Positions 1-64,000 of a stretch of 64,000 nt of DNA are shown here, piece by piece. This stretch comes from an uncultured delta proteobacterium (lineage in GTDB: Bacteria > Desulfobacterota > Binatia > UBA9968). The number at the start of each line of letters is the position of its first letter. Position 1 is the first letter of the stretch. The position numbers and the translations under genes are program-made. The notes under the pieces were generated by a model. The model ran no database searches. It was not told where the DNA came from and saw only the letters and a list, made by a program, of their open reading frames with translations. The DNA is taken from assembly GCA_963816145.1 (NCBI GenBank), contig CAWFJP010000001.1:160001-224000 (forward strand), given 5' to 3'.

Positions 1-484
1 GAGCAACCTCACGGCATTGCAATCGGGCCAGATCGCGGCAACGACGGTGGCGGTCCCCCTCAATTACGCCGCCGAGGAAGTGGGCATGAATACGCTTGGC
101 CGGCTGCTCGACGCGGTGCCGAACTTTCAGGCCTCGACCATCGTCATCAAACGCTCCTGGGCGGCAAAAAACCGCGCCACCATGATCCGCTTCATGAAAG
201 CGATGGTGCAGTCGCACCGCTGGCTCCACGACAACCGCGACGCCGCCGTCGAATTGATCGCCAAGGAAATGCAGCTCAAACCCGCTCACGCGCTCAAGGG
301 TTGGGAATACTACACGCAGAATCGTCTTTGGCCGGTCGATGGCGGACCGAACATCGAGGGGATGAAACATAATCTGCGGGTCTACGCAGACCAATTGGGG
401 ACCAAGCGACCGGTGCCCGATGTAGACAAATCTTTGGAGCTGAGTTATCTGAGCGAAGCGCTGACGGAGTTGGCTAAGCGTTAG
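1..484 (+). CDS. ABC transporter substrate-binding protein (NitT/TauT/SsuA-like), 5'-truncated by window edge
   Basis: C-terminal part, with pattern typical of this family (RFMKAMVQSHRWLHDNRDAAVELIAK). Confidence 0.7.
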   Translation, partial: SNLTALQSGQIAATTVAVPLNYAAEEVGMNTLGRLLDAVPNFQASTIVIKRSWAAKNRATMIRFMKAMVQSHRWLHDNRDAAVELIAKEMQLKPAHALKGWEYYTQNRLWPVDGGPNIEGMKHNLRVYADQLGTKRPVPDVDKSLELSYLSEALTELAKR

Positions 485-565
485 CCGAGTAAAGAAAGAG
501 TTGCGCCGGTTGCGTCCGGACTGCTGTTTCCACAGAGACTTAAGCCTGAGGTTACGCCGGGCTAG

Positions 566-2147
566 GAGTTTGCGCTGCAGAAACGATCGTTTTTAGCAGG
601 CCGGATGTGATGGCAGCAACAGCAGAGCAAGATTTTACCTCTCGGTTAACCGCTTGGTGCAGCGCGAACCACAACCAACTCAAAAATGGCGTCGCGCATG
701 CCTATGACACCTCAGCAAGCCGTGGATATTTAGAATTGGAGCGCCCACATGCGGCGCAGGTTGAGCGCCAGACACACCAAGCCCCACTCGCCCGCGACTT
801 TGTCGATCCCTCGTAAACTGAATTGACGAAACCCCATCGCATGCTTGATCCAACCAAATACCGGCTCCACGATCGCTTTGCGCCGCCGATAGTGCGCTTG
901 ACCTTCTTTGCTGGCCAGCCGCTCGGCCATGCGCACCGTAGCGGGATACAGCTTGGGATCAATCGCCGCTTGATCTTTTCCCTCCCGCCCCAACGCCACC
1001 AACACTTCCATCCCCTCATAATTTTGCGTTGCCAGTTTCGCAAAGCCATCTTCGGAGCGAAAACCCGCATCGCCCAACACTCGTTTGGGCAGAAGGCCGA
1101 GATTCTCCTTAACCGCTTCCACCATCGGCACCAATTGCTCGTTGTCCGCCGCGTTGTTGCCCAGCCCAATCGCCACGATCAGCTGACTGTCACCATCGAC
1201 CACCACCTGCGCGTTGTAGCACTGTTCAAAACTCCCGCCCATCTTCATGATGCGCGACTGGGGATCGGTGAAGTTATCCTGCGCTTTGTCCTGGGGTACC
1301 CCGAAGGGCCGCTTGAACGGCCGCCCGGCTCCATCCCCTCGGCGCTGCTCATCATCGGGATGGCGCCCCCGCTCCCGATCGGCTTGAGCTTGGCGCTCTT
1401 CCAAGCGTTGCTTGGCCGCTTCAATCTTGGCCAAACGATCTTGCCGTCTTTTGAGCTCCTGGGGCAGCGGCTCTTCGCTCTGATCCGCTCCCCATTGTGC
1501 GTCCTCTTGAACGTCGGTCTGTTGCGCTCGCTCCAACAGCGCTTCGATCTCCGCTTTAAGCTTTTGTTCTTGTTCCTTCATCCGCCCGTAGCTCATCGCT
1601 TTGTGCTTGCTCGCCTGCGCTTTGACTTTGGTCCCATCCAACGCCACCGTCCCAAGCTTGACCAATCCCATCTCTTTGGCCAGCCGCGCCACCGCGACAA
1701 ACAACTCTTTAAGCTCTGGCAAATGCCTCATCCGAAATTCACAGATCGTTCGGTGCGATGGAAAATTGCCTGCTCCCAAGACCCGAAACCCTACGTCCTC
1801 GTAAAGCTTTCGCGCCAGCTGGCGCGAAGAGAAGACTCGGGTGGCATACCCGTACACCAACACCTTGACCAACAGCGCTGGATCGTACGGCTGGTTTCGC
1901 CGCCCGTCTCCTTCGTAGCGGGCATAAAACTTCCCCAACTCCAACCGATCGATGATCTCGCTGACGAAATACACCAGATGATCTTCGGCCAACCACTCCG
2001 ACGGCGAGGGCGGTAGCAAAAATGTCTGATTCGGCTCGTAGGGAAGAAAAGATGTCGACATCTCCACCTCACACTCAGCGCAACATTTCTTTTCCTTATA
2101 CGCCCTTGCGAATCAGAGACAAGAATATTTTTCTGCGGCGCAAACTC
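566..2147 (-). mobile_element. IS1182-family insertion sequence, copy 1 (1582 bp)
   Basis: Terminal IRs GAGTTTGCGCTGCAGAAA / GAGTTTGCGCCGCAGAAA (17/18); CTAG on both sides (562-565, 2148-2151); near-identical to 44681-46262. Confidence 0.93.
730..2067 (-). CDS. IS1182-family DDE transposase
   Basis: N-terminal DUF772-like region (PYDPALLVKVLVYGY, SSRQL), ALDGTK, DAGF, YRRRKAIVEPVFGWIK. Confidence 0.93.
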   Translation of the reverse strand: MEMSTSFLPYEPNQTFLLPPSPSEWLAEDHLVYFVSEIIDRLELGKFYARYEGDGRRNQPYDPALLVKVLVYGYATRVFSSRQLARKLYEDVGFRVLGAGNFPSHRTICEFRMRHLPELKELFVAVARLAKEMGLVKLGTVALDGTKVKAQASKHKAMSYGRMKEQEQKLKAEIEALLERAQQTDVQEDAQWGADQSEEPLPQELKRRQDRLAKIEAAKQRLEERQAQADRERGRHPDDEQRRGDGAGRPFKRPFGVPQDKAQDNFTDPQSRIMKMGGSFEQCYNAQVVVDGDSQLIVAIGLGNNAADNEQLVPMVEAVKENLGLLPKRVLGDAGFRSEDGFAKLATQNYEGMEVLVALGREGKDQAAIDPKLYPATVRMAERLASKEGQAHYRRRKAIVEPVFGWIKHAMGFRQFSLRGIDKVAGEWGLVCLALNLRRMWALQF

Positions 2148-2779
2148 CTAGACCGTTTTTGTCAAATCAAAATCGGCGAGCTTATAAATCCTCGGCTCGG
2201 CGCATTCTTGATTTACGCGATTTTCAAAAAAGGTAAGCAAAAGGTTGGCCACAAGGCGATTCTAATTGCCGTTAAAATGGGTAATTTAACCGCGGCTTAC
2301 TAAAATCTCCTCGGTAACCTCTTGCCGTCAAAGAAAGGCTTCTCAAATACAACCACTTAGCAGCTCCGGGATAAAGAGAAGAAACGAGTAATCGAGCCTT
2401 GCAAAAACTACCCAGGAGCGGCTGAGTTCGCCAAAACCGATGAGGTAGAGCAAGCGCCGGCAACCAATCGTAGGCAATTTATGTCACCTTTGTGACTGAA
2501 TTGTCCATGCGCTTGGCGGCCGCGCTTTTTGTCTGCCGATGCAGCGTAAATAGGAAATTAATCTGTGAGACCGTGCGGTTATTCCGGGTCGATGGAAACC
2601 TGATCGGCCTCGCCCGTCATCTTAATCGGGGCTCGCGTCGGCACCGGAACCTAGCTGCGTTTGGCTCGAACGGCGCGCCGAAGCCAACTGCTTTGCCTTA
2701 AATCGATTGCTGCAACGAGAAGCAATTCACTGGAAAGATGAAACTCGCTAAGCTGTCCGGCTCGACGGTGGTCGACGGA

Positions 2780-3307
2780 TTACGCAGTAAGGGATAAATC
2801 GCTTTCAGACGCTGGAGAATTTTTTTGTTGCAACGACAAATCAGCGATGAAATTGTGCAAGCGATCATTTTGCGACTTGGTCAAATGGAGAAATTCCAGT
2901 CGCAGATAATTCTGACTCACGTCGCGGGCCACGGCCGCTTCCACCACAATGGTAGGCATATCCTTAGAAGTCTGGAGTGATATGCGAAAAATCGTCCCCG
3001 GTGCAAATTTTGCCGCAGCTCGGATGGCGCAGCCAGCGATCGACAAGTCGGCCATCGTTCCCCTAATCTGAACCGCACCGCTCGTAAAGGTTACCGGGAA
3101 ATTCGACGCCAATCGCTCATAGTTGCGCCGATCGTCCTCGACGCTTAAATATTTCACTCCCCATTGAAGTGACTTGAAACGATGTCCGCAGAGCTGACAG
3201 CGGAATGGATAGAAATAGAGTGAATTAAGTAAACGATCTTGGAGCGACTCCCCAGCAACTCGCTTGACATATTCGCTAGAACATTCTGGGCATCTAAGCT
3301 GCGACAT
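2780..3307 (-). CDS. Zn-ribbon + PilZ domain protein (c-di-GMP effector)
   Basis: CPEC...CQLC pair, then PilZ motifs RRNYER and DLSIAG. Confidence 0.8.
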   Translation of the reverse strand: MSQLRCPECSSEYVKRVAGESLQDRLLNSLYFYPFRCQLCGHRFKSLQWGVKYLSVEDDRRNYERLASNFPVTFTSGAVQIRGTMADLSIAGCAIRAAAKFAPGTIFRISLQTSKDMPTIVVEAAVARDVSQNYLRLEFLHLTKSQNDRLHNFIADLSLQQKNSPASESDLSLTA

Positions 3308-3424
3308 GGACTTTGATATTCTAATATCTGGTTACTTTTCGGCTCATTTTCCCGTCGAGTTCTATCGATTCATCAGCAATAATTGAGCCAACTGAACGAC
3401 CGTCGGCTTCATGCCGAGGCGTTC

Positions 3425-3720
3425 TGCATGGCGTCCATGCTCCAACCCAACTCGCAACGGCTCGAAGACCGCAAGAAATATTCGCAGATTATTGCCGGCT
3501 ACAACCGCAGCGAGGAGCGCGTCACCATCGAGAAAACCGTCGCAAGCCTGGTGAATATAGCCAAAAGCCTTGACGGGGAATAACGTCGTGCAGGCGAAAA
3601 AGGTTTGCGCGAGGAGGATTTCGCGTGCTTCGATATAGTGAAAAACTCAGTAAAGCCGAATGGGTAAGGCTGAAGCAAGCGAGCCGGAGCCTGATCGATT
3701 CGCGACGTAAATTAACTGCC
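3425..3720 (+). pseudogene. Relic of type I restriction enzyme HsdR C-terminus (DUF3387-like)
   Basis: KKYSQIIAGYNRSEERVTIEKTVASLVNIAKSLDGE*RRAGEKGLREE...EKLSKAEWVRLKQASRSL; in-frame stop and frameshift. Confidence 0.6.
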
Positions 3721-4058
3721 TGCCTAAATAATCCGCTCACGCCTGCATCATCTTGCGCCGTTCCGACAGATGGGCGGCGAAGTTGTCAGCCGCGCGCAGG
3801 GCGTGGCGATCCGCGTATGCGAGCTGGCGCTCGATCGCTTGATGATTCCCGCCTTGTTCGTGCGCCAACATCGACGCCATGCTAAAAAAACCATCGCCGG
3901 TTATCTCGTCCTACCCGTGCGCATCAAATGAATCCTGCATATATGTATGGAGGAATATCCGGCCTGACCAGAAGCCGCTCGTCCGTATGGATAGGATGAT
4001 GACTATCAAACATGATAATTCCTAAGCGCCATGAAATTGACCGTCCGAGAGTGCCTAG

Positions 4059-4235
4059 TGTCCCGGCGCAGAAGTTGGTTGAACAAAAGCCGTATCGGTT
4101 CGGACGATCCCCCCTTTAGAAAAGGGGGAAAGGGGGGATTTTCTTGCGCGCACACACGTCAAATCCCCCTCGGTCCCCCTTTTTCAAAGGGGGAGGCTCT
4201 GAGCCTTTTAGTAAACGAACCTCTGGACCATGACA
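4059..4235. mobile_element. MITE-like element 1 carrying an inverted CCCCCTTT-N-AAAGGGGG REP doublet
   Basis: Imperfect ~33-bp terminal IRs (TGTCCCGGCGCAGAAGTTGGTT / TGTCATGGTCCAGAGGTTCGTT); flanks CTAG and CTCG; REP halves at 4109-4141 and 4161-4193. Confidence 0.7.
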
Positions 4236-4239
4236 CTCG

Positions 4240-4406
4240 TGTGACGACGCAAAAGTTCGCTACAAAATTCATCCGTCATTCCGGGCAAGCTGGCGATAGC
4301 TAGCGCGACCCGGAATCCAGGAAAATCGCCAACCTGGATGCCGGCTTTCTCCGGCATGACGATATCAGGCCGTCCGACTTGTTTTGCGAACTTCTGGGCC
4401 ATGACA
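4240..4406. mobile_element. MITE-like element 2 carrying an inverted GTCAT(T/G)CCGG...CCGG(A/C)ATCCAG REP doublet
   Basis: Terminal IRs TGTGACGACGCAAAAGTTCGC / TGTCATGGCCCAGAAGTTCGC; flanks CTCG and CTAG; REP halves at 4274-4321 and 4333-4361. Confidence 0.7.
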
Positions 4407-4756
4407 CTAGCGCCGCCGGGCAAAAGTCCGTTTCGGACTTGGTCGAAGAATCGCGACGTTGGCGTGCAAGCCCGCATACAAGCGACAGTGCTGCGATGTG
4501 ACAACGACAATCTTGGCGATCACCAAGCTGGCTGGCAGCGTCCGGGAAGCACGCTTGGATTTCGCGCTCGGCTCCGGTTTAGATTTTGCGCAAGAAAAAA
4601 GCGATAATCGCGCAATCGAGTGGGTCAAAATCAACGATTATTACGGTCGTATACCCGGATGCAAAACGAGAAACACTTGCAAACTACATCCACCCGCGCA
4701 TCGTTTGGGGAGACCCCGCAACTCGTTTCCCTGCGGCCCGTTTCCGATCGATCCTT

Positions 4757-5325
4757 CCTCCCTTTTTTAAAGGGAGGTTAGGAGGGATTTTCCACAAATT
4801 GAAAGATCGCCTCCAGCACGGACTCTGTCTCTAGCAACACTTGTCGGTCGTCAAAGCGAATGACTTTCAATCCTCGCTCCTCGAGATCCTTGGTCCGTTG
4901 AGCGTCGTAGTTTGCTTGTCCGCGTTCCAAATGCTGAGCGCCGTCCAGTTCGATGACTAGTTTTGCTGCCGGTGCATAAAAGTCAGCGATGTAGTTACCG
5001 ATGGGCTTTTGCCTGTAGAATTGCCCGCCGCGAATTTGTTTTCGCCGCAGGCGATGCCATAAATAAAGTTCGGCATCGGTTGGATGGGCACGCAAGCAGC
5101 GAGCTTTGGCCTTGAGCCTTCGATTGTAGGTGAACACCTGACAAATCCCCCCGGCCCCCCTTTTTCAGGGTCATCGCGTAATCGAGTGGGCGATGACTTA
5201 ATGGCAAATTACTCTCCCATGGCCGGTTCCTCCCTTTCGCAAAGGGAGGTTAGGAGGGATTTTTCATGGTTTGAAAGATCGTCTTCTGCACAAAATCCCC
5301 CCAACCCCCCTTTTCTAAAGGGGGG
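4757..5325. repeat. REP-like palindromic repeats around DUF559 (4757-4790, 5143-5170, 5229-5262, 5293-5325)
   Basis: Consensus AAATCCC(C/T)CC-N-CC(C/T)CCCTTT-N3-AAAGGG(G/A)G, arranged as two inverted pairs. Confidence 0.85.
4778..5137 (-). CDS. DUF559 / Vsr-like endonuclease domain protein
   Basis: TDAELYLWHRLR, FYRQKPIGNYIADF, LVIELDGAQH, GLKVIRF. Confidence 0.88.
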   Translation of the reverse strand: MFTYNRRLKAKARCLRAHPTDAELYLWHRLRRKQIRGGQFYRQKPIGNYIADFYAPAAKLVIELDGAQHLERGQANYDAQRTKDLEERGLKVIRFDDRQVLLETESVLEAIFQFVENPS

Positions 5326-5398
5326 TGAAACCTACAAGAACAGCATTTCTCAACAAATTTCACCCATTCGATTACGCGAAGAACCTTTCTTTATGACG

Positions 5399-7006
5399 TT
5401 ACTGCTCCAGCCAGGTGCGCCAGAGGCCGCCTTTGGCGTGAGTGTATTCCTGTCCCGGACCGCGGTCCCAGTTCTTCACTTTGTCGCGCCAGACGAAGTT
5501 TCGGTCGTTGGCCCAGCCGATTACGTAGTAGGCGACGTCATCGACAAAATACTTTTGCGCCAGCTTGTTCCAGATCGCCAGCCGTTTGGCGCGGTTCGGC
5601 TCTTCCATGTACTGAGTAATCAAATTTCCCAACTCAGCCGTGCAGATTTTGGCAACGTTGCCGACACCGGCTTTACCGCCGGTGCAGGAAATGTACTGCT
5701 CGTTGGCGACCAGCGGTTCGCCATTGCCGCCAGCTCCATACACCGAGACGTTCAACTCGCCGGCGACGGTTTTTTGAATCAGCTCAGCGCCGGCGAGGTT
5801 CTGAATCGAAAATTTGATGCCCGCCTCGGCCGCTTGACGCGTCACCGCCTCGGCCCAGGGGTCGTCCTGGCCCTGAGTCGATCCCAAAGTGATCGGTTTG
5901 CCGGCGTAACCGGCTTCCTTCAGCAAACGCTTGGCTTCTTCGAGGTTGCGTTTCCATTTAAACTTTACCGAAGTCTCCCAGTCGGTTTCAGCCGCCGCCC
6001 AGGTCAGTACCGGAACACCGAAGCCAAAGGTCGCTTCTTTCATGATCGCGTCTTTGTCCAAGGCTAAGGCGATGGCTTTACGCACCCGAGGATCCGACGT
6101 CGGCGCTAACTGGGTGTTCAACACCAACTGTTTGATGCCGGCCATGCCGATGGATTTGAATTGCATTCCCTTCAGCGCGCCGCTTTTGATGCGCTGCACG
6201 AAGGTTGGACCCAAGCGCTCCGTCAAATCGATGTCCCCTGCCTGGATGGCTGAGGCGCGCGATGTCGCTTCGATGATGACGCGGAACCGAACACCGTCCA
6301 AGTATGGCGCGCCGCCCCAGTAGTCGTCATTGCGCACGACCTCGTACTCCTGGCCCGGGATCCACGCCTTGAATTTGAAGGGACCGGTGCCGGGCGGCGG
6401 ATTGCTGCCGATCATCTTTTGCTGGCCCGGCGCCAGCGACTCCTTGGGTGCAATGTGCAAAGTCTGGCTGTCGGCAAAAATCTCCGGCAGCAAACCGCGC
6501 GGACCGGGACAAGTGAATTTCACCGTATAGTTGTCCAAGGCAACGGCGTCACGAACGTTGCTCGATAACTGCCCCTGGCCTGCGGCGCCGTTGGCGGGGT
6601 TCATGATGTGCTTTACCGACCAGACCACGTCATTGGCCGTCATCTCCTTGCCATCGTGGAACTTCACGCCGCGGCGAATCTTGAACGTCCACTCGCTCGA
6701 ACTGGCGTTGGTCGTCCAGCTTTCCGCGAGCCAGGGATGAATCTCGCCCTTCTGGTCGAACATGACCAGCGGTTCGTAGACGTTATCTTTCACGTATTGG
6801 CTTATGGAAGTGTAGGCAACGAAAGGAATCGGCGTGCCAATGTCCTTGACGATGCCAAACTTGAGCGTGCCACCGATGCGCGGTTTCCCGGCTGCCGGAG
6901 CCTGAATCGCCGGGGCGGCGGCCGGTTCGGCTTTGGCAACTACCAACAACAACGCGGCGGCCACCATCAGCCCGCGCGCGACGCCTTTCCTGGTCTGCTG
7001 TTTCAT
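5399..7006 (-). CDS. ABC transporter substrate-binding protein, family 5 (DppA/OppA-like)
   Basis: Signal peptide after MKQQTRK; LAESW, RRGVKFHDG, GTGPFK, RNDDYWG motifs. Confidence 0.9.
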   Translation of the reverse strand: MKQQTRKGVARGLMVAAALLLVVAKAEPAAAPAIQAPAAGKPRIGGTLKFGIVKDIGTPIPFVAYTSISQYVKDNVYEPLVMFDQKGEIHPWLAESWTTNASSSEWTFKIRRGVKFHDGKEMTANDVVWSVKHIMNPANGAAGQGQLSSNVRDAVALDNYTVKFTCPGPRGLLPEIFADSQTLHIAPKESLAPGQQKMIGSNPPPGTGPFKFKAWIPGQEYEVVRNDDYWGGAPYLDGVRFRVIIEATSRASAIQAGDIDLTERLGPTFVQRIKSGALKGMQFKSIGMAGIKQLVLNTQLAPTSDPRVRKAIALALDKDAIMKEATFGFGVPVLTWAAAETDWETSVKFKWKRNLEEAKRLLKEAGYAGKPITLGSTQGQDDPWAEAVTRQAAEAGIKFSIQNLAGAELIQKTVAGELNVSVYGAGGNGEPLVANEQYISCTGGKAGVGNVAKICTAELGNLITQYMEEPNRAKRLAIWNKLAQKYFVDDVAYYVIGWANDRNFVWRDKVKNWDRGPGQEYTHAKGGLWRTWLEQ

Positions 7007-7262
7007 TGTCACCCTTTCCTTTTTGTCGCTGCCAGCGCCGCGCGCTTGGCGATCGAACGGCGCCGATGACAGCTTAGATGGCACTCTCGCCAAGCAGCGG
7101 AACGCTAGCACCGGGTCGCGACGAGTGTCAAGGATTTCTCAGCGTTTACGCGTCGTGCGCTTGTCATACTTCGGATCTTTGTTGTACGATCCGGCGGCTT
7201 TCCGCTGATGACAGCAATTGTTTTCTGTCGCCGCACAGGGATTTTATCAGGAGGATTTGGCG

Positions 7263-8222
7263 ATGCGCCTGCGCTACATCGCGATGCGTTTGTTGCAATT
7301 GATTCCGCTGGCCCTGGTGGTCACCATGGTGGTGTTTTTTGTCATGATGATCGTGCCCGGAGACCCGGTCATGGTGATGCTCGGCGCGGTGGACGGCGCG
7401 CAAGTTTCCCGCGAGGTCTATGAAGCCATGCGCGTGCGCTTGGGATTGGACCAGCCGCTCATCGTCCAATATCTCCACTGGCTGACGAATCTGCTTCAGG
7501 GCGATCTCGGCATGTCCATCACGCACCGGACCGCAGCCCTGGAAGTCATTCTGCAGCGCCTGGTGCCAACCCTGTATTTGATGGTTGGCGGCCTGATCAT
7601 GGCGGTCATCATCGCCGTGCCCGCGGGCGTGTTGGCAGCGATTCACAACAACACTAAATGGGACCACCTCGCCACGGCTTTCGTTGTCGCCGGTATTTCG
7701 GTGCCGACCTTTTGGCTGGCTCTGGTCGCCGTGTTGATCTTCGCCGTCTACCTCGGCTGGCTGCCGGCGATCGGCTATACCCGCCCGCAAGATGACTTTG
7801 TCGATTTCTTAAAGCATATCGCCTTACCGATGAGTGTCGTGGCCTTGAATATTGCCGCCACGGTCCTACGCTTTCAGCGTCAGGACTTCCTTGAGCAAAT
7901 GGACCAGGATTATGTTCGCACCGCGCGCGCCAAGGGGTTGAGCGAGCGACTGGTGCAGTGGAAGCATGTGCTGCGCAACTCGCTGATCACGACATTCACC
8001 GTGGTCGGCTTGCAGATGGCCTACTTGAGCGGGCTGATCACCATCGTCGAGTCGGTTTTCAATTATCCCGGCATCGGCTATCTGCTGCTCAACTCGATCC
8101 GCACGCGGGATTTCATAGTCGTCCAGGGTGTCGTCCTGTTCATGGTTTTTCTCGTCATCGTCGTCAACCTGATCGTCGATCTACTCTACACGGTGCTCGA
8201 CCCACGGATCCGCTACAGTTAG
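7263..8222 (+). CDS. ABC transporter permease, DppB/OppB-like
   Basis: PGDP, LGLDQPL, DYVRTARAKGL, ESVFNYPGIG, LDPRI. Confidence 0.92.
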   Translation: MRLRYIAMRLLQLIPLALVVTMVVFFVMMIVPGDPVMVMLGAVDGAQVSREVYEAMRVRLGLDQPLIVQYLHWLTNLLQGDLGMSITHRTAALEVILQRLVPTLYLMVGGLIMAVIIAVPAGVLAAIHNNTKWDHLATAFVVAGISVPTFWLALVAVLIFAVYLGWLPAIGYTRPQDDFVDFLKHIALPMSVVALNIAATVLRFQRQDFLEQMDQDYVRTARAKGLSERLVQWKHVLRNSLITTFTVVGLQMAYLSGLITIVESVFNYPGIGYLLLNSIRTRDFIVVQGVVLFMVFLVIVVNLIVDLLYTVLDPRIRYS

Positions 8223-8239
8223 CCGTGGAAAAATTCGTC

Positions 8240-9169
8240 ATGAAAGCTCAAACCGTCGACCAATCTGCAAGCTTGGGAATTCCGGCTGCGCGGTCTTCAA
8301 CAGCGCTGCGCAGCGTCCTTGCGTTGGTCGGCAGCGACCGGCGTTTCATGGTCGGCGGCCTGCTGCTGATCTTCTACATTCTCATCGCCCTGATTGGACC
8401 CGGTATCTCGCCCCATGATTTGGATGCCCCCAACCTAGACGTGCGCCTGGGGGCGCCGACGGCAACCCATTGGCTCGGCACCGACCGCATCGGCAGGGAC
8501 GTCTTGACCCGCATCATCGCCGGCTCTCGGGTCAGCCTGGAAGTGGCGGCGGGGGCGGTGCTGATGGCGTTGATGATTGGCGCGCCGCTCGGCGCTGTGG
8601 GCAGCTACGTTGGCGGAAAAATCGATGCGCTGGTGCAGCGAGTGATGGAGGGGATCATGGCTTTTCCGTCGCTCGTGCTTGCGCTGGCACTGGTAGCGCT
8701 GGCCGGACCGAGCGTCTTTATGCTCTGGTTCGCCATCGCCTTCAGCTCGGTTCCGCGCTACGCGCGCCTGATCAGAAGCGGCGTGCTGACACAGAAAGAG
8801 CGCGAGTATGTGCTCGCAGCGCAGGCCATGGGACAAAGCCCGCTGCGGATCTTGATCAAACAAATTCTGCCGAACATCATGGCGCCCATCGCGGTGCAAG
8901 TAACACTCGACTTTGCTCGAGCCATCAGTGTAGAAGCGTCGCTCAGCTACCTTGGTCTTGGCTTGTCAGTTCCCTACATCAGTTGGGGCACGATGATCCG
9001 GGACGCCCAAGACTTTTTAGAAGTAGCGCCGTGGTTGGCGATTTTTCCCGGACTCGCCTTGGCGGGAGTCATCGTCGCCTTTACCTTGGTAGGTGACGCT
9101 CTGCGCGACCGCATGGACCCGCGCTTGCGCAGAAGCTTGAGTAGGCAACTTAGAGGTCGACATGAATGA
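8240..9169 (+). CDS. ABC transporter permease, DppC/OppC-like
   Basis: HWLGTDRIGRD, EYVLAAQAMG, ILPN, EASLSYLGLG, GDALRD. Confidence 0.92.
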   Translation: MKAQTVDQSASLGIPAARSSTALRSVLALVGSDRRFMVGGLLLIFYILIALIGPGISPHDLDAPNLDVRLGAPTATHWLGTDRIGRDVLTRIIAGSRVSLEVAAGAVLMALMIGAPLGAVGSYVGGKIDALVQRVMEGIMAFPSLVLALALVALAGPSVFMLWFAIAFSSVPRYARLIRSGVLTQKEREYVLAAQAMGQSPLRILIKQILPNIMAPIAVQVTLDFARAISVEASLSYLGLGLSVPYISWGTMIRDAQDFLEVAPWLAIFPGLALAGVIVAFTLVGDALRDRMDPRLRRSLSRQLRGRHE

Positions 9170-9240
9170 TCGATTCGCCCCAGAGTGCTCACAAACCGAC
9201 GTAAAGAGGTCTACTTCGTTCGTATGCTAAAATTCCGCCT

Positions 9241-9385
9241 TCAGGTTAACTAATCAACCGGGCATTTCGCGATCGGGGTATGAACCCCGCTCGCGACCAA
9301 AGGGGATGTTCAACCCCCTTTGGAAACCCCAACAATTTTGTGCCCGCAGCAAGCTGCGGGGAATATTAGATTCAATTAATCCCGA
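9241..9385. repeat. Short palindrome-rich, MITE-like intergenic element
   Basis: Consecutive hairpins TCGCGATCGGGG..CCCCGCTCGCGA, CCAAAGGGG..CCCCTTTGG and CCCGCAGCAAGCTGCGGG, with weak terminal IRs. Confidence 0.4.
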
Positions 9386-9394
9386 GGAGGTACC

Positions 9395-9820
9395 ATGAGC
9401 ATCGCGGCAATTGATCACTGGGTATTAGTAGTCAAGGACTTGGAAGCAACCTTCGCTTTCTACCGCAAGCTCGGCCTTGAGGCGGGTTGGCAAGAACGAC
9501 CCGGTGGGCGGGGCAAACGTCCGATCATCCGCATCAGCGAGACCCAGAAGCTAAACCTTTACGTCGTCGATCGCTATGAAATCGAGAGCCCGACCCACGC
9601 GCCGGGGTACGCATTGGGATCGGCGGACTTCTGCCTGCGCTGGGAAGGAACCGTGCAAGAGGCGCAGGACTTTCTCAAGCAGGCCCGAGTTGCGGTGCTC
9701 CAAGAGCCGGCCGCCCGCTCAGGCGCTCTGGGTCCGGGGACCAGTCTGTACGTGCGCGACCCCGATGACAACCTGATCGAGCTGATCACCTACGGCGACC
9801 CCAAGTATAAGCAGGGTTGA
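9395..9820 (+). CDS. VOC/glyoxalase family protein
   Basis: IDHWVLVVKD, GSADFC, SLYVRDPDDNLIEL; GAGGAGG RBS. Confidence 0.9.
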   Translation: MSIAAIDHWVLVVKDLEATFAFYRKLGLEAGWQERPGGRGKRPIIRISETQKLNLYVVDRYEIESPTHAPGYALGSADFCLRWEGTVQEAQDFLKQARVAVLQEPAARSGALGPGTSLYVRDPDDNLIELITYGDPKYKQG

Positions 9821-9823
9821 TCT

Positions 9824-11050
9824 TTACGCGCTGGCGCGCACCGCGGGCTTTTCAACTACAGGCTGCGGCCCGACTTTGATCGGTCCCGGATCGTACAGCG
9901 GTTGTTTGATCTGAGATTTATCCACATCAAGCTTGTAAAGCCCGATGGCGTTGTCCATCAGAATCTTCTTGCGCTCATCCACCGACACCACGTCCTGAAG
10001 CGAGTGAGTCCGGCACCAGACCGACTTGGGCCAGGTGGTGGTGCCGTGCGGGTAGTCGGTGGAGTACATAATCTTGTCGGCACCGATCTCATCGCGGCTT
10101 TTGATCCCATGGCGCTCGTGCCAGAAGGTGGCCCACATGTTGGTGCGGAAAACTTCGCTCGGCTTCTTGGTGAGCGTGGTGCTTTTCGCCACCCTGCGCT
10201 CGTCAAACTCATGGTCGAGCTCTTCGAGTAAGTATGGCAGCCAGCCGACACCGCTCTCGACACTGATTGCCTTCAACTTGGGGAACTTTTCAAATACGCC
10301 GGAATACAAAATGTTCGACACGATCTCCATATGACTGACAAAGGTCATGGAAACCTGCAGGGCGGACCTGGCGCCTTGCTCGAGCGAGCCCCAGGCCGGC
10401 AAGGCTGGCAAGGCGGTCGAGTGCAAACACAGCGGCACATCCAGGTCGCCGCATGCCTGGAAGACAGGATTCCAATAGGAATCGTTGAAATGTTTCAACC
10501 CGAGAACATGCGGCGCGCCGTGCCAGGCCAACGCTTTGTGGCCGCGCTTCACCGCGCGCTGGATCTCGGCAACGCACAACTTCACGTCCCACATCGGGGT
10601 TACGCACTGCGCGATGAACCTGGGCGAGTAGTCTTGCCACTCTTCGATGAGCCAGTCGTTATAAGCTTGAATGCAAGCCAGACGGAATTCTTCACTGCCC
10701 TCTTTCTGGAAGTTCTGGTTGGTGATGCCGATGATGTTGGGGAAAAGCACCGAAGCGTCCACTTCCTCTTGGTCGAGAATTTTCACACGCTCGGCGGCAA
10801 CGTACGTGGACGGCGGCACTTCGTCCCAGGTTCGCACCTTTGGATTCACGCCGGCGATGCGCGCCAGACCGCCGAATCCTTGCGCGTTGCCGCCCAGAGC
10901 CCAGGTCTGGCTGCCGTCCGGCAATTCGACGATGTGCGGGATGTCATCGCCAAACTTGGCTTTGGACATCCGCTTGGTCCAAACATCGGGCGCTTCTTGG
11001 ACGTGATCATCAGCGGAGATGACACCATACTTCATCTTCAGGGTTGCCAT
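9824..11050 (-). CDS. Amidohydrolase family protein (amidohydro_2)
   Basis: ISADDHV, AYNDWL, LCLH, VESGVGW, YSTDYPH. Confidence 0.9.
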   Translation of the reverse strand: MATLKMKYGVISADDHVQEAPDVWTKRMSKAKFGDDIPHIVELPDGSQTWALGGNAQGFGGLARIAGVNPKVRTWDEVPPSTYVAAERVKILDQEEVDASVLFPNIIGITNQNFQKEGSEEFRLACIQAYNDWLIEEWQDYSPRFIAQCVTPMWDVKLCVAEIQRAVKRGHKALAWHGAPHVLGLKHFNDSYWNPVFQACGDLDVPLCLHSTALPALPAWGSLEQGARSALQVSMTFVSHMEIVSNILYSGVFEKFPKLKAISVESGVGWLPYLLEELDHEFDERRVAKSTTLTKKPSEVFRTNMWATFWHERHGIKSRDEIGADKIMYSTDYPHGTTTWPKSVWCRTHSLQDVVSVDERKKILMDNAIGLYKLDVDKSQIKQPLYDPGPIKVGPQPVVEKPAVRASA

Positions 11051-11322
11051 TGAATCTCCTTAGAGAATAGTTGAACCCGATTAGTCAGACATTCCCGTGT
11101 CAGCCGAAAAGGCGCCGTCGAACCCTGCGGGAGAATAAATTGCACTGTCATGAGCCGTCGCACCGCGAAAGCGAAATATCCGATTTCAATCTGTTCCGGC
11201 CCATACCGGCAAACGAATCCGAACTTACTCTCGCCCATGAAGGCTGTCAATTGTTACCGGAGCGATCAGAAGTTTGCACACTTCGCTGGCAGACGCGGCG
11301 ATGAATTAGGATCGCGGCGCTG

Positions 11323-12105
11323 CTAGGAACTGCCGATGGTGCCGCCGTTGACCACTAGGGTTTGCCCGGTAGTGAAACGCGCCATGGGCGAAGCGAGGAA
11401 CAGAGCCGTCTGAGCAATATCCGCTGGCTCACCTCTGAACCCCAATGGGTTGGAACCGACCAACGTTTGATTGGCAGAAAGATCAACCTGGGCTGCAGAG
11501 GTGGGACTTCCAGTGTTGATGCCGCCCGGCGCGATGGCATTGATTCTGATCCCCAAAGGCCCGAGTTCAAAAGCCAGCACTCTTGTCATTTGAATAATCG
11601 CCGCCTTGGACGCCGCGTAGTGGACGCCTTGCCCGCGGCTGTAAAAAAGCCCGGCGTGGGACGCGATGTTGATGATGCAGCCGGTTCGCTGCACCATCAT
11701 CAGACGCGCCGCCCGCTGGGTGCACATGAAAGTGCCCTTCAGATTGACCGCAAGCACCTTGTCCCATTCGCCATCGGCGATCTCCAGGAAAGGCTTTCTA
11801 AACCATATGCCGGTGTTGTTGACCAGGATGTCGACGCCGGCGAATTTTTCCTGCACGGTCGCGAACAACCGGTCCACGTCCGCGGGCGAGGCAACATCAG
11901 TTTTAACCGCCAAAGCCTTTCTACCGATGTGCTGCACACTCTCGGCGATCTTCCGGGCGTTATCTTGGTTGATGTCGGCGATGACGAGATCAGCGCCGGC
12001 CCTGGCAAACGTTTCGGCAATCGCGGCGCCGATGCCGCGGCCAGCCCCGGTCACGATGGCGAGCTTACCGCTCAGATCGATGACAGCTTCTGACTTTGAC
12101 TCCAC
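11323..12105 (-). CDS. Short-chain dehydrogenase/reductase
   Basis: TGAGRGIG, LVNN, YAASK, NAIAPG. Confidence 0.92.
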   Translation of the reverse strand: MESKSEAVIDLSGKLAIVTGAGRGIGAAIAETFARAGADLVIADINQDNARKIAESVQHIGRKALAVKTDVASPADVDRLFATVQEKFAGVDILVNNTGIWFRKPFLEIADGEWDKVLAVNLKGTFMCTQRAARLMMVQRTGCIINIASHAGLFYSRGQGVHYAASKAAIIQMTRVLAFELGPLGIRINAIAPGGINTGSPTSAAQVDLSANQTLVGSNPLGFRGEPADIAQTALFLASPMARFTTGQTLVVNGGTIGSS

Positions 12106-12142
12106 GGCTCTTTCCTTCGGGATGCCACACAGTTGTTCTCAC

Positions 12143-12388
12143 TCAAGATGGTGCTTTAGCAAATTCATTCTGATTCGCCAACTCACGCGCAATGGCTTTC
12201 GCGAACTCATCAGCACCCGGACGCTCCGTCTGCTGCGAGTCGGCGAGCTCTCGGATGATCTCGCCTTGCCGCACGCTCGTCACTTGACCGTAGTTGCAAA
12301 AGGTCGTGAGCACTTGTACGTGACCGAGGTTCTGACTCGACGCTTTGAACTGCTCTGGCGTCTGGCATACTTTCTCGCCTAATTGAAC
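12143..12388 (-). pseudogene. C-terminal relic of a tyrosine recombinase/integrase
   Basis: Manual translation VQLGEKVCQTPEQFKASSQNLGHVQVLTTFCNYGQV..RQGEII (LGH...TT..Y box); no start codon. Confidence 0.7.
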
Positions 12389-12711
12389 TGGCAGTTTGCT
12401 GAAAAACTTGATTGGAAATGGTTTTTCATCGTGGTGATGTGATCAAAGGATCGACTTGTGGAAGCCCTATTTATCTCACGTCAAGGCTGGCGTGGTTTTG
12501 TCGGTTGATCACTGCCCTCAATAGTGGCGACTTGAAAACCCAAATAGATGTTCCGTGGTTTAGACCCCGAAATTGTCGAAGTGCGGCTAGTTTAGTTAAT
12601 TTTAAAGAAAGGAGTGCCGTTCAGGTTGCGACCGGCAAAGGCGAGGCCCATTGCCTGCGACCGGAGATTCTTACTCCTAGGTTGTCTTCCCGGTGAATAA
12701 TCCGGGCTTGG

Positions 12712-13140
12712 CTACTTTGCCCAGGATACTCGATTGGGCTTACGGAGAAGAGCAGGCAGCTCCTTTTGCTGTGGCATGTCGAGCGCAGAAAAGATGTGCG
12801 AGATGCTCTTTTCGAATAACGGGATTGTAGTCTTATTTATCTTGTCGCCCTTTCCCGTCAGCACCACGTGAACCACGCGGCGATCATTCTCGTCTCGTTT
12901 ACGCGATACGAGTTTTTTCTCTTCCAACCGGTCAACGATGCCTGTCAGGTTGCTCACCGTGACCATCATCTTCGCGCCGATTTCTCCGAAGGGAAGCCCG
13001 CCGGCATAACCGATGGTCGCCAGTACGTAAAACCGAGGCGACGTGAGACCCAGTTTCTCGAGATCCTCCTCGAGCTTGTTGTGCGAGAGGAGGCTAAAAC
13101 GCAGAAACCGGACCCACACGCTCGTCGTGTACGATATAAG
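12712..13140 (-). CDS. MarR family regulator (start uncertain, possibly degenerate)
   Basis: LGLTSPRFYVL, VSNLTGIVDRLE, DENDRRVVHVVLT. Confidence 0.7.
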   Translation of the reverse strand, partial: LISYTTSVWVRFLRFSLLSHNKLEEDLEKLGLTSPRFYVLATIGYAGGLPFGEIGAKMMVTVSNLTGIVDRLEEKKLVSRKRDENDRRVVHVVLTGKGDKINKTTIPLFEKSISHIFSALDMPQQKELPALLRKPNRVSWAK

Positions 13141-13286
13141 AAAGGACGTTTGAAAACGACCACGCGCATCACTGTATTCGCAGGGGAAATAAAACGCAAA
13201 TCGTGTTTTCTTTTTCGAAAGTAGCGATCTTTGTCCACTAAGAAGGCGCTGCCCTCGCGTAGCCGGTCCCATAAATTTTTAATGAT

Positions 13287-13330
13287 TGGAGCGGGCGATG
13301 GGGATCGAACCCACGAGGTCGAGCTTGGCA
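13287..13330 (-). tRNA. 3' half of tRNA-Gly(GCC) (pseudo-tRNA / att-site remnant)
   Basis: Minus strand TGCCAAGCTCGACCTCGTGGGTTCGATCCCCATCGCCCGCTCCA = anticodon GCC, T-arm GTTCGA, Gly-type acceptor and CCA; no 5' half. Confidence 0.75.
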
Positions 13331-13741
13331 ATTTTGTCATAAAATGAACGTTTTTGATTGACTAACCTTATCTTATAGCACTATAAGATGATGGAATCCT
13401 TAGTGTTTGGCGACTATTGATTTAGCTTCGATTCGCTAAAGCTAAAGATAGTTGGTCACCCCGACCACTACCAGCTAATGGACTCTCATCACGCAAACGG
13501 TAAAGGAACGATGGAAGCTGATCCGGTACAGAGCCACGAAACTTGCTCATCGATGCCGAGCTTGGTTGGCTTTTATGGGGTCCCGGCATTTCGGATAACG
13601 AATACCTGCTATCGGTTTCCATCATAACCCTGATCGATCGCAAACACTCGATATTATGGAGAAATTGTTCGTAGAGCTTTATTTTTTCGGTGAGGACTAA
13701 CTAATGTTGCGCGCTTTAAGTTCGAACCGACGGAGGTAGCA

Positions 13742-15589
13742 TTGCGCACAAGTGGTGAACACAGAACTGAATTGGAACCTACCCCCACTGAGAACACCGT
13801 GGCTTTTCGGGCGGCTGATTTTTCCACGCTATGCGAGGCCCTGGATTACTCAGCCCTGGGACAGACCGGGTGCAATTTCTACGGGAGTCGGGGCGAGTTG
13901 TGCGCCGTTCTGTCATATGCGGATCTTCGAGAGCAGGCACTATCCTTGGCGCGAAAGCTTTTGAGCTTGAGACTCGACCGGGGCGCTCGAGTAGCAATCA
14001 TTGCCGAGACCGATCCAAATTTTCACCGCATATTTTTCGCTTGCCAGTACGCCGGTCTCGTGCCAGTGCCGGTTTCGGCATCGACGTTCATGAGTGGCCG
14101 AGAGGCTTACGTCGCACAACTCAGGGCGCTTCTGCGCGATTGCCGAGCGTCCGTCGCGATGGCGCCGTCTGAGTTCTATCCCTTTTTGGCCGAGGCCGCC
14201 GAGGAGTCAAATATTGCCCATGTCGGCACACTGGAATCCTTCGAGCGACTGCCTGAGTCTCAAGAGAGTCTGCGCCCCTCGGAGCCGGATGAGGTCGCCT
14301 ATCTTCAATATACTTCCGGAAGCACGCGATTTCCCCGCGGAGTAATTATTACCCAAAAGGCGGTCCTCGCCAATCTGAATGAAATCATAATTCATGGCCT
14401 CAAGCTCCGCCCCGGTGACCGCGCCTTCTCCTGGCTGCCCTTTTATCACGACATGGGGCTGGTGGGATTCGTGCTCGGGCCGATGGTGTCGCAGATCTCC
14501 GTGGATTATTTAAAAACCTGGATGTTTGCCATGCGACCACTGTTGTGGTTGTCCTTGATGACACGCACCAAAGCCACCATTTCGTTTAGCCCGTCTTTCG
14601 GTTATCAACTGTGCGTGAAGCGTCTCAGGGGGGATGTCGCCAGCACTTTCGATCTCGGCGCGTGGCGGGTCGCCGGAGTAGGCGCCGAAACGATCCGGTC
14701 AGCTGCCTTGGCGGAGTTTGCCGAAGTTCTGCAACCAAGCGGATTTAAGGCGAGCGCATTTATGCCCTGCTACGGAATGGCAGAGGCCGCCCTCGCCGTA
14801 AGTTTCACACCCGTCGACCAAGGTATCACCGTTGATCGAGTTGACCCGGCTGCGTTATCCGAGCGTGGAATGGCTTTGGCCGTGAATGGGCGTGACCCAG
14901 GCTCCGAACGGGTGATATCAAATACAAGACCGTTTGTAATTTGCGGCGTCCCTCTGCCGGGAACTCAAGTCGAAATTCGTGACGAGCAAGGCAGAGTTCT
15001 GCCGGATCGCCATGCCGGTGTTATTTTTTTGCGCGGCGCAAACATGATGTCCGGGTACTTCGACAATCTCGAGAGAACTCGTGAGGTCTTGTCCTCGGAC
15101 GGATGGTTTGACACCCAAGACATTGGCTATCTCGCCGAAGGTCGGGTTGTGATCATTGGCCGCAAGAAAGATGTCATCATTATCAATGGCCGAAAAATCT
15201 GGGCTCAAGATTTGGAGCATCTCGCTGAGGAATTGCCCGAGGTGAGAACGGGCGACGCATGCGCGTTTTCGCTACTGAACCCTAATGGGATTGAAATGGC
15301 GGCGATGGTTGTGCAGTGGCGCGAGGGGAATTCGACCAGGGAAGGAGAGTTTGCCCATCGCTTGCAGGGGCTGATCGGCGAGCGCTTCGGGATAGACTGT
15401 TTCATTGAGATTGTTCCGCCGCACACCCTGCCGCGTACGTCCTCCGGAAAGCTTTCCCGTTCGAAGGCACGGGAAGAATTTCTGAGCCGGCATGATCCGG
15501 CTATTCTGCAACGAAAATGGGTCAGGCGAAGCGCGTCCACCGAGGCTCGGCAGGAAGAATCAAATCCATGCGCGGCGTCGTCGCGTTGA
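13742..15589 (+). CDS. Fatty acyl-AMP ligase / acyl-ACP synthetase
   Basis: YLQYTSGSTRFPRGV, SWLPFYHDMGL, CYGMAE, RTSSGK. Confidence 0.9.
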   Translation: MRTSGEHRTELEPTPTENTVAFRAADFSTLCEALDYSALGQTGCNFYGSRGELCAVLSYADLREQALSLARKLLSLRLDRGARVAIIAETDPNFHRIFFACQYAGLVPVPVSASTFMSGREAYVAQLRALLRDCRASVAMAPSEFYPFLAEAAEESNIAHVGTLESFERLPESQESLRPSEPDEVAYLQYTSGSTRFPRGVIITQKAVLANLNEIIIHGLKLRPGDRAFSWLPFYHDMGLVGFVLGPMVSQISVDYLKTWMFAMRPLLWLSLMTRTKATISFSPSFGYQLCVKRLRGDVASTFDLGAWRVAGVGAETIRSAALAEFAEVLQPSGFKASAFMPCYGMAEAALAVSFTPVDQGITVDRVDPAALSERGMALAVNGRDPGSERVISNTRPFVICGVPLPGTQVEIRDEQGRVLPDRHAGVIFLRGANMMSGYFDNLERTREVLSSDGWFDTQDIGYLAEGRVVIIGRKKDVIIINGRKIWAQDLEHLAEELPEVRTGDACAFSLLNPNGIEMAAMVVQWREGNSTREGEFAHRLQGLIGERFGIDCFIEIVPPHTLPRTSSGKLSRSKAREEFLSRHDPAILQRKWVRRSASTEARQEESNPCAASSR

Positions 15590-16527
15590 CGGGAGCGACC
15601 GGATTCATCGGTAGCGCGATAGCTCGAAAACTCGTAAACGAAGGGTGGCGCGTCCGCGCGCTCATCCGCGCGCCATCGCGGCGAGCACGCCTCGAGGGAA
15701 TCTCGATTCAGTGGGTTCACGGCACACTCGAAAATTTTGAGCACCTCGATAGCCTGGTGGGCGATGCGGATGCCGTGGTCCACTGCGCAGGGGCGCTGCG
15801 CGGTATCACCGACGCCGATTTTTATTCTGTGAATGTTGAGGCGGTGTCACGGCTGGCGCAAATTGCCACGCTCAGGAGCCCCGCTCCCCGGTTCCTTTTA
15901 ATTTCATCTTTGGCAGCTCGGGAACCAAATTTGTCGGCCTACGCGGCCAGCAAGCGGATGGGAGAGATCGCCCTATCCCAAATGGCCGGCGGTTTCGCGT
16001 GGACCGTGCTTCGCCCGCCAGCTGTCTATGGCCCCGGCGACCGTGCACTGCTTCCCCTGTTCCGCCTTATGCGGCGCGGGATCGCTCCGTTGCTAGGCCG
16101 AACTGACGCCAGATTCTCTCTGCTCTATGTCGAAGATCTGGCGGAGGCGGTGCTAAAATGGCTGGTCAGCGAGAGCCGAGAGAGCCGCGTGTTCGAGTTG
16201 GATGACGGACACCCAAGGGGATATAGCTGGAGTGAGGTTGCGGAAACGTTCGAGCGGCTTCGCGGAAAACCGGCGTTTCGTTTCCACTTGTCCGAGCTGC
16301 CCATGAATGTCGCCGCGAAGCTTAATCAAATCGCCGCATCGGTTATAGGATACGCGCCAATGTTTACCGAGGGGAAAGTGCGGGAGATTAGGCATCCCGA
16401 CTGGGTGTGTGACAACTCCATGTTTTGCCAGGCGGCCAATTGGAAGCCCACGATGTGTCTGGAAGAAGGGCTGCGGGCGACTCTTAGCCTCACGGCAAGT
16501 GGTGTCAGTGGCCTGGGGCAGGGTTAG
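15568..16527 (+). CDS. NAD-dependent epimerase/dehydratase, CerR-like ceramide reductase candidate
   Basis: TGATGFIG, ISSLAAREP, YAASK, RPPAVYGPGD; context next to ligase, ACP and SPT. Confidence 0.8.
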   Translation: MRGVVALTGATGFIGSAIARKLVNEGWRVRALIRAPSRRARLEGISIQWVHGTLENFEHLDSLVGDADAVVHCAGALRGITDADFYSVNVEAVSRLAQIATLRSPAPRFLLISSLAAREPNLSAYAASKRMGEIALSQMAGGFAWTVLRPPAVYGPGDRALLPLFRLMRRGIAPLLGRTDARFSLLYVEDLAEAVLKWLVSESRESRVFELDDGHPRGYSWSEVAETFERLRGKPAFRFHLSELPMNVAAKLNQIAASVIGYAPMFTEGKVREIRHPDWVCDNSMFCQAANWKPTMCLEEGLRATLSLTASGVSGLGQG

Positions 16528-16649
16528 ACATCTGCCCCCGATTGGGGTATGAGGCTTTTAAACAACCTGGCTGTAGGAGGGATCGAAGGTCAACTCTTTT
16601 AGCGGAGGATCTCGTGCAGGCGGGGCCAGCGACTCTTGCCCGAGAGGCA

Positions 16650-16842
16650 AGAATCGCTGCACGCAGTGACGCCACCCACGCCCTCTGCGCATCCACGCAG
16701 GCTCGTGAACATCATCGGAGAAGTCGACAAGTCATTTCCAAAGGGGATTTTTCCCAGACCGCACAAGAAAGACCGCGACTATTACTGGAAAAAAGCGACC
16801 TCGCTGGCAAATAAGCTGCGGGCCTTTGACAAGAGCGGATGA
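16650..16842 (+). pseudogene. C-terminal relic, probably of a 2OG-Fe(II) oxygenase
   Basis: ESLHAVTPPTPSAHPRRLVNIIGEV; stop overlaps next start (ATGA). Confidence 0.45.
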
Positions 16843-17807
16843 CGCCTGTGCAGCAGCCTGAGAGCCCCTGGAACTGGTTGCGACGCAAACTCTACTGCGC
16901 CCGCTTACGCAACAACATGCGCCACATGCGGAAGGCGCATCCGGACTTCCGGCTCGCCGGCGCACATGGGGTACTAAACACCGTCTATTGGCGCGGTAAG
17001 CCGGTTGGCCGTATTCTCCCACTCGAACGCCTCACTCGGGCAACCGCGCCAGACTGCTTCATCGTCGCTACGGGCCCGTCGATCAATCAGATCGACTTCT
17101 CCCACCTGCAAGGGCGTACCTGCATTGGCGTCAATGGCAGCATCCTCAAAAGCGAGGAATACTCGCTGCCCTTCCGCTCGCACGTGATCGCCGACCGCCA
17201 ATTCTTCAAGGACCGCTTCGAACTGGTGCGCAAGGCACTGATGTCCGGTGCGGAGTGTCTGTTCTCGTTTCGCGGTCTGAGCGTCATCTGCGAACGCCAG
17301 CCTGAGCTGTTGCGCGACGCCCGGGTCTTCCTGCTGGACGAGATCACGGCGCGCTTTGGCCAGCCGAAGCTGAGTGCGGTCAATTTCGATGCGGCGGCGG
17401 ATCGCGATCCCGACCTCGTTTTGCACCCCTCGGCGCGGCCCTCTAAGGGTTGGGTAGGATTCAGCCGGGATATCCGCAAAGGGGTGTTTACAGGTCAGAC
17501 TATCGCCTTTTCCGCCGTACAGGTCGCCGTCTGGCTCGGCTACACACGGATATTTATCCTCGGCATGGATCTCGGCGGAACCGGAGACAGGGCGCGCTTT
17601 TATGAGTCCGGAGAGAAGGCGGCACCGATACGACTCGACCGTGACTATGTAAGCTATATCCAGCCGGCGTTCGAAGTCGCGAGCAAGCTGCGTGGCGCAC
17701 TCGGCATCCAGATCTACAATCTGTCGCCGGACAGTCGCCTTCCCGCCGCAATCATTCCAAAATTGTCTTTCGCGGACGCGCTGGAGATGATCCGACAGCC
17801 TGCCTGA
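16839..17807 (+). CDS. WaaZ/DUF115-like putative sugar transferase
   Basis: IVATGPS, CIGVN, AVWLGYTRIFILGMDL, IYNLSPDS. Confidence 0.6.
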   Translation: MTPVQQPESPWNWLRRKLYCARLRNNMRHMRKAHPDFRLAGAHGVLNTVYWRGKPVGRILPLERLTRATAPDCFIVATGPSINQIDFSHLQGRTCIGVNGSILKSEEYSLPFRSHVIADRQFFKDRFELVRKALMSGAECLFSFRGLSVICERQPELLRDARVFLLDEITARFGQPKLSAVNFDAAADRDPDLVLHPSARPSKGWVGFSRDIRKGVFTGQTIAFSAVQVAVWLGYTRIFILGMDLGGTGDRARFYESGEKAAPIRLDRDYVSYIQPAFEVASKLRGALGIQIYNLSPDSRLPAAIIPKLSFADALEMIRQPA

Positions 17808-17991
17808 GCTCTTTCGCCCGCATGTAGATTCGGGTCTTATGTCGATTTCAGCGCGGGGTTCCAGGCGTGGCCGGCAAGCTTTACAAGACAACCGCGTCCG
17901 TGATAGAAAAGAATCCGGTGGTGGCGCCGGGGAAAATGCGGCAACTTAAGTTCCCGCGGATAAACGGATCACCTTCGCGGCCTCCCACACG

Positions 17992-18240
17992 ATGAGCCAC
18001 TACGAGTCGATACTTTCCCAACTCTATGAAATTTTAGGGCCGTATACGCCGGACGGGCAGAGCCTTTCCGAGAACACGGAATTCATATCCGATCTAGGCC
18101 TCGATTCGATGAAGGTCATGCAGCTCCTGCTCGATACCGAAGAACGGTTCGACATTTCCATTCCCCTGAATATCATCCCGGACGTGCGGACCGTCGGGCA
18201 TTTCGCCCGCTGTCTCCAGCAACTCGTTGACCGAGGGTAA
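17992..18240 (+). CDS. Acyl carrier protein
   Basis: 82 aa, acidic, DLGLDSM phosphopantetheine motif; coupled to SPT start. Confidence 0.92.
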   Translation: MSHYESILSQLYEILGPYTPDGQSLSENTEFISDLGLDSMKVMQLLLDTEERFDISIPLNIIPDVRTVGHFARCLQQLVDRG

Positions 18241-19421
18241 TGGCCCTCCTTGACAAATTCCAGCAAATTGCCGGCGCCCGCGCGGCGCTGGCGCAATTGG
18301 GCGAGGACCCTTTCCGGGCGACGATTGAACGGATCCTGTCGCCAACCGAGGCCATTGTAAACGGCCGTCCAATGATCCTCGCGGGAACGAACAACTATCT
18401 TGGTCTCACCTTAGATGCTCAGTGCGTAGAAGCGGCGGTCCGAGCCGTGCGAGAAGAAGGAACGGGAACTACCGGATCGAGGATGGCTAACGGCAGCTAT
18501 GGCGGGCACGTTGCGTTGGAGAAGGATCTGGCGGACTTTTATGGGCGCCGGTGGTGTGTCGTGTTCTCAACCGGGTACGTTGCCAATCTGGGCGTTATTT
18601 CGGCGCTCACCGGGCCGGGAGATGTGATCCTTCTCGATGCCGATTGCCATGCAAGCATTTATGACGGCTGCCGGATGAGCGGGGCAGAAGTTATTCGGTT
18701 CCGTCACAACGATGTCGGGGATCTCGATAAGCGCCTGCGACGTTTTGGGGAGCGTCGTGCCGACACGCTGATCGTCGTGGAAGGCATCTATAGCACGCTG
18801 GGGGATCGAGCGGCGCTGGCGGAAATCGCGGCGGTAAAACAGGATCATGGCGCTTGTTTGCTTGTAGACGAAGCTCATTCGCTTGGAGTGCTGGGGGAGC
18901 GGGGCCGCGGACTTTCGGAGGAGAGTGATGTCGAAAGCAGCGTCGATTTTATCGTCGGCACGTTCAGCAAAAGCCTGGGAGCCACCGGCGGATTTTGCGT
19001 CTCGGATCACCCCGAGGCGGAGCTGATCCGATATGCAAGCCGCCCGTATATTTTCACCGCATCTCCCTCCCCGGCGGTGGTCGCTTCGACCAGAGCCGCT
19101 TTAAACAGGCTCCGAAACCAGCCTGAACTCCGTGTCCGGCTGTGGAACAATGCGCGGCGATTGTATCAGTCATTGCAGGAGATGGGATTCAGACTGGGTC
19201 CCGAGGTTAGTCCGATTGTCGCGGTCCGGTTCGCGCAGCGCGAAGAAGCGTTCGGCTTGTGGAACGCCCTTCTGGATCAAGGAGTATATGTCAACTTGAT
19301 TTTGCCGCCGGCGGCCCCCGACGGCGGCAGCTTGCTTCGTTGTAGCGCGACCGCGGCGCACACGCCGGACCAGATCGATCGAATCTGCAAAGCATTTGCT
19401 ACCGCCAGGGCATTATATTGA
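18240..19421 (+). CDS. spt: Serine palmitoyltransferase (AOS family, PLP-dependent)
   Basis: GTNNYLGL, GTTGSRMANG, HASIYDG, DEAHS, GTFSKSLG; ACP/CerR/bCerS context. Confidence 0.85.
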   Translation: MALLDKFQQIAGARAALAQLGEDPFRATIERILSPTEAIVNGRPMILAGTNNYLGLTLDAQCVEAAVRAVREEGTGTTGSRMANGSYGGHVALEKDLADFYGRRWCVVFSTGYVANLGVISALTGPGDVILLDADCHASIYDGCRMSGAEVIRFRHNDVGDLDKRLRRFGERRADTLIVVEGIYSTLGDRAALAEIAAVKQDHGACLLVDEAHSLGVLGERGRGLSEESDVESSVDFIVGTFSKSLGATGGFCVSDHPEAELIRYASRPYIFTASPSPAVVASTRAALNRLRNQPELRVRLWNNARRLYQSLQEMGFRLGPEVSPIVAVRFAQREEAFGLWNALLDQGVYVNLILPPAAPDGGSLLRCSATAAHTPDQIDRICKAFATARALY

Positions 19422-19523
19422 GCTGACTACCCAGTCGCCTTGGTCATGATAACTTACCGGACATCAGGGTTCCGATTCTTCGATGTTCTCTTCGAACGAC
19501 ACGCGGCAGGACATTAAAGAAGC

Positions 19524-21284
19524 ATGCGGTTTTTGATTACCATCGCCCGGATGTATCCCGGACGGAGCGCGCTCACGCTGGTCGCGCTGTTATTTGCCAG
19601 CGTCGCGGAGGGGCTCAGTCTGCTCTTGCTGCTTCCATCGCTCAACCTGCTGACCAACGACGCCGCTCAAGGTCCCGGCAATGGGTTATCGGGGCTCGGA
19701 CACATGCTGACCGAAGCGCTCTCGGCAATTGGCGTAACGCCGACAGTCGGCGCTTTGCTGGGCATCATGGTCATCTGTCTTGCGCTCAAGGCGGTATTTT
19801 TGCTCCTGGCGAACGCCCAGGTCGGCTACACCGTTGCCCATGTCACGACCGACTTGCAACTCTCCCTGCTTCGCGCCTTGTTGGCTGCCCGGTGGGAGTT
19901 TTACGTGCGCCAACCTGTGGGCGGCCTGACCAATGCCATCGGCACCGAAGCGCTCCGGGCGTCACAGGCGTATCTTCAAGGCGCCAGGACTCTGGTGGCT
20001 CTCGTTCAAGCCATTGTCTTCGCGGGCGCGGCCTTTTTTCTTACGTGGAAGGGCGCCCTGCTATCCCTCGCGGCAGGAGGGATGGTCCTTTATGGGCTGC
20101 GCCGGCTCGTCCGCATGGCGCATCATGCCGGCATGCGCCAGACTCAACTGCTCAAGTCTCTCTTGACCCGATTGACCGACAGCCTTCAATCGGTCAAACC
20201 TCTGAAAGCAATGGCCCGTGAAGAACTGGTCGGCTCTCTTCTCAGATCAGAAAACAAGCGCTTGAATCGCGCGTTGCGTCAGGATGTGATCAGCACGGAG
20301 ACTCTGACCGCGGCTCAGGATTTCACGATTGGGCTGATCATCACCTCCGGTTTGTACGTGGCCCTGATTCAGTGGAAGCTGCCGTTCAACGCCGTGCTCG
20401 TCATGATTCTGGTCCTTACGCGCTCGATTGTATATATGGGAAAGACCCAGCGGCAATATCAAAAAATGAAGTCCTATGAGAGCGCCTTCTGGTCGTTGCA
20501 GGCCGTCATTGAAGACACCAGCCGCGCCCGCGAAACGAATCCAGAGGGCGCTTCTCCCCGCCTTGAGCACTCGGTTCGCCTGAACAATGTCAGTTTCGGC
20601 TATGGAAAAGTATCTGTGCTTGGGAATGCGTCGCTCACCGTCCCGGCGGGTTCATTCACTGCCATCATGGGGCCGTCGGGAGCGGGGAAAACCACGATCG
20701 CCGATCTGATCATCGGCCTGCTCCGTCCACAGCAAGGCGAAATACTGATTGATAATGTGTCATTGGAGCAGATTGACCTCAGGCAGTGGCGCAGGATGAT
20801 CGGCTACGTGCCGCAGGAATCTTTCCTGCTGCACGAGACGGTCCTGTGGAACGTGACGCTTGGCGATCCGGAGGTGAACGAGGCCGACGCCGAGGCTGCG
20901 CTGCGCGCCGCCGGGGCATGGGAATTCGTCGCGGAACTGCCGCAGCAAATACACAGCTCGGTGGCGGAGCGCGGTATGGCGCTCTCAGGCGGCCAGCGAC
21001 AGCGTATCGCGATCGCGAGGGCGTTGGCTCGCCGCCCCAAGCTGCTGATCCTCGATGAGGTCACAAGCTCGCTCGACCCGCAGACCGAGGCGGCAATTTG
21101 CCAAACGTTGCAAAGCCTTCGAGGTCAGCTGACCATCTTGGCGATCTCGCACCAGCCCGCCGTCGTCGAAGCCGCCGATAGAATTTACCAGATACAGAGC
21201 GGCGAGGTTATTTTAGTCCGCGATGGCCGTGAGTTGGATCTCGTCTCCGGCCAGTTACAAAAGTTACGCAGCGCCCAAACATAG
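19524..21284 (+). CDS. ABC exporter, fused TMD-ATPase (MsbA-like flippase candidate)
   Basis: Multiple TM helices, GPSGAGKT, LSGGQRQR, ILDE. Confidence 0.9.
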   Translation: MRFLITIARMYPGRSALTLVALLFASVAEGLSLLLLLPSLNLLTNDAAQGPGNGLSGLGHMLTEALSAIGVTPTVGALLGIMVICLALKAVFLLLANAQVGYTVAHVTTDLQLSLLRALLAARWEFYVRQPVGGLTNAIGTEALRASQAYLQGARTLVALVQAIVFAGAAFFLTWKGALLSLAAGGMVLYGLRRLVRMAHHAGMRQTQLLKSLLTRLTDSLQSVKPLKAMAREELVGSLLRSENKRLNRALRQDVISTETLTAAQDFTIGLIITSGLYVALIQWKLPFNAVLVMILVLTRSIVYMGKTQRQYQKMKSYESAFWSLQAVIEDTSRARETNPEGASPRLEHSVRLNNVSFGYGKVSVLGNASLTVPAGSFTAIMGPSGAGKTTIADLIIGLLRPQQGEILIDNVSLEQIDLRQWRRMIGYVPQESFLLHETVLWNVTLGDPEVNEADAEAALRAAGAWEFVAELPQQIHSSVAERGMALSGGQRQRIAIARALARRPKLLILDEVTSSLDPQTEAAICQTLQSLRGQLTILAISHQPAVVEAADRIYQIQSGEVILVRDGRELDLVSGQLQKLRSAQT

Positions 21285-21368
21285 GGGAACGGCCGATCGA
21301 GCCGCGCCGTTGTTTTAACACGGGCCTGGATCGCCGTTCAAAATTGGGGATGCTATTTTTCTACTTGG

Positions 21369-22601
21369 TTGGATAGAAGAGTTTTCCCCATACCGTTGAA
21401 GAAGACCGGGAAGGAAGTGAACATTGCCGTGAGCGCTGGCGACGCGCTCGGTCCACCGACCGACACCCCTCAGCGGCCGCGGGTTTGGGTGCTCCTCAGC
21501 GACCGCGCCGGCGACAACGCGCAATTATTGCGGCTCGCCGAAGCGCTAGGCTGGCGCTTCGAAACAAAGCGCATTCGTTACAACCGGCTCAATCGGTGCC
21601 CGAACCTGCTGCTAGGTGCCTCGAAGCTCGCCGTGGATACTCGGCGCTCCGATCCATTAGCGCCACCGTGGCCAGATCTGGTGATCGGCGCCTCACGCCG
21701 TGCCGCGCCTCTGGCGCGCTGGATCAAGAAGCAATCGGGCGGGCGCAGCCGCTTGGTGCACCTGCTGCACGCTCAGGCGCCCTTGCATTATTTCGATTTG
21801 GTGGTAACCACGCCGCAGTACCGCCTGCCTGAGCGGTCCAACGTGTTGCACAACCTGTTGCCCTTGAACGCTGCGCAGCCGGAAGTTCTGGAATCGTCGG
21901 TGGCGCAATGGCGCGGGCGGCTGGAGCATCTGTCGCGACCCTGGATCGCGGTGCTGGTGGGAGGCAATAGCTCCAGCTACCGACTGGACGCGTTCACGGC
22001 GAGCCAACTCGGGCAGTTCGCCAGCCGCACGGCGCGTGAAACCGGCGGGAGCCTTCTTATCAGCAGCAGCTCGCGCACACCGCCGGATGCCGCTGATGCG
22101 CTGTTGGCCGCGGTACAAGTCCCTGCTTACGTCTACCGGTGGCAGTCGACGAACAAGGACGAAAATCCATATCTAGCTTATCTCGCGCTCGCCGACCGCT
22201 TCATCGTCACCGCCGATAGCGCGTCGATGCTCGCGGAAGCCTGCTCCACCGGTCGTCGGGTCGATTTGTTCGATTGGACGCCCCGCAGACAACCGAAGCG
22301 GCTGCTCCGCGCGTTTCCTGGATCACAACGGATTGAAGAGACCTTGATCCACTGGGGCGTCATCAGACCGAAACGCGATTTTCAGGCGCTTCATCGCGGA
22401 TTGATTGAACGTGGGCTCTTGTGCTCTCCCGGTCAGGAGCAATCGCTGCAACCCGCAAAGTCGGACGATCTTGCGCGCGCTGTGAGCAGAATACGCCGGC
22501 TCATGGGCGAAGGGGAGAGCGAGCGGGCTCCTACAGAGCCCCAATACCAAGTAGGAGATTACAGCCCCAAAGCCCACCACCGCCTGAATAGGCCGTCATA
22601 G
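21369..22601 (+). CDS. ELM1/GtrOC1 family putative glycosyltransferase
   Basis: RAGDNAQ, PPWPDLVI, LVGG, SSRT, NPYLAYLALADRFIVTADSASMLAEA; start uncertain. Confidence 0.85.
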   Translation: MDRRVFPIPLKKTGKEVNIAVSAGDALGPPTDTPQRPRVWVLLSDRAGDNAQLLRLAEALGWRFETKRIRYNRLNRCPNLLLGASKLAVDTRRSDPLAPPWPDLVIGASRRAAPLARWIKKQSGGRSRLVHLLHAQAPLHYFDLVVTTPQYRLPERSNVLHNLLPLNAAQPEVLESSVAQWRGRLEHLSRPWIAVLVGGNSSSYRLDAFTASQLGQFASRTARETGGSLLISSSSRTPPDAADALLAAVQVPAYVYRWQSTNKDENPYLAYLALADRFIVTADSASMLAEACSTGRRVDLFDWTPRRQPKRLLRAFPGSQRIEETLIHWGVIRPKRDFQALHRGLIERGLLCSPGQEQSLQPAKSDDLARAVSRIRRLMGEGESERAPTEPQYQVGDYSPKAHHRLNRPS

Positions 22602-22699
22602 GCGGTCATAAAATCGCTGTAACGGATCCACCCGCTGCGCGATGCGCAGGAAATGAAAAAACACCGGCGGACTAGCCGTCCTTCTCGATCACGATAGTT

Positions 22700-23050
22700 A
22701 CCGTTTTGCGGAGTGCCGACGAGCCGAGCCGCGACCGAACCGAAATAGCGGTCGAGATCGATGTGCTGCATCTTGAGACATGCGGCCGTCTGCGTGATGA
22801 ACTCGTGGCTCTTGATCCACGAGTGGAACCGATTCCATGCGGAGTTCTGCGCGAGAAGGCGGCCGTAGTTCTTCGAAGCGAACTTCTCGGACAAGCTCAG
22901 CCTGTAGTCAAATTTCGGCAGCACGGTGAAGAGATCGGGTGTCGGAAACGTTCGGGTCAGCTCGTCGCAGAGCGCCGGGGCCGTCTCGGGGCCCAGCGCG
23001 ATCAGCGAATACGGTTCGTAACGGACGTGGGACGGGACGAAGCTCAGCAT
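22700..23050 (-). pseudogene. Truncated N-terminal fragment, possibly of an oxygenase
   Basis: Coding-like for ~110 aa (YEPY..ELTRTFP..LSLSEK), then loses coherence and runs into the convergent gene. Confidence 0.35.
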
Positions 23051-23241
23051 CGGAGTCTAGCCCGCACTCTTATCGGACATTGCCCGCTGCGAAGTTGGGA
23101 TGGGAGCCAGTCCTTACTCTCTGCCGCTTGTCAGGTTCTCCAGGTCGGGCGGCAGGCGGGCGGCAGGATAAATAAGAGTTCCGGCGGGTCACCACTTAGA
23201 AAAAAAATTCCTATCATCTCATTTGATTCTTGTCATCCATT

Positions 23242-24510
23242 TTATTCCGCGGCTGACTGCGGCGGCGGATGAGTCTTTCGAATCTCCTCGGCCACCTCGG
23301 CCGCAACCACCGCGTGACCAGCCGGTGTCAGATGCACGTTGGTCCGAAAGTAGAGCGGCCGGGTTGACGGTAGCTTCGCGGCAGCGCGTTGCAGCGCCGA
23401 CGTGAGATCGCGATACACGAAGCCTGCCTCCCCCGCCTTGCGCGCGAAATAGCCGCGCTGACGATCGCTGAACTCGGTCACCGTCCGCTCGACACCGGCG
23501 TCGTGGAAATGCGCCTGGTGCCGGTATGCCGTATAAGCCGACGGGATGTAGACGACGATCGGCGTGAAGCCGTGCTCGCGACCCAGAGCGACGAGACCTC
23601 GCAGCGGCGGTTCGAAGAGGTCTAGAGTGACCTCGTCGCGCGCCAGCGCACGGGCATAGGTGACTTCATCGAGATCGCCGTTGCGTGAGTTAAACGTTAC
23701 CGTGTTGCCGTCCGGAAAGCGGATGTCGTAGCGGAAGTCGATCTCCTTCTTGCCGCGGTTGTACGCGAACCGCCAGATGCCGGAGAGCGCCAGGTTGAAG
23801 CCATAGCTGTGGCGTCCGAGGAACCCATGTTTCAGCCGTTCGTGCCAGGCGCAGAGCCTGTCCGACGCGATGGGGCAGGTGTGCTGGGCCTTCGACGCAC
23901 GGGCTTCCTGGAAGTGCACCGCATCGCGCAGGTCGTTGCCTTCGTAGACGGCGACGACAACGAAGCGCGGACGTTTGGCGAGCGCAAAGGCTTTCAAGGT
24001 CTGCACGTACTCGTACAACCCTCGACTCGGCATGCCGAAATTATAGACCCGCAGCCCCGTGCGCTCGGCCAGCACCGCCGGCCATGCGTCGGCGGGGGCG
24101 ACGCCGAAGCAGAATGTGAAAGAGTCGCCGATCGCGGCGACGTCGAGGCGCTCGAGCTTTTCGTAAGCGGCGGCATTGGCGTTGCAAAAGCCGGCGTTGT
24201 CCATGCGTCTGGTGTCGACGATGCCGGCCTCGTCGAACGACTCGGTGACCTCGACACCCGGCTTGTAGATCCACATGCGGTCCGCCGGACCACCGTCGTC
24301 ACGCGGCACGAGGACCGTGTCTTCAAAGCGTTGGAGCTTGCGCTGCTTGGCGATTGCCGAACGCAGCGTGGGCTCGAACTCGATGAGCAGATTCAGCGGG
24401 ATAGCGCTCGGGACGAGCCGCAACGCCAGCTCGAGAGGAGCAACGAACGCGAAGGTGACGACCGCCGCCAGGATGATGAAGCGCATCAGGCGCATTTCCC
24501 GTCCGTCCAA
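23242..24510 (-). CDS. Membrane-anchored SGNH/GDSL protein (AlgJ/AlgX-like)
   Basis: N-terminal TM ending ELALR, GDSFT, GND, HLTPAGH. Confidence 0.8.
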   Translation of the reverse strand: MDGREMRLMRFIILAAVVTFAFVAPLELALRLVPSAIPLNLLIEFEPTLRSAIAKQRKLQRFEDTVLVPRDDGGPADRMWIYKPGVEVTESFDEAGIVDTRRMDNAGFCNANAAAYEKLERLDVAAIGDSFTFCFGVAPADAWPAVLAERTGLRVYNFGMPSRGLYEYVQTLKAFALAKRPRFVVVAVYEGNDLRDAVHFQEARASKAQHTCPIASDRLCAWHERLKHGFLGRHSYGFNLALSGIWRFAYNRGKKEIDFRYDIRFPDGNTVTFNSRNGDLDEVTYARALARDEVTLDLFEPPLRGLVALGREHGFTPIVVYIPSAYTAYRHQAHFHDAGVERTVTEFSDRQRGYFARKAGEAGFVYRDLTSALQRAAAKLPSTRPLYFRTNVHLTPAGHAVVAAEVAEEIRKTHPPPQSAAE

Positions 24511-24609
24511 TCCGAAACGCCCCCTGCCCCCTCCATGGCGACCGGATTAACGCATCGCATGACCGCTTTTGCATTCGTTTTGTCTCTGGGAATATCGGCG
24601 TCCTTGGGG

Positions 24610-25731
24610 CTATATTTTGGCAATTGCACTGCGCCATAATCGCATCGGATCATCACCGCGCCTTGCCGCGAGGCGGGCGCCGCGCAAGAGATCGCGGAGC
24701 GCAGTAAAATATCCCGGACAGCAGGTCCTGCGGTAGGGCGAGTCTTCGGGAAGCGCGTTCATGAGACGCCGATGGGCCTTTCCCAGGGCGTGATAGGGTA
24801 GTGAAGGGAAGAGATGATGCAGGCCATGATAGCGCAACCCCACCGGGAATAGCAGCAACGTGACCAACGAGCTGCGAACGATGTTAATGGACTCCTCAAC
24901 TTGCTCTGCGAAAGTCATTTCGCCTCCCATATTCGCGTACCGGTGCGCCGCCAGGTTCCGAACCCAGTTCAGCGCGATCGAATAGGTCGACAAGCAATAG
25001 AAAAGTCCGACCATCGTCCAAGTAAGGAATCCCTTTAGAACCAAAATAAGAATCACGGCCAACCACAAGAAGCAGACCACGTCCAGTGCAATCCAGAGAC
25101 GCTGAGGTTCGGTAGGCGGGATGGTGCGGCGGTAGTATGGGTTGATCGCATAGGAAGATGCGCGCTCGAGCAGCCATCGCCGGAGGCAGGGATGGAGAAA
25201 AGACAGCGGTACCGCGACGAGGAAGCGGACGATTGCCAGGAGAGGCAAAATGGGGACCTGCGCAAAATACAACACAATTTCTCGGGTCGGCGCCGATGCC
25301 AGGGGCAGATATTCGCCATCTGCCGGAGTTCCATGCTTGCGCGGGTTGTGGTGATCGAGATGATTGCTGTAAAGGAGTGAGTGCATCAGCAAAGGCACTC
25401 CGCAAACAACATTCCAGGCAACGCGAAAGCCTACCATCGTCCGCCCCGACATGTGAACAATCTCGTGGATGAAGGTCCCCACCCGGAATAGGGCGGCTCC
25501 GGACAGTAAAAATGCGGCGACCTGAATCAGCGAGAAGGGCGGCGCCATGATATATATAGCAGCAGAACCGTAGGCGACGGATACCGTGATCAAAAAGTCA
25601 GCCCAATAAAGCAAGGGCTTGGGCACGAAAAGATCCTGAATAAGCTCCTTCGTCTGCCGGAGTGAAAAGGTCTGGGACGCCGGCCCAGTGGCAGGCGATC
25701 GGCCGCATTGGAGATTGGTTGATGAATTCAC
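24610..25731 (-). CDS. Membrane fatty-acid desaturase family protein
   Basis: His boxes HEIVH, HLDHH, HGLHH; TM segments. Confidence 0.88.
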   Translation of the reverse strand: MNSSTNLQCGRSPATGPASQTFSLRQTKELIQDLFVPKPLLYWADFLITVSVAYGSAAIYIMAPPFSLIQVAAFLLSGAALFRVGTFIHEIVHMSGRTMVGFRVAWNVVCGVPLLMHSLLYSNHLDHHNPRKHGTPADGEYLPLASAPTREIVLYFAQVPILPLLAIVRFLVAVPLSFLHPCLRRWLLERASSYAINPYYRRTIPPTEPQRLWIALDVVCFLWLAVILILVLKGFLTWTMVGLFYCLSTYSIALNWVRNLAAHRYANMGGEMTFAEQVEESINIVRSSLVTLLLFPVGLRYHGLHHLFPSLPYHALGKAHRRLMNALPEDSPYRRTCCPGYFTALRDLLRGARLAARRGDDPMRLWRSAIAKI

Positions 25732-25924
25732 CTGGCGCTATTTCCTAAATCCATTGTATTCAGAATGTTCAAACGCTTGCCCTTCAGATAAGCATATCAT
25801 GCTGCAAGTCTTAAAAATTAAAAGCAGAAGTATCGGCACAGGTGCTTATGTCGTACTATATTCACGCGTCCATAGTCAAAGTCCGGGGGATCGACGGATA
25901 ATCCGCGACGACGCTGCGGCTTCA

Positions 25925-26989
25925 TCACAGCCGCCGATACAGCCAAACCGCGATACCAAGCATCACTGCCACTGGGCTCAGAGTTACCAGCGGCGCCGGC
26001 AGATGAAGCAAAGATCCAAGCTGGATCGTCAGCTGACTGCCGGCATGAAAAGTGGCGCCGATTAAGCCTCCGTGCAGCATGCGCTTACCGGCGCTTACCT
26101 GGCGAATCGGGCCGAGCACGTACGGAATGGCGAGAATCACCATCGCCAGCGTCGACAGCGGCATGCTGATAGATTGCCAGAGTGTAAGTTCAGGACGTTC
26201 GGCGGCAAGACCGGCCCGCTTGAGGTATTGTACGTATTCGTACAACTCCGAAGGCGAAAGCTTCTCCACCGGCAACATGATTTTAGTGATTTGGTCCGGC
26301 GTAAACGGGGAGTCCCACGGTAACCGGGCAAATCGCTCAGTAAAAATCTTGTTTTCCGTAATGATTTGCTGACGCACGTCGTGAAGCACCCACCGGTTTG
26401 AGTCCTGAATAACGGCCTCCCTCGCCCATGCCACGAGACGAAGCGCTCCATTGTTGTCGAAATGATAAATTTCGATTTCAGAGGGGATTCGACCATGAAG
26501 CAAGCGGCGTACATGCACCACACGTTGGCCATTGCGCGACCAGAACCCCCCCCGGGTATTCGTGGATTCCATGCTGGAAATCGCCTGAGTGCGGCGCTCA
26601 AAAGCCAATTGGTCCAACTTCGGCGCCACGAACTCCTGCAAGCCCACAACCGCAAGCATCACTAGAAGCCCGGTTTTCAGCACCGACCAAGCAATGCGCG
26701 CCTGGGAGACGCCGAGGGCTTGCATGGCGGTAAGCTCTTCGCCGGCCGCTAATTCTCCCAACCCGACGATCGCTCCCAAGAGCGCCATGGCTGGTGACAG
26801 CTCCACAATCCACCGCGGCAACGTCAACAGGACATACAACGCCGCATCGGAAGTCTTGTACGTCCCCTTGCCTACGCTATCCAGTTCGTGTACGAGTGCG
26901 ATCAGGCTGAACGCGGAGACCAGGATCACCACGATTAGTGCGTAGCCTCTAAAAACCCTTCTCGCGATGTATCGATCAAGTAAACGCAT
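25925..26989 (-). CDS. lptG: LptG-like permease (cluster-specific paralog)
   Basis: LLDRYI, ELTAMQALGVS, TM/jellyroll/TM layout; downstream of lptF. Confidence 0.85.
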   Translation of the reverse strand: MRLLDRYIARRVFRGYALIVVILVSAFSLIALVHELDSVGKGTYKTSDAALYVLLTLPRWIVELSPAMALLGAIVGLGELAAGEELTAMQALGVSQARIAWSVLKTGLLVMLAVVGLQEFVAPKLDQLAFERRTQAISSMESTNTRGGFWSRNGQRVVHVRRLLHGRIPSEIEIYHFDNNGALRLVAWAREAVIQDSNRWVLHDVRQQIITENKIFTERFARLPWDSPFTPDQITKIMLPVEKLSPSELYEYVQYLKRAGLAAERPELTLWQSISMPLSTLAMVILAIPYVLGPIRQVSAGKRMLHGGLIGATFHAGSQLTIQLGSLLHLPAPLVTLSPVAVMLGIAVWLYRRL

Positions 26990-27001
26990 ACTTGCTTGTA
27001 G

Positions 27002-28198
27002 CTAGCCCCGAGATACGGGCGTTGCGGTCCTTTGCTGCGCTGGCCCCGGCCGGTTCCAAAGCAGTCCGACAACCAGGAGCGCCAGCAGGAGATCCGGCCA
27101 CCAGAGACCCGGGATCGGCTTTACGACGCCTTGTTCCACCCAGGTTTTGGCGATTAGCTGCAGGTTGTAAAACACCGCATAACTCACAGCCGATATGAAT
27201 AACTTGGCGTACTTGCCTTCGCGCGGCCTTGCGCGGCTAAGCGGGAAACCGAGCAATCCCATAAGAAACGCGAAGACCGGCGTAGATAGGCGCCATTGCA
27301 ACTCTGCGATATCGGGGGACGCGAGCGAATGCGCCAACTGCCAGGTAGGCGCCGCTTTGCGTTTATAGCCGATCGGCACATCATCGGGATTGTCCAGCTT
27401 GACGACAAGCTCTGGGCTGACCGTCCACGACATACCATCCTGACTCGATGAAAGGTCGTAGGAGCGCGCCCGAATACACACTAAAAATCCCCCGGCACGC
27501 CCGTCGTCCCGTGGCTGATGAAAGGCTTCGTCCGCCGACACGATGGTTACGGTGTCGCCCGAAATTGTTTGCATAAACACCCGCTGCATACGGCTGGAGT
27601 CTGGATCAATAGCTTGAAAAAACAGCACACGATTTCCGGACGGGTTTTCATAGAAATGCCCCGGTTTCAAATCGGCGAAATTGAACTCGGCGACGGCTTG
27701 CCGCTCAAGCAAATAGCGCAGTCCGTTTGCCCAAGGACGCATGTACAATGTAAGGCAAGCCATCAGAAGCGCGACTAGCAGCGATACCACAGCGACGACG
27801 CGAAAAATCCGCATGGGACTTATGCCGCAGGCAAAAAATGCCGTCATTTCGGAATCCGTATAGAGCCGGCTCAGACCGACGACAACCGAAATGTGAAAGC
27901 CGATCGGCAGGAGGATCTCCAAGGCCATGGCCAACCCGAGCAGGAGTAGCGGGAGGACAGCATCGGCCGGCAGCAAACCGCTGGCAACCAGGTTCAAGTA
28001 CCGGATGGCCGTAAAGTTGGCGAAGAGAAATAAGAGCGCTGGGCAGAAAATCAGCAGGGGCTTGGAAATTTCTCCAGCGATGTATCGATCGACGGTCGAT
28101 GTGAAAGTACTGGGGAACGTCGGGCTGGGTTTTGTCCGTGCGAACTTTCCATCGTCGCGTGACGAATGTCTCTTGGTGCGGGCCAGTAATTCAATCAC
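27002..28198 (-). CDS. lptF: LptF-like permease (cluster-specific paralog)
   Basis: VDRYI, LSRLYTDSEM, AELQWRLSTP, PREGKY. Confidence 0.87.
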   Translation of the reverse strand: MIELLARTKRHSSRDDGKFARTKPSPTFPSTFTSTVDRYIAGEISKPLLIFCPALLFLFANFTAIRYLNLVASGLLPADAVLPLLLLGLAMALEILLPIGFHISVVVGLSRLYTDSEMTAFFACGISPMRIFRVVAVVSLLVALLMACLTLYMRPWANGLRYLLERQAVAEFNFADLKPGHFYENPSGNRVLFFQAIDPDSSRMQRVFMQTISGDTVTIVSADEAFHQPRDDGRAGGFLVCIRARSYDLSSSQDGMSWTVSPELVVKLDNPDDVPIGYKRKAAPTWQLAHSLASPDIAELQWRLSTPVFAFLMGLLGFPLSRARPREGKYAKLFISAVSYAVFYNLQLIAKTWVEQGVVKPIPGLWWPDLLLALLVVGLLWNRPGPAQQRTATPVSRG

Positions 28199-28540
28199 GG
28201 TGATCGGTGCACGGAAATACTTATTCTATCTTGCTTGCTTTCGATGCGACTGCGCACGAGTATAGCGGAATATAGCGCTAGCGTCCGGCTTTGCCAATCA
28301 TGGCTCAAAACCGATGCCGGTTTTACTGCAAAACGTCCACTGAGAAGAGAAGGACTATCGCTAGCAGCTGTCTTCTATCCTCAACAGTTGTTTTTTAATT
28401 GTTTTTTCTTGATTCCGGCGCGGTTTTCTCTTATTAGCTAGACAATTTGCTTCAACCTGGCGCACCACCTACAACACAGAGGCAGGGGCAAGTGCTCATG
28501 CCAAAAGGAATAACACGATGGCTATCAGTGTAAGCTCGTT

Positions 28541-29329
28541 ATGAAAGCGATTGTCCTAAACGCAGGCTATGGGAGTCGTTTGCGACCCAACACCGAGGAG
28601 CTTCCCAAATGCCTTCTGCCGGTCGACGCAGACCGTCCGGTGCTTGAGCTGCAACTGCGTACCCTCGCGCGATGTGGGATTCGACACGTCACTATCATGA
28701 TTGGCTATGGGGCCGAAAAGATTGAACACTTTCTTACCACGCACCCCATCGCGTCTCTGACAGTTCAAACTAGTTATAATCCTTTCTTTGCTACGACGAA
28801 TACGGCCGTGACCTGCTGGCTGGCAATTCGCGACATGACCGAAGATTTTGTTTTGGTCAATGGTGACACCCTCTTTGACGCAGAAATTTTACGTCGGGTG
28901 TTGGCCGCGCCGGAGGCCCCACTCGTCATGGCGATCGATCAAAAAGCCAGTTACGACGCTGACGATATGAAAGTTATGCTCACCAACCATGGACGGCTGA
29001 AAGCGGTCGGGAAATCCCTTCCAGAGTCGAAAATCGATGGCGAATCGATCGGCCTAATGGCATTTCGCGCTGACGGCGGCGCGGCTTTTCGTTCCGCGCT
29101 CGAAACAGCGGTCCGGGAACCTGAGACTTTGCGGCTGTGGTATCACGATGTCATTAGCCGGATGGCCTCTACACTGCAAGTGAACACCGTCCTCATCAAA
29201 GGCCTGTGGTGGAGAGAAATTGATACTCCTCAGGACCTTGCGGAAGTTCGTGCTTCGTTTGCGCGCCGAGAGTCGACGAGTGGGTTCCGTGACTTGCCTA
29301 GGATCAATACTGTTCCGCTCAAAGTTTGA
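28541..29329 (+). CDS. NTP transferase (LicC / phosphocholine cytidylyltransferase-like)
   Basis: AGYGSRL, PKCLL, NGDTLF, DGESIGL, WREIDTPQDL. Confidence 0.85.
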   Translation: MKAIVLNAGYGSRLRPNTEELPKCLLPVDADRPVLELQLRTLARCGIRHVTIMIGYGAEKIEHFLTTHPIASLTVQTSYNPFFATTNTAVTCWLAIRDMTEDFVLVNGDTLFDAEILRRVLAAPEAPLVMAIDQKASYDADDMKVMLTNHGRLKAVGKSLPESKIDGESIGLMAFRADGGAAFRSALETAVREPETLRLWYHDVISRMASTLQVNTVLIKGLWWREIDTPQDLAEVRASFARRESTSGFRDLPRINTVPLKV

Positions 29330-29523
29330 ACGTGCCCCACGCTCGCGCGAATCAATTTCAAATTCGAGCATTGCCTTGCCGCTTGCAACCATGAGCTTTG
29401 AATCATGCTCTCACGTTGCTTGAGCGCGTCTTGTGCTGTTGCCATCATTCTGACTCGCGCTGGATTGTGTCGACTTGAACCGCGCGCCCCAAATGCTGAG
29501 CGCCGCTGCGCGCCGGAGGTCAC

Positions 29524-30666
29524 GTGAAGCGGTGGAAGGTGAGGCGCAACCTATTTGCCCATCTTGGATTGGTGCTGATGGGCCTGGTGATCAGTGTGTT
29601 GCTGGCCGCGCTCGGCATAGAGGTTACGCTGCGCGTGACGGACGCCGTGCGCGAGGTCGAAGAGCCCCTCTCCGGCTCGCACCAGAGCGATGCGTATCTC
29701 GGCTGGAGTGGCAAACCCAACCTGCGCCTGCGTTTCCGCCGCGCCGAGTTCGACGCGCTGGTGCAGCATGATGCGGAGGGCTGGCGCCGGCCGAAGCCGC
29801 CGCGGCCGGCTGCGCCCACCTCACGCATCCTAGTTCTGGGGGACTCCTTCACCTGGGGCTGGGGTGTCAGCCAGGGACAGGTGTTCACCGACCTGCTGCA
29901 GGCCGGTCTGCCCGCCACAGTCGCCGTGTACAACCGCGGTGTCCCCGGCTTTGGTACCGCGCAGGAATACCTGGTGCTGCAGCGGGAGTTGGCCGCGCGA
30001 ACGTACGATGCGGTGGTGCTGCTGTTCTACATGAACGACTTGTCCGACAATATCAGCGCTAGGCAAGGTCGTCGGCCCTACTTCGAGCTGGTCGATGGGG
30101 AGCTGCGCCCGCGCAACCAACCCGCCTTGCCGGTGATCAATCCGATGAAGCAGTTCCTCAGGGAGCGCAGCCGCGCATACGCGTTCGTCGAGTTCAGGGT
30201 GGAGTTGCTGAGGCGCCGCTTCTTCCGCGAGGCGAACGACGACCGCGAGTACCGGACGGCGGCAGCGGTCGACTTCCACGACGTGCCCGGCTACGCCGTC
30301 ACGGCGCGCCTGCTCGGCGAGATACAGCGGCTGGCGCATAAACACGGAGCACGGTTTTTCCTGGTCTACATTCCGCAGCGCAGCGAGATCGAGCTCGACG
30401 CCCCGTTTCCCTATGTCCGCAGCATCCACGCGATGGTCGACGACATCGCGCGCCGCGAAAACATCCCGCTGATCGACCTCTCACCGCCGTTCCATCAGCA
30501 CACCAAGGCCGGGGAACAGCTCATCTACCCCATCGACGCGCATTGGACTCCAGCCGGGCACCGGGTGGCCGCTGCTGCACTGCTGGAGTCACCGATCTTT
30601 CAGCCGCTCCGCGATGCTAGCGCAAGCGCGCGGCGCGGCCCGGGCCTGGCTGGCCGCCGTCGGTGA
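29524..30666 (+). CDS. Membrane-anchored SGNH/GDSL protein
   Basis: N-terminal TM ending EVTLR, LGDSFT, MND, DAHWTPAGH. Confidence 0.82.
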   Translation: MKRWKVRRNLFAHLGLVLMGLVISVLLAALGIEVTLRVTDAVREVEEPLSGSHQSDAYLGWSGKPNLRLRFRRAEFDALVQHDAEGWRRPKPPRPAAPTSRILVLGDSFTWGWGVSQGQVFTDLLQAGLPATVAVYNRGVPGFGTAQEYLVLQRELAARTYDAVVLLFYMNDLSDNISARQGRRPYFELVDGELRPRNQPALPVINPMKQFLRERSRAYAFVEFRVELLRRRFFREANDDREYRTAAAVDFHDVPGYAVTARLLGEIQRLAHKHGARFFLVYIPQRSEIELDAPFPYVRSIHAMVDDIARRENIPLIDLSPPFHQHTKAGEQLIYPIDAHWTPAGHRVAAAALLESPIFQPLRDASASARRGPGLAGRRR

Positions 30667-30696
30667 CGGGGTGCGCGCCGAGGGGTGATCGTCGTC

Positions 30697-31782
30697 CTAC
30701 GCACGTGGCCGCTTGGCTTGTCCCCATATCCGCGCGCCGCTTGTGAAATCACGCGGCTTGCGCGCCACCGTTAAAGACCTCCAGAGCGAGGAAAGGCGGA
30801 TATGCGACAGGGTCTGCCGACACAGCGCGGACCGCCAAAACCGCCACCAAACATTCCATCTTCTATCGCTCGCTGTATGCCAGCATACTTTGAACCAGAG
30901 GCGACCAAGCAATTGCGAGAACGCCGGCTCAGGATAGCAGCCTGCCCGGTGATTCGCCGCCTGCAGGCGCAACAACCAGGTCTCTGCCCATTCAAGATAA
31001 TTAAGATCCGGTCTGAACCCTCGTTTCCGCATGCTGCGCAACAACAAGTGACGATTCAGGTCGGAATCAGTAAACGAAACTCCGAGGAGGTGGAGTTGCT
31101 CTGCATAGATAGCCAATCGTCGCTCTGGCGCCCGATCGGCCTTTTCTTGGCTAAGCTGGTTAGCGTGCATCCGACGACGCACCAAGACTTCAGGCAAAGT
31201 GGCGAGCTTGTGATTTGCAGCGATACGCGACCAGAGGTCGAAATCCTCACTGACATCAAATTCCTCTCGATGCCTGTACGCACGCAGCACAACGGTGCGG
31301 GCCATACTGGTGGAATTCTCAATTCCTTGTTGGAAGAGCCGCCACGCTGCGATCTCCTCTGGTGAGGTAGGTTTGCGCTTAATCCTGCCCGACGGGTATC
31401 CTGCTTCGCTCATCCACTCGATCCAAGATCCTACTGCCGCATAATCTGGGTGGCTATCAAGAAAGGCGGTCTGCTTAGCAAGCCGCTCGGGACACGCCCA
31501 ATCGTCGCTGTCCAAAAACGCCAGATACTCGCCGCGCGCGAGTTCAATACCTTTGTTGCGGGTCGGCGACACACCGAGATTGGTATCGTTACACACTAGA
31601 CGAATGCGAGGATCGCCATAGGATCGGACAACGGCTATGCTTCCGTCGTTCGATCCGTCATCGATAACGAGCAGTTCGAAATCAGGAAATGTCTGAGACA
31701 ATATGCTGTCGACTGCAATACCCAAGTACTTTTCCCGATTATAAACCGGAATGACGACAGTGACCTTAGGGGATTCAGTCAT
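30697..31782 (-). CDS. Glycosyltransferase family 2
   Basis: VIPVYN, IDDGSND, FLDSDD, SEDFDLW. Confidence 0.92.
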   Translation of the reverse strand: MTESPKVTVVIPVYNREKYLGIAVDSILSQTFPDFELLVIDDGSNDGSIAVVRSYGDPRIRLVCNDTNLGVSPTRNKGIELARGEYLAFLDSDDWACPERLAKQTAFLDSHPDYAAVGSWIEWMSEAGYPSGRIKRKPTSPEEIAAWRLFQQGIENSTSMARTVVLRAYRHREEFDVSEDFDLWSRIAANHKLATLPEVLVRRRMHANQLSQEKADRAPERRLAIYAEQLHLLGVSFTDSDLNRHLLLRSMRKRGFRPDLNYLEWAETWLLRLQAANHRAGCYPEPAFSQLLGRLWFKVCWHTASDRRWNVWWRFWRSALCRQTLSHIRLSSLWRSLTVARKPRDFTSGARIWGQAKRPRA

Positions 31783-31857
31783 GTCGAGTACCTATCCATT
31801 CGCATCTCGCACCGAAAGGCTGACGAATTGACGCTGGGCGCAAAAGTCACGCCGTTT

Positions 31858-32574
31858 TTACTCATAGCCCCTTGACGGTTCACCAAAAAAGCGACGCACA
31901 CGGTCAACCATTGTGTTCTGATTCATAACGACAATGAAAACCTTGCGCATATGACCTGGCGGGCAGGTGAGTGCCCGCACGCCATGCCATGACCTTTGGG
32001 TTGTGAAGAACAACAGGCTTCGGTTCCCCTGGGCTTCCGCAGGAAACATCTGTTTGAAGTCCTCAAAGTGAGGAGCCGAGTTGTAGGGAAACTTTCCTCC
32101 ATCGTCGAGAATCACTGTTTCTCCCCCCCAGGCAGGGTCCCAGTCTTGGCTCGTATTAAAGTAAAAAATGTGAGAGCCGAGTTTTCGCCGCGCATCGCAA
32201 TGGGGAGAAACAGAGCAACCGCTCGGCGTGTAGTGCCAGTGGAAGAGCAGCTCGAACGAGCGGTTTCCGGTGAGCCGAGAGACAATACTTTGGTAGTCTC
32301 CCCCTCTGAGTTCTGCAATGAACTCCTTCCACGGCGGGGCGATATCCAGACCATCATGATATTCAAGAGTGAAACGATCATGGCTCTGCTGTTGATATCG
32401 ACGTTCCACTCCAAATTGGGGGCTGAACAGAGTCAGAGGGGGGAGGCTTTCGCGCAGAAGCTGAAATCCCTCTTCTGTCAATATTCCTTGAGGATTAATC
32501 CAGGGGTAGGGCTTCTGCGACCGCAATGCGACCGAATCAATAGCCCGGAGCTGTTCCAAGTCAAGATACTTCAT
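31858..32574 (-). CDS. 2OG-Fe(II) oxygenase
   Basis: SPHCD (HxD), WDPAWGG, SWHGV, RKVF. Confidence 0.8.
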   Translation of the reverse strand: MKYLDLEQLRAIDSVALRSQKPYPWINPQGILTEEGFQLLRESLPPLTLFSPQFGVERRYQQQSHDRFTLEYHDGLDIAPPWKEFIAELRGGDYQSIVSRLTGNRSFELLFHWHYTPSGCSVSPHCDARRKLGSHIFYFNTSQDWDPAWGGETVILDDGGKFPYNSAPHFEDFKQMFPAEAQGNRSLLFFTTQRSWHGVRALTCPPGHMRKVFIVVMNQNTMVDRVRRFFGEPSRGYE

Positions 32575-32599
32575 CACCGATTCCTTCACTGTTCTACCA

Positions 32600-35002
32600 T
32601 TATTGTGACTTCGGAGCATAGGTCACGGGCACCCCTTGGGATTTTCCCATTCCCATGAGTGTTTGTACCCGCTGAACAATTTCTTCGACTTCTTGGAGTC
32701 CTGGAGACTTCGTCATGTCCAAGGGCTCACCGAAAAAACGAGCAATCCCCCGTTGTATCAAGGTTTGGTGTAACACACCGAGGTCCGGCTGCGGCAGGAC
32801 GACACCACGCTCGACTAGTCGGGCACACAGATATTCCAGGCCTTGCTGCGGACGCACCGTTCCGCGCACGTTCATTCGCTGTAACGAGGAGCGGGCGACG
32901 ATCCATTCTTTCAGTCGGGTCCACCGGTCGAGCTGTTGCTTGGGAAGGGGATAAATATAGACTGGTTTCCCAGTGGCTGCTGCTTCCGCCAGCATCGATT
33001 CGCTTTCTCCGGTCACAATCAGGATGTCTGCTAAAGCCAGGTAGGCGAGATAAGGATTTTCTGATCGATCCGGTTGCCACTCGTACAGATGACAAGAATC
33101 ACCGAGTCCTTTCGTCAATGCCGCCGTGGCTTGTGATCCCGTGCGGCGGCTCGTCGTGGCAAAGACCGCACCTCTCGTGGCTTCAGCGAAGGCACGGACC
33201 TCTACACCTAGACGGTACGCCGTTTCCTCATCGAAACGGCATGCGTACGAGGCCCCCCCCACCAACAGAGCAATACGCGGGCGTGGCGTATTTGCCAATA
33301 AGTCATGCCAGCGCTCGGCAGTCTGCCAGAGTTGTTCCGAAGAGACTTCAGTGAGCGGGACGACGGTTTCGATCCGCCGAGAATGAGGCGGCAAGCGAAA
33401 GTACCGGCAACTAATCGCAAGATCGTACAGATGCGCGACATGGGTGCCTTTGCGCCCCATTTGCACAAGGCGCGTATGATCGTGGCTTTGTTTTTTGATC
33501 CAACGTGCGATGTGGGCAGTACGCCACCCGGTGGTAATAACCAGGTCAGGCCAGGGCCGAGTGAGCACAGCCGACTGCGTTCGTTTGAGACCAAGCTGCG
33601 TTGCGCCGAAGTATCCGAACAGGAAGTCGTGGAGATGTATGCGCCAGGTAAAATGCAGTTCTTTGACTTCGTATGGCCAACCCAAGGCTTTGGCAAGACC
33701 GAGAGACTGTGTGGTGTTTCCCGGGTGATCGTCCGTCAGTACCCACACACTGGGATTGCCGTTAAAGCGGCGGCCTCCTGCGCATGACTGAGTGACTTGT
33801 CGTCCCCAGCGATTGCGCGTATGCACGATGAGCTGCCAGTGTCTCCCTGGGTGACGGCAACTCGCAGCTTCAAGCTGTGCCGCCCACCAGGACTCTGGGC
33901 GCGGGCAATGAGAAACCTGTATTCCGTGACCTGGCACGCTCGTCCGTCTAGCCGTTGTGACGGTTACCGCCACCTTGCGGCGAGCAGAGCGGAACAACTC
34001 ATCAAGGACCCACGGTACATCCTCGTCTGGCAAACAATCCAAGACCTCGGTGGAGACGATGTCGGCAATCGGTTTCTTGGAACGGCCTGTCTCCGACAGC
34101 AAAACAAGGTCATACCAGGAAACGTTTTGCTGCTCAGGCGCCGACAGATGCTCCTTGGCTGGGTGCTCCTCTGGCGTATGCGTGGATTCGTCGGCCTGAC
34201 GAATCTGCGTGCATAACATTTTGTACTCCTGGCTTGGGTGCGCGGCAGTGAAGACTCGATACGCGGCGGCGTCTGCAGCACGCTCCAGGGCAAACCATAC
34301 CTCGCCGGCAGGGTTGTGCTGGTAGGCATAGCGATCCGGCGTTGGCTGCCAGGGTTGCATATGGATGGCGGTGTAATGCAGGAGCTTCGAGTGATGAGGG
34401 ACATATTCTGTATCACGCGCGTGCCACACTGGGTCGAGTCGTCCATACAAGCCAGGTATTGCCCGTGCCTTCCCCTCCATGAAACCTCTGCGCTGGCTTT
34501 GGGCTTCCGCAAGAGTCCATACAGAAGCCATCCGGGCGCAATCGATCAACATGACTGCTGTATCGTGATCGGAGAGGGCCAGAAAACCGTGGTCTCCGAG
34601 ATCCGCATCAAACAATTCTCCCGGATCGCCAAGGTACACTTGATCAACATCGTTATAGATGGCTTTCCCGAATCCGCCGGCAAAATCCGGAATCGCGAGC
34701 CGATAATTGGTGAAGCCCGTGAGCCACCCTCGTCGGTCGAATCCGACTAAATCTTTCATGAGATAAATCTCATAGATCCGGCTCGGGTCGCGGACTTGTT
34801 CGATCGACCAGAAAAAGACCCGCTCGGCGCGATACTGTGCGGGTTCGGTACCGACAAAGATACGGACCGGCGGTTTTGGACTCGGGGCTACACCCTCCCG
34901 TACGCCTAAGACAACACACTCAGGCTGTGCACGTATGCCTGGTGGACGAGCCACTCTACGGGATTTCTCTAGCAAGGCCATCGTGTCTACGTTCGCGGTC
35001 AA
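32600..35002 (-). CDS. GT8-like glycosyltransferase fused to ELM1/GtrOC1 domain
   Basis: N-term RIFVG, TGFTNYR, IYNDVDQ, LLHYT; C-term HPGNTTQ, PWPDLVI, TSRRT, NPYLAYLALAD..ESESMLAEA. Confidence 0.8.
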   Translation of the reverse strand: MTANVDTMALLEKSRRVARPPGIRAQPECVVLGVREGVAPSPKPPVRIFVGTEPAQYRAERVFFWSIEQVRDPSRIYEIYLMKDLVGFDRRGWLTGFTNYRLAIPDFAGGFGKAIYNDVDQVYLGDPGELFDADLGDHGFLALSDHDTAVMLIDCARMASVWTLAEAQSQRRGFMEGKARAIPGLYGRLDPVWHARDTEYVPHHSKLLHYTAIHMQPWQPTPDRYAYQHNPAGEVWFALERAADAAAYRVFTAAHPSQEYKMLCTQIRQADESTHTPEEHPAKEHLSAPEQQNVSWYDLVLLSETGRSKKPIADIVSTEVLDCLPDEDVPWVLDELFRSARRKVAVTVTTARRTSVPGHGIQVSHCPRPESWWAAQLEAASCRHPGRHWQLIVHTRNRWGRQVTQSCAGGRRFNGNPSVWVLTDDHPGNTTQSLGLAKALGWPYEVKELHFTWRIHLHDFLFGYFGATQLGLKRTQSAVLTRPWPDLVITTGWRTAHIARWIKKQSHDHTRLVQMGRKGTHVAHLYDLAISCRYFRLPPHSRRIETVVPLTEVSSEQLWQTAERWHDLLANTPRPRIALLVGGASYACRFDEETAYRLGVEVRAFAEATRGAVFATTSRRTGSQATAALTKGLGDSCHLYEWQPDRSENPYLAYLALADILIVTGESESMLAEAAATGKPVYIYPLPKQQLDRWTRLKEWIVARSSLQRMNVRGTVRPQQGLEYLCARLVERGVVLPQPDLGVLHQTLIQRGIARFFGEPLDMTKSPGLQEVEEIVQRVQTLMGMGKSQGVPVTYAPKSQ

Positions 35003-35011
35003 ACAGTCGCT

Positions 35012-36493
35012 TCAGGCAACTGTGGCTGGCGCGCTGGCGGGTGGGTGGCGAAATTTTAAAACGGTAAAAAAATACGACGCGCCCAGCGGCCACGCATAGG
35101 CAACCAGCATCCAGAAGAGGACCGATTTGTTGCCGAGGAAGCTTGCGAGAAAAATGTAAAACGTACGAATGTCGCCTTTCGTAAACGGCTGAATTCTCCG
35201 AAACACAGCGAACCAACGGGTCTCCGCCTGCGTTTTCAAAAAGTCGACGCCCATGGCTTGGATGCTCACGTATCCCGCTCGCCGCAAAAAACGACTGTGA
35301 TAAACGACGGCGCTCCCATACCATGCGGCGGTTGCCAACGCGACAACAAGATACCCCAGATCGCGATGCGATTCGCGATAACACGCGATGGTCAAAAATA
35401 CAAACGGAAGCGCGAAGCGCAGGTCGTCAATGAGCATATCGAACCGTGCTCCGGCTTCCGATTCATAATTGCGGATGCGTGCGACCTCACCATCACACCG
35501 GTCTAACACCCCGGCAGAAAACTGCCACACAACGGCAAACACGAGCATTGCCCAGTACTGCGGGATGAGCAGAAAAGCGGAGGCGAAGAGGAATAGGCCG
35601 AGTTCCAGGATGCTAATCGCGTTTGGGCTGAAGCCAAAACGCACAAATAAGAACGTCAAGGGTTTGGAGAGGTGGGAGTTGACCAGTTTGGAAAATTCCC
35701 CACTAATTTCTTTGAAAGCAATACGCCAAAAAAATTCAGTCCGGTCCTCTTGCGATTCTCTTCCAGTAACCGGCAGCCACCAAACATTTTCGACGAACCC
35801 CAGCCTGAGGAGTTGCTGCTTGCGCCAGTGGTGGATCAGATCAGCAACATTGCTCCATGAAAGGTGTTCCAAATGAACGCGATGACAAACAACCACGTCG
35901 GTGCTGAAGACGCCATTGGAGAGGGTGGAAGAGACTTCTACCGGATCAGCAGGTCCGACATCGAAGCTGTTGCTCTGGAAAACGGTTTTATCGAGCGCAA
36001 TCTTGGTAAAGGACTCGGGATGGGCAAAGATCACTTTGAATTTGTCCGGGAATGCACTCTCGAAAGCGACCTTCCCTTCATTTAACCACACATTTTTATA
36101 GACAGCGAGCACCGGTTTTGGTGATGCGGCAAATTGGGCCAGCTGCGCAAAAAATGTCGGATGGACAACTTTATCTGTTTCGAACAGCAAAAAAGACGTA
36201 TCCCATGGTTCGGCGAGACGGGACACTACCTCAGAAAGTGTCTCACCGGTACGGATCGGACAAATATCAAAATCCAGCGCAAGTCGGGTTCGTGCCTTCC
36301 CGATTAGCGCAACAATCGTTTCACGGTCTTCCTCATGACTAACGATCCCTACGGATCGTATCCCTGCCTTTGACAGAGCAACCAGAGCGCGGGTCAACAG
36401 GGGTTCCCCACCGTACACCGCGTCATACGTTGCCTTGGTAGGTGCCGTATTCAGAGCCAAAAGAACGACCTTTGTGATGCCTGCCACTGCCAT
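35012..36493 (-). CDS. CDP-alcohol phosphotransferase with N-terminal nucleotidyltransferase-like domain
   Basis: SPNAIS and LDRCDGEVAR...GARFDMLIDD signature; N-terminal domain degenerate. Confidence 0.8.
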   Translation of the reverse strand: MAVAGITKVVLLALNTAPTKATYDAVYGGEPLLTRALVALSKAGIRSVGIVSHEEDRETIVALIGKARTRLALDFDICPIRTGETLSEVVSRLAEPWDTSFLLFETDKVVHPTFFAQLAQFAASPKPVLAVYKNVWLNEGKVAFESAFPDKFKVIFAHPESFTKIALDKTVFQSNSFDVGPADPVEVSSTLSNGVFSTDVVVCHRVHLEHLSWSNVADLIHHWRKQQLLRLGFVENVWWLPVTGRESQEDRTEFFWRIAFKEISGEFSKLVNSHLSKPLTFLFVRFGFSPNAISILELGLFLFASAFLLIPQYWAMLVFAVVWQFSAGVLDRCDGEVARIRNYESEAGARFDMLIDDLRFALPFVFLTIACYRESHRDLGYLVVALATAAWYGSAVVYHSRFLRRAGYVSIQAMGVDFLKTQAETRWFAVFRRIQPFTKGDIRTFYIFLASFLGNKSVLFWMLVAYAWPLGASYFFTVLKFRHPPASAPATVA

Positions 36494-36513
36494 CCGCGAA
36501 ACGCTCCGTTATG

Positions 36514-37245
36514 TCACACTAGTTTTCTTGAAACGCCAGGTCGATAAGATTGCGGCCGCAAGGGATTCCCTTTGGGAGGATCTTGAATATTAAGTTCTCT
36601 CATCCTTAAAAAGGTAAATCCCAGGAAATAGAGAAAAAAGGCTATGGCAATACACAACACGATAGCGTCAAAAGAGAAAATGCTTACGCTACCCAGATTA
36701 ATCAACGGATTGGTGCCGAAATAGAATATGGCGTTCACGCCGAGAAGAAACACGCGAACTTCTGTGGGGCCGATTTTGCCGTAAGAAATTTTGTACACTC
36801 CGGATACGGCGGTGTTGATATTCGTTAAAACCCCAAGGTGCAAATAACCGACGAGCGCTAGAAGCGCGAAGTTGAAGTGGACAAACGGAGATAATCCCAG
36901 GCCGAGAAAAAATATGGTTTGCGTTGTGATATCAACAGTATGATCGACGAAATAACCGTATTGGAATCGTTCGATTTTGCGGTATCGTGCCAATGAGCCA
37001 TCGAGACTATCTCCGAACCAATTGATCAGAAGGCCAAGATCAACGATCCATAGAAAATTTTTATTCGCATTGCACAACCAGAACCCAATCGCCATGACTA
37101 CCCCGCCAATCAAGCCAACCCCAGTGAGTATGTCGGGAGTCATCCAGGCAGGCATGTGTTTACATAGCCACTGCAACGCAGTTCGTTCCAGCGGCGCGAG
37201 GAAAGTGTCGTTGACACGAACGTCGGCTGTCTTGGAGGTATCCAT
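36514..37245 (-). CDS. CDP-alcohol phosphatidyltransferase
   Basis: TPDILT, GDSLDGSLAR...GYFVDHTVD, GPTE. Confidence 0.88.
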   Translation of the reverse strand: MDTSKTADVRVNDTFLAPLERTALQWLCKHMPAWMTPDILTGVGLIGGVVMAIGFWLCNANKNFLWIVDLGLLINWFGDSLDGSLARYRKIERFQYGYFVDHTVDITTQTIFFLGLGLSPFVHFNFALLALVGYLHLGVLTNINTAVSGVYKISYGKIGPTEVRVFLLGVNAIFYFGTNPLINLGSVSIFSFDAIVLCIAIAFFLYFLGFTFLRMRELNIQDPPKGNPLRPQSYRPGVSRKLV

Positions 37246-37311
37246 CAGCGTTCTCTTTTATCACAAAATCGAGTAACTCAAGCTGTTTTTCTTGCAACCG
37301 CAGTTCGCTAC

Positions 37312-38451
37312 TCAGACTGCTTTTTCATAAATACGGTAGCGTTTATACGGGATGCCACCGATCATCGTGAGCATATTCCGCATCGGCATGTTATCTTCCA
37401 GAATCCAGGACAGTTCAACTTCCTGAACTCCGCGCCTGATTCCATAGCCGCGCACGGCATCGATAAGCAGGAACCCCAGCGCGGCTCCAAGCGGGCTTCG
37501 CTGAAAACGTTTGCGCACTCCCATCAGGACAACGCGAGCCGTTTTCGGAGATTTCACTTTCAGCCGCCACAAGAGCTTGAGCCAGCCAAATGGAAGCAAA
37601 CGTCCCTGCAGGTCTCGTATCACTTCATTTAAGTTCGGCAAGGCTACGATCATCGCGGCCGGCACGCCGTCCACTTCCGCTATTTGCACGGCATCGTCAT
37701 CGACTAGCAGTCGCAAGCTGTAGCCTAGATGCCGAACCTCGTCTTTGCTGAATGGAATGAATCCCCAGTTGGTAGACCAGGCATCCTCGAAAATGTCCTT
37801 AATAATTTCGAGGTCCTCATTTAACCGTGATCTGCGCAGTGGCCTGACCCGCGCGCGGCCAGCGGCTTTGTTCATAACGGCCTTCATGATCTCGGGGGGG
37901 GTGAATTGGGCGGAGAGACGATAGGCCAGCAAGTCTTTTACGCCCTGGTATCCCTCGGCTGTCAGCCGAGCGGCATAGTACGGGCGGGAGTGGCCCATCA
38001 TAATCATTGGGGGGGTGTCGTAACCGTCCACAAGAAGCCCGCACTCCTGGTTGATGGAAAAGTTGAACGGGCCGCGAACTCGCAACATGCCCTGGTCACG
38101 CAGCCAGCCTTCAGCCGTGCTCAACAGTTCGTGAAACGTCCCCGCCTCATTCTCGGCCTCGAGGAACCCAAAAAAACCGGTGGCATCCCGATACCTCTCT
38201 TCGTGCAATTCATCAATTTGGGCGCTGATCCGACCGACTGGCCTGCTCCCGCGGTAGGCAAGCCAAAAACAGCAGCGCGCGTGCGTGAAGTATGGGTTGC
38301 GGGGAGAAAAGTGCTCGCGTCGCTCTAGCAACAAATGCGGGACCCATGTTGGGTCGTCGGCATAGACCGACCAAGGCACGCGAATGAACCGGCGCATGTC
38401 GCGGGAGTTACGTACCGGCACGATTCTTATCGATTCGACAGCGGGACGCAC
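37312..38451 (-). CDS. GNAT N-acyltransferase, bacterial ceramide synthase (bCerS)-like
   Basis: VGRISAQID, RGPFNFSINQECGLLVDG, NWGFIPF, ELSWILEDN. Confidence 0.8.
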   Translation of the reverse strand: MRPAVESIRIVPVRNSRDMRRFIRVPWSVYADDPTWVPHLLLERREHFSPRNPYFTHARCCFWLAYRGSRPVGRISAQIDELHEERYRDATGFFGFLEAENEAGTFHELLSTAEGWLRDQGMLRVRGPFNFSINQECGLLVDGYDTPPMIMMGHSRPYYAARLTAEGYQGVKDLLAYRLSAQFTPPEIMKAVMNKAAGRARVRPLRRSRLNEDLEIIKDIFEDAWSTNWGFIPFSKDEVRHLGYSLRLLVDDDAVQIAEVDGVPAAMIVALPNLNEVIRDLQGRLLPFGWLKLLWRLKVKSPKTARVVLMGVRKRFQRSPLGAALGFLLIDAVRGYGIRRGVQEVELSWILEDNMPMRNMLTMIGGIPYKRYRIYEKAV

Positions 38452-38849
38452 GGCAGGAGCTTACTCGCCGGAACCCGAGCCGGCAAGCGCTGAGACGCAA
38501 CCGGGACTACAACCCACAGCTCCTTCCGATCGGCGAAATTACAACCTCCACATCCTCTAAATTTTTTTCTTGTAACATCGTTTTCATCTTCGTTCAAGTA
38601 AACCTGGTAAACGATAAACCACGTAACGTCCCAATTTTGGGCGGCGACGCTGGAAATATTGAGACAGACGCATCCCAATTCCACTCAGTGGTCATAATAG
38701 ATTTACGTCAGATATCCTCGCGCTCATTAGGCACACAATGTCTCGCCCCATCGATAATTCGACAGTGCCCTTTGTTTAGAAATCGCGCGTCGTGCCGTTG
38801 ACGGACAACCGTCAAATGTGTCAAAACTGCCGACAGGCTCACAAATAGT

Positions 38850-39845
38850 TTGTCCGAGATGAAGCATCGTTTTTCCTTCAAGAAATTTCTCTATTACCGA
38901 ACAGGGGAATATTGCCTAAGGGCAATTATCTTCCTCGTTCCGAGGATCCCGCAACGCCTGATCGTCCTCATCACGGCGGCGACCGTCCGACTAACTTTCG
39001 CTATTTTATGGTCATACCGAAAACTGATGGAAGTGAACGTCTCCATGGCCTTGAGCGACGAATCCTTACCGGTGGAGACGAGAAAGAGCGTGGCTCGTAC
39101 GACCTGGAGGAATTTTGTCCAGGGACTTTATGAGACTGCCTGCACCCTTTATACCTCCAGGGACGCGATATGTGCCAGCGTTGCTATTGAGGGCGAGGAG
39201 TATTTGAAGCGGGCTTTGGAAAAGGGCAACGGAGTGATCGCTCTCGGCCCTCATTTAGGAAATTTTACTATGATTGGTCCCCGTCTTGCCGCGGCCGAAT
39301 ACCCCGCCAGCATTTTAGTCAAGCAACCACCAGACGAAAGATTATCCCGCTTGCTTGACAGCTACAGAGCGAAGGCTGGGGTAAAAACGATATCGGCTAA
39401 GCCGCGCAGGCAGGCGGCCCGACAAATCCTTGGCGCATTAAGGCGGAACGAAGTGGTTATTATCCTCCCGGATGCGTTTAAATCTGGAAAAGTAAACACG
39501 CAGTTTTTGGGTGCCCCTGTCTATATTCGCCGTGGTCCCGTGACCCTGGCTTTACGCGCGGGCGCGGCGGTTCTTCCTATGTGTGTCACGCGCGACGCTG
39601 AGGATCGTCTGACCCTTCGTATCAGCCCTGAAATCGATCTCGTCAAGACAGGAGACCTGCAGCAGGATGTTGCTGCAAATCTCGCCCTGTTTACTCGTCA
39701 TTTGGAAGACATGGTGCGGCTGTATCCCGATCAGTGGTGTCGGCTTTCAGCGCAAGGAACGGAAAGCAATAATGTCCGGCCGATGTTTTCTGATTTTGTG
39801 CAGCCGGCAGTCGAACTGAAAGAGGTTAAAGAACGCCGCTCATGA
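38850..39845 (+). CDS. Lysophospholipid / LpxL-family acyltransferase
   Basis: GEEYLKRALEKGNGVI, HLGNF, FLG, LALRAGA, YPDQW. Confidence 0.8.
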   Translation: MSEMKHRFSFKKFLYYRTGEYCLRAIIFLVPRIPQRLIVLITAATVRLTFAILWSYRKLMEVNVSMALSDESLPVETRKSVARTTWRNFVQGLYETACTLYTSRDAICASVAIEGEEYLKRALEKGNGVIALGPHLGNFTMIGPRLAAAEYPASILVKQPPDERLSRLLDSYRAKAGVKTISAKPRRQAARQILGALRRNEVVIILPDAFKSGKVNTQFLGAPVYIRRGPVTLALRAGAAVLPMCVTRDAEDRLTLRISPEIDLVKTGDLQQDVAANLALFTRHLEDMVRLYPDQWCRLSAQGTESNNVRPMFSDFVQPAVELKEVKERRS

Positions 39846-40054
39846 AGCGTTCCGCTTCCTAGGATTGCTTCACCATCAACGAACAGCCTGAGCAGTTTCA
39901 CACCCAAGGCCGCAAAGACATTATAAAGCGTTATCCCCAGGTGAAGGTATTGTTTGGCCCTTATCCTCTGTCAGCCCTCCTCATTGTCGGGCTGGTCGCT
40001 CTGCAATGGACAGTGGCCTGGCTGCTTTGCGATCAGCCGTGGTACGTGATTTAG
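39842..40054 (+). pseudogene. N-terminal relic of DES1/DEGS-type sphingolipid delta-4 desaturase
   Basis: Manual translation MKRSAS*DCFTINEQPEQFHTQGRKDIIKRYPQVKVLFGPYPLSALLIVGLVALQWTVAWLLCDQPWYVI*. Confidence 0.6.
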
Positions 40055-40122
40055 CCCGGATTGCCACGCTGACGCCGTTTGGAACCAACCCTGGAAGCGC
40101 GGCCAAGTTTGCGTTGGTAACG

Positions 40123-41523
40123 TCAGCCCTGGGATGGCCTTGACTCTGAGGTGGCGGCGTCATAACGGCTCGGCGGTATGCACCGGCTTTCGAGAACGAG
40201 TTTAAACGCCCCGTGAGGTCCGAACGGAAAGCTTTGTTGCCGGCGGGGCCGAACCGCCGTGGCCGCATGGATGCTGAAGCGGCAATGGCGCAGCAGAGCC
40301 GCCAGGACCACTTTCATTTCGTAAAAAGCGAACGTTGCGCCCAGACAACGATGCGTCCCGCCGCCAAATGGCACGAATTCAAAAGGTGAATACTTGCGTT
40401 GGAGGAAGCGCTGGGGTTGGAACTCACCCGCCGCTGGATAGAGGTCCTCACGCATATGGACCAAGCTGGCGATCGACGCCACGCCATAGCCCGCCGGCAA
40501 CGAGTAGCCCAGAAATTGGAAGGGGCGGCGCAACAAGCGCGGCACCTCGGGCAATATCGGGCTCAATCGCAAGGTCTCGTTGCACACGGCATCCAGGTAA
40601 GGCAACGTCATAAGTTGCTTGAATTCGGCATCGTCTTCCACCGTCGCCAACTCGTCACATAAGTGCGCAAGCACTTCTGGGTGACGGTGCAACCAATAGA
40701 GCGCCCATGCCAACGCGCTTGCGAGCGTTTCGTGTCCGGCGGCCACGAGTGACACCAGCTGGTCGCGAATTTCCAAGTCGCTCAATCCGCTTCCATCTTC
40801 GTGCCGAACACTGAGCAGCAAGCCGAGAATGTCATCCTCGGAAGACGTGTGGCGAGCCTCGGCGATCAAGCTATAGACCGTGTCATCGAGCTGTTTCATG
40901 GCGCGGCAAAATTTCGCCCAAGGTCCGAATCCACCGAACTGATGCCGCAACATCGAAACAAATGTAATGGCGGGACTGGTGGTCTGTTGCACTGCGTGAA
41001 GAGAGGTTCTCAAGAGTGCCTTGCGATGTTCTTTGGCACCGAAAAAGACGCGCAAAATGATCTCGAAAGAGAGGGCTTGCATCGCTTCCTGGGCGACAAA
41101 CGGCTGCCCCATGGGCCACCCGGCCGCCGCCTCGGTGGCGATCGCCTGCATGGTCGAAGAAAACTGGACTACCTGACGGCCATGGAAACGAGGCATGAGC
41201 AGACGGCGCATGCGCAGGTGCGATACGCCGTTGGAGAGCATGAGAGACGAAGCCCCGAGAAACGGTTGCACGCTGGATTGGGCAAAAATGTCGAAAGTAT
41301 CGGGGTCGGCAGCAAAGATGGTTTCAATGCCCTCTGGCCGGCCCGTCACCACGAGAGGGCCAAACGGGGTGGGCATGAGAAACGGGTCGCCATAGAGACG
41401 CACGCAGCGGGCATAGAACCCACATGGGTCGCGCAAATAGCGAGCCACAACCAGCGGCATCCAACGCGGCCCTGGGGGAAAGCGGTCCACCACCTGCTCC
41501 CGATCACGAGATATGGCTGTCAT
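40123..41523 (-). CDS. Cytochrome P450
   Basis: AGHET, ETLR, FGGGTHRCLG. Confidence 0.95.
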   Translation of the reverse strand: MTAISRDREQVVDRFPPGPRWMPLVVARYLRDPCGFYARCVRLYGDPFLMPTPFGPLVVTGRPEGIETIFAADPDTFDIFAQSSVQPFLGASSLMLSNGVSHLRMRRLLMPRFHGRQVVQFSSTMQAIATEAAAGWPMGQPFVAQEAMQALSFEIILRVFFGAKEHRKALLRTSLHAVQQTTSPAITFVSMLRHQFGGFGPWAKFCRAMKQLDDTVYSLIAEARHTSSEDDILGLLLSVRHEDGSGLSDLEIRDQLVSLVAAGHETLASALAWALYWLHRHPEVLAHLCDELATVEDDAEFKQLMTLPYLDAVCNETLRLSPILPEVPRLLRRPFQFLGYSLPAGYGVASIASLVHMREDLYPAAGEFQPQRFLQRKYSPFEFVPFGGGTHRCLGATFAFYEMKVVLAALLRHCRFSIHAATAVRPRRQQSFPFGPHGAFKLVLESRCIPPSRYDAATSESRPSQG

Positions 41524-41739
41524 GGAGAGCCCAGCGGTTTACCGCGAGCATGCCTATCGCCACGCACCGATACCGTGATGATGGACACTTTAGCAACGTT
41601 ACTGGATACGATCTGGACAGGGCTTGTCATCGCTTTTCTACTGCCGCTCCCAACCTTTTTTCTCAAGGGAGCAGAGCATGCACGGACCGGGTCGATACCT
41701 GCCAGACGCTACCGAAGAGATTCCCGACGTCAACGACCT

Positions 41740-41985
41740 TGCTGCACCGAAAGTTGTTTGCGATCCTAACCAAAAGTAGACTCCATGTCCACACGCCGTT
41801 GCCCACGGAGAAACGCCGCGCATGAACTGGGCCCGGCTGCTCAAACGGGTCTTCGACATCGACATCGAACACTGCCCGAACTGCGGCCGCAGCTTGAAGA
41901 TCTTGCCGCGATCGAAGATCCGCCGGCGATCGACAAGATCCTCAGCCATCTGGGCCTACCGACCCGCGCCCCGCCGCGCTTCCCG
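41740..41985 (+). pseudogene. IS91/ISCR-like transposase C-terminal relic
   Basis: MNWARLLKRVFDIDIEHCPNCG, then after a frameshift AAIEDPPAIDKILSHLGLPTRAPPR. Confidence 0.8.
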
Positions 41986-42322
41986 GCTAACTCTTCAAAG
42001 GTTTTCCCTGCGCTCTCCATCGTCAGCTTCTCTATTATCGCATCAATAGCTCGTAACCGACCTCTCGCCATCGCTCGGCTTCCTGTGCCCGGCGCACCTG
42101 CGCTAAATGTACCACTGCTCCCAGACAGACTCTCCCATCGGTGATTTTTGGTTCGAGTCCTGAGCAGGCAGAGAATCCCTGCTTCTCCAAAGCCCCTTGC
42201 CAGCTCTTCCTCACTCCTGGGAGCTCAGGGCCTGCTAAAAACAGGTATTGTTTCCCACGATCAGCGGGGCGCTGTGTGTGTAATTCCGTATAGGCATTCC
42301 TGTTTATGCTGGTGGAATCTGT

Positions 42323-43369
42323 CTAACTCGGTTCTTTTCGGCTCGGAGACGGGACGACAATCGCCGCAGACGCACGCTCTAGACCGCACTTTGGCTCGGT
42401 CAGCCAATGGCTCAGATCGCGCTGCAGCAGATTGGAGAGCTTGGTCACGTCCTCCGCAAGCGTGTCTCGCAGCATCTGCTTGACGTCGGGAGCCAGAGGT
42501 GTTGGGCGCGTGCTAATCGTGTTCCACCGCGCCAACCGTTCCAGCCTAGATTTTTTACCGGTGGCTTTCTTCTTCTGGTCCATCTTCCAGATCAGGTCTA
42601 AGGTATCGACCACATGCGCCTTGCTCGCCAGAGGGGCGTAGAGCAACCTCTGTAGCCAATGATAGCGGTAGATACGGCTCCCGAGCTTCCGCTGAAATTT
42701 CGTTCTGCCGTCGTACTCAACCCCTATAAACTGAAGCACGTGTTTGTACACCGTCAGTGGGTCGCGCACGAGGTCGTCGAGGAGGAGAACAAGGCAGCGG
42801 TCGCGCCCGGCGAGTTGATAGAGGCGCTCGATCTGCAGTCCAAAGCTGGCGACCTCACGGTACATCAGTAGTTGGGGGGCAAAGCAGTGTTTGGGAATCC
42901 GCTCGCCTCGTGCTCTCATTTCCTGCAAACTCCAGGCGGTGGCAAAGTCCTCTACATCTTCCATGAAGGTGAAGCGCATCCGCAAATGATACGAGGCAAG
43001 CATGTCCAGCGGATTACGTAAGATGGCAATGAACCTGGCCTGTGGGTTGAGGCTCAAAATTCGCCGTAGGGCATCGGGAGAGTAGAGGTAAGAAACAGAC
43101 CCCTCTCCGATCGCCTTATGACTTTCCCGATAGTGAGAAAAGTAACGCGCCAAGTAGGCGGTCTCTAAGTCGTCGAGCGAGGCGCGCGACGCGAACAACG
43201 AGAAATAGTGTGGCTCCTTAGGCCGCGAGAAGCACACCTGCGGGTTATTTGCGAGGTAGTTGCTCAACGAAGTCGTGCCGCACCGCGGTGCCCCGATGAG
43301 GAAAAAATCCGGAAAACGCTCTGGCTTTGTCAAGATGTTCCCTCCGCTAGTAATGCTGTCCAAATGCAT
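42323..43369 (-). CDS. PAPS-dependent sulfotransferase
   Basis: IGAPRCGTTSL, KEPHYF, GEGSVSY, LRNP..MLASY. Confidence 0.9.
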   Translation of the reverse strand: MHLDSITSGGNILTKPERFPDFFLIGAPRCGTTSLSNYLANNPQVCFSRPKEPHYFSLFASRASLDDLETAYLARYFSHYRESHKAIGEGSVSYLYSPDALRRILSLNPQARFIAILRNPLDMLASYHLRMRFTFMEDVEDFATAWSLQEMRARGERIPKHCFAPQLLMYREVASFGLQIERLYQLAGRDRCLVLLLDDLVRDPLTVYKHVLQFIGVEYDGRTKFQRKLGSRIYRYHWLQRLLYAPLASKAHVVDTLDLIWKMDQKKKATGKKSRLERLARWNTISTRPTPLAPDVKQMLRDTLAEDVTKLSNLLQRDLSHWLTEPKCGLERASAAIVVPSPSRKEPS

Positions 43370-43775
43370 AATAGATGTAGGACGTGCGCAGCGCGCCCCC
43401 CCCGGTGGGTACTCCGCGCCCTAAAAAGCTGCCCACCGCCTCGTCGTTCACCGCCTGTTTCAATTCAGCTCGCTCGGAGGCGGCGGGCCAAAATTTTGCT
43501 TGTGGTGTAATCTACCGCACTGCGCTGTTCAGCGCTACCCCGACGAACGGGCCATGATCGTTGTGAAGTCTGCCCGGCTCTCGAACTCCGAATAAAAACT
43601 GCCGATCTTACTGTTCTTGCTCAGATGTATGAACCGTGGCGGTTGCCACGGAGATCAGCCCAATCCAAGTGGCGCCCACTATGTCTCATGTGCATGGGTT
43701 CGGGCGCTTCGGAGCGACGGGCGCCGTCGACGCGGGTGCCGGGATTCCTTGCTCCTTCCGCCGGAATCCGAGATA

Positions 43776-44570
43776 ATGCGAGGCATGCTTGACGTGGCGT
43801 CGGTGACGAGCACCGTATGTGAACTCTTCGGGATTCCCAGACCGGCCGATTGCGTCGCGCCCCCATTCAGCGAGGTCGCTGCATTCGCGGCGCGTCGAAC
43901 CGTGACGAAGGCACTCGTGTTCGCAGCCGACGCGATCGGTGCGCACATGGTCCGCTCATACGCTGAGGCCTTTGAGCCGGTCGCGCGCCACGCACCAACA
44001 TCGGTTGAAGCTTGCGCCGTGATGCCCTCGGTCACACCCGTCTGCTTCGCATCGATGTTCACGGGCGCCCCTCCGGACACCCATGGCATCCGCAAGTCCG
44101 AAAAGCCGACGCTGACCTGCGACACCCTCTTCGACGCGCTCTCGCGGGCTGGCCACCGTGTCGCCATAGTGGCCGTGAAGAACTCCTCAATCGATCTGAT
44201 CTTCCGGAATCGGAGGATTGACTACTTCACCGAGACCTACGACGAGGAGGTGGTTGAGCGGACGCTCAACCTCGTCGCAGCGAACCAGCATGACTTCATT
44301 CTGGCTTACCAGCAGGAGTACGACGACAAGATGCACGCCACGTTACCACGGAGTCCAGAGGCGCTGCGCGCGATGGCCAACCACGTACGCAACTTCGATC
44401 GGGTCGCTCGCGCGGCACGCGAAAGGTGGGCTACCATGTCACACACCGTTGCATTCGTGTCAGATCACGGCACGCACATCGATCCATCGACGGGGCGTGG
44501 GACGCACGGCAGCAACCTGGCGGACGACCTCGAGGTGCGTCTCTTCTGGGGAGTTCACTTCCCGGTCTAA
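43776..44570 (+). CDS. Alkaline phosphatase superfamily (NPP/phosphodiesterase-like)
   Basis: ADAIG, PSVTPVCFASMFTG, DDKMH, SDHG, THG. Confidence 0.75.
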   Translation: MRGMLDVASVTSTVCELFGIPRPADCVAPPFSEVAAFAARRTVTKALVFAADAIGAHMVRSYAEAFEPVARHAPTSVEACAVMPSVTPVCFASMFTGAPPDTHGIRKSEKPTLTCDTLFDALSRAGHRVAIVAVKNSSIDLIFRNRRIDYFTETYDEEVVERTLNLVAANQHDFILAYQQEYDDKMHATLPRSPEALRAMANHVRNFDRVARAARERWATMSHTVAFVSDHGTHIDPSTGRGTHGSNLADDLEVRLFWGVHFPV

Positions 44571-44622
44571 CGCTCGCAGAACCCGAATGGCGACGTAAAG
44601 CGCAGATAATGCGTGGCAACCT

Positions 44623-44673
44623 AACCAACAAGGATTGAGACGACTTCTGAAGTTGTCTCAATCCTTGTTGGTT
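44623..44673. repeat. Near-perfect 25-bp-arm inverted repeat
   Basis: AACCAACAAGGATTGAGACGACTTC-T-GAAGTTGTCTCAATCCTTGTTGGTT, one mismatch. Confidence 0.9.
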
Positions 44674-44680
44674 GTGCTAG

Positions 44681-46262
44681 GAGTTTGCGCCGCAGAAAAA
44701 TATTCTTGTCTCTGATTCGCAAGGGCGTATAAGGAAAAGAAATGTTGCGCTGAGTGTGAGGTGGAGATGTCGACATCTTTTCTTCCCTACGAGCCGAATC
44801 AGACATTTTTGCTACCGCCCTCGCCGTCGGAGTGGTTGGCCGAAGATCATCTGGTGTATTTCGTCAGCGAGATCATCGATCGGTTGGAGTTGGGGAAGTT
44901 TTATGCCCGCTACGAAGGAGACGGGCGGCGAAACCAGCCGTACGATCCAGCGCTGTTGGTCAAGGTGTTGGTGTACGGGTATGCCACCCGAGTCTTCTCT
45001 TCGCGCCAGCTGGCGCGAAAGCTTTACGAGGACGTAGGGTTTCGGGTCTTGGGAGCAGGCAATTTTCCATCGCACCGAACGATCTGTGAATTTCGGATGA
45101 GGCATTTGCCAGAGCTTAAAGAGTTGTTTGTCGCGGTGGCGCGGCTGGCCAAAGAGATGGGATTGGTCAAGCTTGGGACGGTGGCGTTGGATGGGACCAA
45201 AGTCAAAGCGCAGGCGAGCAAGCACAAAGCGATGAGCTACGGGCGGATGAAGGAACAAGAACAAAAGCTTAAAGCGGAGATCGAAGCGCTGTTGGAGCGA
45301 GCGCAACAGACCGACGTTCAAGAGGACGCACAATGGGGAGCGGATCAGAGCGAAGAGCCGCTGCCCCAGGAGCTCAAAAGACGGCAAGATCGTTTGGCCA
45401 AGATTGAAGCGGCCAAGCAACGCTTGGAAGAGCGCCAAGCTCAAGCCGATCGGGAGCGGGGGCGCCATCCCGATGATGAGCAGCGCCGAGGGGATGGAGC
45501 CGGGCGGCCGTTCAAGCGGCCCTTCGGGGTACCCCAGGACAAAGCGCAGGATAACTTCACCGATCCCCAGTCGCGCATCATGAAGATGGGCGGGAGTTTT
45601 GAACAGTGCTACAACGCGCAGGTGGTGGTCGATGGTGACAGTCAGCTGATCGTGGCGATTGGGCTGGGCAACAACGCGGCGGACAACGAGCAATTGGTGC
45701 CGATGGTGGAAGCGGTTAAGGAGAATCTCGGCCTTCTGCCCAAACGAGTGTTGGGCGATGCGGGTTTTCGCTCCGAAGATGGCTTTGCGAAACTGGCAAC
45801 GCAAAATTATGAGGGGATGGAAGTGTTGGTGGCGTTGGGGCGGGAGGGAAAAGATCAAGCGGCGATTGATCCCAAGCTGTATCCCGCTACGGTGCGCATG
45901 GCCGAGCGGCTGGCCAGCAAAGAAGGTCAAGCGCACTATCGGCGGCGCAAAGCGATCGTGGAGCCGGTATTTGGTTGGATCAAGCATGCGATGGGGTTTC
46001 GTCAATTCAGTTTACGAGGGATCGACAAAGTCGCGGGCGAGTGGGGCTTGGTGTGTCTGGCGCTCAACCTGCGACGCATGTGGGCGCTCCAATTCTAAAT
46101 ATCCACGGCTTGCTGAGGTGTCATAGGCATGCGCGACGCCATTTTTGAGTTGGTTGTGGTTCGCGCTGCACCAAGCGGTTAACCGAGAGGTAAAATCTTG
46201 CTCTGCTGTTGCTGCCATCACATCCGGCCTGCTAAAAACGATCGTTTCTGCAGCGCAAACTC
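44681..46262 (+). mobile_element. IS1182-family insertion sequence, copy 2 (1582 bp)
   Basis: Same IRs as copy 1; CTAG at 44677-44680 and 46263-46266. Confidence 0.93.
44761..46098 (+). CDS. IS1182-family DDE transposase
   Basis: Protein identical to 730..2067. Confidence 0.93.
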   Translation: MEMSTSFLPYEPNQTFLLPPSPSEWLAEDHLVYFVSEIIDRLELGKFYARYEGDGRRNQPYDPALLVKVLVYGYATRVFSSRQLARKLYEDVGFRVLGAGNFPSHRTICEFRMRHLPELKELFVAVARLAKEMGLVKLGTVALDGTKVKAQASKHKAMSYGRMKEQEQKLKAEIEALLERAQQTDVQEDAQWGADQSEEPLPQELKRRQDRLAKIEAAKQRLEERQAQADRERGRHPDDEQRRGDGAGRPFKRPFGVPQDKAQDNFTDPQSRIMKMGGSFEQCYNAQVVVDGDSQLIVAIGLGNNAADNEQLVPMVEAVKENLGLLPKRVLGDAGFRSEDGFAKLATQNYEGMEVLVALGREGKDQAAIDPKLYPATVRMAERLASKEGQAHYRRRKAIVEPVFGWIKHAMGFRQFSLRGIDKVAGEWGLVCLALNLRRMWALQF

Positions 46263-46313
46263 CTAGGGCAAAATAACTGGGCATGTCAAGGTGAATTGCT
46301 GCACTCGCGCTAT

Positions 46314-46448
46314 GAAGACGTGGACCTCGCCACCGTCAAGGAGATATTGGGACAACGGGAAATCGAGATGACCTTCTTAAGGTATTCCCACCTAGCACCC
46401 GCGCACATAGCGAAAGCCGAGGATAAGCTTTGGGGAAACCTTGAATAA
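46314..46448 (+). pseudogene. C-terminal relic of a tyrosine integrase
   Basis: EDVDLATVKEILGQREIEMTFLRYSHLAPAH; ~160 bp from the tmRNA 3' end. Confidence 0.8.
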
Positions 46449-46605
46449 TGCGGTGCAGAACCGCAAACAGCAGGGCCAAGAACCCCGCGCTTTGGCTTTG
46501 AACCTGGCACAAAACAGGAACATTTTCCTGGTGAGAAGCGGTCGCGGACTATCTGTGGCTGAGCCGAAAGAGCCTATAAATCAAGCTCTTAGCCAATCTG
46601 CCGAT

Positions 46606-46958
46606 TGGTGGAGGCGGGGGGAATTGAACCCCCGTCCGAGAGTCTTCCATCAGCTATGACTACATGCTTAGCCGTCAATTTGATTTCGCTTTTCGAGCCC
46701 CCAACGGCAGGGTTTCTGAAGCTATCCGGCTTAGTTTTCGGCCTTAGCCCCTCCGGCAGAAGAATCGGCCTATCCCACTGAATGACATCTTATCCGGCCT
46801 CGCGGGAGAAAACCGGTAAGACGCTAACCGCGATTAAGCAGCTAGTTGATATTCAAAATCGTCTGCGTTTATATTTGCAGATCTGTTTGTTTAACGGGAT
46901 AACAGAACCCCGGCATGCCACTCTGACTTCCTACCCCCGTCGAAACCACGTCGCCCCC
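46606..46958 (-). ncRNA. ssrA: tmRNA
   Basis: 5' GGGGGCGACGTGGTTTCGAC; 3' GTTCAATTCCCCCCGCCTCCACCA; tag ORF ADDFEYQLAA* at 46866-46834; next to smpB. Confidence 0.95.
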
Positions 46959-47027
46959 TTATGATTGATAGAAGATAGTGTAGCGTTTTGCAGTGGGTGA
47001 TACTAGACCAGGCCTTCGAACGAAGGC

Positions 47028-47148
47028 GGTTCTAGGGTTCAAAGGTTCATGCGTTCAACGTCGGACAACGGAACGATAAATTCCACCGCAGCACCTACTT
47101 TGAACGCTTGAACTTTTGAACCTTGAAGCGGCGCCGAAGGCGCCGCTT
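47028..47148. repeat. Inverted short-period GTTCAA/TTGAAC tandem arms plus GC hairpin
   Basis: Four GTTCaa-type units, spacer, four TTGAA units, then AAGCGGCGCCGAAGGCGCCGCTT. Confidence 0.7.
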
Positions 47149-47623
47149 ACCGCCTGGCGCGGATGGACCGGTCCATTTCGCGGGCCGCCTCGTGGCGCTT
47201 GAGGGTTTCGCGTTTGTCGTAATTCTTTTTGCCGCGGGCAAGCCCTAGTTCGACCTTGGCCCGGCCATTTTTGAAATACAGCTTGAGGGGGATCAGCGTC
47301 AGGCCGCGTTCCTTGGTCTTGCCGGTGAGCCGTTCGATCTCGCGTTCGTGCAGGAGCAGTTTGCGCAGCCGTGTCGGCTCGTGGTTGAACTGGTTCGCTC
47401 CGGGATAGGCGCTTATATGAGAGTTGACGAGGAACGCTTCGCCCTTATGAATGCGCGCGTAGCTATCGACCAAATTGGCCTTGCCGTCGCGCAGCGATTT
47501 GACTTCGCTGCCGACCAGCACCAAGCCCGCTTCGAAAACCTCGTCGATGAAATAGTTGTGGCGCGCCTGGCGATTGACACATATGATTTGCTCGCCGGCG
47601 GACGCGGATTTTTTAGTTGCCAT
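47147..47623 (-). CDS. smpB: SsrA-binding protein
   Basis: NRQARHNY, GSEVKSLR, RKLLLH, GKKNYDKRE. Confidence 0.97.
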   Translation of the reverse strand: MATKKSASAGEQIICVNRQARHNYFIDEVFEAGLVLVGSEVKSLRDGKANLVDSYARIHKGEAFLVNSHISAYPGANQFNHEPTRLRKLLLHEREIERLTGKTKERGLTLIPLKLYFKNGRAKVELGLARGKKNYDKRETLKRHEAAREMDRSIRARR

Positions 47624-48272
47624 TGATTCGGTACTTACTATCGTCCGGCGTGATCAGACCGCTCGAGGTAATCAGCTTGAGCGCCTCTTCCATCGTCATG
47701 TTGAGCACCGTCACCTCGTTGATCGGCACGAGCAAAAAAAAGCCGGCGGTCGGGTTGGGCGTCGTCGGCACAAAGACATTGACCAATTGGGCGTTCTTTT
47801 TTTCCTCGAGGGGAGCCCACGCCCGGCCCATGGCGAATCCCACTGTATACACGCCGGTGCGGGGATATTCGATCATGACGACCTGGCGGTTGGCCTGGGA
47901 CTGGCCGAGAAAGGTCTGCACGAGTTTTTGCACCGCGCTGTAGATGCCACGAAAAATCGGAATCTGCACTAGGATACTTTCCCAGGCGGCAAGGAAGCGC
48001 CGGGTGGCGACACCGCGGGTGAGAATCCCCAGGAAGAGAATCAATAGCAGCGTGACTAACGCGCCCAGCTTCGGAATGGCAAACGGCAAGTAGAAGTTGG
48101 GATGCAGGGCGTCGGGCATGACCGCCAAAACGCTGTCGAGCAAATCGATCACCCAACCGATAAACCAAAGCGTGATCGCCACCGGCAGAAATACCAGCAA
48201 GCCGGCGAGGAAATAGCGCTGCAAGCTGTCACGCCAACGGGTCTTAGGTTTTGCTGGAATTTCTTCTTCCAC
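47613..48272 (-). CDS. DUF502 membrane protein
   Basis: FLAGLLVFLP, IEYPR, VPTTPNPTAGF. Confidence 0.9.
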   Translation of the reverse strand: MEEEIPAKPKTRWRDSLQRYFLAGLLVFLPVAITLWFIGWVIDLLDSVLAVMPDALHPNFYLPFAIPKLGALVTLLLILFLGILTRGVATRRFLAAWESILVQIPIFRGIYSAVQKLVQTFLGQSQANRQVVMIEYPRTGVYTVGFAMGRAWAPLEEKKNAQLVNVFVPTTPNPTAGFFLLVPINEVTVLNMTMEEALKLITSSGLITPDDSKYRINGN

Positions 48273-48274
48273 GG

Positions 48275-49129
48275 TTACTGTCCGCTAATCTTGATGATTC
48301 GATTGTCGATCAAGCGCGCCCGGCCGAAGCGCACCGCCAAGGCGAGCACCGCCGTGCCTTGGACCCGATCGACTTCCTGCAGCGAGTCGGCATCGCAGAG
48401 CTTGGCGTATTCGACTTGCGCCAGCGGCTCCCGAGCAAGGTCGGCGGCAACGACACGGAGCAATGGCGCGGCGCAAGTCTCGCCGCGCCGTGCCAGCTTT
48501 TCCGCCTTGCACAGCGCCCGCGACAAACAAACCGCAGCGCGCCTTTCTTCAGGTGTCAGATAGGCGTTGCGCGAACTCATGGCCAGACCGTCGGCTTCGC
48601 GCACGATCGGATGGCCGACGATCTCCACGTCCATGCTCAAATCGCGCACCAAACGGCGCACCACCTGGAGCTGCTGAAAGTCTTTCTCGCCAAAAACAGC
48701 AACATGCGGCTGAACAATATTAAACAGCTTGGCGACCACCGTGGCGACGCCGCGAAAATGACCGGGACGCACCGCGCCGCAGAGCGGCAAGCTCAAATTC
48801 TCCACTTCGATATGCGTCTGATAGCCATCGGGATAAATCTCCGCCACGGTCGGGTGAAACAACACATCGGCGCCCAGGCTTTCCAGCAGCGCTCGGTCGC
48901 GCTGCAGGTCGCGCGGATATTTGGCGAAATCCTCGCTCGGCCCGAACTGCATCGGGTTGACGAAGATCGACACCACCACGCGCTCGCCCCTGGTTTTGGC
49001 GTCGCGCACGAGACCGAGATGGCCCTCGTGCAACGACCCCATGGTCGGCACAAAGACGATGCGGCGCAATTGGCGCCGCTCGCCCTCGCTCCAGGCGCGC
49101 ATGTCGGCGATCTGTTCGATGATCTGCAT
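48275..49129 (-). CDS. panC: Pantoate-beta-alanine ligase
   Basis: PTMGSLHEGH, RPGHFRGV, FGEKD, LAMSSRN, RLIDN. Confidence 0.97.
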   Translation of the reverse strand: MQIIEQIADMRAWSEGERRQLRRIVFVPTMGSLHEGHLGLVRDAKTRGERVVVSIFVNPMQFGPSEDFAKYPRDLQRDRALLESLGADVLFHPTVAEIYPDGYQTHIEVENLSLPLCGAVRPGHFRGVATVVAKLFNIVQPHVAVFGEKDFQQLQVVRRLVRDLSMDVEIVGHPIVREADGLAMSSRNAYLTPEERRAAVCLSRALCKAEKLARRGETCAAPLLRVVAADLAREPLAQVEYAKLCDADSLQEVDRVQGTAVLALAVRFGRARLIDNRIIKISGQ

Positions 49130-49177
49130 GATCGTTAATTCACCCTGTTGGAGTGTTAGCTGGTGCTTCGCTTCGCA

Positions 49178-49242
49178 AGGATCCCTCTCGACGTACGGAT
49201 GACGGCTACTCTATTGGTCATTTCGAGCGAAGCGAGAAATCT
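49178..49242. repeat. REP-like pair (GTCATTTCGAGCGAAGCGAGAAATCT type)
   Basis: Clear half at 49217-49242 and degenerate inverted half at 49178-49203. Confidence 0.55.
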
Positions 49243-49310
49243 ATTCGACCTCGCTGCCGCAGGGCTCGTGTGAATCCCAACCGCAACCGAGTGTTGGCAA
49301 CACTCCGATC

Positions 49311-50114
49311 TCATTTGAACGAATGTTCCGCCGCCGGAAACTTGCGCTCTTTGACCTCGCCGACGAATTCCTTCACCGCGCCGAGCATGGTTTGTTTCAC
49401 ATCGGCGTAGCGCTTGACGAATTTCGGCACGAAGTCGTCAAACAGGCCGAGCATATCATGAATCACCAGCACCTGACCGTCGCACTGCATGCCCGCGCCA
49501 ATACCGATAGTCGGGATAGTTAAGCGCTCGGTGATCTCGCCGGCCAGGTCTTGAGGGATGCCCTCCAACACGACCGCGAACGCACCGGCCTGCTCCACCG
49601 CGACAGCATCGCGCAACAGCGCGTCGCGCCGTTCGCTTTCCCGGCCTTGGACCTTGTAACCGCCGAACTGGTGAACCGACTGGGGCGTCAGCCCGATATG
49701 GCCCATCACCGGCATGCCGGCATCCACGATGGCCCGGATCGAATCTTGCACGGCCACGCCGCCTTCGAGCTTGATCGCCTCGGCGCCGGCTTCCTTGAAA
49801 AAGCGCCCGGCGTTGCGCAGCGCCTCGTCCTTGCCGGTTTGATAAGACATGAACGGCATATCGCCGATGACTAACGCGCGCTTACGCCCGCGCGCCACCA
49901 AGCGGGTATGGTAGATCATCTCGTCCATGGTGACGGCGAGAGTATTGGCGCCACCCTGGACGACACAGCCCAACGAATCGCCGACCAACAGCATCTCGAT
50001 ACCGGCCTCGTCGAGAATCCGCGCAAACGAATAGTCGTAGGCGGTCAAGCAGGTAATTCGCTCGCCGCGCTGCTTCATCTTCAAGATATGCGGTACGGTG
50101 ATCTTGTCGCCCAT
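49311..50114 (-). CDS. panB: Ketopantoate hydroxymethyltransferase
   Basis: [31 protein letters not shown]. Confidence 0.97.
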
Positions 50115-50126
50115 GATCTACCCTCC

Positions 50127-50161
50127 AAAAATAAAAAGCCCTCCAGACAGAGCCGGAAGGC
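50127..50161 (-). terminator. Intrinsic terminator/attenuator upstream of panB
   Basis: GCCTTCCGGC-loop-GTCTGGAGGGC followed by TTTTTATTTTT. Confidence 0.65.
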
Positions 50162-50212
50162 CAATTCTAAAGGGAGAGCCGCCGACTCCCCCCAACCAGC
50201 GCCTTTTGGCAT

Positions 50213-50244
50213 CCGTCTCGGTCCAGTTACCTGGATCCAAGCGG
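50213..50244 (-). promoter_or_regulatory. pan RNA motif-like hairpin
   Basis: CCG-CTTGG-A-TCCAG-GTAA-CTGGA-CCGAG-A-CGG: stem with two bulged A, in the panB leader. Confidence 0.6.
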
Positions 50245-50868
50245 TATATAGTGTTGCGTCCCCGAGCCCATGCCGTTGATTTCTTTGATCAAGTCAGCCA
50301 GATCCTGGCTGCTTGAGACGAAATCGATCTCCGAAGTATTCACCACCAGTAGCGGCGTTTCGTCGTAGTGGAAAAAAAACTGATTGTACGCCTGGGCTAC
50401 TTCGGTCAGGTACTCGAAGGTGACGCTTTTTTCGTATTTTTTATCCCTCTTTTTAACCCGCTTGTAAAGCACCTCCGGCCGGGCCTGGAGATAAACGACC
50501 AAATCCGGCTTGGGGACGCGGGTATTCAAGAGAGCGTAGACTTGCTGGTAAAGATTCAGCTCCTCGGCGCTGAGCGTCAACGACGCGAAGATTTGGTCCT
50601 TGGCAAATAGGTAATCCGAGACCGTCCCCTGGCTGAACAGGTCTTGCTGCCCCAACTCCATCTGCTGATGATAGCGGCTGAGCAAAAAAAAGGTTTGGTT
50701 TTGGAACGCGTAGGTTTCCCGCGACTGGTAAAACTTGGACAAAAACGGGTTATCTTCCACCCGTTCGAAGATCCGGCGCGACTGGAACTCGTCGGCGAGA
50801 ATTTTGGCCAAACTGGTCTTGCCCACGCCGATGGGCCCTTCGACCACGATGTACTTCGCCTTGGTCAT
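50227..50868 (-). CDS. Deoxynucleoside kinase
   Basis: EGPIGVGKT, NPFL, QTFFLLSR, PDLVVYLQA. Confidence 0.93.
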   Translation of the reverse strand: MTKAKYIVVEGPIGVGKTSLAKILADEFQSRRIFERVEDNPFLSKFYQSRETYAFQNQTFFLLSRYHQQMELGQQDLFSQGTVSDYLFAKDQIFASLTLSAEELNLYQQVYALLNTRVPKPDLVVYLQARPEVLYKRVKKRDKKYEKSVTFEYLTEVAQAYNQFFFHYDETPLLVVNTSEIDFVSSSQDLADLIKEINGMGSGTQHYIPLGSR

Positions 50869-50924
50869 TGGAATGAATGAATTTACACGTTGGCCGGAAG
50901 CTTGTCTAGGTTATATGATGGCGC

Positions 50925-52002
50925 ATGACCATGAAGACACTGCGGCAAAAAATCGGCCAATTGTTTCTGGTCGGTTGCCAGGGCGAAGCTCTCAGTAACG
51001 ACGAACGGTTGCTGATCGAAGAATACCAGTTCGCCGGCTTGATCCTGTTCAAAATCAACTGCGGCGACCCGGCGCAGCTGGTATCCTTGTGCCGGACCAT
51101 CTGGCAGTCGTTCGACGCCGTCCCCCCCTTCATCGCCATCGACCAAGAAGGCGGCCGGGTGCATCGGTTGCCGGCGCCGTTCAGCCACTTTCCCGCCGCC
51201 GCGCGCATCGGCGCACGCCACGACCCCGACACTAGCCTATCGCCTTGGCAACGCAAGCGCGGCCGAACTAAGCCTGACTGGAGTCAATCTCAACTTCGCA
51301 CCGGTGCTCGACGTTCAGTCGAATCCCAACAGTCCGATCATCGGCGACCGCGCGTTCGCCGGCGCGCCCGCGCGTGTGATCGAGATCGCCACAGCCTGGG
51401 CCCAAGGACTGCGCGACGGCGGAGTCATTCCTTGCGGCAAACACTTTCCCGGCCACGGCGACGCCGATAAAGATTCGCACTTCGACTTGCCGATAGTGCG
51501 GAAATCAATGGACGAGCTCCAAGCCACCGAACTCCCGCCCTTCGCCCATGCCTGCCGCAATCGCATCGAAGCTTTGATGACCGCCCATGTCGCCTACCCT
51601 GCGCTCGATCCCAAACTGCCCGCCACTCTGTCCAAAGCGATCGTCACCGGCCTCTTGCGCCACCAATTGGGTTATGACGGGGTCGTTTTTAGCGACGACA
51701 TGGAGATGAAAGCGGTCAGCGATCGCTACAGCGTCGAAGCGGCCACCGCTCTCGCCGTCCGCGCCGGCGTCGATGTCCTGCTGTACTGCCATGAAATCGA
51801 CATGGCCGCCGCGGCGTTTGAATTTCTCTGCGCTGAAGCCGAGCGCGACGCCTCAGTGCGCGCGCGCATTGAAGATAGCTACCGGCGGGTCACCGAACTC
51901 AAGCGGCGTTATTTAAAAAACTTCACCGGTTTAGCTGAGAACGAAATCACCGCGCGGCTGGAAAGCTTGAACCACCGGGAGTTACTCAATGAATTGGTTT
52001 GA
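50925..52002 (+). pseudogene. nagZ: Beta-N-acetylhexosaminidase (GH3) with one frameshift near 51224-51227
   Basis: IDQEGGRV in first frame; NFAPVLD, KHFPGHG..DSH and FSDDMEM in second frame. Confidence 0.85.
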
Positions 52003-52040
52003 ATTGGCTACAGAATCAATTGGCTAGAGGCAGAACCGCC

Positions 52041-52111
52041 CGTCATGCCGGTGCAAACCGGCATCCAGGGTCAAATCCATCGGATGGATTCCGGCCTGTG
52101 CCGGAATGACG
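52041..52111. repeat. REP doublet (GTCATGCCGG..CCGGCATCCA / TGGATTCCGG..CCGGAATGAC)
   Basis: Inverted pair between convergent genes; same family as 4274-4361 and 54919-54986. Confidence 0.85.
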
Positions 52112-52123
52112 TCCCGGTAAAGC

Positions 52124-53467
52124 CTACGGCAGTTTGTAGGCGGTGAAGTCGATCAATTTTTGGATATTGCCGTGCAACTCGCCCTGCCATTTTTCCAGAA
52201 TGATGTCGGCGGGACATTTGCCTTTGGCCAAAAGCGTCTTGAGCGGTTCGAGATAGATCGTCTCATCGTTGCCCAATTCGTTGACGACGTTTTGCCGCCG
52301 CAATCCTTCCGCGGCGATTTCTAAAAACTCCTTGGCGAGATCGAGCAGCGTGTGGCGCCGGAAGCGCGCCGCCAGGGCATTGACATGAGAATCGAGATAG
52401 ACTTCATTGCGCTCGTCCCAAGTCCAGCCTCTGACCAGATCCCATGCCGCGTGCAAGCAATCGTTATCGTAAAACGCCCCTTTGATCAGCGCCGACAGCG
52501 CCGGCATCAGTTCCGGCGGCTGGCTGTCGACCGAGCGCACTTCGATGTAACGCTTGATACGGGTCTCGGGAAACAGCGTGGTCAGATGATCGGCCCAATC
52601 TTCAATGGTCGCCCGCTCGCCGTTGTGGCCATACTTCAAATACTCGCGGAAGGTCACACCGGTCATGTCGATGTAGTCGTGGTGGCGAATGATAAAATAC
52701 ATCGGCACGTCGAGCGCATACTCAACATAGTGAGCGAACGATGCGTCCGGCGCGAAGGCAAATTTCAGCAGCCCTTGGCGGCTCTTATCGGTGTCGGTCC
52801 AAATATGTTCGCGGAAGCTGCGGTAGCCGTTCAACTGGCCGTCGCAGATCGGCGAGTTGGCGAACAAGGCAATCAACACCGGCGCCAGCCCCATGCCGGT
52901 GCGGAACTTCATCATCGCGTCCTTCTCGTCGAGAAAGTCGATGTTGGCCTGCACCGTGGCGGTCTGCTTCATCATGCGCTGGCCAAGGGTGCCGACGGTC
53001 GGCATATACGGTCCCATGATGCGATAGCGCTTCTTCGGCACCCACTCGATCTCGTCGAGCCGGCTCACCGGCTGCATGCCGAGTCCGAGAAAAACGATTC
53101 CGAGCGGTTCGCACACTTCCAACAGCTCGCGGATATGTTGGTTGAACTCGGCATAGGTGCAGTGAATGGTCTCGCAGGGCTCGCCGCTTAGCTCGATTTG
53201 ACCGCCCGGCTCGAGAGTGATCTGCGTGCGATCGCGGCTGAGGGCAATGATGTTGCCATCTTGCTCCTCCGGCTCCCAGCCGAAACGCTCGATCATTTCC
53301 CGCAGGATGCGATCGACGCCGCGCGGACCGAAGTACGGAATCGCCTGCCCGGTGTTTCGGTCGATGCCGACCTTTTCGTATTCGGTGCCGACCCGCCAAA
53401 GGTTGCGCGGTTTGCCAGCGGTTTGAAAGTACGCTTCGAGTTCTTCGTGTTTTTCAATGACTGACAT
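52124..53467 (-). CDS. gshA: Glutamate-cysteine ligase (GCS2, plant/alphaproteobacterial type)
   Basis: VGTEYEK, TLEPGGQIELSG, ALFANSP, HLTTLFPE. Confidence 0.88.
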   Translation of the reverse strand: MSVIEKHEELEAYFQTAGKPRNLWRVGTEYEKVGIDRNTGQAIPYFGPRGVDRILREMIERFGWEPEEQDGNIIALSRDRTQITLEPGGQIELSGEPCETIHCTYAEFNQHIRELLEVCEPLGIVFLGLGMQPVSRLDEIEWVPKKRYRIMGPYMPTVGTLGQRMMKQTATVQANIDFLDEKDAMMKFRTGMGLAPVLIALFANSPICDGQLNGYRSFREHIWTDTDKSRQGLLKFAFAPDASFAHYVEYALDVPMYFIIRHHDYIDMTGVTFREYLKYGHNGERATIEDWADHLTTLFPETRIKRYIEVRSVDSQPPELMPALSALIKGAFYDNDCLHAAWDLVRGWTWDERNEVYLDSHVNALAARFRRHTLLDLAKEFLEIAAEGLRRQNVVNELGNDETIYLEPLKTLLAKGKCPADIILEKWQGELHGNIQKLIDFTAYKLP

Positions 53468-54485
53468 GGCTGCGTATGTTCTGTTGGTACGGTGGATTTA
53501 TCACTCCACGCTCGGTAATGATAGCCGTGACCAGTTCCTGTGCGGTCACGTCGAATGCCGGATTGAACACCTTCATGCCTTTAGGCGCCAGCGCTTTGCC
53601 GAAAATATGCGACACCTCTTTGGCGTCGCGCTGTTCGATCGGAATATCCTTCCCGGACGGGCAATCGATGTCAATCGACGAGGTCGGCCCGGCAACGTAG
53701 AATGGAATGGCGTGGCGTTTGGCCAACACGGCGATCGTGTAGGTGCCGATCTTATTGGCGACATCGCCGTTGGCGGCAACCCGGTCGCAGCCCACCACCA
53801 CCGCATCGACACGCCCCTGCTGCATCAAGTAGCCGACCATGTTATCGGTCACCAGCGTCGCCGGGATCTTCTCTTTTTTGAGTTCCCACGCAGTCAGTCG
53901 AGCGCCCTGGAGAAACGGCCGGGTCTCGTTAACGTAAACTTCAAACTGCTTGCCCGACTCTTTCAGCGCGCGAATCACGCCCAGGGCGGTGCCATATCCG
54001 GCGGTCGCCAGGGCGCCGGCATTGCAGTGAGTCATGATCTGTTTGGCGTCGCGCAACAGCGGCGCGCCGAATTTGCCGATCATTTTGTTCGCGGCGATAT
54101 CGTCCTTGAAGATTTGCAGCGCTGCTTGCTTAAGCGCGTGCCGCACGGCGTCGATACCCTGGCTGCGCTGGGCCGAATAGACCGCGCGCATGCGCTGCAG
54201 CGCCCAGAATAGATTCACCGCCGTCGGCCGGGTCTTGGCCAGTACGGCAACAATGCGTTCAAATTGCCGGTCAAAGCTTTTGTCCGGCGCACGAAGCGCG
54301 CCGAGCGCCACACCCATGGCGGCGGCGACGCCGATGGCCGGCGCGCCGCGGATCACCATATCGCGGATCGCGTCGGCGACCTGAACATAGTCCCGGCAAC
54401 TCCGGTAGATCTCACGATGCGGCAATAGCCGCTGATCGAGCATGATCACTCGATCGTTTTTCCATTCAATGGTTTTAACCGCCAC
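53454..54485 (-). CDS. mtnA: Methylthioribose-1-phosphate isomerase
   Basis: LDQRLLP, RGAPAIG, RPTAVNL, THCNAGALAT, ANKIGTY. Confidence 0.96.
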   Translation of the reverse strand: MAVKTIEWKNDRVIMLDQRLLPHREIYRSCRDYVQVADAIRDMVIRGAPAIGVAAAMGVALGALRAPDKSFDRQFERIVAVLAKTRPTAVNLFWALQRMRAVYSAQRSQGIDAVRHALKQAALQIFKDDIAANKMIGKFGAPLLRDAKQIMTHCNAGALATAGYGTALGVIRALKESGKQFEVYVNETRPFLQGARLTAWELKKEKIPATLVTDNMVGYLMQQGRVDAVVVGCDRVAANGDVANKIGTYTIAVLAKRHAIPFYVAGPTSSIDIDCPSGKDIPIEQRDAKEVSHIFGKALAPKGMKVFNPAFDVTAQELVTAIITERGVINPPYQQNIRSHVSH

Positions 54486-54551
54486 GCCTAGTTCCTAATT
54501 CAAAGGAGACCGAGTATATTAGCCGACCGAAGGAAGCGTCAAGAGCAGCTC

Positions 54552-54794
54552 GTGGATTTATATCGTCTCATCGGCTACGGCAGCGGACTCCTGTTCCTCA
54601 AAGCGGACATGGAGCCGGCCTCCCTATGGCGCACCGTCGCGCTCATCCATATCCTCGACGCGATTCTTTGCGGCGTGGTGGCCAAATACAGCGGCAGAAA
54701 TAAGTTTCTCTGGACCGTCAGCGGACTGGTCTGCGGCATTTGGGCGCTGGGCTTGGTGTTCTTGCTGCCGGCGAAAAAATCCAGCGGAATCTGA
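54552..54794 (+). CDS. Small membrane protein, unknown function
   Basis: 80 aa, hydrophobic segments, divergent from mtnA. Confidence 0.65.
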   Translation: MDLYRLIGYGSGLLFLKADMEPASLWRTVALIHILDAILCGVVAKYSGRNKFLWTVSGLVCGIWALGLVFLLPAKKSSGI

Positions 54795-54833
54795 GCTAAC
54801 GGCTGCCGCGGTGGCCGATGAGTGAATTCGATT

Positions 54834-55178
54834 TCACCACGAAGTGTTCATGAGCATTCGCTCGTCTACAGAGTATGAAATTGCAACCATCCCACCACCC
54901 CATGGTTTTTCCTTGATTCGTCATGCCGGCGAAAGCCGGCATCCAGGGGCGGGAGGGGATGGATACCGGCTTTCGCCGGTATGACGGAAACCACGTGCCA
55001 ATTCGTCGCCCGGATCATTCCTGCACATGTATTTTCTAAGGAGGACACGAAGATCACCAAGTTCAGAATCGATTTCCCCTTTGCAGCCATAGCGCCTTTG
55101 CGCGAAACAATCCGAAACTGGCCGGCGCGCACGGCGCACCCTACGGCAACCTTCGTGTCCTTCGTGCCTTCGTGGTGA
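54834..55178. repeat. Nested mosaic of several intergenic repeat families
   Basis: CACGAAG nonamer arms (54834-54844 with 55044-55061; 55151-55178), REP doublet 54919-54986, GTAG-type half 55124-55145. Confidence 0.75.
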
Positions 55179-55188
55179 GCCGTCCGGC

Positions 55189-55581
55189 TCAGCGATCATC
55201 CTGTGCGATCACATAAGCTAGCCCATGCTGTTTGGTGTGGGTAATCGAAAGAGCCCAACGACGAATACCCAGCTCGGCGGCGAGCTGCGCCGTCTTGTCA
55301 TGCAAAACAATCTCAGGCTTGCCGCTGCGCGCCCGCGCCACTTCGATATCGAGCCAGCGGACTTTAGCACCCCAGCCGCGGCCGAGCGCCTTCATCACCG
55401 CCTCCTTGGCGGCAAACCGCCCGGCATAACTCTCATACTTGCCACGCTGCTTCTTCTCGCAGTAAGCAATCTCGCTGACAGTGAACACCCGGTCGCGAAA
55501 ACGTTGGCCGATGCGCGGGTGCTCGATGGCCGCTTGGATACGCTCGACCTCGGCGAGATCGACGCCGGTGCTGATAATCAT
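55189..55581 (-). CDS. acpS: Holo-ACP synthase
   Basis: GVDLAEVERI, AGRFAAKEAVMKALG, SGKP, LSITH. Confidence 0.95.
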   Translation of the reverse strand: MIISTGVDLAEVERIQAAIEHPRIGQRFRDRVFTVSEIAYCEKKQRGKYESYAGRFAAKEAVMKALGRGWGAKVRWLDIEVARARSGKPEIVLHDKTAQLAAELGIRRWALSITHTKQHGLAYVIAQDDR

Positions 55582-55916
55582 CGACCGGCCTCGGCAACCT
55601 CGCGCTGCAGGCCGTGGGCTTCGCCCCAGCGGCACATCGCCTCCACCACGGGCTTTAGACTAGCACCCAATTCGGTGAGGGAGTATTCAACTTTCGGCGG
55701 CACCTGGGGATAGATGTTGCGGCTGACCAAACCGTTGCGCTCCATCTCGCGGAGCTGCTGGGTCAGCATTTTTTGCGTCACACCGGTCAATGCGCGCGCC
55801 AATTCAGAAAAGCGCTGGCGCCCGGCCAGGAGGTGAAAAATTATTGGAACCTTCCAACGTCCGCCGATCAGCGCAAGGGTGAACTCCGCCGGACAATTTG
55901 TCGCGTTCGCTTTCAT
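55578..55916 (-). CDS. HxlR family transcriptional regulator
   Basis: IGGRWK, TQKMLTQQLREME, VPPKVEYSLT. Confidence 0.93.
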   Translation of the reverse strand: MKANATNCPAEFTLALIGGRWKVPIIFHLLAGRQRFSELARALTGVTQKMLTQQLREMERNGLVSRNIYPQVPPKVEYSLTELGASLKPVVEAMCRWGEAHGLQREVAEAGR

Positions 55917-56017
55917 CGCCCTCTCCTCGGTTACTTTTTGGGTACTATACTACCGGCGGGTACGTACTTAACAAGCCGGCCGGTCGTGGTTAGCTTGGGC
56001 CGGGGAAAGGAAAGTTA

Positions 56018-57061
56018 ATGGCACAACCCGCACTTAAGCTCATTGACCATCAAAGCAACGGCGCTGCCGCCAACGGCGGTCAAACTACCGAAGACCACGA
56101 CGGCGAACTTCTCGACGCCTACTCCCAGGCGGTGGTCGCAGCCGCCGAAAGTATCAGCCCGGCGGTCACCTTCATCGAAGTCGCCAAGGATCCCCCTGCA
56201 TCGAGACACCGGCCAAGAGGAGAGTCAGGTGCAATGCGCGCTAGCGGCTCGGGTTTCATCTTCACGCCGGACGGACTGATCTTGACCAATAGTCATGTCG
56301 TCCACGGCGCGGGCAGACTCGATGTCACGCTAAACGACGGCCGGCGTTTTGACGCCAGTATCGTCGGCGACGATCCGAGCACCGATCTCGCCGTCATCCG
56401 GATTTCGGCGCAAAATCTTAACGCCGTCGCGCTCGGCGATTCGGCAAAAACTCGTGTCGGCCAGCTGGCGATCGCCATCGGCAATCCGTATGGCTTTCAA
56501 TACAGCGTCACCACCGGCGTGGTCAGCGCCCTCGGCCGCTCGCTGCGCTCGGAATCGGGACGATTGATCGACAATGTCATCCAGACCGACGCCGCCCTCA
56601 ATCCGGGCAATTCAGGCGGCCCGCTGGTCAGCTCCCGGGCGGAAGTCATCGGCGTGAATACCGCGGTGATTCTGCCGGCCCAGGGAATCTGTTTCGCGGT
56701 GGCGATCAATACTGCGAAGTTCGTCGCCGGCGAGCTGATCAAACATGGCCGCATCCGGCGCGCATACCTTGGCGTCGGCGGGCAAACCGCAGCGATTCCG
56801 CGCGCCGTCGTGCGCGCGCAGCAGTTGCGGAGCGAGACTGGCGTATTGGTTATTTCGTTGGAACCGAAAAGTCCTGCGGAACGCGGCGGACTGCGCGAAG
56901 GCGATGTGATCATCGCGTTAGATGGCTGCCCAGTGACCGGCATCGACGATCTGCACCGACTGCTCACCGCAGCGCGCATCGAGTCCCACTGTCGCGTCGA
57001 ATTGCTGCGCCGGTCAGAGAAACTTTTTCTAGACGTGCTGGCTCAAGAGGCTCAGAGCTGA
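56018..57061 (+). CDS. HtrA/DegP-like serine protease with one PDZ domain, no signal peptide
   Basis: GSGF, TNSHVV, TDLAV, TDAALNPGNSGGPL. Confidence 0.93.
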   Translation: MAQPALKLIDHQSNGAAANGGQTTEDHDGELLDAYSQAVVAAAESISPAVTFIEVAKDPPASRHRPRGESGAMRASGSGFIFTPDGLILTNSHVVHGAGRLDVTLNDGRRFDASIVGDDPSTDLAVIRISAQNLNAVALGDSAKTRVGQLAIAIGNPYGFQYSVTTGVVSALGRSLRSESGRLIDNVIQTDAALNPGNSGGPLVSSRAEVIGVNTAVILPAQGICFAVAINTAKFVAGELIKHGRIRRAYLGVGGQTAAIPRAVVRAQQLRSETGVLVISLEPKSPAERGGLREGDVIIALDGCPVTGIDDLHRLLTAARIESHCRVELLRRSEKLFLDVLAQEAQS

Positions 57062-57105
57062 TTGACGGTCACTCCCTATGTTGAATCGATAAATTGGAGG
57101 TCAAG

Positions 57106-57804
57106 ATGATTCAGATTAGACGGCAGCAAGAACGAGGCAAGACTAAACTCTCCTGGCTCGACAGCCGCCATACATTCTCTTTCGGCGACTACCACGATCC
57201 CCAGCACATGGGCTTTGGCGCTCTGCGAGTGATCAACGAAGACCGCGTCACCCCTGGCGCCGGCTTCCCGACACACGGGCACCGCGACATGGAGATCGTG
57301 ACGTATGTGCTGGAGGGCGAGCTTGCCCACCGCGATAGCACGGGTACGAGCTCGGTGATTCGTGCGGGTGAAGTCCAGCGCATGAGCGCCGGCACCGGCA
57401 TCAGTCACAGCGAGTTTAACAACTCGACCGACGCCGGCGTGCACTTTCTCCAAATCTGGATTTTGCCCGAGCGTCCGGCAATCACGCCGGCCTATGAACA
57501 GCGGGCGTTTGGCGCCTATGGGAAAGCCGGCAGCTGGCAGCTCATCGCATGCCGCGACGGCGAACATGGTTCGCTAACAGTGCATCAAGACGCAAAAATC
57601 TACCTGGCTAATTTGGATCCTGGCGCTTGGCTCGAATTTGAACCCCAAACCAAGCGAAATTACTGGGCGCAGATCGTTCGCGGCGAAGCGCGGTTCAACG
57701 ATAGCGCGATGACGGCTAGCGATGGCGCGGCGATTGCGAACGAAGCCAAGCTAAAATTTATTGCTTCGGCGCCGGCCGAGATCATGCTTTTCGATCTCGC
57801 GTGA
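57106..57804 (+). CDS. Pirin family protein (YhhW-like)
   Basis: HTFSF, LRVINED, THGHRDMEI, MSAGTGISHSE. Confidence 0.94.
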   Translation: MIQIRRQQERGKTKLSWLDSRHTFSFGDYHDPQHMGFGALRVINEDRVTPGAGFPTHGHRDMEIVTYVLEGELAHRDSTGTSSVIRAGEVQRMSAGTGISHSEFNNSTDAGVHFLQIWILPERPAITPAYEQRAFGAYGKAGSWQLIACRDGEHGSLTVHQDAKIYLANLDPGAWLEFEPQTKRNYWAQIVRGEARFNDSAMTASDGAAIANEAKLKFIASAPAEIMLFDLA

Positions 57805-57992
57805 AGACTCTGTCTAACCCAGCGCGCCGGCCGAGCGCGATGATAAACTCTGACGGCAATTGGCAAAATGTGAACGAAGCTAGCCAATCCATCATGCGCA
57901 TGGAATTTATCGAGTTCGTTCTAGCCGACGGTAGCGTCAATTCGGACGATTTGCTATCGTGACGCCATTCTAACTCAAGGAGACAAACCGCC

Positions 57993-59177
57993 GTGCTAAA
58001 AAGATCGTTTTTGATTTTCTTGCTGGCATTGTTTACCGCCATACCGGCTTCGGGTTGGGCGCAAAAAGGTAAAATCAAGATCGCCGTGCAGGCGCCGCTC
58101 TCGGGCGAACAGGCCGCGCTGGGCGAGCATATCAAACTAGGCGCGCAGCTCGCCGTCGAGGAATCGGTCAAGGCGTTCAAAGCGCTGGGCTACGACCTGG
58201 AACTGGTACCGCAGGACGATCAGGCGAAACCGGAAGTCGGCGTCGCCAACGCCCGTAACATGGTCGCCGATCCGGACGTCCTGGTGATCGTCGGCCATTT
58301 CAATTCCGGCGTCGCTTTGCCGGCCTCGGAAGTGTACAAAGACGCCATGCTGGCGATGATCTCGCCGGCCAATACCGCGACGGAAATCACCGACCGCGGT
58401 TACCCCAACGTCAATCGCGTCTGCGGCCGCGACGATGTCCAAGGCCCGGTCGGCGCGCGCTTTGCCGCTCAAGAGCTCAAAGCCAAGTCGGTTTACATCA
58501 TTCACGACAAGACCCTCTACGGCCAAGGTGTGGCGGACAACTTCCGCAACGAGGCGAAAAAGCTCGGCATCAATGTTTTGGGCTTCGAAGGCACAGAAGA
58601 GCGCGCCAACTTCTCGCCGATGATCAACCCGCTCAAAGCCAAGAATCCCGCGCTGGTTTATTTCGGCGGCATCTATCATCAAGGCGGGCTGCTGCTCAAG
58701 CAGCTGCGCGAGAAGGGCGTGAACGCGAAGTTCATGGGACCGGATGGTTTGGATTCGGCCGAGATGGCCAAGATCGCCGGCAGCTCGGTGGTTGGCAGTT
58801 ATTACACCAGCGTCGCCGGCCCGCCGGACGCGTATCCTGAAACCGCTGCCTTTGCGAAAAAGTTTAAGCAGCGTTTTTCGAAAGATGTCGAAGCCTTTGG
58901 CTTATACGGCTACGATGCCACGCTGGTCGGAATCAAGGCGATGGAACAATGGCTTAAAGCCAATCCAGGCAAAAAGCCCAGCCGCACCGATGTATCCACC
59001 GCGGTGCGCAAAATAAAAGGCTTCAAAGGCGTCACCGGGCCCATCGAATTCGACAGCAAGGGCGATCCGGTTAAAGCAAAGTATTTCGTCCTGCAATTCG
59101 ACAAGCAGTCCTACCCCGGCAAAGTGGTAAAAGTCATCGAACAACAGGCTCCCGCCGCAGCGGCGAAGAAATCGTAA
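57993..59177 (+). CDS. Branched-chain amino acid ABC transporter substrate-binding protein (LivK-like), orphan
   Basis: Signal peptide, APLSG, GHFNSG, GRDDVQG, GVTGPIEFD. Confidence 0.92.
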   Translation: MLKRSFLIFLLALFTAIPASGWAQKGKIKIAVQAPLSGEQAALGEHIKLGAQLAVEESVKAFKALGYDLELVPQDDQAKPEVGVANARNMVADPDVLVIVGHFNSGVALPASEVYKDAMLAMISPANTATEITDRGYPNVNRVCGRDDVQGPVGARFAAQELKAKSVYIIHDKTLYGQGVADNFRNEAKKLGINVLGFEGTEERANFSPMINPLKAKNPALVYFGGIYHQGGLLLKQLREKGVNAKFMGPDGLDSAEMAKIAGSSVVGSYYTSVAGPPDAYPETAAFAKKFKQRFSKDVEAFGLYGYDATLVGIKAMEQWLKANPGKKPSRTDVSTAVRKIKGFKGVTGPIEFDSKGDPVKAKYFVLQFDKQSYPGKVVKVIEQQAPAAAAKKS

Positions 59178-59191
59178 ACTAAAGCACTAAA

Positions 59192-59253
59192 ATCGAAGAT
59201 TGAGGATGGCGGATCGAAGGTCGATTCTCCACCCTCGAGCCTCTATCTTCGAT
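59192..59253. repeat. Inverted heptamer tandem arms (ATCGAAG-type)
   Basis: atcgaag attgagg atggcgg atcgaag ... ctcgagc ctctatc ttcgat. Confidence 0.6.
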
Positions 59254-59281
59254 ATCGTCGACCTTACTTGCAAGTAATTGA

Positions 59282-60370
59282 ATGAAGAAAAAACTAAGAA
59301 TCGCCCTCCTCTTCGGCGGCAAGTCCGCCGAGCATGAAATCTCGCTGATCTCCGCCCGCAACATCGTCGCGGCGATGGACAAAAACAAATACGACATCGT
59401 CGCCATCGGCATCGATAAGCAGGGCCGCTGGCATCTCGACCGGAGCGCGAGACTTTTACTGGGCGGAGAAAGGGCCAAGGTCGAATTTCGCGACGCCAGG
59501 AATGCCGCGGCGATCATGCCGGGTAATAGCGCAACACCGATGGTGCGTCGAAGCGGCGCAGCGGGACTTCCCGGTATCGACGTCGTGTTTCCGATCCTCC
59601 ATGGACCTTTTGGCGAAGATGGCACAGTTCAGGGGTTGTTAAAGCTCGCCAACTTGCCATTTGTCGGCGCCGGCGTGTTGGGCTCCGCGGTCGGCATGGA
59701 CAAAGATGTGATGAAGCGGCTGCTGCGCGACGCTGGGATTTCCATCGGCAAGTTCTTGGCCTTCGAACGCGCGGATAAAATCAGTTTTGCCAAAGTGAAG
59801 CGAACCCTCGGCATGCCGTTGTTCGTCAAACCGGCGAACTTGGGTTCATCGGTGGGTATCAACAAAGTTACCAAGCCCAGCCAGTTCAGCAGCGCGCTCA
59901 AAGAGGCGTTCCGTTACGACAACAAGATCGTTATCGAAGAGTTCATCGCGGGCCGCGAAATCGAGTGTTCCGTGCTCGGCAACGACCACCCCATCGCTTC
60001 ACTACCCGGCGAAATCGTCGTCAACCGCGATTTCTATTCCTACGATGCCAAGTATCTCGACGCGCACGGCTCGCGCCTGGAGATCCCCGCCAAGCTGCCA
60101 GCGAAGGTGATTACGGAAATCCGTCAAACCGCGATCCAAGCTTACAAGGCGCTATGCTGCCAGGGCATGGGGCGAATCGATTTTTTTGTCCAAGCGAACG
60201 GCCGGGTGGTGGTCAACGAGATCAACACCATCCCCGGCTTCACCAAGATCAGCATGTATCCGAAGATGTGGGAAGCTTCCGGGATTCCTTATGCAAAGTT
60301 GATCGACCGATTGATTAGACTGGCACTGGAAAGGTTTCGTCGCGAACAGCGCTTAAGATCGTCCAAATAG
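59282..60370 (+). CDS. ddl: D-alanine--D-alanine ligase (DdlA-type)
   Basis: [41 protein letters not shown]. Confidence 0.96.
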
Positions 60371-60754
60371 TCCCGGCCGCGCATGGAACGCGCGTGCGTT
60401 ACATGACATGATCCAAGACCGGCCCCAGGCTTTTGCGCCATCGTAACCGATCCACGCCGGTCCGTTGGCGACCAAGATTTTCTTTAAATCGAAACTCGGC
60501 AGTTGGCAACAGGCCAATCAGCGACGCTCTCTGAGGGCGAGCGATTCATTCGCACGGCGACAAATCTTGGTTCCGCGGCACCAACCAAAGCCCATCGGCG
60601 GCGCGCAAGCTTTGGCGCCGGTACCCACGCGTATCACCGCCGGAAAATTTCGATTGCTCCTCCAGTGGCTAGCCGGCAGATATCCTCGCCGTCCGTCCCT
60701 AGCGGATGCTACGGACGAACGGCACACCGGGGGAGGACCGATGTCGACAGAGGG

Positions 60755-61987
60755 CTAATCCATCTGCCTTCTTAGGAACGTCGGAATGTCGTACTTGTCG
60801 TCATCTTCCTGGTTGGCGCCCAAGGAAAAATTATTCTTGTTGAGCGTCACGGTCTCGATATCTTCGCTGCCCGGTTTCTTGCGTTGCCAGGTCGGCGCAT
60901 CGAGGTCGTCGACGATGGTACCGAGATGCACTACCTTCTTATTCTTCGGCATGGCGCCGGCGAGGTTCGCGACGGTGACCGCCGCCGGGACCTGCACTTG
61001 CACCGGCGCCGCTTTCGTTTCTTCTTTTTCCTCGCCGAAGCCGGTGGCGATGACGGTGATGCGGATCTCGTCGGCCATGCTTTCATCGATCACCGCGCCG
61101 AAAATGATATTGGCGTCGTCATGCGCTTCTTCTTGAATCATCGACGCCGCTTCGTTGACTTCGTGCAGGCAGAGATCCGGTCCGCCGGTAATATTGATCA
61201 ACACGCCGCGCGCGCCCTGAATCGAGATATCTTCGAGCAACGGGCTGGAAATCGCCTTTTGCGCCGCTTCGATGGCGCGGTTCTCACCGCTTGCCGAGGC
61301 CGCGCCCATGAGCGCCAAGCCCATCTCGGCCATCACCGTGCGCACATCAGCAAAGTCGAGGTTGATCAAGCCCGGCGTGATAATCAAATCCGAAATGCCG
61401 CGCACCGCTTGCAGCAAGACATCGTCGGCTTTGTGAAACGCTTCGATCATGGTCGTCGTCTTGGCCGCGATACTGAGCAATCGCTGGTTCGGAATCACGA
61501 TCAAGGTATCGACGCTCTGCTTCAACTCTTCGATGCCTTCTTCGGCCTGGCGCTGGCGCTTTTTGCCTTCGAAAATGAAAGGCTTGGTCACCACGCCGAC
61601 CGTCAGCGCGCCGACTTCACGGGCGATCCGCGCCACTACCGGCGCTCCGCCTGTGCCGGTGCCACCGCCCATGCCGGCAGTGATAAAGATCATGTCGGAG
61701 CCCTCTAAGTACTCCCTGATCTGTTCTTGATCCTCTAATGCCGCGCGCCGGCCGATCTCCGGGTTGGCCCCTGCGCCCAGCCCCTTGGTCACCGTGCCGC
61801 CCAGTTGCACCCGCACTGGCGCGTTGCTCGCTTCCAAGGACTGCGCATCGGTATTCGCCACCATGAAATCGACACCGGTCAGTCTGGCGCCGATCATGGT
61901 GTTGACCGCGTTGCCGCCGCCACCGCCGATACCGATAACCTTGATCCGCGCGGTCATGCTGTTCTGCCGCTCCAATATTTCAAACAT
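60755..61987 (-). CDS. ftsZ: Cell division protein FtsZ
   Basis: [32 protein letters not shown]. Confidence 0.98.
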
Positions 61988-62030
61988 ATTGTCTCCTCCT
62001 CCCACTAAACTTAAAAATCTTCATTCCGGT

Positions 62031-63257
62031 TTAAAAAAACTCACTGAGCCAATCCGACATGCGGTGCTTCACCTTGGCGAGCATCTTGTCGTCCCGCGGC
62101 CGCGCCATGCCGCGCTCCTGCCCCTTCATGCCATGCAACACGAGCCCAACGCCGACGGCGAAGATCGGACTAGCGATGACATCGACCAAACCGTTGACCT
62201 GCGTCGGCACGCCCAAGCGCACCGGCAAACCGAGGGTCCGCTCGGCCATTTCAACGGCGCCCGGCAGTAACATCGAACCGCCGGTGGCGACGATGCCTGA
62301 CGCCAGGGAGCCGTCAAAGCCGGACTTGGCGATTTCTTTCTGAACCAGCTCGAATATCTCTTCCAAGCGCGGCTCGATGATCTCGCAAAGGATTTGTCGC
62401 GATACGGTTCCCGCTTCCTTGCCGGCGATGCTGGGAACTTCGACCCGCTCCTCATCCATCGCCATCGCCGCTTTGGCGAAGCCATAGCGCTGCTTGATGC
62501 GCTCGGCGTCGTTGAACGGCGTGCGCAAACCGGCGGCGATATCATTGGTCACATGATTGCCGCCGATACCGAGCACCGCCGTATGCTTCACCGTGCCGTC
62601 ATGGTAGAGCGTGATATCGGTGGTGCCGCCGCCCATATCGACCAAGACCACGCCCAACTCGCGTTCTTCATCGGTGAGCACCGCTTCGGCGGCGGCCAGA
62701 GGCGCAAGCACGACTTCGGCGACATTGAGTCCGCTGCGATTGCAGCATTTGACGATGTTCTGCACCGAGGTCACCGCGCCGGTCACCACATGCACCTTGG
62801 CTTCCAGACGGACGCCGGACATGCCCAACGGTTCATTAATGCCGTCCTGCTCGTCGATAATGTAGTCCTGCGGCAAGACATGCAGCACTTCGCGGTCCAT
62901 CGGGATCGCCACGGCTTTGGCGGCGTCGATCACTCGGTCGAGATCGCGCTGCGCCACCTCTTTATTCTTCACTGCGACGATGCCGTGGCTGTTGAACGAT
63001 TTGATGTGACCGCCGGAAATACCCGCGAACACCGTATGAATCTCGCAGCCGGCCATCAACGCCGCTTCCTCCACCGCTCGTTTGATCGAACTGACGGTGC
63101 TCTCGATGTTGATGACGACGCCCTTGCGCAAGCCCGACGACGCATGGGTGCCGACACCAATGATGTCGACACCGCGCTCGGTCATCTCGCCGACGACGGC
63201 GCAAACTTTCGACGTTCCGATATCCAGGCCAACAACAATGCTATTTTTCTTCGCCAT
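62031..63257 (-). CDS. ftsA: Cell division protein FtsA
   Basis: GLDIGTSK, GMSGVRLE, DMGGGTTD, AERIK. Confidence 0.98.
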   Translation of the reverse strand: MAKKNSIVVGLDIGTSKVCAVVGEMTERGVDIIGVGTHASSGLRKGVVINIESTVSSIKRAVEEAALMAGCEIHTVFAGISGGHIKSFNSHGIVAVKNKEVAQRDLDRVIDAAKAVAIPMDREVLHVLPQDYIIDEQDGINEPLGMSGVRLEAKVHVVTGAVTSVQNIVKCCNRSGLNVAEVVLAPLAAAEAVLTDEERELGVVLVDMGGGTTDITLYHDGTVKHTAVLGIGGNHVTNDIAAGLRTPFNDAERIKQRYGFAKAAMAMDEERVEVPSIAGKEAGTVSRQILCEIIEPRLEEIFELVQKEIAKSGFDGSLASGIVATGGSMLLPGAVEMAERTLGLPVRLGVPTQVNGLVDVIASPIFAVGVGLVLHGMKGQERGMARPRDDKMLAKVKHRMSDWLSEFF

Positions 63258-63298
63258 ATCCTTCTATCTGCCGGTTCGAATAATTGTTTCCGGCCCCT

Positions 63299-64000
63299 CT
63301 AATCCCTTTTTCCTCGCACACGGGCCACCACTTGATCGCGAAAACTCATATCCAAGGACGCCAACCGCTCCTCGTTGCCCTTCCACAATTCCAACAAACG
63401 ATCCAAGCGGGCGATCTTCTCCTCCCAATCGCCCCACCCCAAGCGCCACGCCACCGGAAATTTCGTCGGATACACCACCAAGCGGTCCGGCGCCTCGAAA
63501 TGAATCTCGGACAGCGTATGCGAGTGCTGCGCCATCAGATCCGTCAAACGTATGGCGTCGCGGATGCGGTTACGTGCCGCCGGATCGCCACGCAGCAGCG
63601 TTTCGGCATAGATGCCGGTGATCATCGGATATTTGATATACTCGCCGGAATCGACTTCCTTGAAGACAACGCCGTCGGCGTCGATGTAATAGAGCTTGCC
63701 GGCGCCGACGATCGCTTTCGGCGTGCGCTCTTCGACCTCGATGACGACCCGGCGCGGGAAATCGCGGCGCACCAACACCCGGCGCACCCAAGGATGTTTG
63801 GCGATTTTTTTCTCGATTGCGACCGCGTCGACGTTCCAGACATTCATGCCGCGGCGCAGTCCGGCGATGGCGACGATCTCGTCGCCGCCGACTTTCTCGC
63901 TGCCATGGACTTCGATCTGGCGCACGGCGAAGTAGCGGTTGTCGACGATAAAATCCCGCGTCGAACGCATGGCGATGGCAACCGGACCGCGGAGACGATG
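63299..64000 (-). CDS. ftsQ: Cell division protein FtsQ/DivIB, 5'-truncated by window edge
   Basis: POTRA-like region (HPWVRRVLVRRDFP..IEVEER), upstream of ftsA. Confidence 0.88.
   Translation of the reverse strand, partial: HRLRGPVAIAMRSTRDFIVDNRYFAVRQIEVHGSEKVGGDEIVAIAGLRRGMNVWNVDAVAIEKKIAKHPWVRRVLVRRDFPRRVVIEVEERTPKAIVGAGKLYYIDADGVVFKEVDSGEYIKYPMITGIYAETLLRGDPAARNRIRDAIRLTDLMAQHSHTLSEIHFEAPDRLVVYPTKFPVAWRLGWGDWEEKIARLDRLLELWKGNEERLASLDMSFRDQVVARVRGKRD

Follow-up and report, generated by a model that had tools for sequence, protein, structure and literature searches.

Our analysis identified an island of ~31 kb that very likely directs the synthesis of an envelope lipid built on ceramide, its head group rich in phosphate and sugar, and the export of this lipid by the island's own transporters. 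The stretch of DNA analysed (hereafter, the window) comprises 64,000 nucleotides, i.e., positions 160,001-224,000 of the forward strand of contig CAWFJP010000001.1 (assembly GCA_963816145.1), with the gene cluster at 13742-44570. The host is an uncultured delta proteobacterium (GTDB lineage Bacteria; Desulfobacterota; Binatia; UBA9968) whose habitat is soil. Gene families were assigned by Pfam and NCBIfam profile matches, and all families named in the original prediction were recovered in their places. The core pathway with dedicated Lpt-type export is of an already known kind (Caulobacter CC_1152-1168, E. coli B), because reciprocal best hits link its genes to the E. coli B cluster and Spt passes its profile cut-off; what is new is the head-group route and the mobility of the island.

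Five genes constitute the predicted ceramide core:

13742..15589, + strand: AasR-type fatty acyl-AMP ligase (acyl-ACP synthetase); NF006624, 753 bits vs a cut-off of 600; true start probably near 13780-13805
15517..16527, + strand: CerR/Epi-type SDR (3-keto reductase, ceramide pathway); Pfam Epimerase, 2.2e-26; likely start at 15568
17992..18240, + strand: dedicated ACP (AcpR type), directly upstream of spt; PP-binding, 2.1e-9
18240..19421, + strand: Spt (serine palmitoyltransferase); NF047599, 633.8 bits vs an equivalog cut-off of 500
37312..38451, - strand: bCerS/YghO-type GNAT N-acyltransferase (ceramide synthase); weak Pfam match, YghO reciprocal best hit

With LptF and LptG included, the set matches the E. 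coli B cluster yghO-aasR-epi-acpR-spt-lptG-lptF gene for gene in reciprocal best-hit comparison, which upholds the ceramide core originally proposed. For all seven E. coli proteins, the best match genome-wide falls inside the island cluster (34-55% identity), and the reverse is also true. Identities amount to 46% over 560 aa for the ligase, 42% over 309 aa for the SDR (E. coli 'epi'), 37% for the ACP, 55% for Spt and 47% over 375 of 380 aa for the GNAT (1.5e-114), and orthology to the Caulobacter Spt, bCerS and CerR proteins is indirect, via E. coli and NCBIfam. A search of the SDR protein for a signal peptide or transmembrane segment found none. According to PMC9386255, E. coli Spt, AcpR and AasR produce 3-oxo-sphinganine, and the E. 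coli Spt was assayed with serine.

The assignment of the α-oxoamine synthase to Spt, as against BioF or Kbl, was likewise reinforced. The protein lies below the NCBIfam cut-offs for bioF (331 vs 426) and Kbl (298 vs 460); against PDB sequences it reached 438 bits with solved bacterial SPTs (2x8u, Sphingomonas), vs 209 with Kbl and 196 with BioF—more than twice its score to any other class. Its PLP lysine motif GTFSKS and His/Asp motifs line up with the solved SPTs, and a tree built by a quick method separates 80 Spt sequences from the genome's own BioF-like paralogue, with the window sequence in a 5-row clade of 100% support. These scores, the curated equivalog cut-off and the identity with the serine-assayed E. 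coli enzyme make it very improbable that the synthase uses a non-serine substrate to form another amino-lipid, e.g., a sulfonolipid (cysteate) or a 1-deoxy base (alanine/glycine), even though a few residues suffice to switch the substrate of such enzymes, the PDB matches include a cysteate acyltransferase (184 bits), and environmental bacteria have 1-deoxyceramides, as described in PMC11334938. That source also reports Spt-like potential in 40 bacterial phyla; in the literature searched, we found no paper treating Binatota and sphingolipids together.

The cluster further carries three export genes:

19524..21284, + strand: MsbA/HepA-like ABC half-transporter, adjoining spt; Pfam ABC_membrane and ABC_tran
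25925..26989, - strand: LptG2; TIGR04408, 337 bits vs a cut-off of 240
27002..28198, - strand: LptF2; TIGR04407, 292 bits vs a cut-off of 230

The ABC protein is a candidate flippase for (oxidised) ceramide or the finished lipid, and its position beside spt sets the island apart from the Caulobacter and E. coli B systems. LptF2/LptG2 make up a second permease pair of LPS-export type, one dedicated to this cluster: a separate housekeeping pair resides on another contig (C4), and the E. coli cluster lptG and lptF match the island genes (35% and 34%, respectively), not the C4 pair (LptG, 23%; LptF, no hit). No LptC2 was found. To place these genes in a broader context, we surveyed 80 spt loci from many phyla, 37 of them with full flanks, counting homologues within 10 kb of spt. 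The full-flank loci contained the ligase (37), SDR (36), ACP (36), GNAT (30), ABC protein (24), LptF (22), LptG (20) and NTP-transferase (21); across the whole set, 49 of 80 loci had an ABC homologue. The export toolkit, originally described as unusual, is not so, since a second LptF/LptG pair by spt is described for Caulobacter in PMC11324152 and is annotated in E. coli, and LptF or LptG recurs in 23 of the 37 full-flank loci.

Head-group synthesis is putatively assigned to the following genes, listed with an oxygenase encoded in the GNAT-led operon:

21369..22601, + strand: ELM1-family protein (GT-B-like putative glycosyltransferase); PF06258, 3.3e-61
28541..29329, + strand: sugar/alcohol-phosphate nucleotidylyltransferase (NTP_transferase); Pfam, NCBIfam
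30697..31782, - strand: GT2 glycosyltransferase, last gene of the GNAT-led operon; PF00535, 5.5e-34
31858..32619, - strand: 2OG-Fe(II) oxygenase (putative lipid hydroxylase); PF13640, 2.1e-7
32600..35002, - strand: 800-aa two-domain glycosyltransferase (GT8 + ELM1 fusion); ELM1, 4.2e-59
35012..36493, - strand: IPCT/DIPPS-architecture membrane enzyme, CDP-OH_P_transf; Pfam, PDB sequence hits AF2299 and 4mnd
36514..37245, - strand: second, short CDP-alcohol phosphotransferase; PF01066, 4.9e-6

Where Caulobacter follows a ceramide-kinase route, the island has the NTP-transferase and two CDP-alcohol phosphotransferases, one of them IPCT/DIPPS-like. The NTP-transferase displays the canonical G-x-G-S-R...K motif, as read in its sequence. 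The 493-aa IPCT/DIPPS-like enzyme joins an N-domain of nucleotidyltransferase fold, whose loop is non-canonical, to a CDP-alcohol phosphotransferase domain with an intact D(x)2DG(x)2AR...G(x)3D(x)3D motif; its predicted structure (pLDDT of 84.3) finds 4mnd as the best fold match (E 3.5e-13). The short phosphotransferase also has an intact motif and is 84% identical in a related genome, G800. No myo-inositol-phosphate synthase was found in the genome, and inositol synthesised by the cell itself is an improbable identity for the activated alcohol. The cluster encodes up to five glycosyltransferase domains, including the GT8 + ELM1 fusion—a further difference from the Caulobacter and E. coli B systems. 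The AlphaFold model of this 800-aa protein (pLDDT of 89.6, pTM of 0.89) comprises a GT8-like GT-A domain with a DXD motif at D118/D120, a middle domain and an ELM1 GT-B domain, and Foldseek returned both GT8 (3tzt, LgtC, WbbM) and GT-B matches (MurG, MGD1, CalG1). D118 and D120 are kept in at least 90% of 57 aligned sequences, and the GT-B-like fold of the shorter ELM1 protein is deduced from the ELM1 domain of this paralogue.

The remaining tailoring genes are listed below:

16839..17807, + strand: WaaZ/DUF115-like putative ulosonic-acid (Kdo-type) transferase; TIGR04437, 1.1e-26 (below cut-off), MptE-like, 2.4e-6
23242..24510, - strand: SGNH-a, SGNH/AlgX-like with N-terminal membrane anchor (TM-like segment 5-34); Pfam
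24610..25731, - strand: membrane fatty-acid-type desaturase; PF00487, 3e-26
29524..30666, + strand: SGNH-b, second SGNH/AlgX-like anchored protein, variable; Pfam
38850..39845, + strand: LpxL/HtrB-family acyltransferase (putative secondary O-acylation); PF03279 (Lip_A_acyltrans), 2.5e-29
40123..41523, - strand: cytochrome P450, specific to this copy; PF00067, 9.3e-65
42323..43369, - strand: sulfotransferase; PF13469/PF00685

The desaturase has an 89.5% identical counterpart in locus L003, and the LpxL-like protein is 82% identical in G800. The sulfotransferase gene shows an 88% DNA match in G798, whose copy includes a PAPS synthase within the cluster; the host carries two APS-kinase genes elsewhere in its genome. 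The large toolkit originally described is present family by family, but comparison with the related copies, themselves fragmentary, recovered none of the WaaZ-like, SGNH-a, SGNH-b and P450 genes. The WaaZ-like gene and orf90 form an insertion (16542..17807, + strand) specific to this copy, absent from the SDR-ACP junction in all six related copies that span it (L003, L004, L005, L006, L010 and L088) and, by DNA, from L090. SGNH-a, with the doubtful orf188, has no matching DNA in G798, G800, G651, G801 or G799; SGNH-b is missing from the G801 copy, and it is skipped in contigs from 3 RNA-library runs, where 29350 is joined to ~30812. The P450 gene found a DNA match in none of five related genomes, and its slot in G800 holds MlaC, DUF3108 and a DES-like desaturase instead.

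Drawing on homology for the ligase, Spt, GNAT and SDR steps and on domains and operon structure for the remainder, we consider it likely that the cassette makes ceramide, equips it with a complex head group and exports the product. For each tailoring enzyme we infer the acceptor, as we do the Spt substrate, the activated alcohol and the sugars. By homology, the AasR-type ligase loads the dedicated ACP, Spt condenses the acyl-ACP with serine, the YghO/bCerS-type GNAT N-acylates the product and the CerR/Epi-type SDR reduces the 3-keto group. A CDP-activated alcohol, made by the separate NTP-transferase, would be placed on the ceramide 1-OH by a CDP-alcohol phosphotransferase in a Kennedy-like reaction, replacing the ceramide kinase; the glycosyltransferase domains, up to five, would then lengthen the head group. 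Chain modification may be the task of the desaturase, 2OG oxygenase and P450; the LpxL-like enzyme may add an ester-linked acyl chain and the sulfotransferase a sulfate. The MsbA-like protein would flip the lipid, and LptF2/LptG2, with the LptB and bridge of the cell, would extract it for delivery to the outer membrane. The end product—desaturated, hydroxylated, phospho-linked, glycosylated, sulfated and O-acylated—would be an LPS-like glyco-phospho-sphingolipid alongside ordinary LPS.

In an alternative that we regard as unlikely, albeit a real possibility, only the ceramide core, LptF2/LptG2 and the ABC exporter serve the sphingolipid, probably a simple ceramide or phosphoceramide, and the glycosyltransferases, sulfotransferase, P450, SGNH, LpxL-like and WaaZ-like proteins have other targets in the envelope (LPS core, a different glycolipid or a polysaccharide), merely co-travelling in the island. 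The families of WaaZ and LpxL are those of LPS enzymes, the host produces lipid A (its genome encodes LpxC elsewhere) and the four tailoring genes named above are specific to this copy. Moreover, a relative of the same class, G078, with no Spt above cut-off, has both an ABC-ELM1 fusion-CDP-alcohol transferase-NTP-transferase module and an ABC-ELM1-ELM1-2OG-desaturase module. The ABC/ELM1/CDP-alcohol/NTP-transferase module can therefore act on another lipid, and what ties it to ceramide is operon structure and co-transfer. Genome by genome, ELM1 and Spt do not go together: in a phylum sample of 400 genomes, 12 are positive for ELM1, of which one has Spt. Against the co-travelling reading, the ceramide synthase gene leads a tight minus-strand operon (GNAT, CDP-alcohol transferase, IPCT/DIPPS-like enzyme, GT8 + ELM1, 2OG oxygenase and GT2, with gaps of 66, 20, 9, -20 and 75 nt), and the block adjoining the GNAT gene is kept at 83-91% DNA identity in G651 and G800. 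Beside spt in loci from Nitrospiraceae and Salinisphaera, ELM1, 2OG and LpxL-like genes occur again, as does an 814-aa ELM1 fusion; 2OG oxygenase homologues (52-56%) adjoin spt in L003, L009, L011, L012 and L081, the last a Salinisphaera locus that also has the LpxL-like family. In addition, the longest contigs with homologues of the 493-aa enzyme equal in length those with Spt homologues (146368 and 127271 nt), and the two sets may be identical, NC10-type contigs. We favour the complex ceramide-based lipid.

Two features mark the right-hand side of the island:

44677..46266, + strand: IS1182-family insertion sequence, between island and tmRNA gene; NF033551, 2.1e-111
46606..46958, - strand: tmRNA gene, 3' end facing the island; ARAGORN, Rfam RF00023, 197.5 bits

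Sequence comparison indicates that the cluster is a recently, horizontally acquired cassette of ~31 kb, which strengthens the originally proposed mobile region. Its DNA is 88-94% identical to copies in five genomes of other genera (G651, of the same family as the host, G800, G798, G801 and G799), vs only 66-79% for the housekeeping flank at 46.5-64 kb; in the same-genus G016, the cluster reaches 91-92% and the flank 73-75%. Spt was found in one of 400 class genomes and, at E<=1e-120, in none of 30 congeners, one of which, G016, has a partial copy at a contig end. The island occupies a variable slot beside the tmRNA gene: in a congener (G004), 11 kb of different content separates the same two flanks, in G800 the cluster is bracketed by the tmRNA and smpB genes, and in G651 it lies ~1.95 Mb from the tmRNA gene on the same contig. 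Two inverted IS1182 copies of 1590 nt (562-2151 and 44677-46266) are 100% identical, with a third identical copy on C31; no integrase or tmRNA-derived att repeat was found for the island. The right junction runs through this thrice-repeated element, the contamination estimate of the MAG is 6.7%, and related copies lie on short contigs or contig ends, the bins of some carrying Terriglobales or Acidiferrales labels. That the island is foreign to this genome—misassembled onto contig C1 through the IS, or a contaminant of the bin—is nonetheless highly unlikely: the left junction (12.2-13.7 kb) is repeat-free and continuous with genes 78-89% identical to congeners, G800 shares the tmRNA-smpB location, and G016 carries the cluster too.

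Contigs 90-95% identical to the cluster, spanning the ligase-to-GT2 genes, were present in four soil/rhizosphere metatranscriptome libraries from four studies, a hint of transcription that comes from relatives of this strain and from RNA libraries, which can contain DNA. Four small ORFs, orf90 (16542-16814), orf188 (22706-23272), orf119 (41785-42144) and orf111 (42148-42483), have no family match and are doubtful. Finally, homology with related copies places the island at 12.7/13.3-44.6 kb of the window, close to the borders first drawn, with these genes at its ends:

12712..13272, - strand: MarR-family regulator, divergent from the ligase gene and the probable left end; Pfam MarR, 5.2e-16
43617..44570, + strand: alkaline-phosphatase-fold phosphodiesterase, right end of the shared island; PF01663, 6.5e-10

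On the left, DNA homology with the G801 copy (L006) begins at 12716 and takes in the MarR gene; other copies begin at 13288-13685. On the right, the phosphodiesterase gene, an addition to the genes originally listed, shares 94% DNA identity with G800, in a match that stops at 44581.

The window (G000:C1:160001-224000) belongs to a genome of 7.8 Mb in 31 contigs, from a lineage labelled soil Binatia in related records, and every gene family that the original prediction had named between 13.7 and 44.6 kb was recovered upon annotation.

Gene families recovered between 13.7 and 44.6 kb (Pfam, NCBIfam)
Enzymes and carriers: fatty acyl-AMP ligase, SDR, ACP, Spt, GNAT
Transport: MsbA/HepA-like ABC half-transporter, LptG, LptF
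Head group and sugars: NTP-transferase, two CDP-alcohol phosphotransferases, two ELM1 proteins, GT2, WaaZ/DUF115-like protein
Tailoring and other: desaturase, 2OG oxygenase, LpxL-like acyltransferase, P450, sulfotransferase, two anchored SGNH proteins, alkaline-phosphatase-fold phosphodiesterase

Features discussed individually (window positions, strand)
21369-22601 (+), ELM1 protein of 410 aa
23242-24510 (-), SGNH protein (SGNH-a)
29524-30666 (+), SGNH protein (SGNH-b)
32600-35002 (-), GT8+ELM1 fusion protein of 800 aa
35012-36493 (-), CDP-alcohol phosphotransferase of 493 aa
36514-37245 (-), CDP-alcohol phosphotransferase of 243 aa

The cluster genes fall into four closely packed transcription blocks, the most telling of which runs on the minus strand through GNAT, the 243-aa and 493-aa CDP-alcohol phosphotransferases, the 800-aa ELM1 protein, 2OG oxygenase and GT2—with spacings of 66, 20, 9, -20 and 75 nt. 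The ACP gene is located immediately upstream of spt, and its stop codon overlaps the spt start at 18240. Four small ORFs (orf188, orf90, orf119 and orf111) were treated as doubtful; none of the four was supported as a gene. The orf119 region (41792-41987) contains a stretch of ~160-200 nt with many copies, at 75-91% identity, on separate contigs of four related genomes (G800, G798, G651 and G801), which looks like a small dispersed, MITE-like repeat inserted in the tailoring slot of the island.

Our analysis indicated that the cluster contains a bacterial ceramide pathway—Spt, AcpR, AasR, CerR/Epi and bCerS/YghO—an assignment that is well supported by sequence comparison and had been put forward in the original prediction. 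Spt scored 633.8 bits on NF047599, the NCBI equivalog model for serine palmitoyltransferase (cut-off 500), and fell under the cut-off of both the bioF and Kbl models of NCBIfam. Against solved structures in the PDB, the protein reached 438 bits with Sphingomonas SPTs, 209 with Kbl and 196 with BioF, and the PLP-lysine motif aligned. The distinction between SPT and BioF was likewise borne out in a tree built with a quick maximum-likelihood method, where the window Spt groups with 80 Spt sequences and is distant from the BioF-like paralogue of the same genome. Moreover, an annotated copy of the published E. coli B cluster (yghO-aasR-epi-acpR-spt-lptG-lptF) was searched against the whole genome, together with the reverse search. 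The best matches of E. coli YghO, ligase, Epi, ACP, Spt, LptG and LptF were all found inside the cluster (47, 46, 42, 37, 55, 35 and 34% identity, respectively), and the reverse search was concordant, with reciprocal best hits for all seven. YghO aligned with the GNAT over 375/380 aa and had no other match in the genome; Epi matched the SDR, with a second-best match at 26%; and the ACP and the AasR-type ligase are the reciprocal best matches of E. coli AcpR and ligase. The E. coli enzymes Spt, AcpR and AasR have been demonstrated to produce 3-oxo-sphinganine (PMC9386255); the tie of the window genes to the Caulobacter proteins runs via E. coli and NCBIfam. Intermediate α-oxoamine synthases (363-447 bits), found in 59 genomes of the phylum including G078, G150 and G274, were dropped as divergent Spt; they are probably Kbl, since an E. 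coli control matches at the same threshold. The neighbours of the GNAT bear the Atlas name 'dATP pyrophosphohydrolase family', which may be an old label of bCerS; the label was not used as evidence, the literature searched holding no link between it and bCerS. In the same literature, no publication joining Binatota and sphingolipids was found.

Similar to the window, the cluster of E. coli B/BL21(DE3) carries the five ceramide genes and a second LptG/LptF pair beside spt (RefSeq annotation and PMC9386255), and its ligase-SDR-ACP-spt order is identical. However, the 18.7 kb inspected in E. coli are without an ABC exporter, CDP-alcohol transferases, ELM1, GT2, P450 and sulfotransferase—all of which occur in the window—and have kinase-like genes, YtfJ and a 'lipopolysaccharide biosynthesis protein' of Wzx-like type in their stead. 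To place these contents in a broader context, 80 spt loci were taken from GTDB species genomes, spanning Thermodesulfobacteriota, Nitrospirota, Methylomirabilota, Pseudomonadota, Gemmatimonadota and others; the counts given here refer to the 37 loci with full 10-kb flanks.

Genes found beside spt in the 37 full-flank loci
Ligase: 37/37
SDR: 36/37
ACP: 36/37
GNAT: 30/37
ABC protein: 24/37
LptF: 22/37
NTP-transferase: 21/37
LptG: 20/37

One locus, from a Salinisphaera MAG (L081), has SDR and Spt domains within a single 854-aa open frame (8624-11188), owing to a fusion or to a stop that was missed. An 814-aa ELM1 fusion, an Asp/Asn β-hydroxylase and an LpxL-like gene are found there as well.

The head-group genes set the island apart. 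Ceramide kinase and Tam41/CDS-like genes occur beside spt in 14 and 13 of the 37 full-flank loci, respectively, and 32 of these loci have a second NTP_transf_3 gene. A homologue search detected none of these genes in the window (with kinase- and CDS-type queries from L065 and L081, two of the fetched loci), and DAGK_cat/LCB5 or CDS/Tam41-like domains were absent from the 28 cluster ORFs in Pfam searches. Instead, the island carries two PF01066 CDP-alcohol phosphotransferases, both with the signature motif intact, alongside a canonical NTP-transferase. The second NTP_transf_3 gene that is widespread in the other loci showed no BLASTP similarity to this NTP-transferase or to the N-domain of the 493-aa protein, and was rejected as a counterpart of either. 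The structural model of the 493-aa enzyme (pLDDT 84.3) had its best fold match in 4mnd, an IPCT-DIPPS bifunctional membrane protein (E 3.5e-13), and its N-domain gave fold matches to RmlA and inositol-1-P cytidylyltransferase. The enzyme thus joins a domain of nucleotidyltransferase fold to a CDP-alcohol phosphotransferase, i.e., the IPCT/DIPPS architecture. Archaeoglobus fulgidus IPCT-DIPPS (PDB 4MND) and AF2299 (4O6M) are likewise made of two parts, the nucleotidyltransferase-fold domain lying in the cytoplasm and the CDP-alcohol phosphotransferase, with its signature motif complete, in the membrane. The 493-aa protein differs from 4MND in sequence (~16% identity over the fold alignment), in its N-terminus, where inspection found no canonical G-x-G-x-R loop, and in its presumed acceptor, ceramide, as opposed to inositol phosphate.

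A CDP-inositol head group is made unlikely by the gene content of the genome, which is 99.5% complete and has no match to inositol-phosphate synthase (MIPS, PF01658), with 6 of 14 control genomes positive. The putative Kennedy-like inositol-lipid cluster of Bacteroides vulgatus and Prevotella (NTP transferase, CDP-alcohol phosphatidyltransferase and HAD; PMC9246714) likewise pairs an NTP-transferase with a CDP-alcohol transferase, to attach a phospho-alcohol to a lipid in a sphingolipid producer. However, it is anchored on MIPS and includes a HAD gene, both absent here, and its route is, like the one proposed here, still putative. In Caulobacter crescentus, CC_1152-CC_1168 cover ceramide di-phosphoglycerate and its proposed transport (PMC9393093, PMC11324152); as in the window, the ceramide genes of this region cluster with LptF2/LptG2 and are accompanied by a candidate flippase, nucleotidyltransferases, a phosphoesterase and a transferase of CDP-alcohol type (CC_1159/CpgA), and its product has an anionic phospho head group meant for the outer membrane. 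In contrast to Caulobacter, the window is without ceramide kinase (DAGK_cat), a CDS/Tam41-like gene and LptC2, and has a sulfotransferase, many glycosyltransferases and two CDP-alcohol transferases, one of them built like IPCT/DIPPS. The island suggests a route to a ceramide head group that would not need ceramide kinase.

For the passage of bacterial sphingolipids over the inner membrane to the outer membrane, PMC11087976 states that neither a transporter nor a flippase has been identified, and LptC2/F2/G2 with a Wzx-like protein have been put forward only as a proposal (PMC11324152). The genome has four PF03739 genes, two in the cluster and two, a housekeeping pair, on contig C4, and lptG and lptF of the E. 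coli cluster match the cluster pair. Linkage of spt to an additional LptF/LptG pair has been published for Caulobacter (PMC11324152), and that part of the cluster is therefore already known. As a candidate LptC2 within the cluster, orf188 was dropped, for it lacks an N-terminal TM helix and any Pfam match, its best hit being an unrelated DUF at E 0.036. The flippase candidates differ: an ABC protein in the island, and in Caulobacter a proposed protein of Wzx type (supplement of PMC11324152). With its ABC gene beside spt, which 24 of 37 related loci also have, the island offers an MsbA-like protein as a concrete candidate for the flippase, and orthologues of LptF2/G2 as well.

The set of sugar-transferring proteins is large—up to five glycosyltransferase domains in the 800-aa and 410-aa ELM1 proteins, GT2 and the WaaZ-like protein. 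The model of the 800-aa protein (pLDDT 89.6, pTM 0.89) shows three successive domains: a GT-A domain that is GT8-like and carries a conserved DXD, a middle domain, and a GT-B domain. Many full-length relatives of this GT8+ELM1 fusion (roughly 750-850 aa) were found among the best 150 of 4309 matches. In the literature searched, we found no report of ELM1 as a glycosyltransferase of bacterial sphingolipids or ceramide. A genome-level cross-tabulation rejected ELM1 as a sphingolipid-specific family: in one 400-genome sample of the phylum, ELM1 was present in 12 and Spt in 16, with both in G230 only (1/12 ELM1-positive). A relative from the same class without Spt above the cut-off, G078, has an ABC-ELM1 fusion-CDP-OH(669 aa)-NTP-transferase module and an ABC-ELM1 fusion-ELM1-2OG-desaturase module. 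These loci (L093 and L094, G078:C31:232000-251999 and C42:419000-436999), whose ABC protein is MsbA-like, are a putative lipid head-group/export module. Given such modules without Spt, the island looks like an Spt core joined to a head-group/export module able to serve another lipid. Sphingomonas glycosphingolipids, with an acidic oligosaccharide on ceramide, replace outer-leaflet LPS in sphingomonads, which are without LPS. Unlike these organisms, the present host retains LpxC and the housekeeping Lpt system.

The mobile character of the region, also part of the original prediction, is well supported by a cluster DNA identity to other genera that exceeds the flank identity, and by a variable slot.

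DNA identity of related copies to the window
G651, G800, G798, G801, G799: cluster 88-94%; housekeeping flank (46.5-64 kb) 66-79%; tmRNA 82-89%
G016 (same genus): cluster 91-92%; housekeeping flank 73-75%

At E<=1e-120, Spt was found in 0/30 other genomes of the genus (a tally that includes G005, an unpublished genome that is the sole basis of no claim) and in 1/400 sampled genomes of the class (G651); the congener G016 has a partial cluster copy at a contig end. The left flank (5.4-12.2 kb) is genus-native, with 75-89% identity, and in the congener G004 a stretch of 11 kb with unrelated content separates this flank from the tmRNA gene. That slot (L089, G004:C1:96000-109500) holds a CHRD-domain gene, a DinB-type polymerase as two ORFs and ~8 kb almost without long ORFs, at ~50% G+C. 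The homology with related copies ends at 12716 or 13288-13685 on the left and at 44581 on the right. The cluster is far away from the tmRNA gene in G651, and lies between the tmRNA and smpB genes in G800, behind 24 kb of defence and catabolic genes. In the G798 copy (L003, G798:C134, 1-602), the 3' end of the phosphodiesterase gene and the ligase promoter region are ~90 nt apart, the former being upstream. Relative to the window, the gene order is thus circularly permuted, for which a rearrangement or a circular intermediate could account. At the position equivalent to this junction, G800 has sulfotransferase fragments. Identical inverted IS1182 copies bracket 42.5 kb, 10 kb of which are genus-native genes, and a third copy is on contig C31; neither target-site duplications nor swapped flanks were seen at the two IS copies. 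No integrase domain was detected in the ORFs scanned, a search of the far border for a directly repeated tmRNA 3' end (att) returned 12 nt at most, i.e., chance level, and G+C content gave no clear island signal. Two further copies, at 90-94% protein identity on short contigs (L004 and L010), come from bins labelled Terriglobales and Acidiferrales and assigned to Acidobacteriota—either a cross-phylum transfer or mis-binning. The island shows that a complete sphingolipid synthesis-and-export pathway can travel between genera as one unit, which bears on the interpretation of sphingolipid signals in soil lipidomics.

The tailoring genes vary among copies. The WaaZ-like gene, SGNH-a, SGNH-b and P450 were found in this copy only, among the related copies compared, and contigs from three RNA-library runs join across the site of SGNH-b. 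Where the window has other genes, the G798 copy carries a PAPS synthase (bifunctional ATP-sulfurylase/APS-kinase; L003, 8866-10605) and a 2OG gene, and the G800 copy (L086, 2611-6871) carries MlaC, DUF3108 and a desaturase whose N-domain is of the sphingolipid Δ4-desaturase (DES-like) type. The PAPS synthase supports sulfation within the island family; the detailed structure proposed for the lipid is an inference. In environmental data, 31-mers near-identical to the island occurred in soil, wetland and peat metagenome runs from at least 10 studies, and contigs 90-95% identical to the cluster were recovered from four soil or rhizosphere metatranscriptome libraries, leaving about 16.5-17.7, 22.4-24.4 and 32.4-33.0 kb of the island uncovered. 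These contigs hint that island copies of relatives are transcribed, and fall short of proof because metatranscriptome libraries can contain DNA.

Against the known sphingolipid synthesis and Lpt-export cluster of the Caulobacter/E. coli type, the differences are the head-group route, the ABC flippase candidate, the large number of glycosylation genes and a horizontal transfer that is clear and recent. A tentative and rather doubtful reading combines these elements into a self-contained, soil-transcribed mobile cassette. Ceramide would be made and then decorated via a Kennedy-like CDP-alcohol route and the multi-domain glycosyltransferase set, giving an LPS-like glyco-phospho-(sulfo)sphingolipid as a second outer-leaflet lipid; the cassette's own MsbA-like ABC protein might flip this lipid and pass it to its own LptF2/G2 extractor. 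Such a cassette would have arisen from an Spt core and a head-group/export module that acts on another lipid in Spt-less relatives, and may have spread recently (~90% DNA identity) among soil Binatia-like genera, perhaps into other phyla.

Finally, several minor features were observed outside the island. A GH3 (NagZ-like) gene at 50925-52002 appears as two overlapping ORFs (50925-51470 and 51304-52002), probably a frameshift and possibly an assembly error. Repeated segments at 4240-5394 have copies at 91-98% elsewhere in the genome, on C29, C1:57296, C24, C23, C12 and C31, and a 65-nt direct repeat is found at 4755-4819 and 5227-5291. An intergenic element of ~125-150 nt (9241-9398) has many copies at 90-98% across the congeners G019, G003, G009, G021, G022, G007, G004 and G023.
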